From a virus, in IMG/VR virus record IMGVR_UViG_3300032092_003271, positions 1-64,000 of that record: 64,000 nt of DNA. One strand, 5' to 3'. Shown in pieces: positions 1 to 64,000 of this stretch. Numbering within the stretch: the first letter of the stretch is position 1; every line of letters starts with the position of its first letter. A program made the position numbers and the translations under genes. The notes beneath the pieces are model-generated. The model worked only from the letters and a program-made list of their open reading frames with translations, had not been told where the DNA came from and ran no database searches.

Positions 1-4
1 TGTA

Positions 5-367
5 ATGGATAATGAAATGTTCCAATCCCAATCCTGTGAAAAATTAGTTAATTTAATTGATGAATATATAGAAAAGGCTCAAGAAGAATTTTCTCCTGAA
101 TACTCAAAAACTATGGATAAACTTAGTGCGTTAGGTCTTTTTAGTACTAGTGGTGTAAAAATACCAGGTCAAACAAATATGTTTATCAGAGTTGAGGAAG
201 TTGATCCTGAAACTTTGAAAGTAAAATACGTAGTTGGTAGAAATTCTTACTTTGGAGACCGTCAGTATGGTTTATCAACTCCTGATGAAGTAATTACAAT
301 GGCAACTCAGCCAGGTCTATTTAAACCAACTGAGTTTAGAATTGCTCCAGATCAATTGAAACGATAA
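5..367 (+). CDS. hypothetical protein, probably the C-terminal part of a gene starting before the window
   Basis: Frame is open to the window edge; converges on and overlaps the peptidase gene; no recognisable motif. Confidence 0.6.
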   Translation: MDNEMFQSQSCEKLVNLIDEYIEKAQEEFSPEYSKTMDKLSALGLFSTSGVKIPGQTNMFIRVEEVDPETLKVKYVVGRNSYFGDRQYGLSTPDEVITMATQPGLFKPTEFRIAPDQLKR

Positions 368-1377
368 CGTTCTTTTAGAATCTCGTACAACCTGTATCCA
401 TCCTCATCATCAATATAGAATTGATTTTCATCGTAGATATCTGCGATTATAAATCCATCTTTTTCCTCAATCACATCAATAGATGTTAGTTGGTGAATAT
501 CATCGTAGAATGGACTTTCATCATCAAACAAAGTTGTTGTAGTGGTTGTTGTTTTTGGTTCTGTCTTGAACTCGTATTTTTTCAAACCTAATTCTTTAAC
601 CATATTTTTTCCTGCAACAATCGCTCTCTCAACATCATCAATACAAACAAATTCATTTGCTGTGTGCATGTTATAGTAACCACAAGACATGTTGATACAA
701 GATAGGTCAGATAGTTGTTTAATCATCATGATATCTGTGTATGGATGACTCTGAACCATCATCTCATTTTTAAACCCACCTGTAATTGCTCGTAAAGAAA
801 GATCAAAGAACTCACCATCTTTATCAAACAATACAGTTCCCATACAACTGTAAGAAATTAAGTGATCACCAGGTGCATCGTATTGTGTACAATAACCAAC
901 ATCTTTTAAAAACTCTTTATCTACCAATTTTGATCCATGACAACCTGTTTCTTCTGATACAAAAAAAGCAACTTTGACTTTATCTAATTGACGAAGTAAT
1001 TCTAAACAAATGTAGATACCACATTTGTCATCACCACCAATACCTGTTGGTCTGCCGTCTTTATCGTACGCCTTTAAACATAATACTTGTTCTGAACCAA
1101 AGTCTTTTCCAAAAGTGTAAGGACGAAGAAGATATTCTTCTTTTACATCAATAAGGTCAACAAGTTCGTGAACTGTATCAGTGTGAGAAATAAACATTGG
1201 GTAAAATTCTCCTTCACCCAATGTTCCTTTAACTGCGTATATGTTATTATGTTCGTCACAAGTAAGAGTAACCCCATCCATATCCCCAATGGTAGAAATC
1301 AGATATTCTACCATCTTACTTTCCTTATAGGTCTTAGTAGGGACAGATAAGAGTTCTTTAAATTTATTTAGATCCAT
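352..1377 (-). CDS. M20/M28/M42-type zinc metallopeptidase
   Basis: SHTDTVH, GGDDKCG, SEETG, D-APG and C-terminal YNMHT metal-ligand motifs. Confidence 0.85.
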   Translation of the reverse strand: MDLNKFKELLSVPTKTYKESKMVEYLISTIGDMDGVTLTCDEHNNIYAVKGTLGEGEFYPMFISHTDTVHELVDLIDVKEEYLLRPYTFGKDFGSEQVLCLKAYDKDGRPTGIGGDDKCGIYICLELLRQLDKVKVAFFVSEETGCHGSKLVDKEFLKDVGYCTQYDAPGDHLISYSCMGTVLFDKDGEFFDLSLRAITGGFKNEMMVQSHPYTDIMMIKQLSDLSCINMSCGYYNMHTANEFVCIDDVERAIVAGKNMVKELGLKKYEFKTEPKTTTTTTTLFDDESPFYDDIHQLTSIDVIEEKDGFIIADIYDENQFYIDDEDGYRLYEILKERYRFN

Positions 1378-1392
1378 TTCAAATTGTTTCTA

Positions 1393-1400
1393 CAAAAGTA
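1393..1400 (-). promoter_or_regulatory. Bacteroidota sigma-A type -7 box (TACTTTTG) upstream of the peptidase
   Basis: Matches the TAnnTTTG consensus 15 nt upstream of the start; the box at 21736 has the same TTTGTAG context. Confidence 0.5.
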
Positions 1401-1424
1401 ATTGATTAATTGTTAATAAAAAAA

Positions 1425-3464
1425 TTAATCTTTCTTTTTTCTTGTTTTTTTGACTTTTTCTTCTTTATCAGAAACAATAACCTCATCATTTTCAACCTTC
1501 AAGATATAATCTTTGTTTTCTTCAATCTCCATCATTAGGATTTTTTCAGAAATTAAATCCTCAATCTTATCTTGGATTGCTCTTTTGATTGGTCGAGCTC
1601 CGAATGTTTCATCAAATCCTACTTTGGAAATATAATCAATTAAATCTTGATCATAAGTAAAAATATATTTCTTTTCTAAGACTCTTTTTAGTAGTCGGTC
1701 AACCTCAAGTTTTGTAATTACATCAATATGTTTCTTTTCAAGTGAATTGAAGATAATTACATCATCGATACGATTTAAGAATTCAGGGGCAAAGAATTTA
1801 CTTAGTTCTTTTTTAAGAATTTCTCTTTTTTCCTCTTCTCTAACCGCGTCACTCTTACCTGTTTTAAATCCAACACCAGCACCAAAGTCTTGTAATCTTT
1901 TAACACCAATGTTAGAGGTCATAATAATCAAACAGTTCTTGAAATTGATTTTACGACCCAACGAATCCGTAATGTGTCCATCATCTAACAACTGTAAAAG
2001 TGTTGAGAAGATATCTTTATGTGCTTTCTCAATCTCATCAAACAACACAACTGAATAAGGTTTGTTTTTAACTTGTTCTGTTAATTGACCACCTTCATCG
2101 TGGCCTACATATCCCGGAGGAGAACCAATCAAACGAGAAATAGTATGTTTTTCTTGGTATTCACTCATGTCAACACGGATCATGTTATCTTCACTCCCAA
2201 AGATCTCTTTTGCCAACTGTTTTGCCAAGTATGTTTTACCTACACCTGTAGATCCTAAGAAAATAAATGAACCGATTGGTTTATTTGGATCCTTAATACC
2301 CATTCTATTTCTACGGATTGCCTTTGTAATCTTTAACACCGCTTCTTCTTGACCAATAACTTTTGAACTTAGATTATCTGTCAAGTTGATAAGGTTATTT
2401 CTTTCATCAAGGTTGATGTTTGAAATTGGAATTTTAGTCATGTTTGAAACTACCTCATAAACCAATTCTTCAGGGATAGTTCTTTTACTACTTCTAAGGT
2501 GATCCTCAAACTTTTTCTTTTCTTCCTCAAGTTTTGCAATCACACCTCTTTCACGATCACGAAGTTCCGCGGCTTGTTCGTAATCTTGTTTTTTGATTAC
2601 GTTTATTTTCTCTTGTTTAATTTTGTTGGCTTCATCTTTTAGGTTCTCAATAACCTCAGGAAGTTTAATGTCAATTTGCATTCTTGCACCAACCTCATCC
2701 AAGATATCAAAAGCTTTGTCAGGAAACTCACGATCTGTAATATAACGATCCGCCAACTCAACAAATGTCCATAATGTTTCATCATCATAAGTCACTTTGT
2801 GGTGATCCTCATACTTTTCTTTACTCATCTTCAAAATCTCGAATGTTTCCTCTTTTGAAGAAGGATCAACCACAACTTTTTGGAACCTTCTTTCTAACGC
2901 ACCATCTTTCTCAAAGTTTGTTCGGTACTCATCTAAAGTAGTTGCACCGATACACTGAATCTCACCTCGAGAAAGTGCTGGTTTGAGGATATTTGATGCA
3001 TCTAATGAACCTGAACTGTTACCCGCACCTACGATTGTGTGAATTTCATCAATAAACAAAATGATGTTTGGAGCCACCTGAAGTTCCTCAATAATCACCT
3101 TCATCCGTTCTTCAAATTGACCACGATACTTTGTTCCTGCAACCAAAGAATTCATATCTAAAGAAACAATTCTTTTATCCATTAAATTCTTAGGACATTC
3201 ACCATCATGAATCATCATTGCAAGACCTTCAACAATAGCAGTTTTTCCTGCACCTGGTTCACCAATAATAATTGGGTTATTTTTCTTTCTTCGAGATAAA
3301 ATCTGAGCAATCCTTAGGATTTCTTTTTTTCTACCAACCACAGGGTCTAATTTACCCTCCTGTGCTAATTTGTTTAAGTCCTTGCTGAAATTATCTAACA
3401 CAGGTGTTCCTGAATCAGACTTTTTTTTCGCTTTATCATTTCCTTCATCCATAAATTCTAACAT
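1425..3464 (-). CDS. clpC: ClpC-like AAA+ unfoldase lacking the N-terminal Clp-repeat domain
   Basis: Two AAA modules (GEPGAGKT/FIDEIH; GSTGVGKT/FDEIEK), KYRGQFEER and GYVG pore loops, UVR-type M domain (YEQAAELRDRE), VGF ClpP-docking loop. Confidence 0.93.
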   Translation of the reverse strand: MLEFMDEGNDKAKKKSDSGTPVLDNFSKDLNKLAQEGKLDPVVGRKKEILRIAQILSRRKKNNPIIIGEPGAGKTAIVEGLAMMIHDGECPKNLMDKRIVSLDMNSLVAGTKYRGQFEERMKVIIEELQVAPNIILFIDEIHTIVGAGNSSGSLDASNILKPALSRGEIQCIGATTLDEYRTNFEKDGALERRFQKVVVDPSSKEETFEILKMSKEKYEDHHKVTYDDETLWTFVELADRYITDREFPDKAFDILDEVGARMQIDIKLPEVIENLKDEANKIKQEKINVIKKQDYEQAAELRDRERGVIAKLEEEKKKFEDHLRSSKRTIPEELVYEVVSNMTKIPISNINLDERNNLINLTDNLSSKVIGQEEAVLKITKAIRRNRMGIKDPNKPIGSFIFLGSTGVGKTYLAKQLAKEIFGSEDNMIRVDMSEYQEKHTISRLIGSPPGYVGHDEGGQLTEQVKNKPYSVVLFDEIEKAHKDIFSTLLQLLDDGHITDSLGRKINFKNCLIIMTSNIGVKRLQDFGAGVGFKTGKSDAVREEEKREILKKELSKFFAPEFLNRIDDVIIFNSLEKKHIDVITKLEVDRLLKRVLEKKYIFTYDQDLIDYISKVGFDETFGARPIKRAIQDKIEDLISEKILMMEIEENKDYILKVENDEVIVSDKEEKVKKTRKKKD

Positions 3465-3527
3465 ACTTCTATTGTTTTACATTCAAAAACTAATAAATAA
3501 ATTTAGAAAAGTCCAATATTGTTATTT

Positions 3528-3588
3528 TGTCAGTATAAAAAAAAATATACTGACATATTGACAGGTTTTATGGAATGGCATATATTTG
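3528..3588 (+). promoter_or_regulatory. Perfect 10-bp inverted repeat plus TATATTTG box in the divergent clpC/dnaK spacer
   Basis: TGTCAGTATA-A8-TATACTGACA at 3528-3555; TGGCATATATTTG at 3576-3588 contains TAnnTTTG. Confidence 0.5.
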
Positions 3589-3633
3589 GTAAAAAATGTG
3601 AAAAAATAAACATAAAAATAAAATGATTAAAAA

Positions 3634-5490
3634 ATGGGAAAAATAATTGGAATTGACTTGGGAACGACTAACTCGTGTGTTGCTGTAATGGAAGGAAAGG
3701 AAGCGGTAGTTATTGCAAACAGTGAAGGAAAAAGAACCACACCATCTATTATAGGATTTGTTAAAGAGGGTGAAAGAAAAATTGGGGACCCTGCCAAAAG
3801 ACAGGCCGTAACAAATCCTGATAAAACAATTTACTCGATTAAAAGATTTATGGGATCTTCTTTTGATGAAATTAAAAACGAAACATCAAAGGTCCCTTAC
3901 AAGGTAGTTAAAGAAAATAACTCACCAAAAGTTCAAATTAATGATAGAACTTATTCACCACAAGAACTCTCAGCCGCAATTCTTCAAAAAATGAAACAAA
4001 CCGCCGAAGACTATTTGGGTCAATCGGTTACGGAAGCAGTTATTACTGTTCCTGCGTATTTTAATGATGCACAAAGACAAGCAACTAAAGAAGCTGGTGA
4101 AATTGCAGGACTTACAGTAAAAAGAATTATCAACGAACCAACCGCAGCTGCTTTAGCTTATGGTCTTGATAAAATGTCTAAAGATATGAAAATCGTAGTA
4201 TTCGACTGTGGTGGTGGAACTCATGATGTTTCCGTATTAGAACTTGGTGACGGTGTATTTGAAGTATTATCAACTGACGGAGATAGTCATTTAGGTGGTG
4301 ACGACTTTGACCAAGCACTAATCGATTATTTAGTATCGGAATTCAAAAAAGAAAATGGAATGGACATATCTAAAGATCCTATGGCACTCCAAAGACTTCG
4401 TGAGGCCTCTGAGAAAGCTAAAATTGAATTATCTTCTTCACCTCAAACTGAAATCAACTTACCGTATGTAACAGCAGATTCCACAGGACCAAAACACTTG
4501 GTAATGACTATTACAAAATCTAAATTTGATCAATTAACACAATCTTTGGTAAATAGAACAATTGAACCTTGTAAAAGAGCAATGTCTAACGCAAATCTTA
4601 CTGTTGGTGAGATTGACGAGATTATTTTAGTTGGTGGATCCACTCGTATTCCTGCGGTTCAAGAAGCGGTTAAAAACTTCTTTGGTAAAGAACCATCAAA
4701 AGGCGTAAATCCTGACGAAGTAGTTGCTTTAGGTGCGGCGATCCAAGGTGGTGTTTTAGCTGGTGATGTAACAGACGTATTGTTGTTAGACGTAACTCCA
4801 CTTTCATTAGGTATTGAAACTATGGGTGGTGTGTTTACAAAATTGATAAGTGCAAATACAACAATTCCAACAAAAAAATCAGAAACATTCTCAACAGCCG
4901 CAGATAATCAACCAACAGTAGAAATCCATGTTTTACAAGGTGAAAGAGCGATGGCAAGAGATAACAGAACTATTGGTAAATTCCACCTTGATGGATTACC
5001 ACCAGCAAGAAGAGGAACTCCTCAAATTGAGGTAACTTTTGATATCGATGCAAATGGTATTATTAATGTATCTGCGGTTGACAAAGCAACTAACAAACAA
5101 CAATCAATCCGAATTGAATCATCTTCAGGTCTATCAAAAGAAGAAGTTGAGAGAATGAAACAAGAAGCTGAAATGAATGCTGAATCCGATAAAAAATTGA
5201 AAGAGGAAGTTGATACTTTGAACTCGGCAGATTCATTAATTTTCCAAGTTGGTAAATCTATGGAAGATCTTGAAGGTAAAATCACCGAAGATGAAAAAAC
5301 TGAAATCAACTCATCAATTGATAAATTAAAATCCGCTTACGACAAGAAAGAAATTTCAGAAGTAAAAGTTTTAATGGAAGAGGTTAATAAAAAATTCCAA
5401 ACCATAAGTCAGAAGTTGTATGAACAAACAAACAACGCTGAAGTAACAGAAGAAGACTTTGCAAACGTAGAGTTCGAGGAAGTGAAATAA
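3634..5490 (+). CDS. dnaK: Hsp70 chaperone DnaK
   Basis: [48 protein letters not shown]; C-terminal VEFEEVK as in Bacteroidota DnaK. Confidence 0.98.
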
Positions 5491-5511
5491 TCTCTTAAAT
5501 TTTAAAGTTAG

Positions 5512-5542
5512 AAATCCACCTTCGGGTGGATTTTTTTTTTTT
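5512..5542 (+). terminator. Rho-independent terminator after dnaK
   Basis: AAATCCACC-TTCG-GGTGGATTT stem with cUUCGg loop and a T12 run. Confidence 0.92.
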
Positions 5543-5546
5543 CGTA

Positions 5547-5553
5547 TATTTAT
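5547..5553 (+). promoter_or_regulatory. TATTTAT element (putative late promoter)
   Basis: Recurrent strand-specific motif, 4 nt before ATG 5558, directly after a terminator. Confidence 0.65.
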
Positions 5554-5557
5554 AGCT

Positions 5558-5869
5558 ATGGAGTCATGGAGAAAATTTGCAGAATCTTTGGAACTAACAA
5601 AAGAGTTAGAAAAAACTTATTTAAAAATTAGAAAATTTTTTCAAAAAGAAGGGTGGACACAAAAGGATATTGAAAAACCTCCGTATTATCCTGAAGAATT
5701 AATGTTTTATCACAGAAGCATCCAACCATTGATTCGGGAAATAGACCAAACAATTAGAGATTATGGTTTTGATGTTGACGGAACCGAAGTTGGTTATTAT
5801 ATTATGGATAAACTTCGTCATATCGATGACATAACCCCACTAACAAAACCAAATGGCGATAACAAGTGA
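5558..5869 (+). CDS. hypothetical protein
   Basis: 103-aa ORF preceded by TATTTAT. Confidence 0.75.
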   Translation: MESWRKFAESLELTKELEKTYLKIRKFFQKEGWTQKDIEKPPYYPEELMFYHRSIQPLIREIDQTIRDYGFDVDGTEVGYYIMDKLRHIDDITPLTKPNGDNK

Positions 5870-6095
5870 ATTAATTAGCGGAACTACAATTTTAAATGAA
5901 GTTCAATCATCAAATATTGTTAGAACACAATATGATACAATAACCAAAAAAATGATTGCTGAGTTTAAAAACGGATCAAGATATGAGTACAGTGATGTAC
6001 CACATCAAACGTACACTCAATTTAGGATGGCAGAATCTCAAGGAAACTTCTTTAACAAAAATATTTCCAAAGCCCATACATATAAGAAACTATAA
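5853..6095 (+). CDS. KTSC-domain protein
   Basis: V.SSNI...YD.....L/M..EFKNG..YEY.DVP...Y..F..AES.G.FFN.NI pattern. Confidence 0.9.
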   Translation: MAITSELISGTTILNEVQSSNIVRTQYDTITKKMIAEFKNGSRYEYSDVPHQTYTQFRMAESQGNFFNKNISKAHTYKKL

Positions 6096-6103
6096 TTAGA
6101 AAG

Positions 6104-6110
6104 TATTTAT
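6104..6110 (+). promoter_or_regulatory. TATTTAT element (putative late promoter)
   Basis: 4 nt before ATG 6115. Confidence 0.65.
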
Positions 6111-6114
6111 CTGT

Positions 6115-6852
6115 ATGGATACTTCAGAAATTATAAAAAGTTTTGAATCTCAAGACAATCTTAATCCTAAAATTTGGGAGAAGGAAGGTAAGTCATACAT
6201 GATGAGACCTGAAGTAAGAGAGAAACTTTTAGAAACCGCAAATGTCTTTATAGATTTTTTAGGTGTTGATGTAATTGTGACCGATATAATTATGATCGGA
6301 TCATTAGTCAATTACAATTGGTCAAAGTTTTCAGATATAGATTTACATATAGTGGTAAATTATAATCAATTCCCAAACAACTCACAAGAATTATACGTTG
6401 AATTTTTTGATTTAAAAAAAATAATATTTAATGATCGACACAATATAAAATTATTTGGGTACGATGTCGAATGTTTCGTTCAAAGCGAAAGTGAGACAAC
6501 TTTTAGTAGTGGTATATATTCTGTTCTGTATGATATGTGGGTTAACGAACCAAAAAAATCTGAAAACAAAAACATTGATATTGATCTTCTTAAGGAAAAG
6601 GCAAATCAATGGATGAGAATTATTGATGGTGTAGTTGATAATATCGGCGACGAGGATCCTGATGAGATCAAACGTTTGGTTAAAAAATACAAAGAAAAAT
6701 TAAAGAAATTCAGAAGTTGTGGACTTGAAAAAAACGGAGAGATGTCCTTAGAAAATTTAGTATTCAAATTACTAAGAAGAAATGGGTACATTGAAAAGTT
6801 ATACGAATTGCCAACGGATCTTATAGACAAAAAATTGTCGATGAAACAATAA
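6115..6852 (+). CDS. Pol-beta superfamily nucleotidyltransferase
   Basis: GS-x9-SDIDLHI catalytic motif (IGSLVNYNWSKFSDIDLHI) and a downstream VECFVQ strand. Confidence 0.8.
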   Translation: MDTSEIIKSFESQDNLNPKIWEKEGKSYMMRPEVREKLLETANVFIDFLGVDVIVTDIIMIGSLVNYNWSKFSDIDLHIVVNYNQFPNNSQELYVEFFDLKKIIFNDRHNIKLFGYDVECFVQSESETTFSSGIYSVLYDMWVNEPKKSENKNIDIDLLKEKANQWMRIIDGVVDNIGDEDPDEIKRLVKKYKEKLKKFRSCGLEKNGEMSLENLVFKLLRRNGYIEKLYELPTDLIDKKLSMKQ

Positions 6853-6928
6853 AAATCCGTAATTAAAAATAATTACGTTTATCGATATATTTATTAAGAA
6901 AAAATAATTTACATTAAATAACACAAAT

Positions 6929-8455
6929 ATGGCAGGACTTAGACCTATTGGAAGTGAAAAACTTGAGGGAATGGATAAAATCAGACGAATAATGGAAATT
7001 GCTCGTTACAATGAAAATATTCCTCAATCAGTAAATGAGACAAAGTCATCCGAATATAGAATAAATTTGGCTGATGGTAACACATATGAAATTGCTAAAG
7101 AAAGACAAGGTTATATTATCAAAAAATCTATCAATGAATCTGAGTTCGACTATATTGAACCAATGAAAGGTAGAAAATATTACCAATCTTACTCTCAGGC
7201 TTTAAAACGTCTTAACTTGATAACAAAAGAAGTTAATACCCTTTTTGAAAACGAAGAAGGTACTCCCCTAATCGGAGAGCAAAAAAAAAAGTTCATATTA
7301 AAAACTAAAAAACCTAAAGCGGCAGCACCTGATGCAGGGGCAGCTTTACCACCATCACCCGATGCTGGGGCAGCTTTACCACCATCACCCGATGCTGGGG
7401 CTGAATTACCTCCGGCACCTGATGCAGGAGCCGAATTACCACCAGCTCCAGATGCAGGAGCAGAATTACCACCGGTACCTGAAGAAGGAGGTGGTGAATT
7501 ACCTCCATCCCCTGAAGAAGGAGGAGAAATGCCACCGGCACCTGAAGGAGAAGAAGGTGAAATGCCACCGGCACCTGAAGGAGAAGAAGGCGAAGAAGAA
7601 CTAGAAATTGACGTTGAGAAAAAACCAAAAGAAAAGAAAGTTTCAGACCTTAAAAGAATACAAATCCTTGTTGGTAAGTTAGCACAAAAAATTAGATCTT
7701 ATGAGGAAGAAAAAGAACTTTCTTCTCAAAACGTTAAATACGTAATCAATTCAATTTTATCGGCACTTGATGTTGACGTTTTAGATGAGGACGATATTGA
7801 AGAAATCATTTCAAAATTAGAAGGTGGTGATGAAGATGAAGAAAGTGGTGATGAAGAAATGGATGTGGAAGCTGAAGTTGAGGGTTATGAGGCAGAACAA
7901 GAAATGGTTCCTCCTCCACCGTCACCTGAAGGTGAAGAAGAAATACCATCACCTGAAATGGCCGAAGAATATGAAAGTTATGGCGACGCCTTCAGAGATT
8001 ATTTACCTGCAGCTTATGGTAATGTAGCAATGAGAGGTATGACAGGTGAACAAACAGAAGATTATGAAGATGACTATGATGTTATTGATTTTGAAGAAAT
8101 AGATGAAGAGGATTACGCATCAAAAAGCAGAAGAAAAAGACATTTTTATCCTGACACAGATACTTTTACACACGGAACTTTTGGTGAATCATCAGTAGAT
8201 AAGGTCTTAAGTAGATATTTTACAATTTCAGAAGAAGAAGTAAAAAAACAAGGTTTGAAATCTAATAAAAATTACCAACTGAATAAAAAGAACATTATAA
8301 GACTTTCTGAAACTGTGGATCAAATGGATTCAGCTCTTGAATTTATTTCGGAAAACCCAAGGGTAGAACTTATCGGTTTGTCCGAAAAGAAAAATCTAAT
8401 TTTCAAACAAGGAATTAATGAAGTTAAAATAACAAGAACTGGAAATATTTTATGA
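6929..8455 (+). CDS. acidic Pro/Glu-rich protein, probably head-assembly or prohead-core related
   Basis: 508 aa with a low-complexity linker and many (I/L/V)xE sites; TATTTAT at 6888-6894; lies upstream of terminase. Confidence 0.7.
   Translation: MAGLRPIGSEKLEGMDKIRRIMEIARYNENIPQSVNETKSSEYRINLADGNTYEIAKERQGYIIKKSINESEFDYIEPMKGRKYYQSYSQALKRLNLITKEVNTLFENEEGTPLIGEQKKKFILKTKKPKAAAPDAGAALPPSPDAGAALPPSPDAGAELPPAPDAGAELPPAPDAGAELPPVPEEGGGELPPSPEEGGEMPPAPEGEEGEMPPAPEGEEGEEELEIDVEKKPKEKKVSDLKRIQILVGKLAQKIRSYEEEKELSSQNVKYVINSILSALDVDVLDEDDIEEIISKLEGGDEDEESGDEEMDVEAEVEGYEAEQEMVPPPPSPEGEEEIPSPEMAEEYESYGDAFRDYLPAAYGNVAMRGMTGEQTEDYEDDYDVIDFEEIDEEDYASKSRRKRHFYPDTDTFTHGTFGESSVDKVLSRYFTISEEEVKKQGLKSNKNYQLNKKNIIRLSETVDQMDSALEFISENPRVELIGLSEKKNLIFKQGINEVKITRTGNIL
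7328..7590 (+). repeat. degenerate ~30-bp coding tandem repeat (PDAGAELPPA / PEEGGELPPS)
   Basis: About 8-9 units, e.g. gatgctggggcagctttaccaccatcaccc. Confidence 0.9.
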
Positions 8456-8859
8456 ATCGATTAATCTATATTAATGGTTTAGGTCCCAACTATAAAGGGG
8501 ATAATATTTATGAATTTATTTTTTCTGACACTTTAGAAGTATTTGGAGAAAATTGGGAATCTAAGCCGGCGAATGGATACCCTTCACCACCTGACTTAGA
8601 GTATATTAAAAAAGTTGGTACATTGAGTAATGAAGAGGTAACATTTGAATTGGCTCAAGATTCTGATGTATTTTCAGTTATTGATTCAATGGACGGAGTA
8701 ATCGCTTTAGGGTGGGAAAAAGAAACTGATAATGTTGATTTTTCTATTGTTAAAAGATTGGTTTTCCAATTTGGGGAAACCGAAGAATCTGTTAAAAACA
8801 AACTATATGAAAGAGATATAGTATTACAATTCGAAAAAGAAGTTGTATATGAAAACTAA
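8452..8859 (+). CDS. hypothetical protein
   Basis: 135-aa ORF with ATGA overlap with the upstream gene. Confidence 0.8.
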   Translation: MNRLIYINGLGPNYKGDNIYEFIFSDTLEVFGENWESKPANGYPSPPDLEYIKKVGTLSNEEVTFELAQDSDVFSVIDSMDGVIALGWEKETDNVDFSIVKRLVFQFGETEESVKNKLYERDIVLQFEKEVVYEN

Positions 8860-9706
8860 TAACAAAACAAAATTTTTAATAGAAAATGGTCTTTCATCAA
8901 AGACCGTATCAGTAATGACTGAATCTCAGATAAATCTTCTTTTTGAGAAATTTAAAAAAATGAAAAAAGAAGAAAATAAAGAGCAAGTACAACAAGTCCA
9001 AACAACTAAAACTATTGTTGGTCCTGAAGGTGGTAGTGTTGCTGTAAAACCTGGACAAACAAAAGTTAGTTTAAAACCAGTACCAAACCAACCAGGTACG
9101 GTTGAAGTTATTGAAAAAGAGTTGTCTGAAGATGAGACTGATGATGTTACTTCTTCTAACGCATTAGGTAAAGATGCTGAACAATCATATACAGGTCAAG
9201 AATCACCACATGACGCTAATGATATGGCTGATGATGGTATGGATGACGATTCTTCAGATGATAGATCTAATATGGGTATGGCAGAATCAAAATTAAATGA
9301 AAAATTCGAATCAAAAGCACAACAAGGTTTATTTTGGGCTCGTTGTAACAAATGTTCAGATAAGAAATGTAAATGGTGTAAAATGGCTAAAGAATTTTCT
9401 GACTCAACGTCAAAAAAACAATACAAAAATATGCCAGAAAAAAAACACCCTGAAAAAACTGTTAAAAACAAAAAGAAAGAAACAAAAGAACAGTTTGAAA
9501 AATTTTTGGAAAAAAAAATATTAGAAATGGTAGATAATAACATCACCCCAAAAATGACTAAGAAAGATATTATTGAGACGGTTAAAAAAAAATCCAAAAA
9601 AATGAAGTCTATGATAATTCGTAGACCAAAAAAAGTCACAATGTTTTCCGCTGAGGCACCAATGGAACTACCTATAGGTAAAATGTTTTCTATTGGTAAA
9701 AAATAG
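8849..9706 (+). CDS. hypothetical protein with a SKAQQ..F motif and a CxxC-x4-CxxC cluster
   Basis: ATG 8849 preferred over TTG 8843; EKFESKAQQGLFWARCNKCSDKKCKWC. Confidence 0.75.
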   Translation: MKTNNKTKFLIENGLSSKTVSVMTESQINLLFEKFKKMKKEENKEQVQQVQTTKTIVGPEGGSVAVKPGQTKVSLKPVPNQPGTVEVIEKELSEDETDDVTSSNALGKDAEQSYTGQESPHDANDMADDGMDDDSSDDRSNMGMAESKLNEKFESKAQQGLFWARCNKCSDKKCKWCKMAKEFSDSTSKKQYKNMPEKKHPEKTVKNKKKETKEQFEKFLEKKILEMVDNNITPKMTKKDIIETVKKKSKKMKSMIIRRPKKVTMFSAEAPMELPIGKMFSIGKK

Positions 9707-9732
9707 TCTTTACAACAAAATCCCTAAATTGA

Positions 9733-9739
9733 TATTTAT
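9733..9739 (+). promoter_or_regulatory. TATTTAT element (putative late promoter) for terminase
   Basis: 5 nt before ATG 9745. Confidence 0.65.
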
Positions 9740-9744
9740 GTAAT

Positions 9745-11523
9745 ATGGGATTAACTAAAGAACAAGTTTTAATTGAATATGCTAAGTGTATGAGTGATAC
9801 TCCATACGCTCTAAGAACATATTTACAAACCTACGATAATACTGTGTCAAAATATGTTCCTTTGGAACTATTTCCTGATCAAGTATCTTTGTTAGATGAC
9901 TACGAAAAATTTGAAGAAAACATTGCATTAAAGTATCGTCAAGCGGGAGTTTCAACTGTAACCGCGGCTTGGATATCAAAACGACTGGTATTTGCTAAAA
10001 AAACTCAACCTGAAAAAATTCTAATAATTGCCAACAAACTTGACACATCGATGGAGATGGCAAATAAGATTAGAGCTTTTGTTGATCAATGGCCTAATTG
10101 GGTGGGTGCCGGATTCTCAAACGATAAAAATTCACAAAGACATTATAAATTAAATAATGGATCTGAGGTTAAGGCGGTGGCAACATCAAAAGATGCACTT
10201 CGTGGATTTACACCTACCATCCTTGTATTTGATGAGGCCGCGTTTATCGAAGCTGATAGTGATTTTTGGGCTGCTTGTATGGCATCCTTATCCACAGGGG
10301 GTAAGGTAATTGTGGTTTCCACACCTAACGGATATGACCCAATTTATTATGAAATATATGACCAATCATTGAAAGGGATGAATAATTTCAAGATCTCTGA
10401 AATGTATTGGTATCGAGATCCAAGATATGCTAAGGACCTTTATTTGGTACCAACCGATGATATTGTTCATTATCTTTTAAATCGTGAAGAATTTGACGAC
10501 TCAAAAAATATTTCTTGGGCACATACCGATCCGTTTAATAGGGATTATGATGAAATGAAATATTTTTTTAATCAAGGGTACAAACCATGTTCTACTTGGT
10601 ATGAGAAAATGGTTAAAAAACTTAAATACGATAAACGTAAGATTAATCAAGAGTTAAATTGTGAGTTCTTAGGTTCGGGGGATAACGTATTTGATAATAA
10701 ACAACTTGAGGATATAAAAAATAATTCTTTATTAGATGCCCCATCAAAACTTATGGGTAATTCCCTTTGGATGTGGAAAGAACCAATTGAAGGTCACAAG
10801 TACATTATGGGTGTCGATGTTTCTCGAGGTGATAGTGAAGACTTCTCGTCAATTCAAATTATTGATTTTGATGAAAGAGAACAAGTATTAGAATATGTTG
10901 GAAAAATTCCACCTGACACATTAGCAGAAGTTGCGTATAAGTGGGGTATGATGTATAATGCGTTTGTTGTTGTCGATATCACTGGTGGTATGGGTATAAC
11001 AACAGTTAGAAAAATGCAAGAGTTGGGTTATAAAAGTTTATATATTGATGGGGTTGATTCTATGAATATATGGGCAGTAAATAAAAGTTCGGTAGATAAA
11101 ATACCAGGTATTAACTTCAATAATAAAAGAGTACAGATCATAGCCGCTTTTGAGGAATCAGTTAGACACAAGTTTAAAATTAGAAGTGTTCGTTTGTACA
11201 ATGAAATGAACACGTTTGTATACATAAACGGTAGACCTGATCACCAAAAAGGACAACACGATGACCTTATTATGGGTATATCAATGGCTTTATATGTTGG
11301 AGAGTCATCATTTTCAAAATTAGAGAGAGCAACTGAACACACAAAAAATATGATTGAGTCTTGGGCCGTCGTAAATAATGATGCGGTTGCCAAAGAGGCA
11401 CATTTTGATCCCGTAATACCCAATCAGAATGTACTTAGAGATAGAGCGGGATTACATAATAATGGTCCATCAAGAGACGACTATCAAACATATGGTTGGT
11501 TATTTGGTGGTTTAATGAAATAA
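9745..11523 (+). CDS. terL: terminase large subunit (T4 gp17-like)
   Basis: LKYRQAGVST Walker A, LVFDEAAF Walker B, STPNG motif III, nuclease GVDVSRG..EDFS and HDDLIM. Confidence 0.95.
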   Translation: MGLTKEQVLIEYAKCMSDTPYALRTYLQTYDNTVSKYVPLELFPDQVSLLDDYEKFEENIALKYRQAGVSTVTAAWISKRLVFAKKTQPEKILIIANKLDTSMEMANKIRAFVDQWPNWVGAGFSNDKNSQRHYKLNNGSEVKAVATSKDALRGFTPTILVFDEAAFIEADSDFWAACMASLSTGGKVIVVSTPNGYDPIYYEIYDQSLKGMNNFKISEMYWYRDPRYAKDLYLVPTDDIVHYLLNREEFDDSKNISWAHTDPFNRDYDEMKYFFNQGYKPCSTWYEKMVKKLKYDKRKINQELNCEFLGSGDNVFDNKQLEDIKNNSLLDAPSKLMGNSLWMWKEPIEGHKYIMGVDVSRGDSEDFSSIQIIDFDEREQVLEYVGKIPPDTLAEVAYKWGMMYNAFVVVDITGGMGITTVRKMQELGYKSLYIDGVDSMNIWAVNKSSVDKIPGINFNNKRVQIIAAFEESVRHKFKIRSVRLYNEMNTFVYINGRPDHQKGQHDDLIMGISMALYVGESSFSKLERATEHTKNMIESWAVVNNDAVAKEAHFDPVIPNQNVLRDRAGLHNNGPSRDDYQTYGWLFGGLMK

Positions 11524-11527
11524 AATT

Positions 11528-11710
11528 ATGGGATTAGATTTTAGAGCAAGAACAGGTAGAATAGCAAATGGATCAAGATTGGTTGTTTCAGGTGAAGTGA
11601 CAACAGGACAAAAAGTATTTCCTGTAACTTTTAAAAAAACAAACCCTTATGATCTAACGCCCACACAAAAAGAAGCGTTACAATCTTTGAGCGGATCGAC
11701 GACTAACTAA
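11528..11710 (+). CDS. small hypothetical protein
   Basis: 60-aa ORF filling the terminase-portal gap. Confidence 0.65.
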   Translation: MGLDFRARTGRIANGSRLVVSGEVTTGQKVFPVTFKKTNPYDLTPTQKEALQSLSGSTTN

Positions 11711-11747
11711 CTATTGAAATATTTATATCTATAGTTAAACTTTTAAT

Positions 11748-13553
11748 ATGGAAAATAACAATAAAAATCTAACGGTTTGGCAAAGGTTAGCAACGACTTT
11801 TGGTCCTGATTCTACATTAGGTCAAGGTCAACCTGATTACAAGTTAGATAAAAAAGAAATTTTAAAAACTCAAGATAAAGCTGAATATGAAAAAGCAAAA
11901 CTTCAAAATCAGCAATCTCTTTATTTAAGTGGTAATTGGGCTAAAGTAGAAAATAATTTATATACCCAAGCCGTATATTACGAACCAACAAGATTAGCCG
12001 CATTCTATGACTATGAATCGATGGAATATACTCCTGAGATATCAACAGCTTTAGATATTTATGCTGAGGAATCAACAACACCCGATCAAAACGGTTATGT
12101 TTTACAAGTTTATTCAGAATCTAAAAGAATAAAAAGTATATTGGTTGATTTATTCGTCAATACTTTAGATATAAACACTAACTTACCTATGTGGATTAGA
12201 AACATGTGTAAGTATGGTGATAATTTTGTTTATTTAAAATTGGACCCTGAAAAAGGAGTTACAGGATGTTTACAACTACCTAATATTGAAATTGAAAGAT
12301 TAGAAAGAGGTGTTGACTCAAGAACATACCAAGCAACAATGAATTTAAACAGAAAGGCTTTAAAGTTCGCATGGAAATCAAGAGACACAGAATTTAATAC
12401 TTGGGAGGTCGCTCACTTTAGATTATTGGGTGACGATAGAAAACTTCCTTATGGTACATCGATGTTAGAAAAAGCTCGTCGTATTTGGAAACAATTAGTA
12501 TTGTCAGAAGATGCGATGTTAATCTATAGGACATCAAGAGCACCTGAAAGAAGAGTATTTAAAGTTTACGTTGGTAACATGGATGACAAAGATGTGGAAC
12601 CATACGTACAAAGAGTTGCAAACAAATTTAAAAGGGATCAAGTTGTTGATAGAAAAACAGGAAATGTGGATTTACGATTTAACCAAATGGCGGTAGATCA
12701 AGATTACTTTATTCCTGTACGTGATCCGGCACAAGCGAGTCCGATTGAGACTTTGCCGGGAGCACAAAACTTATCTGAAATTGCTGACATCGAGTACATC
12801 CAAAAGAAATTAGTTACAGCGCTTCGTATTCCTAAGGCTTATTTAGGATTTGAGGAACCTGTAGGTGATGGTAAAAACTTATCATTATTAGATATTCGTT
12901 TTGCAAGAACAATCAATAGAATTCAAAAATCTGCAATTGCAGAAATGAACAAAATTGCAATCATCCACTTATTCCTTATGGGATTTGAGGATGAGTTGTC
13001 AAATTTTACTTTACAACTTACAAACCCATCAAAACAAGCTGACTTGTTAATGATTGATGTGTGGAAAGAAAAGGTAACACTATACAAAGATATGGTTACT
13101 GAAGTCCCAAAATCAATCCAAGCTGTTTCGGCTACTTGGGCGAAAAAACACATTTTTGGTTTCTCAGACGAAGAAATTAAACTTGAGTTACAACAAATTA
13201 GAATGGAAAGAGCAGTTTCTACTGAACTTGATAATACCGCAACAATCATCACAAAAACAGGTATTTTTGATACTGTAGATAGACTTTATAAACCTGTAAC
13301 AGGTGGAACAATGACACCTACAGCACCTGCAGCACCAGGGGCTGAGGCGGCACCAGGGGCAGAAGCACCTGCAGAAGCGGCACCTGCAGAGGCAGCACCA
13401 ACAGTTCCTGAAAGTATTAGAAAAGAAAAAAATAAACTAATATTAGAATCTAAAGATGATGATTTCGATGAAGATGAGTTTTTAGATTTTAAAAAAATGA
13501 ACGGATCTTTAAATCTTATTGAAGATGAATTAAATAAACTTCTTGGTGACTAA
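11748..13553 (+). CDS. gp20: portal protein (T4 gp20-like)
   Basis: PEISTALDIYAEE, LEKARRIWKQLVLSEDAMLIYRTSRAPERRVF, DYFIP, IETLPG, DIEYIQKKL; TATTTAT at 11720-11726. Confidence 0.95.
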   Translation: MENNNKNLTVWQRLATTFGPDSTLGQGQPDYKLDKKEILKTQDKAEYEKAKLQNQQSLYLSGNWAKVENNLYTQAVYYEPTRLAAFYDYESMEYTPEISTALDIYAEESTTPDQNGYVLQVYSESKRIKSILVDLFVNTLDINTNLPMWIRNMCKYGDNFVYLKLDPEKGVTGCLQLPNIEIERLERGVDSRTYQATMNLNRKALKFAWKSRDTEFNTWEVAHFRLLGDDRKLPYGTSMLEKARRIWKQLVLSEDAMLIYRTSRAPERRVFKVYVGNMDDKDVEPYVQRVANKFKRDQVVDRKTGNVDLRFNQMAVDQDYFIPVRDPAQASPIETLPGAQNLSEIADIEYIQKKLVTALRIPKAYLGFEEPVGDGKNLSLLDIRFARTINRIQKSAIAEMNKIAIIHLFLMGFEDELSNFTLQLTNPSKQADLLMIDVWKEKVTLYKDMVTEVPKSIQAVSATWAKKHIFGFSDEEIKLELQQIRMERAVSTELDNTATIITKTGIFDTVDRLYKPVTGGTMTPTAPAAPGAEAAPGAEAPAEAAPAEAAPTVPESIRKEKNKLILESKDDDFDEDEFLDFKKMNGSLNLIEDELNKLLGD

Positions 13554-13564
13554 TATTTATTAAC

Positions 13565-14023
13565 ATGAGTAAATTTAAAAATCTTACTGAAAAAAATATG
13601 AGGTTTCTTCTTAAAAGGATGCGTGAAGATATCTATAACTTTGGTTCAACAAGAGATTTAATTTCAGGGTCTAATCAAAAAATACTTAAAGACATTTTAG
13701 ATGACATTGGGATGATACCTAATAATGAAGACTTATCATTTATTTTCGCATTATATAGAATAAACCCAAACAGTGATACTGAACCAATAAAAATTCCAAA
13801 ATTACACACTTACGAAATTTACACGAAAAGATATGCTTCTATTAGTGTAAGAGAATTATGGAAAAATACTGTTGAAAGTTATTTTGAAGACGAAGACGAC
13901 GTTCAAGATTTTGATAGTTGGTTTGGTGGTGCCGATTGGTGGGAAGGTGAGATGGTTGACCGAGATGAATATGATGAAGAAACAACAGAAACTGAATATG
14001 ACGAAATAAACAAATTAAGTTGA
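13565..14023 (+). CDS. hypothetical protein
   Basis: 152 aa; TATTTAT at 13554-13560, 4 nt before the ATG. Confidence 0.75.
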   Translation: MSKFKNLTEKNMRFLLKRMREDIYNFGSTRDLISGSNQKILKDILDDIGMIPNNEDLSFIFALYRINPNSDTEPIKIPKLHTYEIYTKRYASISVRELWKNTVESYFEDEDDVQDFDSWFGGADWWEGEMVDRDEYDEETTETEYDEINKLS

Positions 14024-14044
14024 TATTTATTAGAAAAAACAAAA

Positions 14045-14755
14045 ATGTTCGGAGAATTAAAATCAAAAATAGAAACGCATTTAACTGAATCCTATAAAAA
14101 AGGTACTCTAAAGGATAACTTATTCGTATTTGAAGAGTTAGTTTTAAAAAACAAAAATATATCAAAGATATTTTTCTTGTACGACGAATTATCAAGTAAT
14201 AAAGGTCTTCAGGAAAGTATTGCAAATGAATTCATAAATGAATCAATAACTGCATACGAAAACTTATTTAATAAAGTTTCTCCTTTCAGTGTAAAAGAAC
14301 TTAAAATGTGGGTTGGTCATGTTCAGTGTGAAAATACATACAAAGAAATTGACAATTTATTCTCAACAAATGTTTTAACTTTAGAAAACAAAATTAAAAG
14401 TAAAAAAGTTATTTTAGAAAATTTAAAAACTAAAGAACAAGAAAAGAAAGAGATAATTAATGTACCTTTAAAATCTATGGTGAATGTTGCAAACAAAACT
14501 GTTGAGAAATACATTCAGTCACTTTCTGAATCTGAAAGAAAAGAATTAAAAAAATTGTTATCTACCCCAAAAGAAACTTTGATTGAAAATTATAATAAAT
14601 TAAAGTCAGATGTTTTTGAAAAATTAAACTCGCAAAAAGATAATTCAGACGAAGAAACGTCAAAGACTATAGATCAAGTTTTAAACAAATTGCAAAACGA
14701 ATCGTTTAACGAATTGAATTACTATAAGTTAGGAAAACTAAACGAGGGACTTTAA
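14045..14755 (+). CDS. hypothetical helical protein of the head module
   Basis: 236 aa between portal and protease; TATTTAT at 14024-14030. Confidence 0.8.
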   Translation: MFGELKSKIETHLTESYKKGTLKDNLFVFEELVLKNKNISKIFFLYDELSSNKGLQESIANEFINESITAYENLFNKVSPFSVKELKMWVGHVQCENTYKEIDNLFSTNVLTLENKIKSKKVILENLKTKEQEKKEIINVPLKSMVNVANKTVEKYIQSLSESERKELKKLLSTPKETLIENYNKLKSDVFEKLNSQKDNSDEETSKTIDQVLNKLQNESFNELNYYKLGKLNEGL

Positions 14756-14923
14756 TTTTTGAATATAGGAAGCCTTAATGATTTGGGCTCTTTTCTTAAC
14801 TGAAGGTTTTACAAACTCTTTCCTCTCAAACAAAGCTGAGTTTTGTTTGGTTCTAATAACTTTTCCTTTAAGGTCTTTTAGGGCCTTCTCAATGTTTCCT
14901 TTTTTTACTTCTACTAATAACAT
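14738..14923 (-). CDS. rpsU: 30S ribosomal protein bS21 (phage-encoded)
   Basis: MLLVEVKKGNIEKALK...RKEFVKPSVKKRAQIIKASYIQ matches the Bacteroidota bS21 pattern (F.KPSV.KR.QI.KA.YIQ). Confidence 0.9.
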   Translation of the reverse strand: MLLVEVKKGNIEKALKDLKGKVIRTKQNSALFERKEFVKPSVKKRAQIIKASYIQKLKSLV

Positions 14924-14942
14924 AAAATTTTTGATTGTTGAT

Positions 14943-14955
14943 ATAAATATAAATA
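14943..14955 (-). promoter_or_regulatory. two overlapping TATTTAT elements upstream of bS21
   Basis: The + strand reads ATAAATATAAATA, i.e. TATTTATATTTAT on -, 19 nt before the bS21 ATG. Confidence 0.6.
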
Positions 14956-15003
14956 TTCGTTAGATTTAATCAAAAATAAACATTGAGAACATGAAAAAAT
15001 TCT

Positions 15004-15471
15004 ATGAAAAAAGGAAAAACCACAAAATTAAGTGGATATCGAACATTCAAAGCCCAATATGGGACTATTGATTCACAAAACTTAAAATCAATTTACATCA
15101 ACATCCAAACATGGGTAGAACCTAAAGAAGAAGTGGAAAACTGGAACAGAGTCGTTCTAAATATGACAAGATCAGTTAAACACTGTGTGTTAGAAAATAT
15201 AAACAAAGATACATTTGACACAAAATTTATTGTAGATTTAGACCTCAGAACAAGCGGACTACAATTAAAAAAGAAATCCTTTATGAATTTAGAAATAAAT
15301 TTATTTTTATTAGAACAAATGGATTTCAAATCACCAAAATTAAAAAAATCAGTTAAAAATTTAATCAAAGAAGTTTACAGTGATGTTTTTAGTAAAAACA
15401 GATACTTCAAATGTTTTCTTACAAAAAACGGAAATCAAAAACTTGTTAAGAAAGAAACTGAAACTGTTTAG
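15004..15471 (+). CDS. hypothetical protein
   Basis: 155-aa basic ORF divergent from bS21. Confidence 0.8.
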   Translation: MKKGKTTKLSGYRTFKAQYGTIDSQNLKSIYINIQTWVEPKEEVENWNRVVLNMTRSVKHCVLENINKDTFDTKFIVDLDLRTSGLQLKKKSFMNLEINLFLLEQMDFKSPKLKKSVKNLIKEVYSDVFSKNRYFKCFLTKNGNQKLVKKETETV

Positions 15472-15492
15472 TATTTATAAATAAAATATTAA

Positions 15493-16221
15493 ATGAGCGA
15501 TTTAAAAATATTAGGACCAAGAGATTCAGGAAAAGGGATTCTTGTTGAGTATGACGCAGGATATATAGACCCAAATGAAAGAAGAAACTTATCTATGATT
15601 AGAGAGAACAGAGATATGTTAGACCATTCAAAACCATTTGAGTTTTATGCTGTATTACAAAAATACAATACCCCAAATAGAAACGGGAGAGTTTACCCTG
15701 AAAAGATTCTCAAAAGAGAGGCTGACAATTATAAAAAGATGATTCAAAAAGGAACCGCCCTTTCTGAGTTAAATCACCCTGAATCATCTCTAATAGATTT
15801 AGATCGAGTATCCCACGCCATTACCGATATATGGTGGGAAGGTCCTGTGTTATTAGGTAAATTGAAATTACTTACAAGTCCAGGTTTTCACGAAAGAGGT
15901 ATTGTATCAACAAAAGGGGATTTAGCCGCTAACTATCTTCGTCAAGGTGTAACATTAGGTATATCTTCTCGTGGTGTTGGGTCTCTTAAAAAAGTTGGTG
16001 AACAAAACGAAGTACAGGATGATTTTGAATTAATTTGTTTTGACTTAGTATCATCTCCATCCACGCCAGGAGCATATCTTTTCAGAGATAAAGACGAAAG
16101 AATGAATTACGAAGAGAATTTAGATGAGGAGAAAAAAATGCAAGCCGAAAGACATATTGGTGAAACAGGATCAAAATCACTTGACTTAATGAATAGATTG
16201 TCCGATTATTTGAATAAATAA
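15493..16221 (+). CDS. gp21: prohead core protein protease (T4 gp21-like)
   Basis: NRNGRVYP, ELNHP, GISSRGVGS, FDLVSSPSTPGA; TATTTAT at 15472-15478. Confidence 0.95.
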   Translation: MSDLKILGPRDSGKGILVEYDAGYIDPNERRNLSMIRENRDMLDHSKPFEFYAVLQKYNTPNRNGRVYPEKILKREADNYKKMIQKGTALSELNHPESSLIDLDRVSHAITDIWWEGPVLLGKLKLLTSPGFHERGIVSTKGDLAANYLRQGVTLGISSRGVGSLKKVGEQNEVQDDFELICFDLVSSPSTPGAYLFRDKDERMNYEENLDEEKKMQAERHIGETGSKSLDLMNRLSDYLNK

Positions 16222-16227
16222 TTAATT

Positions 16228-16440
16228 ATGGACGAAAAATATTTTGTAGCAAAAATCACCACTGATATGGTTGATGAGAACACAGGTAAGATTAAAAAGC
16301 TGAGAGAAGAAAAATTGGTTCGTGGGTACTCACCTACCGATGTTGAGGCTAAAGTTACCAAGGTTTACGAAAATTATTCTATGGATTGGAGAATCACCGC
16401 AATCGTTGAATCAAAAATTGATGAGGTTATAGAAGGTTAA
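16228..16440 (+). CDS. small protein resembling the Bacteroidota DUF4494 N-terminal domain
   Basis: YF.AKI.....DENTGK.KK..E..LV...S.TDVEAKV pattern (recalled similarity). Confidence 0.55.
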   Translation: MDEKYFVAKITTDMVDENTGKIKKLREEKLVRGYSPTDVEAKVTKVYENYSMDWRITAIVESKIDEVIEG

Positions 16441-16460
16441 TAGTAACAAGAATTTAAAGG

Positions 16461-16499
16461 AATGGGAGTTGACAAAAAAGTCTTCTCCCATTTTTTTTT
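16461..16499 (+). terminator. Rho-independent terminator
   Basis: AATGGGAG-TT-GAC-AAAAAA-GTC-TT-CTCCCATT stem with a T run. Confidence 0.8.
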
Positions 16500-16558
16500 G
16501 TCTGAAATACTCAAGAAATAAATTTTTTTTAAAATTCATGATATTTATTTGATAATAA

Positions 16559-18091
16559 ATGGAAAATACAAATATGGCAAATAACCAAAATGTAGTAGAG
16601 GACGCTCTTTACCAAATTAGAAATTTGGAAGAGACCTTACAAGAGAATGCAAAAGGAATACTTCAATCTACAATGAGTGAAGAAATCAAACAATTAGTAA
16701 AAGAATCTCTTAAAGAATCTAAAAAAGATGAGGAGATTGATGAGCAAGATGAACCCGTAACAGGTGGAGAAGCAGAAATGGACACAGAAACTGAAATGGA
16801 AGATGAAGAAATGGACGATGATATGGAGGTTGATGCCGAAATGGAAATGGACATGGAAGGAGACGAAATGGAAGACGAAATGGAAATGGACATGGAAGGA
16901 GACGAAATGGAAGACGAAGAAACTATCGATATGACAGGAGCTTCTGATGCTGAAGTCTTAAGAGTTTTTAAAGCTATGGGTGATAATGATGGAATCGTTG
17001 TGAAAAAAGAAGGTGAGAATACAGTTCATCTTACAGACGGTGATAACGAATACATGATCCAATTGGGTGAATCTGAAGAAGATATGAATGAAACAATTTA
17101 CGAAATAGAAATGGACGAATCCGACGACATGATGGAATACGACATGATGGAAATGGAAGACGACATGATGGAAGATGACATGATGGAATACGACATGATG
17201 GAAGATGACATGATGGAAGATGACATGATGGAATACGACATGATGGAAATGGAAGACGATATGATGGAAATGGAAGCAGAGTTTGACATGGACGGTATCA
17301 TGGAATCAATTAAAAAATCTGTTAAACCAAAAGGTGTTGGAATTGGAAAAGGTCCAAAATTTAGCTATGACAAAAAACCTAACATGGGCGGAGGTTTCAA
17401 TGAAAAAAGAAAAGAAGCTTTTGGAAAAGGAACTAAGGCTATGGGTACAGGTAAAGCTAAATTTGAATATAAAGAAGAAAAAGAGTGGGGTGGTAACAAA
17501 GGTGACTACAAGAGAAGTAAAGGTCACAAAGTAGGTGATAAAGATGGTCACTTTAAAGACTATGAAAAGAAAGAAACTAAAGAAGCTGTAAGAACTAATA
17601 GTTATCCTAGAGCTAACAAAGTTGGTAACAGAAAAGGTTCTGACCAAAATGTGAATAGAAAAGAAATTAGACAAAGACCTAATACAAGAGTTAATGAAGA
17701 AGTTCAATTATTGAAAAATAAAAATGATGAGTACAAAAAAGCCCTTGACGTTTTTAGAACTAAATTGAATGAAGTTGCTGTGTTTAACTCTAATTTGGCT
17801 TACGCTACTCGTTTGTTCACTGAACACTCAACTACTAAACAAGAAAAAGTTAACATCTTAAGAAGATTTGATGATGTTGAGTCTTTAAAAGAATCAAAAA
17901 ATCTGTACAGAGTTATTAAAAATGAGTTAAACTCAACTGGCTCTTCATCAGAACAAAAATTAACTGAGTCAATTGAAAGAACTGTAAATAGAACTGTTGA
18001 AACAGGATCTGCAGTGAATTTGATTGAATCAAAAACTTATGAAAATCCTCAATTCATGAGAATGAAGGATTTAATGGGAAAAATAAAATAA
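16559..18091 (+). CDS. prohead core/scaffolding protein (gp22-like position)
   Basis: Very acidic, coiled-coil C-terminus (KLNEVAVFNSNLAYATRLF), directly upstream of MCP; TATTTAT at 16542-16548. Confidence 0.75.
   Translation: MENTNMANNQNVVEDALYQIRNLEETLQENAKGILQSTMSEEIKQLVKESLKESKKDEEIDEQDEPVTGGEAEMDTETEMEDEEMDDDMEVDAEMEMDMEGDEMEDEMEMDMEGDEMEDEETIDMTGASDAEVLRVFKAMGDNDGIVVKKEGENTVHLTDGDNEYMIQLGESEEDMNETIYEIEMDESDDMMEYDMMEMEDDMMEDDMMEYDMMEDDMMEDDMMEYDMMEMEDDMMEMEAEFDMDGIMESIKKSVKPKGVGIGKGPKFSYDKKPNMGGGFNEKRKEAFGKGTKAMGTGKAKFEYKEEKEWGGNKGDYKRSKGHKVGDKDGHFKDYEKKETKEAVRTNSYPRANKVGNRKGSDQNVNRKEIRQRPNTRVNEEVQLLKNKNDEYKKALDVFRTKLNEVAVFNSNLAYATRLFTEHSTTKQEKVNILRRFDDVESLKESKNLYRVIKNELNSTGSSSEQKLTESIERTVNRTVETGSAVNLIESKTYENPQFMRMKDLMGKIK
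16838..17276 (+). repeat. coding repeats in scaffold: exact 39-bp duplication (16838-16915) and 15/21-bp DMME(Y/D/MED) array (~17123-17276)
   Basis: gaaatggaaatggacatggaaggagacgaaatggaagac x2; repeated gacatgatggaa. Confidence 0.9.
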
Positions 18092-18120
18092 ACATAAACT
18101 AAAAATAAAAAACCTAAAAA

Positions 18121-20061
18121 ATGGGAGCATTATTAGAATCAGGTCTTGTTGGTAACATCGGGTTGAAACACCTTAAAGTTATCAAAGAAGACACAATTAA
18201 CAAGTGGGACAAATTAGGCTTTTTGGATGGTCTAAAAGGTCACTTAAAAGAAAACGTTGCACAATTATACGAAAACCAAGCATCTTACTTAATTAACGAA
18301 GCAACTTCTGACGGTCAATCAAACGGAGCGTTCGAAACAGTTGTTTTCCCAATCGTAAGAAGAGTTTTCTCTAAATTGTTGGCTAACGACATCGTATCAG
18401 TACAAGCTATGAACTTACCTATCGGTAAATTGTTCTACTTCGTACCAAGAATCCAAGGATATGCGAACCAATCTTCTGAGTACGCTAACTTATATCCTAA
18501 CTCAACACCTTCTAACAGTACTGCTGGTGGTGACCACTACGCACCTATTGGATCTCCTGAAGCTGTTAACGCAGGATTGAATAATCCTAACCAAGGATAT
18601 CCTGATAACGACTACTACTACAAGAAAGATCTTTATGATTTATTCTATGAAGGTAACGAAGCGTCTTTAGATCCTCCAGGATTATTTGACTACTCTAAAG
18701 GTAAGTGGACTGCAGTTACTGCAACTACAACAATCCAAGCATGGGCAGGTTCTGAATTAGTTAATGCCGCTATCGGTTCAGGACAATTGATTCCAGCAGG
18801 TAACTACAGAAAAGTTATCGTTAAACTTTGTGGATTCAACAGTTCAGGAGCTGGTAAATTAATCGGTCCTGATGGTAACGAAATGGACACTGAATCATTC
18901 CTTTCTGACCTTAGAATTTACGCGGCTAACGGATTCTCTGCTAACACAACTTCACCTTGTAGTGTAACAACAACTACTTACAACGGAGCTACAGTTTACG
19001 CTCCTCTATTATTTAGAGTTGTAACTCAAATCTACGGTAAAGGTATCGTTAAATATGGTAGCAACGCAGGAACTGTGTTTAATAACACTGCAACTGTACC
19101 TAACACACCATTAAATGGTGGTAACGGTGGTAACTATAATGACATCTGTGATGCAGGTGGATGTATCTGGTTAGAAGTTGACCTTTCTTGTCCTGTATGT
19201 GCTGACTGTGATGCATCTTCTTTAGATGGTTACACAGGAACAACAATCGCATCAGGTGGATCTGCTACTTCATTCACAGCATGGTATAGAAGATACGCTA
19301 ATATGGAATTCGAAGATCAAATTGGTGAGGTTTCTTTTGACCTTGAGTCAGTAACTGTATCTGTTACAGAAAGAAAACTAAGAGCACAATGGTCTCCTGA
19401 ATTAGCTCAAGACGTTGCAGCATTCCATAACATCGACGCTGAGGCTGAGTTAACAGCATTGTTATCTGAGCAAGTAGCTGCTGAGATTGACCGTGAAATC
19501 TTACGTGACTTACGTAAAGGTGCAGCATGGCAATTACGTTGGGATTACAACGGATGGAGAAGAATCAACAACCAAGTATCTTACACTCAAAAAGACTGGA
19601 ACCAAACTTTGATTACAGCAATCAACCAATTGTCAGCACAAATCCACAAATCTACTTTGAGAGGTGGTGCTAACTGGATCGTTGTTTCATCTGAGGTTTC
19701 TGCTATCTTTGACGATTTAGAATACTTCCACGTATCTAACGCGGCTCCTGAGCAAGATCAGTACAACATGGGTATTGAAAGAGTTGGTACATTATCTGGT
19801 AGATACCAAGTTTACCGTGATCCTTACTTCCCACCAAACCAAGTTTTGATTGGACACAAAGGAACATCATTGTTAGACACAGGTTACATCTACGCTCCGT
19901 ATGTACCTCTACAATTGACACCTACAATGTACAACCCATTCAACTTTACACCTATCAAAGGTATTATGACACGTTACGCTAAGAAAATGGTTAACAACCG
20001 TTTCTACGGACGTATCACAGTTGATGGAGTTAGAACATTCGACTTGAGAGAATTGAGATAA
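18121..20061 (+). CDS. gp23: major capsid protein (T4 gp23-like)
   Basis: FPIVRRVF, VSVQAMNLPIGKLFY, RKLRAQWSPELAQD, EIDREIL, GYIYAPYVPL, GIMTRYA. Confidence 0.97.
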   Translation: MGALLESGLVGNIGLKHLKVIKEDTINKWDKLGFLDGLKGHLKENVAQLYENQASYLINEATSDGQSNGAFETVVFPIVRRVFSKLLANDIVSVQAMNLPIGKLFYFVPRIQGYANQSSEYANLYPNSTPSNSTAGGDHYAPIGSPEAVNAGLNNPNQGYPDNDYYYKKDLYDLFYEGNEASLDPPGLFDYSKGKWTAVTATTTIQAWAGSELVNAAIGSGQLIPAGNYRKVIVKLCGFNSSGAGKLIGPDGNEMDTESFLSDLRIYAANGFSANTTSPCSVTTTTYNGATVYAPLLFRVVTQIYGKGIVKYGSNAGTVFNNTATVPNTPLNGGNGGNYNDICDAGGCIWLEVDLSCPVCADCDASSLDGYTGTTIASGGSATSFTAWYRRYANMEFEDQIGEVSFDLESVTVSVTERKLRAQWSPELAQDVAAFHNIDAEAELTALLSEQVAAEIDREILRDLRKGAAWQLRWDYNGWRRINNQVSYTQKDWNQTLITAINQLSAQIHKSTLRGGANWIVVSSEVSAIFDDLEYFHVSNAAPEQDQYNMGIERVGTLSGRYQVYRDPYFPPNQVLIGHKGTSLLDTGYIYAPYVPLQLTPTMYNPFNFTPIKGIMTRYAKKMVNNRFYGRITVDGVRTFDLRELR

Positions 20062-20080
20062 TCAATTAAAACCGAATAAG

Positions 20081-20110
20081 AAAAAGGTCAGAGAAATCTG
20101 ACCTTTTTTT
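20081..20110. terminator. bidirectional Rho-independent terminator after MCP
   Basis: AAAAAGGTCAGA-GAAA-TCTGACCTTTTTTT between convergent genes. Confidence 0.92.
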
Positions 20111-20318
20111 ATTTTATTAAAGTTCTAATTGATTTGGATATAACTTCAGATTCCCCAATTGTAAACACACCTTTTGCATGTGCTGATTTAACAGACTCAA
20201 TTAAATAATAAAGAGCGTGTTCTTTATCCATTGTACTCAATATAAGTTCCAAATGATCTTCACTTAACAAGTTAATAGATCCAAATAAATTACCATAGAT
20301 TTTGTTTTCTTCTTCCAT
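20109..20318 (-). CDS. small hypothetical protein
   Basis: 69-aa ORF ending at the terminator. Confidence 0.7.
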   Translation of the reverse strand: MEEENKIYGNLFGSINLLSEDHLELILSTMDKEHALYYLIESVKSAHAKGVFTIGESEVISKSIRTLIK

Positions 20319-20352
20319 AATTAAAAAGTGAGATATTTATAATTATAATATA

Positions 20353-21297
20353 ATGGATAGATTAAATCAAATAATTAAAAAAGTTATTAGGGAGGCCACT
20401 TCACAAAGAGGAGGTTCCTCAGGTGCGTATGTTACACCGGTACAACCAGGGTTTAGACCTTTTAGTGAAGATAGTTTAGCACCATTTAACATACCTGTTT
20501 CTAAATACGAAAACCCATTAGTCCAATATGATAGTTTAGATCATAAAATGGACTTAAGAAAAGACCAAATCGCAAAATTGGAAAAAGAAGCGAATGATAT
20601 AACTAATTTCATAAAAAAACACCCCGATTTAGCAACTGGAGATGATGATGGTGGAGTTATAAATCAATTTATGTACGATCATAAAACACCTAAAGGTGAT
20701 AGCCCGATGAAACCTTTCACAAATAAAGTAAAATTTAACGAATGGGTTGATTTATCTCATGATAATTTAATATCAGAAATAAGTACTTCAGTTACTGCGG
20801 GTATATATAATGCTCCTTTAGAAATTGGTAGTTTAGAATGGAAAAAAAATGAATTAGATCCATTTACCGAAAAAGTAACAACAGATTTTAATAAAAAATC
20901 ATTAAAAAATACTTTACAAAAAAACATTAAACGAAATGTTGGTGTTTGGGAAAAAAACAAAAATGGATCTTATAAAAGAGATATTGATTATCCTGAGACA
21001 ATTAATGAAGACTTAGCCGTTTGGTTTGGTAAAAAGAAGAAGCCTAAAGGATCTTCTCAACCAAAAGGTCCTTGGGTTAATATTTGTAGAAAAATCGATG
21101 GAAAACACCCTCCCTGTGGACGACACGACACTTCTAAAGGTTCATACCCAAAATGTCGTGCCGCAGGTGTTGCTGGCAAGATGTCAGATTCGGCTAAAAG
21201 ATCGGCTTGTCAACAAAAAAGAGCCGCTGAGAAAAAAGACACTCAAACCGGTAAAGGTCAAAAACCTATCATGACTTCTTACAAACCTAAAAAATAA
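20353..21297 (+). CDS. hypothetical protein with C-terminal basic WF/WV..C/CGR/YPKC domain
   Basis: EDLAVWFG..WVNICR..PPCGR..YPKCR; N-terminal IIKKVIRE leader; TATTTAT at 20334-20340. Confidence 0.8.
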   Translation: MDRLNQIIKKVIREATSQRGGSSGAYVTPVQPGFRPFSEDSLAPFNIPVSKYENPLVQYDSLDHKMDLRKDQIAKLEKEANDITNFIKKHPDLATGDDDGGVINQFMYDHKTPKGDSPMKPFTNKVKFNEWVDLSHDNLISEISTSVTAGIYNAPLEIGSLEWKKNELDPFTEKVTTDFNKKSLKNTLQKNIKRNVGVWEKNKNGSYKRDIDYPETINEDLAVWFGKKKKPKGSSQPKGPWVNICRKIDGKHPPCGRHDTSKGSYPKCRAAGVAGKMSDSAKRSACQQKRAAEKKDTQTGKGQKPIMTSYKPKK

Positions 21298-21711
21298 CTA
21301 TTTTTCAGATATTTTATTATAAACCTTAACTAAGGAATTTTTAATGTTTGATTTTACCTCAGCTTCGGTCATATTTCTTCTTTTTTCAGTTTCAGTATCG
21401 TATAAGTAGGTAACACGTTCAAAATCTCTTCTACTCATTTTAACGTCGTAATGAAATACGTGATTAGTAATTTCAACTCTACCAAAATCGATAAGGACAA
21501 AAAGTCCTAATTCTTCATTTATAATATACCTTTTACTGGACATAGGTGCAATCATAAAATCAGATTTTTTGTGTGATATCATTTTCACTACAATCTTGAA
21601 TGCAGTTTTTTCATAAGGTTCGATTTCTTCATGAGTTGGCATAGATTGTCTCATTCTTCTTGCCATTTTGACCTTAAATCTTTTGTAGAGTCTTTTAAAA
21701 AAGTTTTTCAT
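21298..21711 (-). CDS. hypothetical protein
   Basis: 137 aa; TATATTTG (TAnnTTTG) box on - at 21736-21743. Confidence 0.75.
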   Translation of the reverse strand: MKNFFKRLYKRFKVKMARRMRQSMPTHEEIEPYEKTAFKIVVKMISHKKSDFMIAPMSSKRYIINEELGLFVLIDFGRVEITNHVFHYDVKMSRRDFERVTYLYDTETEKRRNMTEAEVKSNIKNSLVKVYNKISEK

Positions 21712-21783
21712 AGTTAGTGTTTATGTTTCTAACTACAAATATATGAAAAAAAAAATGATTAACAAAAAGGAAGTTAAAAAAAT

Positions 21784-22251
21784 TTAACAATATGCTCCTG
21801 AGCATCTCTTTTTACCATCCAATCCAGGTTTGGTTCCTTTACATACCTGAACTGCGTATCCGTTAGCGTACGCCGAAGGGTAAACGTCAAACTTAGCTTT
21901 AGCTGCTGATTTTCCTCTTGCACAAAGCTTTGTTCCTGTTTTTTTCCTACCTTCCATCATAACCATGTCTTTATCGGACATGTTCATAGAAAGTTCCATA
22001 CCATCATGTTTTGATTCATTCATAATAAAATCAAAAACTTGATCCATGTTATTTTTTGCTTCTGAAATATGATCTTGAGCCCAATCATGACCATTATCTA
22101 AAATAGACTCAATCATATTGTGATCTAAATCTAATAATAAATCACATTGTCTTCTCATTTGTTCTAAATTTGAAAAGAACATATATCTTGAGGACTCTTT
22201 ATCGTTACTTTCTTTTAAAATTCTTCTAATAATTCTATCTAACTTATCCAT
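21784..22251 (-). CDS. hypothetical protein with AK.KF.VYPSAYA domain
   Basis: C-terminal LCARGKSAAKAKFDVYPSAYANGYAVQVC; N-terminal IIRRILKE leader. Confidence 0.8.
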   Translation of the reverse strand: MDKLDRIIRRILKESNDKESSRYMFFSNLEQMRRQCDLLLDLDHNMIESILDNGHDWAQDHISEAKNNMDQVFDFIMNESKHDGMELSMNMSDKDMVMMEGRKKTGTKLCARGKSAAKAKFDVYPSAYANGYAVQVCKGTKPGLDGKKRCSGAYC

Positions 22252-22262
22252 ATTTTTATTCT

Positions 22263-22655
22263 TTAATTATATAATCCGTTTTCACCCCCTAATTGAACTG
22301 CGTTTCCTTGAATAACATTATTTCCGTATAAACCAGTCCATGCAGGGTGGGGGACTGCGGTCACGGTTGCGGTTGCTCCCGATGAAAGCGGGTCACAGAT
22401 GACACAACTTTCATAAATTGTATTTGCTGTTACTGGTATGATTCGAAAACATGAAGAACAAGAATCAAATAAAGTTCCTAAAGTATATGGTGGTCCTGAT
22501 GGTGATCCACCAACCACTGTTGCACAATATGTAATTCCCGATAAAGAAATAATAGAATAAGTTTCACCTATACTTGGAGCGGGAATTACTCCAAAATCAT
22601 TTACCGCAACAAAAACACCTGGTTGAAAACATAATTCAAAATTTACTAATGGCAT
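22263..22655 (-). CDS. small Cys-containing putative virion protein
   Basis: 130 aa, CxxC pairs; TATTTAT on - at 22669-22675. Confidence 0.7.
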   Translation of the reverse strand: MPLVNFELCFQPGVFVAVNDFGVIPAPSIGETYSIISLSGITYCATVVGGSPSGPPYTLGTLFDSCSSCFRIIPVTANTIYESCVICDPLSSGATATVTAVPHPAWTGLYGNNVIQGNAVQLGGENGLYN

Positions 22656-22680
22656 AATATTTTATTTTATAAATATCTCT

Positions 22681-24147
22681 TTATTCTACTTTCTCATTTA
22701 CGATTTGGAAATTTATTTGTTGTTTGTAAACATTTACCTGACCAGATGTTGTAACTTTTAAATCCACAAAATATTCATTAGGAATTTTATCTCTCATATC
22801 AAATATAAAATAGTACTCATTAGGTGTCCTGTTTAAATTAGTCCAATCTTGAACTATAACTTCAGTTTGACCTTCTCTCACATAAACTCTGTATTGACCA
22901 TCAACATTTGGAAGTTGTTTATTTGTGGTATAAGCTTGTTTTATGATAACCCCAACTTTTCTAATTTCTGTGTTTAAAATCTTTTCATTCTGTTTTAACC
23001 CATAGTAAGTAAATCCGTATTGTGCAGGATCGTTTGTGTTTGTACCAATCTGTATAGATCTTTTAGTTGGGTATATTGTGAATTCATTTATTTCATTTGG
23101 TAATGAAAACCCATTTAACTTTATGTTTGACCAAGTATCGGTAAATAAACATGGAGTTTTGTATCCAATAAGTGGTGGTATTGTTATCTCGTAAACACCT
23201 TTGGTTCTTTGGCAAGATGGTAAATTAATCAAACCTGTAACAGGAGTGCCTGAAGAATCAGAAATTGTAACTAAAGGTGGGATATCTAAATTTTTAAAGT
23301 CACCGTCCTCATAAACATATAAATAAAGTTTGTTTATAGTTCCTAATGTAAAGTTATTTCGGTCATCTTCGATTAAATCGTCATATGTTGTTTGTAGATA
23401 TGGTTCATAAAATGTTTGTGTGTGTCTTGTAAAGAACCCAACAGAATACGATCCTACAGTACCTATTAAATTTTCTACCTCAGGTAGGTAAGCTATACCC
23501 CAACCTGAAGGGTTAACAATTCCGCCAAACAACAAATCATTAATTTCATCAGTCATATCAAATTCAATATCCTCATTACCAAATTCAAAATGTTGTATAT
23601 CTACTATTGTTAATCCTGAAAAGGGCATTGGGCCTAAATTCATGTTATTGTAGATACCTGCTTGTTCCCAAGTATCTATGGTTGTAGTTTGATACCAGTT
23701 TGATGGTCTATTAGAATAAGCTCTGTTAGGACCTAATCCATCAGGAATATCATAAAAATCATAACCAACACCTTCATCCCAATATTGTGGTTGGTCAGGG
23801 TCTAAATCTTTTGGTGGTATTCTAAATAAAATTAAATCAAATGATGTTGCTCTAAGACTACCATCAGGCATAGATGTATTTAATAAATCTTCACTAAATG
23901 AAGATGTATTGGTCATTTTGAGTATATGTCTAGTATTATCAGTACACCCTGTCGAAATAACTCCTGTTGCCAATTTTTCTCTTAGAAGTGTTAAATCTAA
24001 GTCAAATATAAAACGAGAATATCCTATAGGATTTACTAAACCACCATCTCCGTAATATAATTGCATAACAGGATTTCTTCCTGTGTTTACGTAACTGTTA
24101 AAAACTATGGTGTTGTTTCTACTGAAATAAGAATTATTAATTGACAT
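22681..24147 (-). CDS. putative virion structural protein (beta-rich)
   Basis: 488 aa next to the spike gene; TATTTAT on - at 24161-24167. Confidence 0.7.
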   Translation of the reverse strand: MSINNSYFSRNNTIVFNSYVNTGRNPVMQLYYGDGGLVNPIGYSRFIFDLDLTLLREKLATGVISTGCTDNTRHILKMTNTSSFSEDLLNTSMPDGSLRATSFDLILFRIPPKDLDPDQPQYWDEGVGYDFYDIPDGLGPNRAYSNRPSNWYQTTTIDTWEQAGIYNNMNLGPMPFSGLTIVDIQHFEFGNEDIEFDMTDEINDLLFGGIVNPSGWGIAYLPEVENLIGTVGSYSVGFFTRHTQTFYEPYLQTTYDDLIEDDRNNFTLGTINKLYLYVYEDGDFKNLDIPPLVTISDSSGTPVTGLINLPSCQRTKGVYEITIPPLIGYKTPCLFTDTWSNIKLNGFSLPNEINEFTIYPTKRSIQIGTNTNDPAQYGFTYYGLKQNEKILNTEIRKVGVIIKQAYTTNKQLPNVDGQYRVYVREGQTEVIVQDWTNLNRTPNEYYFIFDMRDKIPNEYFVDLKVTTSGQVNVYKQQINFQIVNEKVE

Positions 24148-24167
24148 TTATCTTTTATTTATAAATA

Positions 24168-25718
24168 TCAATTAATTCGAATATTTTGATTTAATATTGA
24201 ATTGTCAGCGTCTTGTAAAATTTTATAGATTTCTTCTAATTTAGTCCCATCAACTCCGATTGGAATTGGAGCTTCATTTATGTTGTGTACGTGTGCACCT
24301 AAAAAGTCTACTATTAATTTTAAAAGTTTCATTAACTCATTCCCTCTAACCATAGGATCGGTATTTTGTAGAATATTCTCAGTAAAATATGGTTGTGGAA
24401 TACCGTATAAAGTTTCTTTAGGTTCCAACATAATTTTTCTTTTTGAAGGTATGTCAGATTTGTGAGATAATAAATATAAAAAGTCCGCAGCTACTGTACC
24501 ATATGAAACGGGATTAGGGTTATATGTATTTTGTCTTAATGTTTCCGTTTCTGGTGTTAATTGTTGACCAATCACATTTTTAGACCAAACTAAAACACTA
24601 CCAAATTGTCTATCAGATGGTAATAATTTAACTTTAGTGAAGAAGTTATTAACCATATTAAAATCTGTAGATGCTGTTGAACTTAACTTATCAATGTTAT
24701 TTTTTGTTGGTCTGAAATAAAAAGGAAACTGATTTGATATTTTTAAATCGTTATCAAAAGGAAATTGTTCATATCCTTGAATATTAATCTTTCCTTCATT
24801 TAATCCGTTTATAAATTGATTTATGATTTTTACCCCCTCATCCAAAGTTTTTCCTGTAAATACTAAAGTATATTCAGGACCACTTTTATATTGGTCTAAT
24901 GGGGTGTCCATGTATATTTCAGTAGTTTTGGTTTTGTCTTTAGGTAATAAAGAATATAAACTTATGTTACCATTATAAAACGTAGAACCTGTAACGCCAC
25001 CACCTACGGTATTTCCGGTAATGGTAACTTGATTGGTAACTTCCCATTCAATTAATTTCTTAACTAATTGAGGTTTATTTTTTAGTATGGTTTTTTTAAT
25101 TGGATCTTTTTCAACCCTTTCTAAATCAAAATTTGATATTTGTAAAAATCCTCGATTTAGTCTTGGTGTTGGTAAATTAAATCCTGCGGTTTGGGTTGGT
25201 ATGTTTTTACCTGCTCTTACTAAAACCTCATCTTGTTTTACAATAACATCTGCGGTTCCTCTACCTAATAACGCATTATCGCCAGGTTCAGGATAAATAC
25301 CTTTTGCCTGACCCTTAATTTCAAAACTTATAGGATCTTTAATATTGTTAGCCTGTTTCAAAAATACACCACTAGCCAACATTGATTCAGAATTATGCCA
25401 GTTTTCGTAAAAATTGTTCTGAGGTCTTGTTATAGGACCCTGAATGTAGAATTTAGTGTTATCCACAACATAATCTTTATTATAGTAAAAAATGTGGATG
25501 TACTCATCAATTTTAGGTACTTGACTTACATAATAAGGTAACAAAGGTAAATAAATCAGAGGATCTCTTTCAGTCCAAATATCCTTCTCAGGGTTCCAAT
25601 TAGTCGGTAATACATCAGCCTCAACTTGATCTATTGGCAACGCTCTAATTCTTCCTAACATTAAAGGATCTTGGTTATTAATTACATAACCTTGAAATAT
25701 TAGTTTTTGTTCATTCAT
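24168..25718 (-). CDS. baseplate central spike/hub (gp5/gpV-like)
   Basis: N-terminal OB-fold signature V.NNQDP..LGRIR..PLLP...VPKIDE.I and C-terminal VRGNEL...AHVH (HxH tip motif). Confidence 0.7.
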   Translation of the reverse strand: MNEQKLIFQGYVINNQDPLMLGRIRALPIDQVEADVLPTNWNPEKDIWTERDPLIYLPLLPYYVSQVPKIDEYIHIFYYNKDYVVDNTKFYIQGPITRPQNNFYENWHNSESMLASGVFLKQANNIKDPISFEIKGQAKGIYPEPGDNALLGRGTADVIVKQDEVLVRAGKNIPTQTAGFNLPTPRLNRGFLQISNFDLERVEKDPIKKTILKNKPQLVKKLIEWEVTNQVTITGNTVGGGVTGSTFYNGNISLYSLLPKDKTKTTEIYMDTPLDQYKSGPEYTLVFTGKTLDEGVKIINQFINGLNEGKINIQGYEQFPFDNDLKISNQFPFYFRPTKNNIDKLSSTASTDFNMVNNFFTKVKLLPSDRQFGSVLVWSKNVIGQQLTPETETLRQNTYNPNPVSYGTVAADFLYLLSHKSDIPSKRKIMLEPKETLYGIPQPYFTENILQNTDPMVRGNELMKLLKLIVDFLGAHVHNINEAPIPIGVDGTKLEEIYKILQDADNSILNQNIRIN

Positions 25719-25951
25719 TAAATTTTAGTTCTTTCAGTATATTCTTTATGTAATACATTATAGGTATTTTCTAAAGCATCTAAATGGTGTGTAAGTTTGA
25801 TTATAGAATCTTTTGTTACTTTGTGGTCTTCATTGATAAATTCCATTGCGATTTGAAGATCTCTGTTAGATCTTTCTTTATGTTCTTTTATTATCAATAG
25901 AACTTCGTTAGCTTTGATTCTTTTTTCGTCAATCTTAAATGAACTTTCCAT
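25718..25951 (-). CDS. small coiled-coil hypothetical protein
   Basis: 77 aa, overlapping both neighbours. Confidence 0.7.
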   Translation of the reverse strand: MESSFKIDEKRIKANEVLLIIKEHKERSNRDLQIAMEFINEDHKVTKDSIIKLTHHLDALENTYNVLHKEYTERTKI

Positions 25952-27854
25952 ATGCGTCTTTTGGGATTGTTACACCAGCCGGTGTTATAGTTAATGGACC
26001 AATACCGATAGCGACTTTTCCATTCTCCTCAACCTCTTGTGCGTTACCATCAATCATCGCTTTAATTGATGCTAAAAATTTATTTGGACTCCCGTCAGGC
26101 ATCGGACCTGTTGGGACACCTATTTCTTGTAGATTTTGTACGGTATTTAAAAACGATCTTGTTGGTGAATACCCATCTAATAATTTCGCAGATAACAAGA
26201 GGGGTAATGGTAAATCTCCTCCTTTTTCTGCCAAAGCACTTAATCTCTTTTTGACACCAATATTAAGTAATTGTAGAAGTTCATCTAAAACACTTTTACA
26301 ATCCCTAAAATCTTTAGTAATTACTGCTAATCCTGGTATAATCGCTACAATCGCTAAAACCATCCTGTAACGTTTTTTTGTCTTTTCGTCATTAATATCT
26401 TGAAGTAATAATTTAACTAAAGCTTTAACTTCTTTCTTTAATTCATTAAAAACTTCTTTTGTGAAAATTGCAACAACTTTAGTCATGAACTCATTAAAAA
26501 ATGTTCTAAACTTTTTTTGAAAATCCTCAATGTTTGAAACTTGTTTATAAAATGGTTGATTATACATTGCTGCCAACGTCATAATTGGCAAAACATTCTT
26601 TGGTGATAAAACAGTGTTGATTAAAGCTTTTAAAAATTGCTCAAAAAAACCCGCATCTAACGATAACTTAAATCCGTCATCTAATGTTGGGTAAATTATC
26701 CCTGATGCTGCCTCAATCTCATTTAAATCTGAAGTATCTTCATTAAATTCTAAATTATCTAAAGCCGTAAGGGTTGCCTCTAAATTTAAAGGAACTTTGA
26801 TGTTATCACATTCCTCAAATTCTACAACGCCCAATTTTATGTCTGAAATACTTTGTTCTATAATTCTTAAATCGATGTCATTAAATTCATAAAACGATTC
26901 ATCAACATTATCAACTTCAGATACTTTAGATGATGCACCCACATTAATTTCTTTATTGGAGTCAGAACAAAGACCAAGTATTCTTTGCATGATCAGTAAA
27001 ACTTTTTGGATCGTTTGTATTTTTAAAAATCCATCACCTCTACCAAATGAAATTACACCTGTAACATAATCAGTAAGATTTGTGAAAAATTGTTTATAAT
27101 CTAAAATGTCAATTGATTCATAATAATCAGCTAAGAAAATATCAACAGCAGGAAGACCTACTCTTGTACTTATGTCAACTTTGAAGGTTGGTTCATTTAC
27201 GGTTAAAAATGTTATTGGATCTACATAGGTTTCAATATAGGTAACATTAAATAAATTTTGATTAGATTTACCTTTGTACGGTGAACCTGCAACTGCCTGA
27301 TATGGTTGATTTAAATTTTGAGTTCTTTGATAAAGTTCTCTATTCATTGAGAATGGAAAATCGTTATACTGAATAGGTTTTTTTTCGTAGAAAAATTTAC
27401 CAATTTTATCGTCAGGACCTAATTCAAAAGTCCCAAACAAATCAACAGATTTTACAGGTACATAATACGTTGATGGTATTGTAGTCATCGTATTACTACA
27501 ACCCAAAGCCTTAATAGCTTCCTCAATTAAAATTGTTTTAAGTTCAGGTTTAATCTTTTTTAAAGAATTTAGAAATATTCTTTTGATTAATTTATCGGTC
27601 TCAACACCCGAACCTTTAGTTTGTTTTAATTGTTGGATTAACTCATCTAAAAAACTTTTAGCATTTGCGGTATGTTTTTTTCTCCACTTCTTATAATCAG
27701 TAAGTGGTTGAGATAGAAATTTATTTGCGGTTTCTTGAGAACTACCTGCCTTCTTTTTTAAACTTTCGTAACTTTTTTTGTATTCTTTATAAGTTTTATA
27801 AACACCTGTTTTGTTACTCGCTTTTTTTAATTCTTCATTAATATCAACAGCCAT
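25935..27854 (-). CDS. hypothetical protein, probably baseplate/tail-associated
   Basis: 639 aa co-oriented and coupled with the spike gene. Confidence 0.7.
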   Translation of the reverse strand: MAVDINEELKKASNKTGVYKTYKEYKKSYESLKKKAGSSQETANKFLSQPLTDYKKWRKKHTANAKSFLDELIQQLKQTKGSGVETDKLIKRIFLNSLKKIKPELKTILIEEAIKALGCSNTMTTIPSTYYVPVKSVDLFGTFELGPDDKIGKFFYEKKPIQYNDFPFSMNRELYQRTQNLNQPYQAVAGSPYKGKSNQNLFNVTYIETYVDPITFLTVNEPTFKVDISTRVGLPAVDIFLADYYESIDILDYKQFFTNLTDYVTGVISFGRGDGFLKIQTIQKVLLIMQRILGLCSDSNKEINVGASSKVSEVDNVDESFYEFNDIDLRIIEQSISDIKLGVVEFEECDNIKVPLNLEATLTALDNLEFNEDTSDLNEIEAASGIIYPTLDDGFKLSLDAGFFEQFLKALINTVLSPKNVLPIMTLAAMYNQPFYKQVSNIEDFQKKFRTFFNEFMTKVVAIFTKEVFNELKKEVKALVKLLLQDINDEKTKKRYRMVLAIVAIIPGLAVITKDFRDCKSVLDELLQLLNIGVKKRLSALAEKGGDLPLPLLLSAKLLDGYSPTRSFLNTVQNLQEIGVPTGPMPDGSPNKFLASIKAMIDGNAQEVEENGKVAIGIGPLTITPAGVTIPKDAYGKFI

Positions 27855-27860
27855 ATAAAA

Positions 27861-28232
27861 TTATTTTTTCATTTTATAGGTTCCATCATTTTTGATGTCT
27901 TTTTGAAGTAGACTTTGAATTGCAACGTCATCCATGTCTAAATCAGAAAGAGTGAAATCCTGTTCTTTATCCGTTGATTTTTGCCACATTGTTGATTGTA
28001 GTTTTGAAAGTGTTAATTTCTTTTCTACACAATCATTAATTATTTTTTGTTGTTTCTCAATTACAGGACCAATAAGAGTCATATCCTCAGGTTCCTTCAT
28101 CATTGTCAACATTTTGTTTTGGATTCTAATTGCGGTGTTTCTTTGTTCTACTAATTCATTGTAGATTTCTTGCATCAAAGATAACATTGACTCTTTCGAT
28201 AAATTTATTTCTTTTTTTGGTGGTCTTGGCAT
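27861..28232 (-). CDS. hypothetical coiled-coil protein
   Basis: Start moved to ATG 28232 (MPRPPKK); variant element TATTTAC on - at 28237-28243, 4 nt upstream. Confidence 0.75.
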   Translation of the reverse strand: MPRPPKKEINLSKESMLSLMQEIYNELVEQRNTAIRIQNKMLTMMKEPEDMTLIGPVIEKQQKIINDCVEKKLTLSKLQSTMWQKSTDKEQDFTLSDLDMDDVAIQSLLQKDIKNDGTYKMKK

Positions 28233-28243
28233 ACTAGTAAATA

Positions 28244-28987
28244 TCAATCTTTCAGTAATTCTTGAACTAAATCAAAATATAACTTTTTATATTTTTTAAT
28301 AGAATTTCTTATTTCTTTGGTGGATAAATTAGTCATTTCTCTCAATTCAAAAAGGATAAGATTCTTATTAAACTTGTTGTTACTCGATTCGTGAAAAATT
28401 TGGTTATAATTTTCAAATAAGTCATAAATCGCAGAACCTAATTTATGTTCTTGATCATTAGTCTCATTATTATCTAAATTATTTTTCAGTCTCTCAAGAA
28501 ACTTTTTTATAATTGTTTCAGAACTTAATTCGTCATTATCAATAAAATATGACATTTCAGGTCTATTGGAAAGATCAGATGAAATATCTTCGTATGATAT
28601 TTTTCTATTCATTTCTTTCTGATCTTTCATTATTTGACCCATCAAATAATTTTTACAGATCGTCCCAAAGTATGAGTATGCTTTCTTCTCTTTAGAAGGT
28701 TTAAACTTCTCAATCTTCGTCATAAGAAAAGAATGTGTGTCTACGTGTATTTCTTCGTAGTTCATATCCTTCCTGTACAATTTATATCTTCTAATGATTG
28801 AAGATATCATTTTATCTAAAGGGTCTCTCAAAAATTCGTTATATATTTTGTTTCTCTCCTCATAAGTTTCGGCGATTAAAAACATTCTAACCGCCGTCTC
28901 TTCCCGTTCATCAAAATAATTATTAACTTTTGGTTTTCTTCCTTTCTTTTTCTTTTCAGTTAAAACTTCAGTTTCATTGTTTACCAT
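28244..28987 (-). CDS. RNA polymerase sigma factor, T4 gp55-like (late transcription)
   Basis: NNYF, RNKIYNEFL, region-2-like KIEKFKPSKEKKAYSYFGTICKNYL; TGATG coupling with the upstream GT2. Confidence 0.7.
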   Translation of the reverse strand: MVNNETEVLTEKKKKGRKPKVNNYFDEREETAVRMFLIAETYEERNKIYNEFLRDPLDKMISSIIRRYKLYRKDMNYEEIHVDTHSFLMTKIEKFKPSKEKKAYSYFGTICKNYLMGQIMKDQKEMNRKISYEDISSDLSNRPEMSYFIDNDELSSETIIKKFLERLKNNLDNNETNDQEHKLGSAIYDLFENYNQIFHESSNNKFNKNLILFELREMTNLSTKEIRNSIKKYKKLYFDLVQELLKD

Positions 28988-29793
28988 CAAATATTTTGTG
29001 GTTCATAATTTATATCTCTTTCGTTTTTGAAAAAATATTCTTTTTTGGCTGACTCAATCCAAAATCTTGCTTCGTCTTGATCTAATCTGTCATCACCATT
29101 TTTGTAATTCCAAAATATAGATCCTTCTCTTAAATTCATGTGTTTATAACCAATACGAGGTATTGTCATAATTTTTACTGAATTGTGGGTAAGTCTTAAA
29201 AATAATTCATATCCGAAAGTAAGTTTAATGTTAGACTTAATACCACCAACTTCTTGATATTTTTCTTTTTTGAAAACCATACCAGATGTTTGGAAATTTT
29301 GATATGTTTGTAATGTTTCGTTTGTCAAAATTCCCATATCTGTTGATACGTTTGCTGCGAAAGTTGCTTCATTAGTGAACCCTGCGAAAACTAATTTATC
29401 ATCAACGTCAACAACGATTGGTAAGAAAGCGTCTACATCTTTATAAATATCCATATATTTAGTTGCATTTTTAAACCAAATATTTGAATACTCGTCATCA
29501 AATTCTGCAATTGAGCACCATTCAGATTTTGCCAACTCAACACCTCTGTTTACTTGTTTAGCAAAATTAGGTTCTTCATCCCAAACCTCATTAACAACTG
29601 TCAATCCACTAAACTCATAATTGTTTAAGAAGTTAGTTAAATAATCTTCAGAACCATGAACAATAATTAGTTCATTTAAATAGTCACCTTGATTTCTGAT
29701 TGATTGGATACACTTATCAAAGAACTCTTTGAATTCTATCGCTTTACCTGATTTAATAGGTAAAATAACTGATATTTTATTTTCGATACTCAT
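28987..29793 (-). CDS. glycosyltransferase family 2
   Basis: ISVILPI, NRGVELAKSEW, EFDDEY (DxD-like), YELFLRL. Confidence 0.8.
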   Translation of the reverse strand: MSIENKISVILPIKSGKAIEFKEFFDKCIQSIRNQGDYLNELIIVHGSEDYLTNFLNNYEFSGLTVVNEVWDEEPNFAKQVNRGVELAKSEWCSIAEFDDEYSNIWFKNATKYMDIYKDVDAFLPIVVDVDDKLVFAGFTNEATFAANVSTDMGILTNETLQTYQNFQTSGMVFKKEKYQEVGGIKSNIKLTFGYELFLRLTHNSVKIMTIPRIGYKHMNLREGSIFWNYKNGDDRLDQDEARFWIESAKKEYFFKNERDINYEPQNI

Positions 29794-29795
29794 AA

Positions 29796-30854
29796 TTATA
29801 CTGTTTCAATTTTTTCTAGTTGATCTTCAAAAGAAGTGATTCTACTCTCAAACATTTTACCAAACAATTCTAATGTTTCTGTTTGGAATTTTTCAAAATT
29901 ATTTATAGATTCAATTGTTAAGTCCATGTTAGAGAACAATTCAGGATTTAGATTATCTTCTAACCAATTTTGGATATAATCAGATAACACATCAACAATA
30001 ATTGTTTTATTATTTACCCATAGACCATTATCTTCGTTCATCCATGACGGTACATAGTCAGGAACTAAACCTAACACTGGAATACCCATTTTCATAGACT
30101 CTAATGGGAAAGTTCCAAAAGAACTTGTTTGGTCAATCCAAATAGAGATAAAACTATCTTTCATTGCTTCACTAAATTCTTCTTCAGACAAACCTCTTAA
30201 ATCTCTAAATGTGATCCATCTATATTGTGGGAATTTAGCATAAAATGTTTTGATTAGATTAGTTGTATCTCTATGATCTCTTGTGTGGATGTTCACAATA
30301 GTTTTAGGTGGGAAGATGTTTTTTTGGAATGTATCTGTTATGTATGGTGAAATAACATCAACATATACATTTCTCATAACTGACTCAATAAGTTCTTTTT
30401 GTTTGTTAGAGGTTGTGATACATTTATAGAACCCTAATTGACTCCATGTTTGACCTGGCTGTAAAGTCTCAAATATATTGTCAAATGCTTGACAAAGAAC
30501 AATTTTACCACAAGGTAATTTAGTAATTTGGTCCATAATAAAACCATAGATTTCAGGGATAATGATTAGATCATCTGGTGAAATTTCTAAACTAGTACCC
30601 TCAATAGCCCTATGTTCTAATTCAGACATATACTCTTCTCCTAACCAAGAATCAACACCATAGTATTCAGGTTTTTCATGAAGGATAATTGAGTTATATC
30701 CATTTCTTTTTAATGTCAATGCCATTTGGTATATGTATCTAACAGATGCCTTAGCATTTCCTTTTGTGTCTTGTACTATGAAATAAATTCTAGACAACTT
30801 TTCTTTCATGTTGTTGATAGAATTTTCCAATTTTGTAATTTGTTCTGTATTCAT
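29796..30854 (-). CDS. GT-B fold (GT4-like) glycosyltransferase
   Basis: IIIPEI and SSFGTFPLESMKMGIPV (ExFG..E-like motif). Confidence 0.75.
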   Translation of the reverse strand: MNTEQITKLENSINNMKEKLSRIYFIVQDTKGNAKASVRYIYQMALTLKRNGYNSIILHEKPEYYGVDSWLGEEYMSELEHRAIEGTSLEISPDDLIIIPEIYGFIMDQITKLPCGKIVLCQAFDNIFETLQPGQTWSQLGFYKCITTSNKQKELIESVMRNVYVDVISPYITDTFQKNIFPPKTIVNIHTRDHRDTTNLIKTFYAKFPQYRWITFRDLRGLSEEEFSEAMKDSFISIWIDQTSSFGTFPLESMKMGIPVLGLVPDYVPSWMNEDNGLWVNNKTIIVDVLSDYIQNWLEDNLNPELFSNMDLTIESINNFEKFQTETLELFGKMFESRITSFEDQLEKIETV

Positions 30855-30859
30855 ATCTA

Positions 30860-31114
30860 TTATAATTTATTTATTATTTTTTTCATTAGTAATGTATTAA
30901 AAGAGATTTTAAAAGGAATAGTAACTTCATTAGTTTTGAATCCCATATTTTCATCAACCACTTCGTTTTCGGTAATAATAGTTTCTACCATATTTTTTAT
31001 CATCTCGTATTTAACTAAATGGACTTGGGATTCCCCACTTGAGCCTACTAACTCAACTTCTTTTTCAATTTTATCTAAGTCGAAATAGTAATTTTCACCA
31101 AGAATTTTAAACAT
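30860..31114 (-). CDS. hypothetical protein
   Basis: 84-aa ORF in the operon. Confidence 0.75.
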   Translation of the reverse strand: MFKILGENYYFDLDKIEKEVELVGSSGESQVHLVKYEMIKNMVETIITENEVVDENMGFKTNEVTIPFKISFNTLLMKKIINKL

Positions 31115-31772
31115 TTTGTTTAAGGTTTTTTATTATCTGTTCAAATTCAGAAAGTGAAGAAATTTCATAATCTGATTTGATTTGTTTATTGTAGGAAGTG
31201 TTAAACTTAACAACGATTTTACCTACAGGTTTTTCTAATAATAGAGTAGGATCTGCGGTAAGTAAAATGTCTATTTGATTCCACATATTGTTTTTTGTTA
31301 TTTCACTGAAAAAAACTACATTTTCTAACAAACATCCAAATTTGGATAAGAAAAATAATGATGATGGTTTTGATTTACCAATTTCTCCTGAAACAACTAT
31401 TAATTCATTCTCATCTCTTAAATTAAAATAAATTTCATTTAGGATGTTGAACGTTGTCATTTCTGTAGACGGTGCGTGACCAAATAACTCCATAGCATAT
31501 TCTTCATACATAAAATTAAATAATTCGTCTTTACCCCTAAAAGAAAAATGTTTATCTAATTCTAACGAATCTACATCAGATATTTGTTTATACTCAAACT
31601 TTTCTAAAGTTTTTGTTATTGGCTTTGTATTACCTGACATATCAAGTTCATAGGTTGTTTGCATAACCTCATCTTCAGTATTACTTTCAATTAGATGTTT
31701 TTCATATAGTTGAGTAAATTTACCGATAGTATCTCTTAATACACCATTAATATCAATCCCTATCTTCATCAT
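31107..31772 (-). CDS. HAD-fold 5'(3')-deoxyribonucleotidase-like protein, degenerate motifs
   Basis: KIGIDINGVLRD motif I variant; FNTSYN C-terminal motif. Confidence 0.65.
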   Translation of the reverse strand: MMKIGIDINGVLRDTIGKFTQLYEKHLIESNTEDEVMQTTYELDMSGNTKPITKTLEKFEYKQISDVDSLELDKHFSFRGKDELFNFMYEEYAMELFGHAPSTEMTTFNILNEIYFNLRDENELIVVSGEIGKSKPSSLFFLSKFGCLLENVVFFSEITKNNMWNQIDILLTADPTLLLEKPVGKIVVKFNTSYNKQIKSDYEISSLSEFEQIIKNLKQNV

Positions 31773-32484
31773 ATTTTTGTAATATTTTTGTAATTATTGG
31801 ATTTCTAACTCCATCTTTATCTCCGAACTCAAAAATCCCAATACCATTAATTCCGTTAAATCTAATCAACGCATCGTATAAACCTGAGTGTGTTTTATCT
31901 TTATATCTATCGGTTTGTTCAATATCGCCAGAAATAAAGAATTTAGTGTTAGTACCTATTCTTGTTAATAATAATTTCATTTGCTTTGGAGTCGCATTTT
32001 GTGCCTCCTCAAAAATTAAAATTGAATTGTCTATTGTCATACCCCTCATGTATGCTAACGCAAATACCTCAATTACCTCAGCATCTTTTAATTTTTCTCT
32101 TGCTTCTTTACCAATTATTTTATTTAAAAGGTAATAAGATGGAAAGATGTATGGGTCTAATTTTTCTTCTAAGTTACCAGGTAAAGCTCCTAATTTTTCT
32201 TCGGCCTCAACTGCTGGTCTTACAATGATAATTTTATCATATCCATTACCATCATCTAATAAAAGATCTACAGCTGTTTTCATTGCTACGTAACTTTTAC
32301 CGACACCAGCGGGACCTGAACAAATAGTGATCTGATTGTTTAATAATGTTTCGGAATAAATTTTTTGATTTTCAGTTAAAAATTTACCTTTAGGTCTTTT
32401 TTTAACTACTTGTGAGATTATATCTCGTTTAGAATTCAAAGGAACGTAAGCTTCCTCTGTTGGTTGTGGTTTTCTTCTTGTCAT
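31753..32484 (-). CDS. phoH: PhoH family ATPase
   Basis: GPAGVGKS, IVRPAVE, LGALPG, LAYMRG, EEAQN, GDIEQTD. Confidence 0.95.
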   Translation of the reverse strand: MTRRKPQPTEEAYVPLNSKRDIISQVVKKRPKGKFLTENQKIYSETLLNNQITICSGPAGVGKSYVAMKTAVDLLLDDGNGYDKIIIVRPAVEAEEKLGALPGNLEEKLDPYIFPSYYLLNKIIGKEAREKLKDAEVIEVFALAYMRGMTIDNSILIFEEAQNATPKQMKLLLTRIGTNTKFFISGDIEQTDRYKDKTHSGLYDALIRFNGINGIGIFEFGDKDGVRNPIITKILQKYDEDRD

Positions 32485-32487
32485 ATT

Positions 32488-32934
32488 TTATTTAACAAAT
32501 CTTTTATTGGATTCTTGATTGTAAATCCTTTTTCTTAAACTACTTGTAGAAAAGTCATGATCTCTTTTATTATAAACAAATCTTATGTTTCTTTTCATAC
32601 AAATATCTTTTGCTGTGAAGCTTTGATCTTTATATTCTTCACCAATAATTCTAACATCAATATCTAAAGATGAAAATATGGTTTTTAATTCTTCCTCATT
32701 ATTGTAAGGTATAATTTTATCCACATATTGAACAGCGTCTAATTGAATGTACCTCTCAACTAAAGATTGGATTGGTTTGTTTTTTTCGGGTCTATCTAAT
32801 GATGGGTCCACTTGTAGGGCACATATTAGGTAATCACAATATTTTTTACATTCTTCTAACATTATTATATGACCTGCGTGAAGGAGATCAAATGTTGAAC
32901 AAGTAATACCTATAATTCTGTTTTGTTTATCCAT
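32488..32934 (-). CDS. glycerol-3-phosphate cytidylyltransferase-like (TagD family)
   Basis: TCSTFDLLHAGH (HxGH), DPSLDRPEKNKP, R.HDFSTS.LR. Confidence 0.88.
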   Translation of the reverse strand: MDKQNRIIGITCSTFDLLHAGHIIMLEECKKYCDYLICALQVDPSLDRPEKNKPIQSLVERYIQLDAVQYVDKIIPYNNEEELKTIFSSLDIDVRIIGEEYKDQSFTAKDICMKRNIRFVYNKRDHDFSTSSLRKRIYNQESNKRFVK

Positions 32935-33844
32935 TTTTTCTTACAATACTATAATTGTTTTCAAAAAATTCAATAGTTTCCTTCAGACCTTCATAGAATG
33001 GTGTGAATTTGAAATTTGGTAGATAATTTTTAATTTTAGTATTGTCTGATGGTTTTCTAAACTGTCCATCGGGTTTTGAGGAGTCAAAAATTACATCTCC
33101 TCTGAAGTTCATTAATTCTGTTATTACATCAACAACCTCTTTAATCGATATTTCTTCAGATGTTGATAATATTATTGGTTCATTTTCGTTGTAGTTATAT
33201 AAAACCCATTCTGTTAATTTTGCAACATCTTTACTAAATATAAATTCACGTAAAGGTTTACCTGATCCCCATATCGTAAGTGGTGTTTTATTTTCTCTTG
33301 CCAAATAACACTTGTGAATTAATGCCGGCAATACATGACCATTTTCAAGATCATAGTTGTCATTTGGTCCGTAGATGTTTGTTGGTATAACGGATTTATA
33401 ATTTAAACCATATTGTTCATTGTAAGACCTAATTTGAACGTCCGTCATTCTTTTTGCGTACGCATAAGCATCGTTAGAAAAGTGTGGTTCACCTAAGTGA
33501 ATCTTTTTTTCTGTTAGTGGGTAATCCACTTTGTCAGGAAAAACACAAGTCGATAAAAATGCTACTAAATTTTTTACACCTGAAAGTCTTGCTCCCTCAA
33601 TTACATTTGTATTCATCATTATGTTATTATAAAAGAATTCTCCTTTATAATTCATATTAGCGCCAACACCACCAACTTTGGCGGCACAATGTATAATACC
33701 GTCAAAACCTCTCAACATTAATCTGTGGGTTTGATCTCTATCGATCAAATCATATTGGTTTGATGATGGTTTAAAATATTGGTCACCAATAAATTCAGAA
33801 CCTACTAATCCATTCCCACCTGTGACTAATATCTTATTTCCCAT
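32927..33844 (-). CDS. fcl: GDP-L-fucose synthase
   Basis: TGGNGLVG, AAKVGG, YAYAKR, PTNIYGPNDN, HVLPALIHK, WGSGKPLREF, KPDG. Confidence 0.95.
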   Translation of the reverse strand: MGNKILVTGGNGLVGSEFIGDQYFKPSSNQYDLIDRDQTHRLMLRGFDGIIHCAAKVGGVGANMNYKGEFFYNNIMMNTNVIEGARLSGVKNLVAFLSTCVFPDKVDYPLTEKKIHLGEPHFSNDAYAYAKRMTDVQIRSYNEQYGLNYKSVIPTNIYGPNDNYDLENGHVLPALIHKCYLARENKTPLTIWGSGKPLREFIFSKDVAKLTEWVLYNYNENEPIILSTSEEISIKEVVDVITELMNFRGDVIFDSSKPDGQFRKPSDNTKIKNYLPNFKFTPFYEGLKETIEFFENNYSIVRKNG

Positions 33845-34811
33845 AATATTCTAACCAATAGTTTATCATTTCATCTAACATACTTTCAAAAGTATATTCA
33901 GGTTGCCATGACAACTCTTTTTTTAATTTAGATGAATCACCTTTTAAATTTTCTAATTCTTCAGGTCTAAAATGTTTTTCATCAATAACAATATGGTCCA
34001 TATAATCTAAACCTAATGAGCTGAAAACATAACTACATAGATCTTGAACGGAGTGAGATACCCCTGTCGCACAAACATAGTCGTCAGGTTTATCTGATTG
34101 TAACATTAACCACATAGCATAAACATAATCTTTTGCGTGACCCCAATCTCTAGTTGCAGATAGATTACCAATATTTAGTTTATCTTGTAAACCAAGACTA
34201 ATTCTAACAGCGGCTTTAACAACTTTGTTAGTCACAAAATTAGTCCCTCTTCTTGGGGACTCGTGATTAAACAAAATACCATTCCAAATCTTCATCCCGT
34301 AAGAATTTCTATAGTTTCTACAGATATTGTATGAAAATACTTTAGCACACCCATATGGTGATACGGGATTCATTGGTGTAGTTTCTCTTTGGTACCCGTC
34401 TTCGTCAATTGTATTTCCAAACATCTCGGAGGAAGATGCTTGATATATTTTTGAGTGTTGTGAAACCAATCTAACCGCTTCTAATAGATTTAATGTCCCA
34501 ACACCTGTAACATTTGTTGTGTATATTGGTTGGTCAAAACTAATTCTAACATGAGACTGCGCCGCTAAATTATAAACCTCATCTGGTTGTACCATTGATA
34601 ATACTTTAACTAAAGACGCCATGTCTGTTAAATCGGCGTATTCAAGATGGATTAAATTACCGTCCCTTAAACTTTCAATCCTTGAAGATTGTGTTTCAGA
34701 AACAGAATTTCTTTTTACCGTTCCCCATACTTCATAACCTTTTTCTAAAAGTAATTCGGCAAGATATGAACCATCTTGACCATTTATTCCTGTTATTAAT
34801 GCTTTTTTCAT
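33834..34811 (-). CDS. gmd: GDP-mannose 4,6-dehydratase
   Basis: Start at ATG 34811: KKALITGINGQDGSYLAE, NLAAQSHV, QASSSE, SPYGCAK, FNHESPRRG, RDWGHA. Confidence 0.96.
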   Translation of the reverse strand: MKKALITGINGQDGSYLAELLLEKGYEVWGTVKRNSVSETQSSRIESLRDGNLIHLEYADLTDMASLVKVLSMVQPDEVYNLAAQSHVRISFDQPIYTTNVTGVGTLNLLEAVRLVSQHSKIYQASSSEMFGNTIDEDGYQRETTPMNPVSPYGCAKVFSYNICRNYRNSYGMKIWNGILFNHESPRRGTNFVTNKVVKAAVRISLGLQDKLNIGNLSATRDWGHAKDYVYAMWLMLQSDKPDDYVCATGVSHSVQDLCSYVFSSLGLDYMDHIVIDEKHFRPEELENLKGDSSKLKKELSWQPEYTFESMLDEMINYWLEYYGK

Positions 34812-34812
34812 T

Positions 34813-35415
34813 TTATTTATTAAATTTATATAAACATAACCCAACAGAATCATATGGTAAATCATCAAAATCTGAATTCTTTTTATCGGCAAATAATCGT
34901 TCAACTAAAGACCATTTTTCTGAATTTTCAATATAATCTTTTATTTTTATTGATTTTGTGGAATGAGCTTTGTCATACGGTCTATAATGATCCCAATCGT
35001 GCATACAAAAATATGTACCATCATCAATAAAATTTTCTAAAACAATTATATCATTAAGGGCAACATCAGAATCTTCTGGACCATCAAACATAATAAAATC
35101 AGGTATTAAATTATTTTTTAATAAATCATTTATCATGACATCAGAATTGGTTTTGTAAAATTTTACAAAATCAAAAACATTAAAAAACTCATTATCTGGT
35201 TTTCTAACTGGGTCACAAGTATGTACGGTAGAATTTAGATTATTATCTTTAATTGATTTAGAAATAAAATATGTTGATCCACCACCATTACCAGTACCAA
35301 CTTCTAAAACTAAGGTTGGTTTTATTTCTGAGATCCAATTATATAATTTATATCTTTCATATGGTAACATTTCACCATCAAAAATATCATTAAAAAAATT
35401 AATTTTTTCAGTCAT
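34813..35415 (-). CDS. class I SAM-dependent methyltransferase (Methyltransf_24-like)
   Basis: VLEVGTGNGGGST, MFDG, MHDW. Confidence 0.75.
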   Translation of the reverse strand: MTEKINFFNDIFDGEMLPYERYKLYNWISEIKPTLVLEVGTGNGGGSTYFISKSIKDNNLNSTVHTCDPVRKPDNEFFNVFDFVKFYKTNSDVMINDLLKNNLIPDFIMFDGPEDSDVALNDIIVLENFIDDGTYFCMHDWDHYRPYDKAHSTKSIKIKDYIENSEKWSLVERLFADKKNSDFDDLPYDSVGLCLYKFNK

Positions 35416-35433
35416 TGTATTAATTATTGTGAT

Positions 35434-35970
35434 TTATTTTTTTATTCCAAAGGTAGGACAACCATCTTTAGTTAAGTAAATTATACTTAAATTATTCTCA
35501 ACACAAAATTCATCAACGGCTTTAACAACTTGTGGAAATTTAGTTGGGGAATAATCGTGACCAAATATAAAACCTCCGTTTTTAACTTTCATTAAAGATA
35601 TATTTAAATCTTTTTTCACCCCTTCATATGAGTGATCTCCATCAATGTAGATCAAATCAAAATATTCATCAACAAATTCATTTAATATTTTTTCACTATA
35701 ACCTTTGTGTATAAAAACTGAATTATCATTTACAAAATTATTTTTTAGTTTTTCATATTCCTCATTAAGATCGGTCCAAACAACATCATCACCATCTTTG
35801 TTCCCTGAACACATCATCCCTTCAAAAATATCAACTAAGTGAAGTTCTTTAGGGTTTATGTTTTCATATATTATTTTGGAAAACTCCCCCTTGAAGACCC
35901 CTATTTCACATATAACTAAATTATTGTTTAAATCATTAATTAAGTCGTTTCTTGTTTCGTAAATTTTCAT
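35434..35970 (-). CDS. class I SAM-dependent methyltransferase (Methyltransf_24)
   Basis: EIGVFKGEFS, YIDGDHSYEGVKKD, GGFIFGHDY. Confidence 0.9.
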   Translation of the reverse strand: MKIYETRNDLINDLNNNLVICEIGVFKGEFSKIIYENINPKELHLVDIFEGMMCSGNKDGDDVVWTDLNEEYEKLKNNFVNDNSVFIHKGYSEKILNEFVDEYFDLIYIDGDHSYEGVKKDLNISLMKVKNGGFIFGHDYSPTKFPQVVKAVDEFCVENNLSIIYLTKDGCPTFGIKK

Positions 35971-36722
35971 TTAAAATTTTTATTATAAAAGTTTATCATT
36001 TTTTCATATTTTATTGGGAAATTTCCAGGTCCACCCGCAAAATGTAACACTATACCGTCATATTCTGTTAAATAATAACCAATGTGAGATATTAAATTTG
36101 TAAGTTGGTTATCATAAATTTTGTTCCTATATAGATAAACGTTAAAAAAAGGTTGCTCTAAACAGTCGTTCACTAAATGCTGATTATTTTTTAAAAACAT
36201 ATCGATGTTTTTTAAATGATTAATCATTATTGGTTTGAACCCAAATATACCGGCATTAATCCCTAATATGTTATTTTTTTGTATTTCTTTTTTTTCAGTA
36301 TCATTTAAAATATCCCCACCCCACCAATTTTCAGACATCAAGGAATTTTCATTACTAACATAAAATTTTTCATTTTCTATAATATTAAACATTTTTTCAG
36401 GAGAAGATGTCCATAAAATATCAAGATCTGAAAAAATAATTTTATCATACTCATAAGCTTTATCAAACAAATAAATTTTTAGTTTATTTGAACTTGATTC
36501 TAGTAACTCCGATTTATCTAAAACTAAAAAATACGGTTTTTTCTTAAAATTAATTTCATTTAACAATTCTGTTTCTAAATCAGTTATAAACAAAAAATCA
36601 CCATCATAACCGTTATAATATAGACTATCAATACAAAGCTTTGCTAACTTTATATAATTAACATTATTACCTAATGTAAAATAGATTAAATTTTTTTCTT
36701 TAACATCCTTATTTAAATTCAT
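35967..36722 (-). CDS. GT-A fold glycosyltransferase (GT8-like)
   Basis: IIFSDLDIL, INAGIF, LEQPFFNVY, VLHFAG. Confidence 0.75.
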   Translation of the reverse strand: MNLNKDVKEKNLIYFTLGNNVNYIKLAKLCIDSLYYNGYDGDFLFITDLETELLNEINFKKKPYFLVLDKSELLESSSNKLKIYLFDKAYEYDKIIFSDLDILWTSSPEKMFNIIENEKFYVSNENSLMSENWWGGDILNDTEKKEIQKNNILGINAGIFGFKPIMINHLKNIDMFLKNNQHLVNDCLEQPFFNVYLYRNKIYDNQLTNLISHIGYYLTEYDGIVLHFAGGPGNFPIKYEKMINFYNKNFK

Positions 36723-36725
36723 CTT

Positions 36726-37529
36726 TTATAATTTTTTAATTTGTTTATTTATCACCTCAACCCAATATCCATATTCCAAACTCTCCCTACTATTTTTTTG
36801 AACTTTTTTTATCTCGTCAGATATAAAATTAAAATCATATAATTTATTCTGATCATCAATAAAAACAACTGGTAGGTTTTTATATATTTTTTCATATATT
36901 AAATGGTAGTCTTGTGAGGAACCAACCACTATTGGAGTGCCACCTAAATATAAAGTTTCATAAGTCCTAATACACTCAATACCATTTCCTCTAGGTGATA
37001 CAACACCTAAATATGATTTTACGTGACTTGCAAATTCCTCAAAACTTATTTCATTATAATGATCTATGTGGTTAGATTCTTCACATATTTTTTTTATTTG
37101 GGATCTGAATGAAGGATTGGTCTCAACTCTAAAATTAGAAATTACCTTATTAACTGATTGACCATTCGGAATTAATTCAGGATTTAATAAATATTTTTTT
37201 TTATGAAAAATACCTTCATTTATTATCCCATGACCTTCTCTTTCAGGTAACATATCAATTTCTACACCAATAGGTATTGGTGTCACTTTATCACTATGAC
37301 AATTTGTGTTTGTTGAGAAAATATGAGTTACGTTTTCGGGACAATATGAAAATAAATTATCATCAAAAGTTATATCACCATTAGCTATGATTAGAACACA
37401 TTTATTCTTTTTAGATTCAATACTTTTAAATTCTTGTAATATAAAATCTATTTTACAAAAAATAACATTTTCGTCATTATGAAAGTCATTACAAAATTTA
37501 GTCATCTGTAAAAGATTATCTTGTGACAT
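36726..37529 (-). CDS. exostosin (GT47)-like protein
   Basis: PIPIG, SPRGNGIECIRTYETLYLGGTPIV. Confidence 0.65.
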   Translation of the reverse strand: MSQDNLLQMTKFCNDFHNDENVIFCKIDFILQEFKSIESKKNKCVLIIANGDITFDDNLFSYCPENVTHIFSTNTNCHSDKVTPIPIGVEIDMLPEREGHGIINEGIFHKKKYLLNPELIPNGQSVNKVISNFRVETNPSFRSQIKKICEESNHIDHYNEISFEEFASHVKSYLGVVSPRGNGIECIRTYETLYLGGTPIVVGSSQDYHLIYEKIYKNLPVVFIDDQNKLYDFNFISDEIKKVQKNSRESLEYGYWVEVINKQIKKL

Positions 37530-37532
37530 AAG

Positions 37533-38543
37533 TTACTTTCTGTATTTTCTATTTGATTTTTCATAAATTTCATCTATCAAAGAAATAACATTCAAAGTCT
37601 CTGACATATCAAAATCTTTTAAGTTTTGATAAACAAATGGATGATTTGGACAAGAACCTTGATAAGAACCGTAATTATTTGGTTCTGTAGATATGTTATA
37701 TTTTTTTCTGATTTTTTCAAACTCAGACTGACTTCCGTGAGATAAAAAGTTTGCGGATTCAACTATGTTCAGAGCTTTACCCCCCAACTTTATGTATCCA
37801 TTTGCGCCTATAACACTTAAAGAACACTCTAAATTTTGAGGTTCGGCCGCAATTGTAACTTCACAAGTCCCACCAAAATCACCAAAATCAAAAATACTAT
37901 ATATTGTATCCTCAATATCAACATTAATATGTTTATTTGAATATATTTTTGATGAGTGGACATAAGGTTTACCAAAAAGTTTTTGTAGTACGTCCAAATA
38001 ATGTATACCCACTTCGTATAAAGTTCCACCACCTACATTAGGTAGAGCTCTCCACCCTGTAAAATACTCAAACGGTCTTTGCCATCTTTGTACAAAATTA
38101 ACAGATCTTATTTTTCCTAATAAATTAGAATTTAAAACTTCTCTTAACAATGATACCGTAGGGTTTAATCTAACTTGTAAAACGCAATAAGCCTTTTTAT
38201 TATTTTTATTTGCGGTTTCTATTATCTGATCAACCTCTTCTTTAGTAAAAGAAACTGGTTTCTCAACCAAAACATCACAGCCATTTTCTAACGCATATAT
38301 TGCTTGATTAACGTGAAGTGAGTTTGGAGTTGCAATAGTTATAAAATTCGAAATACCGCAATCAACTAAATCTTTGTAATTTGTAAAATATTTTACATTA
38401 TATTTTTTACCTAAGTTTTTTACTAAATCTTCTTGAATATCACAAACCGCAACCAATTCAAAATCTTCATTTAGTTCAATTGATTCTATGTGTCTTGGTA
38501 AAATAGCACCACAACCAATTATTGCAACTTTATATTTACTCAT
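37533..38543 (-). CDS. Gfo/Idh/MocA oxidoreductase (WbpB/WlbA-like nucleotide-sugar 3-dehydrogenase)
   Basis: IIGCGAI, ATPNSLH, VEKP, GGGTLYEVGIHYLD, NLECS; adjacent to the acetyltransferase. Confidence 0.85.
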   Translation of the reverse strand: MSKYKVAIIGCGAILPRHIESIELNEDFELVAVCDIQEDLVKNLGKKYNVKYFTNYKDLVDCGISNFITIATPNSLHVNQAIYALENGCDVLVEKPVSFTKEEVDQIIETANKNNKKAYCVLQVRLNPTVSLLREVLNSNLLGKIRSVNFVQRWQRPFEYFTGWRALPNVGGGTLYEVGIHYLDVLQKLFGKPYVHSSKIYSNKHINVDIEDTIYSIFDFGDFGGTCEVTIAAEPQNLECSLSVIGANGYIKLGGKALNIVESANFLSHGSQSEFEKIRKKYNISTEPNNYGSYQGSCPNHPFVYQNLKDFDMSETLNVISLIDEIYEKSNRKYRK

Positions 38544-38544
38544 A

Positions 38545-39021
38545 TTATTTATTTTGTTTTTTATATTTTGCTGGATTTCCATAAACTAAACTATCTCTTG
38601 GGACATCTTTTGTTACTACCGATCCTGCGCCTATCAAACTATTTTCACCAATAGTTACACCACAAATTATAACACTATTGGCCCCAATAGAACACCCTTT
38701 TTTAAACAAAGTTTTTTTAAATCTACCTTCATTCATCCAATCACCGGTTACTTTTGGTGTAAAATCATTTGTTGTTACGGTATTAGGACCAAAAAAAACA
38801 TCATCTTCCAGTAAAACACCTTCATATACTAATGAATTATTTTGAATTTTACAGTTATTCCCAATAACAACATTAGGACCGATATAAACACCTTCACCGA
38901 TAATACAATTTTTACCTATAACCGATCCATTACATATATGGGAAAATGCCCATATTTTAGTACCTTCACCAATATTATCACTTTCTATTATTGAACTTTC
39001 GTGGATAAAAACATTTTCCAT
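38545..39021 (-). CDS. hexapeptide-repeat N-acetyltransferase (WbpD/WlbB-like)
   Basis: IGEGTKIWAFSHI, CKIQNN, FGPN..TND..P, GAGSVVTKDVP, GNPA. Confidence 0.9.
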   Translation of the reverse strand: MENVFIHESSIIESDNIGEGTKIWAFSHICNGSVIGKNCIIGEGVYIGPNVVIGNNCKIQNNSLVYEGVLLEDDVFFGPNTVTTNDFTPKVTGDWMNEGRFKKTLFKKGCSIGANSVIICGVTIGENSLIGAGSVVTKDVPRDSLVYGNPAKYKKQNK

Positions 39022-39023
39022 AA

Positions 39024-39812
39024 TTAAACAAATTTAGGTATATTATTAAATAGACTGTCTAAATAATTTTTATGATTAGAGTATGGTCTACAGGCATGGC
39101 ATTCAATAAAATGGTTTGAGTTTATTAAATCTAAATCGTAACTAACTTCATTATTTCTGTGACAATCAATTCTTCTATTTAAAAAATCTTTAGCTAAACT
39201 TAAATCTGACACCCTTCCTGTATTTTTAAATTCATTTAATTTTAAACAAGCATACGCCTCATCGGTACCCCATTTATTACCCCACATGGTTTTCACATTT
39301 AAAGAATTTACCTTCAGTACTTCCTCCCAAAAAGAGTCTTCAAAATTAAACACATCACAAAAAGTCTGACCTTTTGCAATATGATAAGCTGATGGACTAA
39401 ATCCACCTTCATCCCATTTTTTAGGGTGTTTTCCTTCTAATGTATATTGATTGTCTATCAACATAACATAATTATTATCATCAACATTTGATATAGAATC
39501 TTTTAGGAAAAATGTACCTAATGGTATTTGATCAATCCCCATAATGGCACACACTTCATCTTTATAAAATTTTGTAAAATAAAATAAAGCCCAAGTATAT
39601 TGCCAAGGTAAAATACCACTAACTTCCCTCTCCAATATAATATTACCATATTCCTCAGATAAATTTGCGGACTTTAAATTTTCAGGTGTACCAAAAAAAA
39701 CCAAGGTTGGGTTTATATTGAATTTTTCTTTATATGTTTTTGACAAATTATTCCAAAAATCATAATAAAGTGGATCATTATTGGAAACTAAAATAACTCT
39801 TTCTACTTTCAT
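39024..39812 (-). CDS. hypothetical protein, possible GT-A glycosyltransferase
   Basis: N.DPLYYDFW, GIDQIPL, YHIAKG, WGTDE; lies within the glycan cluster. Confidence 0.55.
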   Translation of the reverse strand: MKVERVILVSNNDPLYYDFWNNLSKTYKEKFNINPTLVFFGTPENLKSANLSEEYGNIILEREVSGILPWQYTWALFYFTKFYKDEVCAIMGIDQIPLGTFFLKDSISNVDDNNYVMLIDNQYTLEGKHPKKWDEGGFSPSAYHIAKGQTFCDVFNFEDSFWEEVLKVNSLNVKTMWGNKWGTDEAYACLKLNEFKNTGRVSDLSLAKDFLNRRIDCHRNNEVSYDLDLINSNHFIECHACRPYSNHKNYLDSLFNNIPKFV

Positions 39813-39817
39813 TTTTG

Positions 39818-40627
39818 TTAATTTATTTTTTGATTATGACTTCCATGAAAATATTTTATAGTTTTCACTTCTTTATATTGTGTTTTATCTAAAATAGTGT
39901 CCAAAATAACACCCCAAATTGGTAAGTCACCCCATCGATTACTGTAAATACACCCACAAGAATCAACTTTATTTAAAAAATTTTTTACTTTTAAATTATC
40001 ATTAATTTCTTTTACATTAACAACCATAAAATTGGTGTAAGGGCACATTATTTGATTAAAGTTAGTGGTGTTAGATAAATTATTTTCGGTTATATACTCA
40101 TTCCTTAAACTTTCCAAACCAACAATGACTAAATCAACGTCTTGGTTTTGGAACATTGGTGAAACAAAAACTAAATTTTCAGATTCCATTTCATCTATAA
40201 TATCAAAATTAAAATCCTCAACGATACAATCTTCATCTATTCTTATAACATAATTAAAATCTTTTAGATATTCTAAAAAATCTATAGACCAAAAATGACA
40301 CATATGTTTATACCCTATTGAAAAATTGTTTGTTAACCAATTTGGTGAACAGAAATCATTAACAATATTTTTGTTGTTATTAAAAGCGGTTTTTGGATCT
40401 TTATTTTTTATATCCCAATACTCTATGTTTAAGTTAGGAGTCTTACTTGAAATAAAATTTTGTTGATTTTCGTTTATATTACCTTCATGTAATATTATAA
40501 AAGAATAATTATCATTCTTTTCATTATTTAATAATTTTTCTATCGAAACGTTTCTATTTATAAGGGTTTTATATTGATTTACGTCATTATATCCCCTACT
40601 TAGGACACATATTGCAATTTTTTTCAT
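39818..40627 (-). CDS. GT15 (Kre2/Mnt1-like) mannosyltransferase homologue
   Basis: GYKHMCHFWS, YVIRIDED, YTNF, YSNRWGDLPI parallel the GT15 motifs Y.HMCRF, YYWRV, RWGDAP. Confidence 0.7.
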   Translation of the reverse strand: MKKIAICVLSRGYNDVNQYKTLINRNVSIEKLLNNEKNDNYSFIILHEGNINENQQNFISSKTPNLNIEYWDIKNKDPKTAFNNNKNIVNDFCSPNWLTNNFSIGYKHMCHFWSIDFLEYLKDFNYVIRIDEDCIVEDFNFDIIDEMESENLVFVSPMFQNQDVDLVIVGLESLRNEYITENNLSNTTNFNQIMCPYTNFMVVNVKEINDNLKVKNFLNKVDSCGCIYSNRWGDLPIWGVILDTILDKTQYKEVKTIKYFHGSHNQKIN

Positions 40628-40629
40628 TA

Positions 40630-41361
40630 TTAAAATAAATCTTTATATTGGGTTTCAAATTTATTTCTACCTATACCTTGAGTGTCGTGTGAGTCAAATT
40701 GGAAATGGTGAAGTAAATCAGGTAAAAAAACATAATTAATATTTTTTAATAAATAAAATATACTAATAGACCTCTCAACTTCGTGACCTGAAAAATTTGA
40801 AGTTTTTATATCATCAATCATTGGTTCTATCCATTCCATATATTCATTAAAAGTGTTGGTATTAAATGAATGGTTAGAAGTAACTGTAATAACTTTGTTA
40901 TGAGGTAAAGAATACATTCGATTATTTAAATTTACATTATAGTTTTTTTCTAATGAAAATCTTAAATGGGATATCCAATGATCTTGACCAATAAAATTAG
41001 GTTCTGAAATTAGTATTGGAACATAACCAATAACATTATAACCTAAACTAAAATTAAAATTTATATGATCCTCAATATCGTCATTTATATTAACATCATA
41101 CTCGAATAAATTTATAAAATTAGATTTTATTAAATTGTTTTTCCATAAAGCATACCATCCGGTAAATGAGGTTAATTTTGGATAATTTTCTAAATTATGT
41201 GGTAAATCTCTACAAATTATGACATTATCTAAATTTTTAATTTTTTCTATTTCATTATTACCAACAAACACGTACTTTAAATTCTTCATTTTTGAGAATT
41301 TGTTTACGTTCATATAATCTAAAATTATGTTTTCGTCATGGACAAAAATAAAAGTTTCCAT
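40630..41361 (-). CDS. hypothetical glycan-related protein
   Basis: Start at ATG 41361 (METFIFVHD); FEYD and HEVER motifs. Confidence 0.6.
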   Translation of the reverse strand: METFIFVHDENIILDYMNVNKFSKMKNLKYVFVGNNEIEKIKNLDNVIICRDLPHNLENYPKLTSFTGWYALWKNNLIKSNFINLFEYDVNINDDIEDHINFNFSLGYNVIGYVPILISEPNFIGQDHWISHLRFSLEKNYNVNLNNRMYSLPHNKVITVTSNHSFNTNTFNEYMEWIEPMIDDIKTSNFSGHEVERSISIFYLLKNINYVFLPDLLHHFQFDSHDTQGIGRNKFETQYKDLF

Positions 41362-41365
41362 ATTA

Positions 41366-42862
41366 CTAATTAAATAATTTATTTTTGTTATTTTTAACAA
41401 AGGGTAATAAAAATTTATTATAATCTTCCTGTTCTCCTTTTGAATTTTTTTCGTCTTTACCCCTTGTTTTACTTTCGTAGTGATAAGCAACTAAAGACCC
41501 GTCATAATAATTTTTAAGACCAAGAAGTCTAACGGATAAATTTAACTCAACATCCTCAAAACAAGTTGTGTAATTTTCATTATAACCACCGGCATTATTA
41601 AATGTGTTTTTCCTAATCATCATAAGTGCTGCTGTACTACCAACAACTTCTTTTATTCCTGTTGTGTATGAATAGTACGAACCTAACGATGCGTGAGTTA
41701 ACATAAGTTGATCTTTTCCTGGTTGTAATTGCATTATAATACCGTCGTGTTGGATTGTATTGTCCTCATAATGTAATCTAGCCCCCACTGTACCAACTTT
41801 AGAATTTTCTTTAAAAACTTTTAACATTCCATAAATAACGTTATTCAGTATTATTATATCATTATTACAAAATAATAAAAACTCGTGCCTGTCAGATAAA
41901 TGGTTTTTAACCACATCATTATTTATTTTTGCAAAATTATAATAATCATACTCAACCAACATAATTTTACCTAAAGGTAAAATTTCATTTTTAATTCTTT
42001 CTTTTTCTTCGTTAGTTGATCCAGTATCGGCAATAAAAATTTCAAATAAATTATCATTACAGTTATCGTAAAATGATTTCACACAATTAAACAATAAGTC
42101 AACATTACCTTTAGTTGGTATTATAACCGCGACTTTACCAATGTTTTTTATTTGTTTTTCTTTAATTTCAGGATAATTAACATTTTTTGGTCTTAAATCT
42201 AATGGTAATTTATCACCCCATTTCTCAACAAATTTTTCTTTACTAACCCAAAATTCTTGATTTGGTTGACCAACAGATTCATGTGTAATTTCAAAAGATG
42301 AGGTTACACCAATTTTGATACCATCCAAATAGTTTGGAATACAAAATAGATGATCGTAAAAGTGAAACTTTCCAATTGTCTCATCAAACGTATGTTTAAT
42401 TTTTGTTTTATCGAAAGATATGAATAAACCATCAATAGTAACAACAGGGATTAAGTAGGGTAATTTAACTGAATATTTGTTTATCCATTTTTTTTGACCT
42501 TCGGGGTGATGATATACTTGACCAACCATTGTCTGATGCATTTTTTCCCAATAGACACCTGACTCAGGAAAGTAACAAGATCCGGCCTTTCCAATAATAC
42601 CAAATTCAGGATTATTAGAAAAATCCTCTAAAAGTTTTTTACCCCAATTTTTTTCTAATTTAATGTCGTTGTGGCAACAAACTACAATATCGTAAATTGA
42701 TTCACTTACCCCACTATTATATACTTGAGATAATGAGTATTGGTTATGATTTTCAAATTCTAAAATCTGTACATCCTTTAAACCAACTGTTTGTAACAAA
42801 TGTTCTTTAAATTTGTTATTGTAGTTTTTGTCTTTATGTGTTGAATATATAATAGTTATCAT
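41366..42862 (-). CDS. two-domain glycosyltransferase family 2
   Basis: Domain 1 CCHNDI, IDGLF, FHFYD; domain 2 VIIPTK, FCNND, IQHDG, FEDVELNL, HYESKTRG. Confidence 0.88.
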   Translation of the reverse strand: MITIIYSTHKDKNYNNKFKEHLLQTVGLKDVQILEFENHNQYSLSQVYNSGVSESIYDIVVCCHNDIKLEKNWGKKLLEDFSNNPEFGIIGKAGSCYFPESGVYWEKMHQTMVGQVYHHPEGQKKWINKYSVKLPYLIPVVTIDGLFISFDKTKIKHTFDETIGKFHFYDHLFCIPNYLDGIKIGVTSSFEITHESVGQPNQEFWVSKEKFVEKWGDKLPLDLRPKNVNYPEIKEKQIKNIGKVAVIIPTKGNVDLLFNCVKSFYDNCNDNLFEIFIADTGSTNEEKERIKNEILPLGKIMLVEYDYYNFAKINNDVVKNHLSDRHEFLLFCNNDIIILNNVIYGMLKVFKENSKVGTVGARLHYEDNTIQHDGIIMQLQPGKDQLMLTHASLGSYYSYTTGIKEVVGSTAALMMIRKNTFNNAGGYNENYTTCFEDVELNLSVRLLGLKNYYDGSLVAYHYESKTRGKDEKNSKGEQEDYNKFLLPFVKNNKNKLFN

Positions 42863-43752
42863 TTCTTATAATTGTTAAAATAATCTTTTGCTCTTTGTTC
42901 GTCTTGTTCATACATGGTTTTATTGTGCATTGACATATGACCATAACCAACTTCAGAAAAATAACCATGAGTTGAGGATTTATAAATGTCATAATGTTTA
43001 AATTTATATCCTTTAGTGACCATTTGTTTAAACCATACGTCGGCTAAATCTATCCCATAATAACCACCAAAAGGAAATACGTCACAATTTGGAATTACTT
43101 CTTTTTTGTAGTTATCAACATTTATTAATGCACACCATTCGTTAACTCTACATTCCGGCATTGGGAATGGGTTTTGTTTACTAATAAATGGTCTGCCGTG
43201 ATTGGCACTTCTAGTGTCAGGGTTTTTATCTACATAATTAATAATCTCGTCATAAGGTAATTGGTTTTCACAATTAGACTCTAATAGATGAGAGTCACAT
43301 ATGTTCTCACGTTTTAATGGACAATTCCAGCACTGACCAATATGACCAATGGTAAAACAATCCCCAATTTCTGACAACAATTCAGAAACAATATCATTGG
43401 TAAATAAAACGTCATTATGAATGATAAGAAGATGTTTTTTATCCGTGTTCTCTAAACCATATTGATATCTTAAAGATGATCTGTAATCATTATCTGAAAT
43501 GGTTTTAATAACATCACTATTATTTATCCAAAGATGAAACTTAGGTATGAACCTAATTAATTTATCGTAATTTAAATTTTCAGATATAATTTTATAGTCA
43601 TAATCTTCAGGTTGATCTCTTTCCTCGATAAAAAATATTTTATCGATTAAATTTCCGGAATGTTCTAATAAAGTTTTTAATGTTATTAACGTTTGATAAG
43701 GTTTACCATATACGTTAATACAAACATCAATTTTTTTCATGTTAGATTTCAT
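42859..43752 (-). CDS. GT-A-like protein with Cys motifs (paralogue A)
   Basis: INVYGKPYQT, IIHNDVLF, GQCWNCP, PECRVNEW. Confidence 0.65.
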   Translation of the reverse strand: MKSNMKKIDVCINVYGKPYQTLITLKTLLEHSGNLIDKIFFIEERDQPEDYDYKIISENLNYDKLIRFIPKFHLWINNSDVIKTISDNDYRSSLRYQYGLENTDKKHLLIIHNDVLFTNDIVSELLSEIGDCFTIGHIGQCWNCPLKRENICDSHLLESNCENQLPYDEIINYVDKNPDTRSANHGRPFISKQNPFPMPECRVNEWCALINVDNYKKEVIPNCDVFPFGGYYGIDLADVWFKQMVTKGYKFKHYDIYKSSTHGYFSEVGYGHMSMHNKTMYEQDEQRAKDYFNNYKK

Positions 43753-44595
43753 TTAATTTGTTTGATTTATTTCCCAATTTTCAGGATAATAACTAGGACA
43801 ATAAAACATTTCATAACACTGACCATTAAGGTTTTTCCCAGAATGAATTACTCTCCCGTTATTAAAATTTTTAACGTACCACATTTGCCACCAAGTAAAA
43901 GTTGAGCTACCCCCAATAAAATTATCACAAAGAGTGCCTAATATAAATTGATCCATAGGGTTATTTGTGTAGTCTTTAGAAAGTATGTGTGTATTATTAG
44001 GTTCGGCAAATAAAAAGTTTTTACCATTATAATAATTTTTACACCACTCAATATCATCTGAAAAAATTATAATATTATAATCTAAGTAATTTGGAAATTC
44101 TTTTTTTAATGTTTCTTCATACCAAGTTTCAGGTATTTGATAAAAACAATCATGACCCACAAAATCACCCCTTCTAACACCAATTCCAATTGTTGGTTTT
44201 GTAAAAAAATCTTTATATTTGTTTTTTACCTCTTTAATTTTTTCTTCTTTTATTTCTAAAATATTTTTAATATAATCAACATCATCAATAAACCATTTTT
44301 CTGATTGTAATCCAGGATATCCTAATATATTAATTATTTTGTCATTATTTAATTTAAAAAACTCAATAAAATTTTCTTTTTCATCATCACTATATTTTGT
44401 TATTTGAAATGAATACTCAATATCGTAATTCTGATCTTCAGTAACATTAGGTGGATTTTTTAAATAATCCCATAGAAAATATTCAGGAAGTGCAATCTCA
44501 TTATTAGAATGTTTTGCCAAGTAGTTTAATCCTGTAAAAAGAAATAACCAATTACCTAATCTTAAGTGGTTACCCCAACCATTGCATTTTATCAT
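43753..44595 (-). CDS. alpha-1,2-fucosyltransferase (GT11)
   Basis: RLGNWLF, GVRRGDF, IFSDDIEWCK, SSTFTWW; start at ATG 44595. Confidence 0.88.
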   Translation of the reverse strand: MIKCNGWGNHLRLGNWLFLFTGLNYLAKHSNNEIALPEYFLWDYLKNPPNVTEDQNYDIEYSFQITKYSDDEKENFIEFFKLNNDKIINILGYPGLQSEKWFIDDVDYIKNILEIKEEKIKEVKNKYKDFFTKPTIGIGVRRGDFVGHDCFYQIPETWYEETLKKEFPNYLDYNIIIFSDDIEWCKNYYNGKNFLFAEPNNTHILSKDYTNNPMDQFILGTLCDNFIGGSSTFTWWQMWYVKNFNNGRVIHSGKNLNGQCYEMFYCPSYYPENWEINQTN

Positions 44596-44596
44596 A

Positions 44597-45430
44597 CTAG
44601 TTAAAATTTTCCATGAAATATTTTTTAGCGTTTTCTTCAGCCCCCACATAATAATTGTTATTTAGTGATGTTTGATATCCGCATGATAAATCAGACCAAT
44701 ACGAGTGAACATATTTTTCAACGTAATTAATGAACTTGTAACCTTTAAGATGTAAACTTCTAAACCAAGCAACCCCGGAGTCAGGACCAAAAACCCCAAA
44801 AAGAGGAGTGTCTCCATTTGGATAGGTTTCTTTATTAGACATTTCTCTATTAATTAAACAAGCCCATTCATTTAATCTACACTCCGGTAATGGTTTAGGA
44901 TTTGTCCTATCAACATTATGTACACCTGTTCTTACATATGGTAAACCTAATGAGATTACCTCATCATATGTTGGGTTCCAATCGTAAAATTTCTCACCAC
45001 TACATAAGTTAGCTTTGTTTGCTGGACAATTCCAACATTGACCAAGTTGACCAATACCAATTGAGTCATTTATTTTATTTAACATATCACCAATGATATC
45101 GTCAGTGTATAATACATCATTGTGAGTTATGAAGATAAATTTCTTATCACTTTTCTCAAATCCATATTGTGAATAACTATTTAAACGATCATTTTCATCG
45201 TTCATATTTTTTACCGAATACATTAAAATAGAATGTTTTGGTTCGTACACAATTAAATTATCAAAATAATCTACAACCCAATCAATAGTATCATCGTATG
45301 GTTGTTTTGGTTCTTTAACAAAAAATATTTTATCAATGTGATTGCCTGAATGTTTCATTAAACTTTTTAATGTACATAATGTTTGCCACGGCTTTCCGTA
45401 AACATGAATAACTACATCAACCTTTTCCAT
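44597..45430 (-). CDS. GT-A-like protein with Cys motifs (paralogue B)
   Basis: IHVYGKPWQT, ITHNDVLY, GQCWNCP, PECRLNEW. Confidence 0.65.
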   Translation of the reverse strand: MEKVDVVIHVYGKPWQTLCTLKSLMKHSGNHIDKIFFVKEPKQPYDDTIDWVVDYFDNLIVYEPKHSILMYSVKNMNDENDRLNSYSQYGFEKSDKKFIFITHNDVLYTDDIIGDMLNKINDSIGIGQLGQCWNCPANKANLCSGEKFYDWNPTYDEVISLGLPYVRTGVHNVDRTNPKPLPECRLNEWACLINREMSNKETYPNGDTPLFGVFGPDSGVAWFRSLHLKGYKFINYVEKYVHSYWSDLSCGYQTSLNNNYYVGAEENAKKYFMENFN

Positions 45431-45440
45431 AATTCTATAA

Positions 45441-46052
45441 CTATTTTAAACCAGTACTCCCAAAACCATTATCGTTTCGATCTTTATTTTCTAATTTATT
45501 TTTTTCAACAAACTCAACCCATTTTCCTGAAACAACAGGACAAAGAACCGCTTGCGCAATTTTTTGACCTTTTTCAATCCTTACTTTCTGATTTGTGGTG
45601 TTAAAAAGTATAACCTGTATTTCACCTAAATATCCTTGATCTACGGTACCTGGTGAGTTTAAAACCATAAGACCTTGTTTAAGTGCTAAACCACTTTTAG
45701 ATCTTACTTGTATTTCATATCCTTCAGGAATGTCTAAGATTAAACCCGTATTTACTAATTTTCTATCAAATGCGTGTATCCAACACTCCTCAATTGAATA
45801 CAAATCAAATCCTGAATCAGAGACATAATTATAAGATGGAGAAACTGTGTCTTCTTTTGATTTTACAAACCCCATTTCAATTTTAGGAATATACTCTTCC
45901 ATCTCCTTTTCTAATTCATCTATATCAATTCCAAAAGAATCCATAATAGCATTGTAATCAATATCTTGGGTTTCATCTATTTCAATATCATCAAGTAATT
46001 TCATTAACATGTTTATTTCTTCCTCGTTAATGTCATCTAATTCTTTACTCAT
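45441..46052 (-). CDS. dut: trimeric dUTPase with acidic N-terminal extension
   Basis: SGFDL, RSKSGLA, NSPGTVDQGYLGEI, IAQAV, R..NGFGSTG. Confidence 0.93.
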   Translation of the reverse strand: MSKELDDINEEEINMLMKLLDDIEIDETQDIDYNAIMDSFGIDIDELEKEMEEYIPKIEMGFVKSKEDTVSPSYNYVSDSGFDLYSIEECWIHAFDRKLVNTGLILDIPEGYEIQVRSKSGLALKQGLMVLNSPGTVDQGYLGEIQVILFNTTNQKVRIEKGQKIAQAVLCPVVSGKWVEFVEKNKLENKDRNDNGFGSTGLK

Positions 46053-46777
46053 TATTTTAAACTTTTTAATTTGATTATTGTATCGATCAAAACTTTAACA
46101 TCTTTCTCACAATACTCAGATATTTCTTCCAATCTGTTATGTCCCCAATATGCTTCGTGAACCATTCCTCCGTTTACTTCACCATCTTTTGGTGTTGGGA
46201 TGTCTAAACATGCACACATCAAATCTAATGACCCAATTGCGGTGTATGCACCATACTGCCAAATTTCTTTTGTATCAATTGCTTTTACTTCCCAAGGTTT
46301 TGTATCATATGAAGGAAGAATCTTTGACGGCATAATTCCATTTACAATCATTCTTTTTGCTAACATCGGGATGTCAAAGTTTTTAAGGTTGTGACCACAA
46401 AGATAAAAATCTAATTTATGACATCTGTCCAACAAATCCCGAACCTCCAAAAGTAATTTGTGTTCATCATCACCCAAAAATGTTTGTTTTTTGGTTTCAC
46501 CATTATCTAAAACAAAGGCCATAGATACACATACGATTTTTGCAAATTCAGGTACAAGTGCTGATCTTTTTCTAAATACAATGTCCATATGTTCTTCGGT
46601 TGTTCTATCTTCACCCCATTCTTTGTCTTCAGGAAATCTTTTTAAAAACCAATCAAAATATTTGTCGAATTGTTCTGCAATTTTTGGGTTTGATTGAAGA
46701 CATGTTTGGTAATCAGCGCAACCACCAACAGTTTCAATGTCTAAAAATAAAATTTTCGTTATTGGTATATTAATCAT
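46052..46777 (-). CDS. DEDDy 3'-5' exonuclease (PolB-exonuclease-like)
   Basis: LFLDIETV, GHNLKNFDIP, YCEKDV. Confidence 0.88.
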   Translation of the reverse strand: MINIPITKILFLDIETVGGCADYQTCLQSNPKIAEQFDKYFDWFLKRFPEDKEWGEDRTTEEHMDIVFRKRSALVPEFAKIVCVSMAFVLDNGETKKQTFLGDDEHKLLLEVRDLLDRCHKLDFYLCGHNLKNFDIPMLAKRMIVNGIMPSKILPSYDTKPWEVKAIDTKEIWQYGAYTAIGSLDLMCACLDIPTPKDGEVNGGMVHEAYWGHNRLEEISEYCEKDVKVLIDTIIKLKSLK

Positions 46778-47226
46778 AATTCTGTTTTTTTAATAATTTC
46801 AGGATTTTGTTTTAAAGTTTGTATTGTAATTAAATCTTTAATTTTTGTAGTTGACCATCCGTGAGATCTTGTAGTATAAATAACGTCTATCGGTAAATGG
46901 TCTCCCGTAAATCTTTTACCGATGTAATCATCACCTAAGATTCTTACATCAGGTTTGTAAAATTCAATTAACCTTTGTAGATCTTCTTCATCGTCATAAC
47001 ATACTACTTCATCAATGTATTTGATTGACATTAATGTTTTATATCTTTCGTATAATGGGATGACAGGTTTATATTTTGTATATCTAGTTTCTGATGGATC
47101 TCTTTGTAGAAATACCATAAAATAATCACAATGTTCTTTTGCAGTCTCAAATGTGTAAATGTAACCTGGATGTAACAAGTCAAAGTTACCAGCGGTGAAT
47201 CCTATTTTTCCTTTTTTCTGATCCAT
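46774..47226 (-). CDS. second TagD-like cytidylyltransferase
   Basis: FTAGNFDLLHPGY, YERY..L, RSHGWSTT. Confidence 0.85.
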   Translation of the reverse strand: MDQKKGKIGFTAGNFDLLHPGYIYTFETAKEHCDYFMVFLQRDPSETRYTKYKPVIPLYERYKTLMSIKYIDEVVCYDDEEDLQRLIEFYKPDVRILGDDYIGKRFTGDHLPIDVIYTTRSHGWSTTKIKDLITIQTLKQNPEIIKKTEL

Positions 47227-47228
47227 AA

Positions 47229-48440
47229 TTATTTTATTAAAGATTTATAAAACGATGCTCTTTCGTGAGACACGTTGTTTATGTCGTATTTGTCTTTTAC
47301 TGTTTCGTATAGTTTTTCACCAAGATCTATAATCATATTGGGATTCTCAACAAGTTTTTTAATGTTTTTTACCCAATCACTATGGTTTTTTGTTTCATCA
47401 ACTAGTAATGCATTACCATCAACAAATTGACCATTTTTTAATGAGTGTTTTAAATCAATCGTGTATGGACCAATATTGGAAGCTATAAGTGCTTTTTTAT
47501 AAAAACCTGCCTCAATAACTTTTAACTGAGATTTCATTCTATTAAAGATGTGATTTTTAATTGGTGCTAATGAAATATCAAACTTTGCATAATTTCTTGC
47601 GTATGAGTCAGTAGGTCTTGTCCAAACCCTCACGTAATTTTCAGTTTGAATTGCGGGATAGTCTTCCTCTTTAAATTTATCTAAAAATAATTTATACTCA
47701 GGTGAGATAATTTTATAATTGTCTGTGAAAATGTTTTCATACATTGCCCACACAGTCTCTTGTGGTTTGATAGGTCTTTGTCTTTTCTCTCCTGTATCTT
47801 TGTTGATTTCAGTAACACTACCTCTTGTATCGAAACCACAAACATAATATTGTAATTTATCTTTGAGTGGTGAAAGTTTATTAACCATACCATCTAACAA
47901 TTTTAAATCGTGTAAATGTGATGATCCTCCTAACCACCCAACACGAATTTTATCTGAAGGTAGCGTAGGTTCGGTAAATTGACCTTCTTTTGGGTCGATT
48001 GCGTTAGGGAAAACAACTACGTTTTTGTTGAACTTTCTAATTTCGTTTGCAAAGATTTCGGTGGTTGTTGTTACATAATCTGCAGCCTTTAAATTTTCTA
48101 CAATCTTAAGGTGCATTTTGTCATTAACAATTAAATTATGGATTGGGTGTTCTTTTGTTGGTAACCAATAATCGTCCATATCTGCGATTACAATTATACC
48201 AAGACTCCTAAGTAATTTAATAATTGTTGGGCATTGATCTAAATCACCAAAATTTCTGTGAAAATGAACTATTTGGTAATTTTTCCAATAACTTACATCG
48301 TTAATTCTTGGTTTATAATCGATATCGATATGAAAATCATTAGGATATAAATTTTGTAGATTGATATGCGGATCAACTGAACGATATTTACCAACACCAC
48401 TTGTGTCGGAAGGTAATACTAATACTTTAATTTTAGACAT
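47229..48440 (-). CDS. GT-B fold (GT4-like) glycosyltransferase
   Basis: Start at ATG 48440; GVGKYR, DMDDYW, GWLGGSSH, DISLAPI, FNRMKSQLKVIEAG. Confidence 0.8.
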   Translation of the reverse strand: MSKIKVLVLPSDTSGVGKYRSVDPHINLQNLYPNDFHIDIDYKPRINDVSYWKNYQIVHFHRNFGDLDQCPTIIKLLRSLGIIVIADMDDYWLPTKEHPIHNLIVNDKMHLKIVENLKAADYVTTTTEIFANEIRKFNKNVVVFPNAIDPKEGQFTEPTLPSDKIRVGWLGGSSHLHDLKLLDGMVNKLSPLKDKLQYYVCGFDTRGSVTEINKDTGEKRQRPIKPQETVWAMYENIFTDNYKIISPEYKLFLDKFKEEDYPAIQTENYVRVWTRPTDSYARNYAKFDISLAPIKNHIFNRMKSQLKVIEAGFYKKALIASNIGPYTIDLKHSLKNGQFVDGNALLVDETKNHSDWVKNIKKLVENPNMIIDLGEKLYETVKDKYDINNVSHERASFYKSLIK

Positions 48441-48489
48441 AAATTTCTTTTGTAGAAATCTAATAATTTTAAACAAAATAATCAATAAT

Positions 48490-48521
48490 AAAAAAAAATA
48501 CCCACCATAAGATGAGTATTT
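48490..48521 (-). terminator. Rho-independent terminator between the late operon and the glycan cluster
   Basis: On -: AAATACTCATC-TTAT-GGTGGGTATTT (G:U pairs) followed by a T run. Confidence 0.7.
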
Positions 48522-48544
48522 AATTTACGCCTGAAAAGTATTTT

Positions 48545-49162
48545 TTATTTTGCGATTTTTTTAACCTTTAAAACTTTACCCTCAAATAAGTGTTGACCAA
48601 CTCTAAATTTGAACATTTCTCCACTATTTGATTCTGATTCAACTAAAAGACCATTTTCTTTTAGAACATCCTGAACTGTTTCTCTAACAATTTCTCTTAT
48701 TTGATTTGAGGTCAATGAACTTGATGATTGTACTTGTTGTGTTTGTTGTCTTGGTTTACTCTCAGCAATTTGATCACCTTTTGCATTTGTGTTCATTAAT
48801 CTTGCCGCCTTCTCAATTAAATCATTACTTAAAACTGTATCTGTTGACATACCCATTGATGGTTGTTGTATAGGATGTTCCATCATTAATCTTTTAATTT
48901 CGTCAGGTAATTTAGAACTTGCAATTCTATCTTCCATAGGTAGATTAGATTGTCTTGGTTGTGATACAGGTCTTGTTTCTTCCATTAAATCCGCAGGTAA
49001 GTTATATCTTGCTGCTGGAGCCTCATAATTCTCAACCATTGGGCTTGAGTAATCATTACCCATGTTTATGTTACGAGCTTGACCTCTACCCATGTCATTG
49101 TGTTTTTCCATGATCTTTTTTGAGACCATTAATTTTTGTAGTAATTCTGATTCTGAATTCAT
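48545..49162 (-). CDS. hypothetical protein
   Basis: 205 aa; IREIVRETV..VLKENGLLVES repeat-like segment. Confidence 0.75.
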   Translation of the reverse strand: MNSESELLQKLMVSKKIMEKHNDMGRGQARNINMGNDYSSPMVENYEAPAARYNLPADLMEETRPVSQPRQSNLPMEDRIASSKLPDEIKRLMMEHPIQQPSMGMSTDTVLSNDLIEKAARLMNTNAKGDQIAESKPRQQTQQVQSSSSLTSNQIREIVRETVQDVLKENGLLVESESNSGEMFKFRVGQHLFEGKVLKVKKIAK

Positions 49163-49163
49163 A

Positions 49164-49562
49164 TTATGTTATATTTTCGTTTCCAAATACTGCGTTAATT
49201 ATCATTCTTTCCATACTCCTGTCACCTGTAGGATTATATCCAGGACGAGGAGTGTCAAATACTTCTTGAGTTGGTCTAATGAATTCCATTTTATCCACTC
49301 TAAAAAATCTCCAACTAGGAAGAGGTTTTTTTCCTAAATAAGCTCTATGTGATGATCCTTCTCTATCCCAAGCTCTTAATACGGGATTACCCCTCTTACT
49401 ATAACCGTAGGCCACGGGTTCAATAACCCTTAACCCCTTACCTCCAGGTTCGTCACCGTTATAATAAATAACACATACTTTTTTATTTCTTATAGCATCA
49501 GTTATTTGATCAGCTGTTGCTACCTCTAAAATAAGTTTATTTAATGTGTTGTAAAGTTTCAT
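49164..49562 (-). CDS. stand-alone WYL-domain protein
   Basis: AIRNKK...IYY......GLRVIEP..YG......LRAW........WRFFRVDKM. Confidence 0.8.
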   Translation of the reverse strand: MKLYNTLNKLILEVATADQITDAIRNKKVCVIYYNGDEPGGKGLRVIEPVAYGYSKRGNPVLRAWDREGSSHRAYLGKKPLPSWRFFRVDKMEFIRPTQEVFDTPRPGYNPTGDRSMERMIINAVFGNENIT

Positions 49563-49846
49563 TATGCAGATGGAGTTGTGTATGGTTTGTTTGGTTGGTA
49601 TTCATTAACTTTTATTTCATTTTTTCTTTCAATAATATCAATTGATGAACCACCATTGATCGTATCTAAGAAAATTCCAGTACCTTTACCTGACTCATCA
49701 CCATCTGATAGTGCATCAGGGTTAACCGCAGAATATGGATTTACCGTTTTGTAATCATTTTTTACAAGAAGGCTTTTTCTTTGGATGTCAGCAACTGCAG
49801 TCAAATCATTTGCTGGTTGGCTAAAATCTAATCTTTCTGTTTGCAT
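49562..49846 (-). CDS. hypothetical protein
   Basis: 94 aa, coupled to the WYL gene. Confidence 0.75.
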   Translation of the reverse strand: MQTERLDFSQPANDLTAVADIQRKSLLVKNDYKTVNPYSAVNPDALSDGDESGKGTGIFLDTINGGSSIDIIERKNEIKVNEYQPNKPYTTPSA

Positions 49847-49847
49847 T

Positions 49848-50318
49848 TTAAATTATTTGTTTCATTATTTGGTTTATTCTGTCAAGGTCTTCTTTAATTC
49901 TAACATCTTGTGTAAAAGTGCTATGTTCCTTAGAAGGTCTTGACATATCGGCAATAGGTCCTAAATCTTTAATTAATTTATCATCTATTTCGTCCGGCAT
50001 ATAATCGTTTTGTATTTGATTTGAAAAATTGTCATTTTTTCTGAGTCCTTGAATTGTATTCTCAACCCAATTTTTCATATAATCGGCTCCATTTAAAACA
50101 AATGGTGCGTCAGTCCCATCACCTTCATAATTATCAAACCAATTTTTTATCCTACCAAGTTGTTGGTATGTTACATATCCAGTATCCCTTAATTCCTCAT
50201 TTCTTTTGTGACCTTCAATTGATGGGTCTGAATTAGGAATGTGATCAAAACATACTTGAAGATATTCAACTACTTCTTTTGGTAGTTCAATAGTTTTATT
50301 ATATAAATTACTATTCAC
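49848..50318 (-). CDS. hypothetical protein
   Basis: 156 aa; C-terminal IKEDLDRINQIM. Confidence 0.75.
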   Translation of the reverse strand: MNSNLYNKTIELPKEVVEYLQVCFDHIPNSDPSIEGHKRNEELRDTGYVTYQQLGRIKNWFDNYEGDGTDAPFVLNGADYMKNWVENTIQGLRKNDNFSNQIQNDYMPDEIDDKLIKDLGPIADMSRPSKEHSTFTQDVRIKEDLDRINQIMKQII

Positions 50319-51195
50319 CTTGTTTTAAATGTTTTACCAATTTATCAATACTAATACCTTCTTTATCTGCAAGTCTTTTAATCGCTTCAATATTTCTTAT
50401 TAATATTTTAGAGACTGGTTTAGATAATTTATCGTCTTCTTTTGTTTTTTTTACAACTTCTTTGTCTTTGGATTTTTTTGAAAGTAATATCTCATCAATC
50501 AAAGTTTCCATTTTTTCTTTTTCTAATTCAGACAATCTTCTTTTTGTAAAACAATTTTTACAATGTCCTCGTTTCTTTTCGTTTTTTAATTCTTTATCTA
50601 AATTTCTATCAAACCCCAATCTTTTTAATCTTTCATCCCTTTCAATAGGATCCTCAACCTCCATCTTTTTTAATATTTTATTTGCAACATCATAAGTAGG
50701 TGCAAATTCGGTTTCTTCAAAACCAAAAGATTCAGATTGATCAACTTCACTTAATGTGTTATTTTTCACATCTTCAGACTCACCATAATAAACACGAATG
50801 AATGGCCACTGTTGAGCTCTAGTCATACGAACAGTTTGGTCCATAGTTTTCTTGGCCAAATTTCTTTGGTTTAATACGGGTATGTTAGAACTTATTAAAG
50901 AACCATCAGGGTCAACTAATTCATCAATTTCACCGTCATTATGTTTCTTCTTACTATGAGAATCAATTAATTTGTGAACTTGTTGTTTTGTTAACTTTTT
51001 ACCTGATTTTAATATTTTTGAAATTAACTTTTGAATTTCTTCAAATACAGATTTATCAACCTCAATAAATTCATCTTCTTTTCTGGATTCAGATAATGTT
51101 TCAGATACTGAATAATATATACCAACTTTATTCCCTTTATCTTTTAAAAAGAAATAATACGGTTTTTCAAAATACTCTTTATTCAATTCTATCAT
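50311..51195 (-). CDS. hypothetical protein
   Basis: Start moved to ATG 51195 (MIELNKEY), downstream of the minus-strand TATTTAT. Confidence 0.75.
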   Translation of the reverse strand: MIELNKEYFEKPYYFFLKDKGNKVGIYYSVSETLSESRKEDEFIEVDKSVFEEIQKLISKILKSGKKLTKQQVHKLIDSHSKKKHNDGEIDELVDPDGSLISSNIPVLNQRNLAKKTMDQTVRMTRAQQWPFIRVYYGESEDVKNNTLSEVDQSESFGFEETEFAPTYDVANKILKKMEVEDPIERDERLKRLGFDRNLDKELKNEKKRGHCKNCFTKRRLSELEKEKMETLIDEILLSKKSKDKEVVKKTKEDDKLSKPVSKILIRNIEAIKRLADKEGISIDKLVKHLKQGE

Positions 51196-51210
51196 GGTAT
51201 AGTTTTTACA

Positions 51211-51237
51211 ATAAATACTTTCATTTGTTGTATTTAT
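51211..51237. promoter_or_regulatory. back-to-back divergent TATTTAT elements
   Basis: ATAAATA 51211-51217 (for the - gene at 51195) and TATTTAT 51231-51237 (for the + gene at 51249). Confidence 0.7.
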
Positions 51238-51248
51238 AAGTAAAACAC

Positions 51249-53495
51249 ATGGCATACCAAAATATAAATCAATATAACTACCCAAAGTTAAAGTTACAAC
51301 TCATTTATGATGGGCAAGATATGTCTTTGGCGTCTGATGAGGTAGACTTTAATCAAGAGGTAGTTTTTTCTCCATATATAATAGGTACAGATAATGGTGA
51401 AAAATTACCTGTGAATGTTGATTTAAATAGTCCATTATCAACTCAAAACTTAACATTGAGCTATGGTGTGTATAACCCTAATAATGTTGTAATCTCAGAA
51501 TCATTTTATGAACCTAAAGATTTAAGAATTGATTGTTTTACTGCAGGAACAACTTGTGATATTGGTTTAACGGGAATAGATAATGGTTTAGTTGATAATA
51601 TTGTCGGTGAAACTTTAAATTATACAAATGGTTTATTCACAGATGCGGTTAAGTTTGATAGGATGTTTTACGATAGACGAATGAAGTTCATTCAAACAAC
51701 TACAAATGTCCCACAAAATAATAGATTTTCAGGTATACCAAAATATACGGCCTATGAAATGGTATCTAAAAATAATCCACAAGTTGGGAGATACGTTGAA
51801 TTATATGGTGGGTTTTATCAAGGATTTTATAAATTGTTTGGTTATGATTATGAAATTCTACCCGAAAGAATGAAAAAAGGGTGGTCTGTTGAAATGATCT
51901 TGAAACCTAGATTAATTAATGAATATACCCCAAAACCTGGATACGAAACACTAAATCAAATTTACCCGAATAATAAAAATACTTTATTTTATTTAGGGAC
52001 AAGAGCTGAAAATAAATTTTACCATTATGCCGATGGATCACCAAAATGTGATCCTAATTATGTTAGAGTGACTTCAGAATTAGCGGGATGTTTTCAAACG
52101 TGCGCTTGTTGTAATTATGACGTAAATAATAGTAGATGTATATACGTATACCCGCCAAGACCAATTGGTGGTGTTTATGACCCACATATTAATTATGGTT
52201 GTAATCTTTGTAATGGAAATCCTGAGACTAAACTCACTTGTGGATGTGGTTGTGATTTAGATCCTTGTCTCACTTGTGGATGGATGTGTTTTGAACATAA
52301 ATGTAGCACAGTTATAGTCCCTTCCCCTACACCAACACCAACTCCTACACCAACCCCTCCTTGTGATACTTACCCAACTGAAGTTTCGTGTCCACCAAAA
52401 CCTTGTTGTACATCATGCCCAAGTTGTGGATGCGATACTTGCGGTTGTCCACCACCATACCCATCAGATACATTTTCATCTATTGAGGATACTTGTGAAA
52501 AGGACCCCAAGTTTGATGCATTATCAAACAATTTTTCAATTAGATTGTGCGGTGACCCAAAGAATCCAGGAATTGGTATTAGAGTTTTAAAAATAACAGG
52601 AGATTGTGAAACTACAGGAACATGCGTAACAGGACAAACATATGTAACAGGTTATACAATACAAGATATTTGTACACCACCAATTTATCCTTTTTGTTTA
52701 CAAACTAATCCTGCTTGGTTGGAGTATGAGCATTGGTTCCAATTAGACGTTGTGTTTGAAAGATACACGTTTATTGATTATTGTGATTTAAGATGGTTTG
52801 GAGGTTTAGATCAAATTACAAGAGTTGAGTTTTTGGCCTCTCTTGCTAATAACACGGTATCTTTAATTGGACCTCCTGTAACAAATGGTTATGATGTTCC
52901 ACAACAAGTTGAGATAGTACAATTAAATCAAATATGGTTAGATGAGACAAAGTTTAGAAGAGGTAGATTAAGAATTTTTATTAATGGAAGAATATTCTAC
53001 ACAATTGAAGATTTTGAAGAAGTTATACCAAGAGCTTTAGATACTGATAAAGAAAAACAAGTTGCGGTTCCATTTAATATGTCTTGGGGTGGAGGAACAC
53101 AAGGTTTACATGAAAATTTAACTTTATCATCATGTACCGCAACAACTATTGGTGATTATATACAAGATCCTGAATGTTTTCCTGAAAATATTTTAAGTGC
53201 AACTACTTTAAATAAATTAAAAACACACATTCTTTTAGAAGAAAATTTTGCAGGAACTTTTGAAGGTGGAATATCCCAATTTAGATTTTATACTGAACCT
53301 TTATCAGCTCCCGAAGTCAAACATAATTTTAAATTATTGAAAGATAAATTTATGATGTTTGACCCTGATTGCCCTGTTTGTAACACTGAAACTTGTGCGC
53401 CTAACGATTACACATATATAATTTCTAATGATGTAACAACTACAACCACAACATCATCAGGATCAACAGGTAGAGTTTCTTTTAGTTTAGGTTAA
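51249..53495 (+). CDS. putative virion structural protein, ConA/LamG-like with a Cys-rich insert
   Basis: GWSVEMIL, LRIFING, GGISQFRFY..LSA.EVKHNF; central Cys/Pro-rich segment. Confidence 0.7.
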   Translation: MAYQNINQYNYPKLKLQLIYDGQDMSLASDEVDFNQEVVFSPYIIGTDNGEKLPVNVDLNSPLSTQNLTLSYGVYNPNNVVISESFYEPKDLRIDCFTAGTTCDIGLTGIDNGLVDNIVGETLNYTNGLFTDAVKFDRMFYDRRMKFIQTTTNVPQNNRFSGIPKYTAYEMVSKNNPQVGRYVELYGGFYQGFYKLFGYDYEILPERMKKGWSVEMILKPRLINEYTPKPGYETLNQIYPNNKNTLFYLGTRAENKFYHYADGSPKCDPNYVRVTSELAGCFQTCACCNYDVNNSRCIYVYPPRPIGGVYDPHINYGCNLCNGNPETKLTCGCGCDLDPCLTCGWMCFEHKCSTVIVPSPTPTPTPTPTPPCDTYPTEVSCPPKPCCTSCPSCGCDTCGCPPPYPSDTFSSIEDTCEKDPKFDALSNNFSIRLCGDPKNPGIGIRVLKITGDCETTGTCVTGQTYVTGYTIQDICTPPIYPFCLQTNPAWLEYEHWFQLDVVFERYTFIDYCDLRWFGGLDQITRVEFLASLANNTVSLIGPPVTNGYDVPQQVEIVQLNQIWLDETKFRRGRLRIFINGRIFYTIEDFEEVIPRALDTDKEKQVAVPFNMSWGGGTQGLHENLTLSSCTATTIGDYIQDPECFPENILSATTLNKLKTHILLEENFAGTFEGGISQFRFYTEPLSAPEVKHNFKLLKDKFMMFDPDCPVCNTETCAPNDYTYIISNDVTTTTTTSSGSTGRVSFSLG

Positions 53496-53543
53496 ATCAA
53501 AAAGATATAAATAAGGTTATGGTTGTATTTATTTAGAAATACA

Positions 53544-54569
53544 ATGAGTCAAATTATTACAATAAATAGTATCAATCACGACGGTGAACTAGCCAATGTT
53601 TTGTTCACGCCTGATAATGATCCTGTTGTGATAAATTTGGGTGACATAACTTTACCATTTGTTTTTGAACCATCTTTATTAATACCACCAAGAGAAGTTT
53701 ATGGAACTTACACAATTTACACATATGAGGATAAATGTACTAATATATTACAAGTACCACGCCCAACACCTACACCGACACCAACAGTAACACCAACAAG
53801 AACTGCAACGCCAACACCTACACCAACACCAACAGTAACACCAACATACGAACCTTGTGCTTCTGCAACACCTGCACCAACACAAAATCCTACACCGACG
53901 CCAACAAGAACCCCAAGACCTACACCGACGCCAACGACTACACTACCACCTTGTTTGTCACAAACACCGACACCAACACCGACACCAACACCGACTACAC
54001 CTCCGAATTATTTCGCGTATTTGTTTATAGAACCTGTTTCAGGATCATCCGCAATTGGTTCGTATATGTATTCGAATGGATCTAACTTCTTCGGATTCAC
54101 AAACGCTTCCCAACCAACACAAAGTCAGACGCAATTCAATATAGATATGAATTTATATATGAACTACTCTTCATGGACTAATGGACAATTCCCTAGCATC
54201 ATTGTCCAATCTGTTTCACAAACTACAGGTGGTGATGATCTATTTGGAAACCCAATCAGTAAATATAATTTCTTTACAACAGAAATTAAATCTGGTACAG
54301 TACTTTCAAAAGCTTGGTACACTTGGTTTATTCCTGTAATTGCGACAAATAATGAAATACAAACTGAAATCTACATTAATGCAATGGGTAACCCGACCCA
54401 ACAAGAATCTGTTGGAACTGAACCTACTATTAATAGTTATTTAGTTAACTACACAGGATCAACGATTCCTTCAGGAACTTATCGAGTTTATACAACATTC
54501 CCTAACCAAATATTTAGGTTAAACAATAATAACAATATTTATTTTAGAGGTAGCGATACCCAACCATAA
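53544..54569 (+). CDS. putative virion protein with a Pro-Thr repeat linker
   Basis: Start at ATG 53544 after TATTTAT 53526-53532; ~80-aa PT-rich tract. Confidence 0.75.
   Translation: MSQIITINSINHDGELANVLFTPDNDPVVINLGDITLPFVFEPSLLIPPREVYGTYTIYTYEDKCTNILQVPRPTPTPTPTVTPTRTATPTPTPTPTVTPTYEPCASATPAPTQNPTPTPTRTPRPTPTPTTTLPPCLSQTPTPTPTPTPTTPPNYFAYLFIEPVSGSSAIGSYMYSNGSNFFGFTNASQPTQSQTQFNIDMNLYMNYSSWTNGQFPSIIVQSVSQTTGGDDLFGNPISKYNFFTTEIKSGTVLSKAWYTWFIPVIATNNEIQTEIYINAMGNPTQQESVGTEPTINSYLVNYTGSTIPSGTYRVYTTFPNQIFRLNNNNNIYFRGSDTQP
53757..54003 (+). repeat. (Pro-Thr)n coding repeat
   Basis: ccaacaccgacaccaaca-type hexamer repeats. Confidence 0.9.
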
Positions 54570-54581
54570 AATTGATATAGA

Positions 54582-57500
54582 ATGGCAAATCCATATAAAA
54601 ATCCACAAACACCTTTATTAGCGGTTGGAACTTTCTCAGTTCAACCAAGTCAGACATTTGGTACTAATTTTAGTATATATAGTGTTGGTGGTTATATGGA
54701 AGTTTATGAACTTCAGGATTTAATTTATACAATCCCAACTGGATCTCAAGGAGATATAGAATTTTCAGGTAATACAATTCCAATACAATTCCAAAAAGGT
54801 AGTGGATCGGTTTTCTCACCTGACGTTTTAACATTAAATTCGGATAATATTTCGTCAGGTCGTAGAAGACTTGGTATGTTGGCGTATGTTTATTCAACAC
54901 AAGAAATATTCCAATATAATATCCCAAATTATACGACACTTTGGAATAACGCATTGGCGGCTTCAGGACCTGGTGGACCAACCGTACTACAATCAAAATT
55001 TGGAACCACAGTAAAAAGTAATTCAGCTGCAGGACAAGCGTTAATTAATGCTTGGACAGGATCAACAATTCAGGGTCACAGTGGTGGAACTGCCAATTCT
55101 AATTGGAGATTATTAGACACAGGTGGATGTTGTATTACAGGATTTACATACAACAATGACAATAGTTTCACTATATACGATGATAATGGTGGTGTATTTA
55201 CCGCATCTTTTGATGTTGTTACAGGATTGACAGTATCAGGAGGATCTTTAATTGTTAATGGTGTTAATATTACAGGTGACACATTTACAACAGGAGGTAC
55301 ATATTTTAGTGCAACAAGTACAATAGATTTATATGACAATCAAGGGGGTATTGTTACAATTACAGGTATAACGGCATCAGGTGTTGCAGGATCAAACGGA
55401 TCTTCAGGTTCTAGCGGTACTTCAGGAACATCAGGAACATCAGGATCTAATGGATCTTCAGGTATATCCGGTTCTTCAGGATCTAGTGGGACTAGCGGAA
55501 CATCAGGTGTAAGCGGTTTATCAGGAACGAGCGGTTCTTCAGGTTCTTCAGGTTCTTCAGGAATTTCAGGATCTTCAGGGACTTCAGGAACTAGAGGTTC
55601 TTCAGGGACTTCAGGAACTTCAGGGACTAGAGGTTCTTCAGGTAGTTCAGGAAGTGGTGGTACAAGCGGTACAAGCGGAGTTAGTGGTGCGTCAGGAACT
55701 AGCGGTACAAACGGTACAAGCGGTAGTTCAGGAACATCAGGAAGTAGTGGTACAAACGGTACTTCAGGAACATCAGGAACTTCTGGTACAGGTGGTACTT
55801 CAGGTATAAACGGACAATCAAATTCATTATTCCCATATAACGCAAGAGTAGATATCCAATCAGGAGATCCAGGTAATACAAATATTATTTGGAATAATGT
55901 AACACAATCGGCATCAACACAAATAAATATTTCACATTTAGATAATGATAATGATGATATTGATATATTTTTGGGGTTAATTCCAAGTGGAACAACAATT
56001 ATTATCCAAGACCAAATTAATTCAACTGAATTTCAAAAATGGATTGTTGGAGTTGGTGTTGAAGCGGCTCCCAATTCATATTGGACTTTTCCTGTTACAT
56101 TAGTATCATCAACCATTGAATTTACAGGTGGGGAAAATATATTATTTATTATAGGACAATTACCTTCTGGAACAAGTGGGGTATCAGGAACATCAGGAAC
56201 ATCAGGATCTAATGGTTCTTCAGGTACGTCAGGAAATAGCGGTACAGACGGAACTTCAGGGTCTAGTGGTTCTTCAGGAAGTAGTGGTTCTTCAGGAAGA
56301 AGTGGTTCTTCAGGTACGTCAGGAACTAGCGGTATAGATGGAAACGATTCTTCGAATAGTGGTAGATGGGGATATGAGGGCATTTCTACTACTCCCGGAC
56401 CTGGTCGTTTTGGGACGGATAACCCGGTAATGAGTTTAATTGGGTATGTCTACATAAATTCAGAAGCCGAAAACGGTGTAGATTATTCTACATGGCTTTC
56501 AGGAGTAGATAGTATACAAAACCTTGGATTCCCTGTTTCTTTACAAATTACACAGGTAGGTTCTAACAATATTATCGGTATATGGGAAGTTGTTTCTATT
56601 ACTTCAACAGGTAGTGTTTACGAGTTTCAAGTTGACCCGCCATTTGTTACAAATGGTACTATAACAGATACTTGTACAATATCATGGGTATATAATGGGA
56701 TCAGTGGTTCTTCAGGTTCTTCAGGAATTTCAGGATCTTCAGGAATTTCAGGTTCTTCAGGTTCTTCAGGTTCTTCAGGTTCTTCAGGAATTTCAGGATC
56801 TTCAGGGACTTCAGGAACTAGAGGTTCTTCAGGGACTTCAGGGACTAGAGGTTCTTCAGGTAGTTCAGGTTCTTCAGGGACTTCAGGGACTAGAGGTTCT
56901 TCAGGGACTTCAGGGGCTTCAGTTGCCGTTAATGGTATCACAAATTACGTTGTTAAATTTACAGGGTCAACAGGTATCGGTAATAGTCAAATTTTTGATA
57001 ATGGAACCACAGTAAGTATCGGTACATCCGCATCGACTAGTAATTACAAATTAGATGTTCGTGGAGCAACCATTATGTCTGCAACAACAGGAACAAGTCT
57101 AACTGTAATTAGTTCAGGTAACAGTACATCGGCACCCGTACTTTCAGTCCAAGGATCACAAGGCGAATTGTTTAGTGTTACGGATAGTTTAATTGGATCT
57201 TTATTTTCCGTTAATGACATTTCAGGTTTACCTATACTGGAGGTATTTTCTGATAGTACCACAATAATTGGTAACTATTTAGCGCCTTCATTATATACGA
57301 CAACAAAAGTAACATCGATAACTGCATCAACTGGAACAACAATATATTCAATACCGATCAGTGCATACACATCTTCATTTATTGATTATTATGTAAGTGG
57401 AGCCACAGGTATGAGAGCAGGTAATATTATGGCAATATGGAGCGGGACTACTGTACAATCAACAGATAATTCAACCGCAGACATCGGTAGTACAACACCT

Positions 57501-57599
57501 TTAACATTTGGGTTTTTGGTTTCGGGGTCAACAACATTATTTAGTGCGTCAGCATCAACAGGGAATTGGACTGTTGAGTCCATAATAAGGGCATTGTAA
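54582..57599 (+). CDS. fibre-like virion protein with three collagen-like (G-S/T-S)n blocks
   Basis: Gly every third residue in blocks ~55387-55806, ~56164-56340 and ~56697-56921; C-terminal VQGSQGELFSVTDSL.GSLFSVNDISGLPILEV module. Confidence 0.8.
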   Translation: MANPYKNPQTPLLAVGTFSVQPSQTFGTNFSIYSVGGYMEVYELQDLIYTIPTGSQGDIEFSGNTIPIQFQKGSGSVFSPDVLTLNSDNISSGRRRLGMLAYVYSTQEIFQYNIPNYTTLWNNALAASGPGGPTVLQSKFGTTVKSNSAAGQALINAWTGSTIQGHSGGTANSNWRLLDTGGCCITGFTYNNDNSFTIYDDNGGVFTASFDVVTGLTVSGGSLIVNGVNITGDTFTTGGTYFSATSTIDLYDNQGGIVTITGITASGVAGSNGSSGSSGTSGTSGTSGSNGSSGISGSSGSSGTSGTSGVSGLSGTSGSSGSSGSSGISGSSGTSGTRGSSGTSGTSGTRGSSGSSGSGGTSGTSGVSGASGTSGTNGTSGSSGTSGSSGTNGTSGTSGTSGTGGTSGINGQSNSLFPYNARVDIQSGDPGNTNIIWNNVTQSASTQINISHLDNDNDDIDIFLGLIPSGTTIIIQDQINSTEFQKWIVGVGVEAAPNSYWTFPVTLVSSTIEFTGGENILFIIGQLPSGTSGVSGTSGTSGSNGSSGTSGNSGTDGTSGSSGSSGSSGSSGRSGSSGTSGTSGIDGNDSSNSGRWGYEGISTTPGPGRFGTDNPVMSLIGYVYINSEAENGVDYSTWLSGVDSIQNLGFPVSLQITQVGSNNIIGIWEVVSITSTGSVYEFQVDPPFVTNGTITDTCTISWVYNGISGSSGSSGISGSSGISGSSGSSGSSGSSGISGSSGTSGTRGSSGTSGTRGSSGSSGSSGTSGTRGSSGTSGASVAVNGITNYVVKFTGSTGIGNSQIFDNGTTVSIGTSASTSNYKLDVRGATIMSATTGTSLTVISSGNSTSAPVLSVQGSQGELFSVTDSLIGSLFSVNDISGLPILEVFSDSTTIIGNYLAPSLYTTTKVTSITASTGTTIYSIPISAYTSSFIDYYVSGATGMRAGNIMAIWSGTTVQSTDNSTADIGSTTPLTFGFLVSGSTTLFSASASTGNWTVESIIRAL
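55533..56842 (+). repeat. ~83-bp direct repeat between GSS blocks 1 (55533-55615) and 3 (56760-56842), on a background of 9-bp units
   Basis: ggttcttcaggttcttcaggttcttcaggaatttcaggatcttcagggacttcaggaactagaggttcttcagggacttcagg occurs in both. Confidence 0.85.
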
Positions 57600-57600
57600 T

Positions 57601-58305
57601 ATGGCATTTAATTATTCACCTAAAATAGTTACAGATAGATTAGCCATGTATTTAGATGCGGCTAACACCAAATCATATGTTTCAGGTTCAACTACCGCCT
57701 ATTCATTAACTGGATCGATTAACGGTTCATTAATTAATGGAACAGGATATAGTAATATAAATGGAGGGGCTTGGAGGTTTGACGGTATAGATGATAGTAT
57801 TTTTTATGGTCTTCAACCAATTAACTTTAATCCCTCAACTCAACCTTTCTCTATGGGTGGATGGGCCAATTTACTTTCAACCGGAGGAAATGGAAATAGG
57901 GCCGTAATATTAGACATATGCGGTACTAATACATCTCGTTTATATATTGCTATAGATAAAACTAATTTACGTTTGATTGTTGATATAAGACCACCTGCCG
58001 GAACAGTTTACGTTCCAGTATCCGGTAATACAAATTCAATTTCATTAGGAAGATGGGTTTATGGTATGGTTACATTCGATGGGGGTACTATTAATTTATA
58101 TCAAAATGGAGAATTAATTAGTACCGCAACTGGTTTTACTAATTACCCCGTTATAAATTACAATTGGTATAGCGGATTTCAAGATGATGATGACGCAGAT
58201 ATGAATGGATATATAAGTTCAGTCTCATTTTATCTAAAAACATTATCGGCATCAGAAGTTCTCCAAAACTATAACGCAATTAAATCACGATACGGATTAT
58301 TATAA
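57601..58305 (+). CDS. LamG/concanavalin-A-like domain protein 1
   Basis: IVTDRLAMYLDAAN, FDGIDD, LYQNG, LSASEVLQNYNA. Confidence 0.85.
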   Translation: MAFNYSPKIVTDRLAMYLDAANTKSYVSGSTTAYSLTGSINGSLINGTGYSNINGGAWRFDGIDDSIFYGLQPINFNPSTQPFSMGGWANLLSTGGNGNRAVILDICGTNTSRLYIAIDKTNLRLIVDIRPPAGTVYVPVSGNTNSISLGRWVYGMVTFDGGTINLYQNGELISTATGFTNYPVINYNWYSGFQDDDDADMNGYISSVSFYLKTLSASEVLQNYNAIKSRYGLL

Positions 58306-59033
58306 TGGCAGGAAGAATAACATATTACGGTGCTGTAGTAAAAGACGGTCTTGTTTTAGATTTAGATGCCGCAAAACGTGATTCATATATTGGAAATGGA
58401 ATTGTATGGACGGATGTTTCAGGATTCCAAAATATTGGTACGTTAACAAATGGACCTACATTTGATTCAAACAATGGGGGTAGTATTCTATTTGATGGTG
58501 TAGATGATGAGGTTCTTGTTGGTAATGACCGTTATACTATGGTTTCGGCAATGACTTGGGACATATGGGTTAAAAGAATTTCTGATGGAAATGTATTCAA
58601 CATGATGATGAGTAATTTTATGCCATATATGGCTTTCAGAGGGACTGATAGCGGCTCAGACATAAATAAATTTAATGTTGCATACCGTACAGTCACAGGA
58701 GTTACGACAACTCAAAGAAATTTATTAACGACAGGCGCAACTTTTAGTAATAACATATGGTATAATTTTACTTACACTTTATTGTATGATTTACAAAATC
58801 AACTTGCAACCGCAAAAATTTATGTTAACGGAGTATTCAACACGTCATCTTCAAATAACAGTGATTCAGTTTACCAACCATCTGTAGGTAGTAGATTACG
58901 TTTAGGTAACTATACGTCAAATCAATATCCGTTTCCTGGTAACATTAGTAATTTTAAAATCTATCATAAAATACTTTCAGACTCAGAAGTTCTCCAAAAC
59001 TATAATGCACTAAAAGGGAGGTACGGACTATGA
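58305..59033 (+). CDS. LamG/concanavalin-A-like domain protein 2
   Basis: DGLVLDLDAA, FDGVDD, IYVNG, LSDSEVLQNYNA. Confidence 0.85.
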   Translation: MAGRITYYGAVVKDGLVLDLDAAKRDSYIGNGIVWTDVSGFQNIGTLTNGPTFDSNNGGSILFDGVDDEVLVGNDRYTMVSAMTWDIWVKRISDGNVFNMMMSNFMPYMAFRGTDSGSDINKFNVAYRTVTGVTTTQRNLLTTGATFSNNIWYNFTYTLLYDLQNQLATAKIYVNGVFNTSSSNNSDSVYQPSVGSRLRLGNYTSNQYPFPGNISNFKIYHKILSDSEVLQNYNALKGRYGL

Positions 59034-59740
59034 GTACTCTATCAGGTGGTCCTAATATTGTGACCAATGGGTTGGTATTGTATTTGGATGCTGCAAACCC
59101 AAATTCATATGTTTCCGGATCAACTACTTGGAGAGATATTTCTCGTAGTGTAAATAATGGGACATTGATAAATGGACCTACATACAGCAGTGCTAATGGT
59201 GGATCTATCGTTTTTGATGGTTCGGATGATTATGTAAATTTAGGTGTTAATTTAAATAATATTTTTATTGGTTCCTCATTCACCGTAAATATGTGGGTTT
59301 CTATTTCTATTAATTTACCGGACGGCAACGGTTATTCTCTAATATCTAACTATAGTGGTGATATTCCAACAAATAATGGGTTTCAATTAGGTTGGAGAGG
59401 TGGTTTGGGGGACACCTTATACGCTTTTGGGGATGGGTATTTATCTCGTACACTAGATAACGTCACAGGATTAACCTCCAATGTTTGGTACAATATTACT
59501 TTTGTATATGTGAGAAACACGTCAGGAAACATTTATTTAGATGGTATAAATAAAACCAATAATTCATTTACGAATACAGTTAACGCACCAAACCAAAATT
59601 TAAAATTAGGTGTAAGATCCGATAATAATACTTTCCCATGGTATGGTAAGATGGCAATCACCCAAGTCTATAATCGTGCACTAAGTGATTCTGAAATTTT
59701 ACAAAACTATAACGCAATTAAATCACGATTCGGAGTTTAA
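59030..59740 (+). CDS. LamG/concanavalin-A-like domain protein 3
   Basis: NGLVLYLDAAN, FDGSDD, IYLDG, YNRALSDSEILQNYNA. Confidence 0.85.
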   Translation: MSTLSGGPNIVTNGLVLYLDAANPNSYVSGSTTWRDISRSVNNGTLINGPTYSSANGGSIVFDGSDDYVNLGVNLNNIFIGSSFTVNMWVSISINLPDGNGYSLISNYSGDIPTNNGFQLGWRGGLGDTLYAFGDGYLSRTLDNVTGLTSNVWYNITFVYVRNTSGNIYLDGINKTNNSFTNTVNAPNQNLKLGVRSDNNTFPWYGKMAITQVYNRALSDSEILQNYNAIKSRFGV

Positions 59741-59839
59741 TTTTTTTTTAAGGTAATAAACTTTGATAAGGTAATATTTATCTATAAAACATAAATCAAA
59801 AGGTTTTCTTTTGGATAGGGGAAAAAAGAGAAAGAATAG

Positions 59840-61981
59840 ATGGCAAATGAATTTGTTGCAAGGCGTGGTATAACATCTTTGGGTGGTATTACATTACCAT
59901 ATACGGGAGTAAGCTCCACATATACAATCAATACAAACAATTATTTCATTGATTGTACAAGTGGGACATTTACTGTCACCCTTCCGACTGCGGTTGGTAT
60001 TGCGGGTCAAACTTTTATAATAAAAAATAGCGGAGCAGGAACAATAACCGTTGCAACGACAGGTGGTCAAAGTATAGATGGGACTACAACAAAAACATTA
60101 ACACAATACGAGTCAATAACCGTACAAAGTGACGGATCCAATTGGGCTATTGGTAGTACCGCTGAAACGGGAGGATCGGCAATACCAGGTTCAAACAATC
60201 AACTATTAACTTCAGATGGTGCAGGTGGTGCGATTGCAGAATCATTATTAACGTTTGATGGTACAATTACGTCACCGTATTTAAATGTCAATTCAGTAAA
60301 AATCGGAAGGGGTAATAACAATGTATCAACAAATATTTCAATTGGCGGGATTGCGTTTAGTTCTGGATCAACAGGGTGTAATAATACTGCGATAGGTTTA
60401 AATTCTCTTAGTGCTAACACAACAGGATCTTTCAATATTGCGATAGGAGGATCCACTTTAAGCGCATCAACTATAGGTAATAGAAATATTGCAATTGGTC
60501 ACCAATCTCTTCAATCAGGTGCCGGACTTTGTAATAACGTAGCGATTGGATATAAGTCAGGGGCTCGTTTAGGTAACAATCTCACTCCAACCGATAATAT
60601 TTTTATTGGGTGTCAAGCTGGTTACGGTGCAAATACAGGAAATGTTAGTTTTGGTAATATATTATCTGATAATATTGCTATTGGCAAAAAAGCAGGATGT
60701 AGTATAGGAAGTAAATACAATCCCTCAATATATTGTGGTAATAGTGGATATCCTGATTATATCAATGAGTATGCCCCGGGTTGGGCAACTAGTGGTAAAA
60801 ATGTTTTTATAGGAAACTACGCAGGACAAAATGCCACACCACCATCACCCTGTTCCCCAGCCGCAACAATAATAGGATATAATACGGCAATTGGTCATTG
60901 TTCAATGGCCTCTACCACATATGGTAAATTAAATACTGCAATAGGATATGCATCTTTAAAATCTAATACCACAGGTAACTACAACGTAGCGATTGGGTTA
61001 CATTCTCTTTGTTCTAATACGTCGGGAAATTTAAACGTAGCAATAGGTACTTGTGCGTTACGTTTAAATACGACCGGAATTCAAAATAATGCGATGGGGT
61101 TTAGATCACTAGGAAAAAATACATCCGGGCTTAGGAACACGGCAATAGGATATAATACTTTATACGCAAATACGACAGGTACTGATAACTTGGCACTTGG
61201 TCATCGTTCTTTATTATTTAACACTACGGGAGGTAATAACATTGGTTTAGGGGTTTATGCATTACGAAATAATACTACTGGAAACCGTAATACCGCAATA
61301 GGTTCAAACGCGTTACGGTGCAATACTACATGTTCAGATAACACAGCAATAGGGTACTTTGCTTTAGCTTCAAATGATATCTCAAATTTTAACACAGCTA
61401 TAGGGTCCAATTCCCAAAGGAATTCCAGCACAGGTGGTGCTAATACTTCAATAGGAACGGATAGTTTAAGGTTTAACACAACAGGTGGTGGTAATAATGC
61501 AATAGGTTCCCGTGCTTTATATGCTAACACAACAGGTGATGGTAATACAGCAATAGGTAGGAATACTTTATGTTCAAACACAACTGGATTTTTTAACGTA
61601 GCTATAGGATTTTATTCTTTAAATAAAAATACAAATGGCTCACGTAATATAGCAATAGGTAGAGATTCTTTATATGGAAGAACATCCAATTGTGATACAA
61701 TTGCTATTGGATATAAGGCTTTTCGTGGTGGTGGTGGTCCATTTTTTCCTGATACTTGTACTACATCCCACAATATTGGTATTGGTGCATATGTAAATTT
61801 TGCATGTAATACAGTAGGTTCTGTTATTATAGGTAGATGTGCTACATCTACGGCAAGTAATCAATTTGTGATTGGTAGTACTACTAATATAGTAGGAGCC
61901 GTTACCACAGAAACTTGTTCTGCAACTAAAACATGGTCTGTAGTAATTAATGGAGTAGCACAAAAAATTCTACTTGCTTAA
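59840..61981 (+). CDS. tail-fibre/adhesin-like protein with 14-aa N(T/V/I)AIG beta-roll repeats
   Basis: Repeats of NTAIG..AL..NTTG; N-terminal TVTLPTAVG..G.TFIIKNSG module; TATTTAT at 59775-59781. Confidence 0.8.
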   Translation: MANEFVARRGITSLGGITLPYTGVSSTYTINTNNYFIDCTSGTFTVTLPTAVGIAGQTFIIKNSGAGTITVATTGGQSIDGTTTKTLTQYESITVQSDGSNWAIGSTAETGGSAIPGSNNQLLTSDGAGGAIAESLLTFDGTITSPYLNVNSVKIGRGNNNVSTNISIGGIAFSSGSTGCNNTAIGLNSLSANTTGSFNIAIGGSTLSASTIGNRNIAIGHQSLQSGAGLCNNVAIGYKSGARLGNNLTPTDNIFIGCQAGYGANTGNVSFGNILSDNIAIGKKAGCSIGSKYNPSIYCGNSGYPDYINEYAPGWATSGKNVFIGNYAGQNATPPSPCSPAATIIGYNTAIGHCSMASTTYGKLNTAIGYASLKSNTTGNYNVAIGLHSLCSNTSGNLNVAIGTCALRLNTTGIQNNAMGFRSLGKNTSGLRNTAIGYNTLYANTTGTDNLALGHRSLLFNTTGGNNIGLGVYALRNNTTGNRNTAIGSNALRCNTTCSDNTAIGYFALASNDISNFNTAIGSNSQRNSSTGGANTSIGTDSLRFNTTGGGNNAIGSRALYANTTGDGNTAIGRNTLCSNTTGFFNVAIGFYSLNKNTNGSRNIAIGRDSLYGRTSNCDTIAIGYKAFRGGGGPFFPDTCTTSHNIGIGAYVNFACNTVGSVIIGRCATSTASNQFVIGSTTNIVGAVTTETCSATKTWSVVINGVAQKILLA

Positions 61982-62039
61982 AAAATGACTTTGACATTTA
62001 AATTGTAACACTTATGTTTTATTAAACAAAATAAAATTT

Positions 62040-62861
62040 ATGGTGCAAAAAGTATTTTATAATCCATCCATGCCTAGAGCAGGATCAACCTTGATTCAAA
62101 ACATTTTAATGCAAAATCCCGATATCTATTCAACCCCTACTTCAGGTGTAATTGAATTTTTATTGAATGCGAGATCAGTATATTCTGCGGGTGATTCATT
62201 TAGGGCTCAAGATCAGGATGAAATGAAAAAAGGATTCAAAAATTTCTGCAAAACAGGACTATATGGTTTCTTTGACGGAATTACAGACCGTCCATACGTA
62301 ATAGATAAGAGTAGATCGTGGTTAGGTCACTTTAACTTCATTGAGTTTTTTACGGATGAAAAACCAAAAATGATTGTTATGGTCCGTGATTTACGAGCAA
62401 TATTTGCTTCAATGGAGAAAAATTTCCGTAAACACCCCGACAAAGACCCAATGATTATTAATGGTGTTGAATTAAAAAACATGACTACCGCCGCTCGAGT
62501 TGATCATTTTTCAATTTCTCCACCCATTGGTCCGTCTATTGAGTGGTTATCTGAGGCAATACATCAAGGAATAGATAAAGATATTTTATTTATAAGATTT
62601 GAAGATTTGACAGTGGATCCTGAAACTGAATTAATAAAAATCTATAATTATTTAGAACTACCATATTTTAAACATGACTTTAATAACGTAGAACAACTAA
62701 CAAATGAAAATGATGTTATACATGGTATTTTTGGAGACCATAAAATTAAACCTCAAGTAAAACCTGTAAAGGATAATTTTATTGAAATTCTTGGAAAAGA
62801 ACAATGTGATCGTTTACGAGAACATTATGATTGGTATTTTAGAGCCTTTAACTATATTTAA
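62040..62861 (+). CDS. sulfotransferase family protein
   Basis: 5'-PSB loop SMPRAGSTL, DKSR.W, VRDLRAIFAS 3'-PB motif, IRFEDL. Confidence 0.85.
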   Translation: MVQKVFYNPSMPRAGSTLIQNILMQNPDIYSTPTSGVIEFLLNARSVYSAGDSFRAQDQDEMKKGFKNFCKTGLYGFFDGITDRPYVIDKSRSWLGHFNFIEFFTDEKPKMIVMVRDLRAIFASMEKNFRKHPDKDPMIINGVELKNMTTAARVDHFSISPPIGPSIEWLSEAIHQGIDKDILFIRFEDLTVDPETELIKIYNYLELPYFKHDFNNVEQLTNENDVIHGIFGDHKIKPQVKPVKDNFIEILGKEQCDRLREHYDWYFRAFNYI

Positions 62862-62880
62862 TATTTATAAAAAAAACAAA

Positions 62881-63117
62881 ATGGAAGAAACACAAACAAC
62901 AGAACAAGTGCAACAACATATTAGTGCGGCATTTGACTCGGTTAATTTAATTAACGAAGAAATCACTAAAGAAATGACCGATGAACGTAAAAACACAATA
63001 AAACGTAATGGTGATCATCTTGAAATTATGATGGCAAAAGGTTGGTTTTTATCGGGATGTACTGAACAACAGATTATCGATATTAATAATTCTATTACTA
63101 CGTCAAAGTCGTATTAA
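62881..63117 (+). CDS. small hypothetical protein (possible fibre-associated chaperone)
   Basis: Start at ATG 62881 (MEETQTTE) after TATTTAT 62862-62868; DSVNLI..RN..HLEIM. Confidence 0.65.
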   Translation: MEETQTTEQVQQHISAAFDSVNLINEEITKEMTDERKNTIKRNGDHLEIMMAKGWFLSGCTEQQIIDINNSITTSKSY

Positions 63118-63129
63118 AAAATATTATAA

Positions 63130-64000
63130 ATGGAAGAAAAATATTTAGTGTGGCATATTCAGGGAGGTTTAGGTAAGAATGTTGCTGCAACATCATTAAT
63201 AGACTCTTTATCTGTAAAATATTCAGATAGGAAGATAGTGATAGTGGCATCATATCCCGAAGTATTTTTGAATCAAGAAAACATTTATAGAGTATATGGT
63301 TTAGGTAACACTCAATATTTTTATGATGATTATATAAAGGATAAAGATACTTTAGTATTTAGACACGAACCTTATTATGAGACTAATCATATACTAAAAA
63401 ATAAACATCTATTATCCAATTGGTGCAAATTATTAGGTATTGATTATGATTTTCAAAAACCAAAGTTATCTTTTAATTTTGCACAAAAAAGAATGTCTTT
63501 AAAATGGAAACGAGAAAAACCAATTTTTTTAATTCAAACAAACGGAGGATCAATGATGTCAGACCAAGAATATTCTTGGGCTAGAGATTTACCATTTTCT
63601 ATTTCATTAGAGGTTGTAGAAAAGTTTAAGGAAACTCATCACGTTATTCAAATTTGTAAACCGTCTTCATTAAAAATACCCGGAGTAGAAGTGATAAGTG
63701 ATAATATGTCATCAATGGAGTTATTTACATTACTTTCGGTGACAGACAAACGATTGTTAATTGATTCTAGTTTACAACATGTGGCAACAGCAATGAATTT
63801 ACCATCAACCGTAATTTGGATTGCCACATCACCGACAAATTTTGGATATTCAATGCATAATAATATAGTTGCAAATCCACCTTCAGGTAACGTTAAATTA
63901 ATTGGTTCTTATCTTTTTGATTATTCTTTTGATGGTTTACCTCATGAGTGCCCTTATTACAGTTTGGATGAAATGTTCGACATTGATAAAATATTAGAAA
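63130..64000 (+). CDS. GT9 (heptosyltransferase-like) glycosyltransferase, truncated by the window end; absent from the ORF track
   Basis: Translated from ATG 63130: MEEKYLVWHIQGGLGKNVAAT...LIDSSLQHVATAMNLPSTVIW..TSP..FGY; open to the end. Confidence 0.8.
   Translation, partial: MEEKYLVWHIQGGLGKNVAATSLIDSLSVKYSDRKIVIVASYPEVFLNQENIYRVYGLGNTQYFYDDYIKDKDTLVFRHEPYYETNHILKNKHLLSNWCKLLGIDYDFQKPKLSFNFAQKRMSLKWKREKPIFLIQTNGGSMMSDQEYSWARDLPFSISLEVVEKFKETHHVIQICKPSSLKIPGVEVISDNMSSMELFTLLSVTDKRLLIDSSLQHVATAMNLPSTVIWIATSPTNFGYSMHNNIVANPPSGNVKLIGSYLFDYSFDGLPHECPYYSLDEMFDIDKILE

Follow-up and report, generated by a model that had tools for sequence, protein, structure and literature searches.

Glycan genes interleaved with fibre genes in a T4-like jumbo phage suggest glycosylation of its own Ser/Thr-rich tracts

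The window analysed here covers the initial 64 kb of a contig of 97 kb. It is a fragment of a T4-like jumbo phage that carries about 25 glycan (sugar-building) genes, of which two belong to enzyme families that glycosylate proteins. With these, the phage probably coats Ser/Thr-rich tracts of its own fibres with sugar. A sequence-only reading had proposed self-glycosylation of the particle by the phage, at an [S/T]-G-x-T sequon. The first part of this proposal gains support from a TibC/Aah-type enzyme, a GT60 enzyme, the lack of export genes and the Ser/Thr-tract neighbourhoods of both enzymes; the sequon does not. The explanation that we moderately favour, judging from sequence, is virion self-glycosylation on Ser/Thr tracts, with [S/T]-G-x-T being structural and not a recognition signal.

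Results

Glycan genes

By the Pfam content of its head module, the element is a T4-like myophage. Chaperone genes for DnaK and a ClpC-like protein are encoded, and its close relative G001 comprises 272,576 bp (93% complete). Assignments down to position 43753 are from Pfam.

9745..20061, plus strand: T4-type head module with terminase, portal, S77 prohead protease and gp23-like MCP with a large insertion
27861..51285, minus strand: sugar-nucleotide and glycosyltransferase island, with PhoH, dUTPase and exonuclease interspersed
28987, minus strand: GT2
29796 and 47229, minus strand: GT1-like
32488 and 46774, minus strand: nucleotidyltransferases
32927, minus strand: epimerase
33834, minus strand: Gmd (E 4e-122)
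34813 and 35434, minus strand: Methyltransf_24
35967, minus strand: GT8-like
37533, minus strand: GFO/IDH/MocA
38545, minus strand: hexapeptide acetyltransferase
39818, minus strand: GT15-like
41366, minus strand: double GT2
43753, minus strand: GT11 fucosyltransferase-like
62040..62861, plus strand: sulfotransferase (Pfam Sulfotransfer_3, E 5e-13)
63130..64000, plus strand: GT9-like ORF running past the window end
contig 64011-64833, downstream of the sulfotransferase: APS kinase and HxGH nucleotidyltransferase
contig 65274-68066, minus strand, beyond the window: GT4+TibC/BAHT+FkbM fusion
contig 79463-81328, beyond the window: second collagen gene
contig 81376-82620, beyond the window: GT60 gene

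Further genes beyond the window encode a GT2, a PglD-like acetyltransferase, a GT1+FkbM+DegT fusion and two more LamG proteins. The dUTPase of the island is a dUTPase/dCTP-deaminase-like gene.

GDP-fucose synthesis, as read earlier from the sequence, is confirmed by Gmd together with the epimerase/reductase. The methyl-, acetyl-, cytidylyl- and sulfo-transferases of that reading were likewise recovered, as two Methyltransf_24 genes, a hexapeptide acetyltransferase, two cytidylyl/adenylyl-transferase-like genes and one sulfotransferase. Its figure of more than ten glycosyltransferases holds for the whole 97-kb contig and not for the window, where only the ORFs at 28987, 39818, 41366 and 43753 pass Pfam cut-offs and five others are weak. 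The whole contig encodes no flippase, polymerase, ligase or initiating membrane transferase, and no multi-pass membrane ORF or export membrane protein.

Two protein-directed enzyme families and their neighbourhoods

The TibC/Aah-type protein O-glycosyltransferase domain (residues 376-701 of the fusion) aligns with the catalytic core of TibC at E 2e-63. It retains Asp110, Thr226, Lys230, Trp305 and all four iron-finger Cys; the catalytic Asp and three of the four residues that bind the sugar are thereby kept, as is the finger (roles from PMC4358343). Val replaces the sugar-pocket Arg286 of TibC, Glu replaces Ser294 and Gly replaces Pro300, and the phage encodes neither GmhA nor a heptose kinase, so that the donor may not be heptose. 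The other enzyme is a PF11397/GT60 polypeptide GlcNAc-transferase homologue (E 1.1e-69), for which no solved-structure relative was found by sequence.

Candidate acceptors lie among the fibre genes of the window:

51249..53495, plus strand: Cys-rich protein of 748 aa; (PT)n tract 52326-52361, poly-Thr 53436-53453
53523..54569, plus strand: 348-aa protein (18% Thr) with mucin-like Pro-Thr tracts at 53763-54005
54582..57599, plus strand: fibre of 1005 aa in which non-collagen domains accompany three collagen-like tracts free of proline (Pfam Collagen, E 1.5e-35 over 7 stretches)
55380..55820, plus strand: collagen-like tract 1, candidate O-glycan acceptor, 49 Gly-X-Y triplets (X = T 23, S 17; Y = S 39; no Pro)
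56169..56348, plus strand: collagen-like tract 2, 20 triplets (X = T/S; Y = S 16)
56697..56921, plus strand: collagen-like tract 3, 25 triplets (X = S 13, T 7; Y = S 22)

The TibC-like family spans at least 589 viral loci. Among 44 clusters (85% identity or less), an ORF with at least eight consecutive G-x-x triplets lies within 10 kb of the TibC-like gene in 30/44 and within 1 kb in 18/44, compared with 0/36 spike loci and 0-2 such ORFs per whole genome. These collagen-like ORFs are Pro-free, with X being T (58%) or S (32%) and Y being S (66%) or N (21%). The sole collagen ORF of G001 adjoins the TibC-like gene, as does that of Mel-JY01; on the contig itself, the TibC-like gene is not adjacent to the fibre gene and lies 7.7 kb from it. 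A PT or poly-T ORF occurs within 8 kb in 67/80 GT60 loci, compared with 7/36 spike loci, but since these GT60 loci all belong to one clade (71% identity or more), the pairing represents conserved synteny, not repeated independent association.

Taken with the enzyme matches and the absence of export genes, these neighbourhoods point to low-complexity Ser/Thr tracts as the likely acceptors. The PT and GSS tracts, already suspected to be acceptor-like, are thus better candidates than [ST]GxT. The fibre, LamG and Pro-Thr proteins are presumably located on the virion. The toolkit appears membrane-free and is interleaved with fibre genes, and soluble phage transferases would act in the host cytoplasm, transferring sugars directly onto Ser/Thr of the low-complexity fibre tracts. 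The TibC/Aah-type domain would modify the proline-free Gly-(Thr/Ser)-Ser collagen-like tracts and the GT60-type enzyme the Pro-Thr or poly-Thr tracts. The remaining transferases could then extend the glycan from phage-made GDP-fucose and amino sugars, with methyl-, acetyl- and sulfotransferases decorating it.

Distribution of [S/T]-G-x-T

Besides the fibre and the 51249 protein, the following features carry the motif or adjoin those that do:

22263..24147, minus strand: two ORFs (130 aa and 488 aa) with two motif copies each and no family match
24168..25718, minus strand: protein of 516 aa, candidate baseplate hub or spike of the gp5/gpV type, three copies (language-model lead)
57601..59740, plus strand: three tandem LamG (Laminin_G_3) genes at 57601-58305, 58305-59033 and 59030-59740 (Pfam E 1e-13 to 1e-16)
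59840..61981, plus strand: 713-aa adhesin-like protein with ~20-aa NTAIG...NT[TS]G repeats (sequence)

Every copy listed in the sequence-only reading was reproduced in a recount per ORF: 16 in the fibre, three in the candidate spike, two each in 22263 and 22681, three in 51249, 3/2/2 in the LamG proteins and one each in the MCP, portal and 60-aa ORF. The ClpC-like protein, DnaK and terminase indeed have zero copies. The 26 virion-module ORFs hold 38 copies, compared with 16.4 expected from global shuffling and 18.8 or 20.0 from local shuffling over 40 or 20 aa, a count reached by 0/300 shuffles. The 45 other ORFs show no excess (4 vs 3.6 expected), with non-virion ORFs at 0.75-1.1x. After masking of Pro-Thr runs and of at least four consecutive G-x-x triplets, and with the two LamG genes and the second collagen gene beyond the window added, 49 copies were observed vs 14.9 expected. 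[ST]GxT ranks 1 of 36 arrangements of {[ST],G,T}, while [ST]GxS and the mirror order reach ~1.0-1.5x, indicating that the excess is real and order-specific and not a composition effect. TGxT is the more enriched form, and most copies begin with Thr.

The carriers had been described as unrelated in fold, which is overstated: 32/49 copies belong to two families, 18 to five LamG paralogues and 14 to the fibre. Without these, 17 copies vs 8.3 expected remain (2.06x; p 0.08 against a 1.4x phage baseline). In the LamG paralogues, copies occupy common alignment columns, and the commonest, SGST (residue 29 in the 59030 protein), is by sequence comparison a signature of the family that thousands of LamG homologues share (100/120 database homologues compared keep it). 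The fibre has 14 of its 16 copies outside the tracts, where 2.7 are expected; its N-domain repeat reads I-T-G-x-T...LYDNxGG, and 3/4 copies of the N-terminal domain are kept with respect to a 53%-identical orthologue (L124). The 51249 protein, whose closest Atlas clusters are viral and without names, has three vs 0.76 expected. In the 713-aa protein, which has no match in Pfam or NCBIfam, the motif is depleted (1 vs 3.1).

The spike copies are kept in 13/16, 15/16 and 15/16 orthologues with x variable. The nearest named Atlas clusters of this protein are Phage_base_V/Gp5_OB at 0.90-0.91, a language-model comparison that provides a lead only to gp5/gpV. Copies in 22263 are kept in 5/10 and 7/10 orthologues, and those in 22681 are not conserved (only 6/16 and 5/16). 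Pfam and PHROGs searches gave no family match for the putatively virion-exposed proteins 22263, 22681, 24168 or 51249. In AlphaFold models, both copies of the 59030 protein (pLDDT 85) are in loops, and in the spike model, poor overall, the copies within residues 220-310 sit at strand ends.

Nine phage genomes with neither a TibC-like nor a GT60 gene display [ST]GxT at 1.11-1.92x (pooled 545 vs 381, 1.43x), and in one of them, P-SSM7, it also ranks 1. The motif thus seems mildly enriched in phage fibre proteins generally. TibC-encoding phages reach 2.1-3.3x, above the pooled baseline, with rank 1 in G001 (87 vs 38.8) and in 44 diverse TibC-encoding loci (355 vs 171); yet Mel-JY01, which has the enzyme, shows only 1.24x. 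Whether relatives with different glycosyltransferase sets carry different motifs had been proposed as a check; G001, in which the stretch 32488-45430 is replaced and the variable islands differ, keeps the same top motif. Two of its tail proteins are motif-rich: 67208-69283, with 6 copies, scores 37 bits against Pfam SprB and passes, and 70544-72730 (19 copies vs 3.5) matches SprB below the cut-off (23.3 vs 28 bits).

Discussion

Alternative explanations

If [S/T]-G-x-T were a true O-glycosylation sequon, or a strand-loop-strand acceptor motif, read by a phage transferase on many globular virion proteins, its order-specific excess, its replication in G001 and the TibC-encoding loci, the near-expected counts in non-virion ORFs, the conserved spike copies and the position of modelled copies in loops or at strand ends would all be expected. 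TibC acceptors offer a parallel: at turns of the beta-helix, the Ser is succeeded by a Gly or an Ala (PMC4358343). We nevertheless consider this unlikely, given the concentration in two families, the LamG signature, the unconserved 22681 copies, enzyme-free phages at up to 1.7-1.9x, the low value in Mel-JY01 and the unchanged motif in G001. Fibres adjoining a TibC-like gene are no richer (1.94x) than other Ser/Thr/Gly-rich ORFs (2.15x), TibC modifies Ser only, in NS*GG and TS*AA contexts (PMC4358343), whereas the copies here start mostly with Thr, and the motif was picked after the data were looked at. Most simply, the excess would reflect a structural strand-turn motif that is part of a small number of expanded, beta-rich families (LamG, SprB-type repeats and fibre N-domain repeats). 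Some copies may serve as acceptors, as hinted at by the higher enrichment in TibC-encoding phages and by the spike copies with their variable x.

In aquatic T4-like phages, glycosyltransferases that lie within fibre or "host recognition" clusters are usually read as remodelling the host surface. Applied here, the glycan genes would alter the LPS O-chain or capsule in infection, for instance to block superinfection, which we regard as possible but not probable. Pelagimyophages share the layout, with fibres among glycosyltransferases and LPS-type genes, and O-chain modification was favoured for them (PMC7029224). O-antigen loci typically contain genes for Gmd/fucose synthesis, GT2, GT8, GT11 and PglD/DegT-type proteins, and, like such loci, the island 32488-45430 differs by replacement from one relative to another. 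On the other hand, the whole contig lacks an initiating phosphoglycosyl transferase, Wzx, Wzy, WaaL, an ABC exporter and any multi-pass membrane protein, two enzyme families have protein-acting characterised members, and a lipid-linked target leaves the tight recurrent pairing with Ser/Thr-tract genes unexplained. Since host machinery could provide the steps that are absent, some of the island may nonetheless remodel the host surface. Hypermodification of phage DNA, as in T4 glucosyl-hmC or the glycan-bearing bases of other phages, appears very improbable. The T4-like lineage, the nucleotide-metabolism and exonuclease genes within the island and published glycan hypermodification of DNA speak for it. 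However, the sole thymidylate-synthase-family gene of the 93%-complete G001 is ThyA/td-like and keeps the dUMP-type Asn, our search found no T4 gp42 homologue, the TibC and GT60 families are protein-directed, and neither the fucose, sulfate and O-methyl chemistry nor the linkage to fibres fits DNA.

Relation to known systems

General O-glycosylation in Bacteroidota is periplasmic and lipid-linked. Its sequon D-(S/T)-(A/I/L/V/M/T) and the candidate phage motif are both short and Ser/Thr-centred on surface proteins, but nothing comparable to that system occurs among the phage genes. The GT60 family also includes Thr-directed mucin-type enzymes of Trypanosoma and Dictyostelium, and its Pfam description names the Skp1 hydroxyproline GlcNAc-transferase (polypeptide alpha-GlcNAc-transferases). 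The strong family match and conserved Pro-Thr/poly-Thr neighbourhood fit mucin-type acceptors; unlike known members, this enzyme is phage-encoded, would act in bacterial cytoplasm and has a candidate acceptor.

Closest to the other enzyme are TibC-TibA and Aah-AIDA-I of E. coli (bacterial autotransporter heptosyltransferases, BAHT; PDB 4RAP/4RB4; PMC4358343). Both TibC and, as predicted, the phage enzyme are soluble and cytoplasmic, and like tibC the phage gene recurs near a gene for a highly repetitive Ser-rich fibrous protein. Unlike TibC, the phage domain is the middle part of a fusion, with a GT4 domain on one side and an FkbM methyltransferase on the other, the N-terminal barrel of TibC is unaligned, the sugar pocket is altered and a phage heptose pathway is lacking. 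The candidate acceptor is a Pro-free Gly-X-Y fibre tract, not a beta-helix autotransporter as in TibA/AIDA-I.

By gene content, the phage resembles pelagimyophages and cyanomyophages with host-recognition clusters (PMC7029224) and the "moraphages" (PMC12619734), which are jumbo phages of aquatic origin that encode DnaK and core glycosyltransferases. These are aquatic T4-like or large phages with tail-fibre genes amid many glycosyltransferase and LPS-type genes, and DnaK and ClpC-like chaperone genes are present. Those reports assign the transferases to modification of the host O-chain or of DNA, and they mention no TibC-type or GT60 enzymes. Mycobacteriophages offer a precedent for phage-encoded soluble glycosyltransferases acting, as proposed or shown, on their own structural proteins (Freeman et al. 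2023, as cited in PMC12619734). There, a small set of transferases acts on capsid and tail-tube subunits, at their C-termini, in phages of Actinobacteria, whereas here a T4-like phage has about 25 glycan genes of different enzyme families and putative fibre-type acceptors.

Phage identity

The window covers bases 1-64000 of a viral contig of 96,919 bp. A T4-type head module is encoded in it, with Pfam matches to Terminase_6N, Portal_T4 (E 2e-79), the S77 prohead protease and the Gp23 major capsid protein (E 4e-73), together with a ClpC-like ATPase and DnaK. Capsid proteins of three phages, an uncultured one of 484 kb, Microcystis phage Mel-JY01 and Flavobacterium phage immuto, share 41-47% identity with the one encoded here. 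Many close relatives of the contig are present in IMG/VR, among them G001 (272,576 bp; 93% complete according to CheckV), which is syntenic with the contig at about 80% protein identity. A PHROGs search of ten head and hub-region ORFs returned only two families, both of unknown function.

Glycan genes and putative protein-directed transferases

The glycan genes sit in a minus-strand island at 27861-51285 and in plus-strand genes after 62040, and they continue past the end of the window.

Glycan genes and associated genes of the contig
Window: GDP-mannose dehydratase and epimerase/reductase
Window: several glycosyltransferases, one of them GT11 fucosyltransferase-like
Window: two sugar O-methyltransferase-like proteins
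Window: oxidoreductase and hexapeptide acetyltransferase
Window: two small nucleotidyltransferases
Window: sulfotransferase
Beyond the window: APS kinase, PglD-like acetyltransferase, GT2
Beyond the window: two large fusions, GT4+GT9-like+FkbM (contig 65274-68066) and GT1+FkbM+DegT
Beyond the window: two further LamG genes and a second collagen gene
Beyond the window: PF11397/GT60 homologue (contig 81376-82620; E 1e-69) and HtrL_YibB

For the two small nucleotidyltransferases, NCBIfam does not separate the rfaE-domain-II from the TagD type, both matches being below cut-off. Genes near the sulfotransferase (window 62040-64000 and L001:2011-3273) possibly supply it with PAPS: those for the APS kinase (E 2e-17), for an HxGH nucleotidyltransferase of 132 aa that matches ATP-sulfurylase faintly, and for a DUF2061 protein. 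Of the parts of a Wzx/Wzy- or ABC-type O-antigen or capsule locus, neither an initiating membrane transferase nor a flippase, a polymerase or a ligase was found in the 97-kb contig. A crude hydropathy scan of the same 97 kb gave four ORFs with a single hydrophobic segment and no ORF with more, so that the contig encodes no lipid-linked pathway for export.

Within the 930-aa fusion, the GT9-like part is homologous to TibC (phmmer, 218 bits, E 2e-63; residues 376-701 of the query align with TibC 49-382), and the automatic JGI annotation labels its homologues 'autotransporter strand-loop-strand O-heptosyltransferase'. In the alignment, the phage domain keeps the catalytic base Asp110 and the ligand residues Thr226, Lys230 and Trp305 of TibC/BAHT (residue roles from PMC4358343), and the iron-finger cysteines Cys339, Cys342, Cys358 and Cys370 all align with cysteines. 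It differs from TibC/BAHT at the heptose-binding Arg286, which is Val, and at the stereoselectivity residues Ser294 and Pro300, which are Glu and Gly; these changes suggest that the donor sugar may be other than heptose. BAHT enzymes, which assemble as dodecamers, transfer heptose to Ser of their acceptor. Neither GmhA nor a PfkB kinase was found in this contig, itself a fragment, or in G001. The second enzyme, the GT60 homologue, scores 236 bits with PF11397 (E 1.1e-69), where the Pfam gathering score is 21, and its acceptor may, to judge from its gene neighbourhood, be polypeptide Ser/Thr/Hyp.

A TibC-like domain (45% identity, E 1e-115) is also held by a 1226-aa gene of Mel-JY01 (PP395634; L115:4750-8430) that is annotated only as 'methyltransferase FkbM'. 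This gene adjoins a 'structural protein' gene and, by our own ORF call, the only collagen-like ORF of that genome. No publication that connects TibC-type enzymes with phages came up in a literature search.

Ser/Thr tracts in the neighbourhood of the transferases

The window fibre (54582-57599) contains three uninterrupted Gly-X-Y tracts of 49, 20 and 25 triplets (Pfam Collagen E 1.5e-35). The collagen helix is stabilised by Pro/Hyp-rich X and Y positions. In contrast, the phage tracts have no Pro at either position, X being T/S and Y being S.

Neighbourhoods of TibC-like genes were taken from IMG/VR loci, an alignment search having recovered at least 589 viral loci with TibC-like fusions. Of 44 clusters (at most 85% identity), 30 carry an extended Gly-X-Y ORF no farther than 10 kb from the TibC-like gene, and 18 no farther than 1 kb, compared with 0 of 36 spike-centred loci of the same clade and with 0-2 such ORFs per whole genome. 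The Gly-X-Y ORFs near the TibC-like genes lack Pro, and their Gly-(Thr/Ser)-(Ser/Asn) arrays can reach 955 triplets. On the present contig, 7.7 kb separate the TibC-like gene from the end of the closest collagen gene; in G001 the two adjoin. The GT60 homologue is a conserved gene of the clade (at least 341 loci, none below 71% identity), and a Pro-Thr or poly-Thr ORF lies within 8 kb at 67 of 80 GT60 loci versus 7 of 36 spike loci. This latter pairing is conserved synteny in one clade, not independent recurrence.

Fibre orthologues at two IMG/VR loci (L117:10001- and L124:10001-) have the N-terminal domain in common with the window fibre, and their collagen-like arrays are hugely expanded and re-coded. 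One frame of at least 2548 aa consists of Gly-Thr-Asn/Ser and another of at least 3546 aa of Gly-Leu/Ile/Asp-Ser, Ser at Y alone staying constant across the arrays. A different repeat occurs in a 713-aa protein (window 59840-61981), built of ~20-aa NTAIG...NT(T/S)G units that each hold an Asn-x-Ser/Thr triplet; this protein is depleted in [S/T]-G-x-T ([ST]GxT), and a segment encoded by phage immuto matches it at 44% identity.

An order-specific excess of [ST]GxT

The sequence-only reading had reported recurrent [ST]GxT in predicted virion-exposed proteins and its absence from ClpC, DnaK and terminase. Translation of 71 ORFs reproduced every listed copy and confirmed the three proteins that lack it. 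In the virion-module ORFs, 38 copies were observed against 16.4-20.0 expected from per-protein and local shuffles, a count reached by 0 of 300 shuffles, and the remaining 45 ORFs hold 4 copies against 3.6 expected. The motif produced by the collagen repeats is SGxS, not [ST]GxT. After masking of collagen-like and Pro-Thr runs and addition of the contig's extra LamG and collagen genes, there are 49 copies against 14.9 expected, and the motif ranks first among 36 orderings of its three residue classes. The excess is thus genuine and depends on the order of the residues.

Mirror and permuted motif controls without masking were discarded as uninformative, because the collagen repeats inflate them, and were repeated with masking. 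We also rejected a unification of the SGxS of the collagen tracts with [ST]GxT, as [ST]GxS is at ~1.0x outside the tracts.

The motif in relation to families, folds and enzymes

The motif had been proposed as a sequon for O-glycosylation of the phage's own virion proteins, on the grounds that its carriers are unrelated in fold. The copies proved far from independent of family, since 32 of the 49 lie in two families: the five LamG paralogues hold 18 and the non-collagen parts of the fibre 14, with 17 in everything else versus 8.3 expected. The LamG paralogues have motif columns in common, and both LamG genes of immuto carry the same SG[ST]T site. Among 120 homologues of the LamG protein at 59030 with 40-60% identity (5049 matches in all), SGST is kept in 100 and the second copy in 4; SGST is a LamG signature.

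The three copies of the 516-aa candidate hub/spike protein (24168-25718) are kept in 13-15 of 16 orthologues with x varying. In the fibre N-terminal domain common with a 53%-identical orthologue, 3 of 4 copies are kept. In AlphaFold models, the copies occupy loops or the ends of strands. For the spike, the AlphaFold2 prediction built on 13 close orthologues turned out poor (pLDDT 42), so that residues 220-310 alone were used; the spike-orthologue profile gave nothing meaningful against PDB sequences. The conservation in spike and fibre and the placement of the modelled copies remain arguments for a sequon, but fit a structural turn motif equally well.

A tail-module protein of G001 carries 19 copies of the motif against 3.5 expected, arranged in the repeats I-T-G-G-T-x-P-Y and T-G-L-T-S-G-x-Y. 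Its Pfam SprB match is below cut-off (23.3 bits vs 28), but that of its neighbour, which has 6 copies, exceeds it with 37 bits. These SprB-type repeats lie at L044:7208-12730 (G001 67208-72730). We take the SprB repeat to be typical of Bacteroidota gliding adhesins, and its occurrence in a tail module would fit a Bacteroidota host.

Across genomes, the excess does not follow the presence of the enzymes. Ratios computed with masking on Ser/Thr/Gly-rich ORFs are 3.05x for this phage, 2.24x for G001 and 2.07x for 44 diverse TibC-encoding loci, yet Mel-JY01, with its TibC-like gene, reaches 1.24x. Nine genomes lacking a TibC-like or GT60 gene give 1.11 (T4), 1.19, 1.27, 1.28, 1.33, 1.45, 1.70 (immuto), 1.75 (P-SSM7) and 1.92 (RM378), or 545 copies against 381 expected when pooled; the absence of GT60 from these control phages rests on blastp as well, the PF11397 search being silent even in control genomes. 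The ratios of this phage, G001 and the 44 loci are higher than the others, but grade into them. Near TibC-like genes, fibres show 1.94x versus 2.15x for other Ser/Thr/Gly-rich ORFs. Whether relatives with other glycosyltransferase sets carry other motifs had been proposed as a check; the variable islands of G001 do differ, yet the same motif ranks first there. The cyanophage P-SSM7 of Prochlorococcus (NC_015290, whole genome) lacks a TibC-like gene, and there too [ST]GxT ranks above all other arrangements (110 vs 62.9 expected). A bias towards this motif may be general to some phage fibre proteins.

Because the copies are concentrated and inherited, because they do not track the enzymes, and because TGxT is more enriched than the other form of the motif while TibC modifies Ser only (PMC4358343), we do not read [ST]GxT as a sequon. 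The initial observation is borne out in part, as regards the copies and their excess, but its interpretation of the motif as a sequon is not supported. It seems to us improbable that [S/T]-G-x-T in a strand-turn-strand setting is a true acceptor motif for one soluble phage transferase, TibC-like or other; globular outer proteins (LamG, hub/spike, fibre heads) would then carry a phage-specific O-glycan coat besides the tracts, and the weaker excess elsewhere would reflect the same modification, widespread and unrecognised. In fibre proteins, family signatures and generic beta-turn preferences can enrich a short Ser/Thr motif 2-3x in an order-specific way, and calling such a motif a sequon requires controls that track the enzyme.

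Probable targets of the glycan genes

Glycosylation of the phage's own fibres on their low-complexity tracts is the best-supported mechanism, and judging from enzyme families and gene order we lean slightly towards it. The published default for such fibre/glycosyltransferase clusters is remodelling of the host surface (PMC7029224), which may hold for part of the swappable island but leaves unexplained the protein-directed enzyme families and their pairing with Ser/Thr-tract genes. Modification of the phage DNA by the transferases finds little support, as the sole PF00303 (thymidylate-synthase-family) gene of G001 is td/ThyA-like with Asn, and a T4-type dCMP hydroxymethylase (gp42-type) was not found in the 93% of G001 that is assembled; the present contig is a fragment.

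If the fibres are indeed sugar-coated, phage-encoded virion glycosylation would extend from mycobacteriophages to T4-like phages, and the enzymes involved, in an abundant aquatic clade, would be of families that act on adhesins in bacteria and on mucins in eukaryotes. Fibre glycosylation would help to explain why collagen-like fibres without proline can reach thousands of residues, would matter for the recognition of hosts, the stability of the particle and the folding of such fibres, and would challenge the default view of glycosyltransferases in phage host-recognition clusters as modifiers of the host O-antigen.

Further features of the contig

The syntenic, 93%-complete G001 lacks counterparts of the DnaK gene (Pfam HSP70, E 4e-258) and of the small ORF that follows it (window 3634-5490), although it has those of the flanking genes, the ClpC-like one among them, which suggests a recent gain or loss. 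Only about half of the 646-aa gp23-like capsid protein (window 18121-20061) is covered by Pfam and tblastn; its N-terminal half has a large insertion of roughly 270 aa that could be a decoration domain. Past the window, a 731-aa ORF (L002:11574-13769; contig 90974-93169, minus strand) has unknown domains on either side of an entire Fe/Mn superoxide dismutase (E 6e-41; Sod_Fe_N and Sod_Fe_C).
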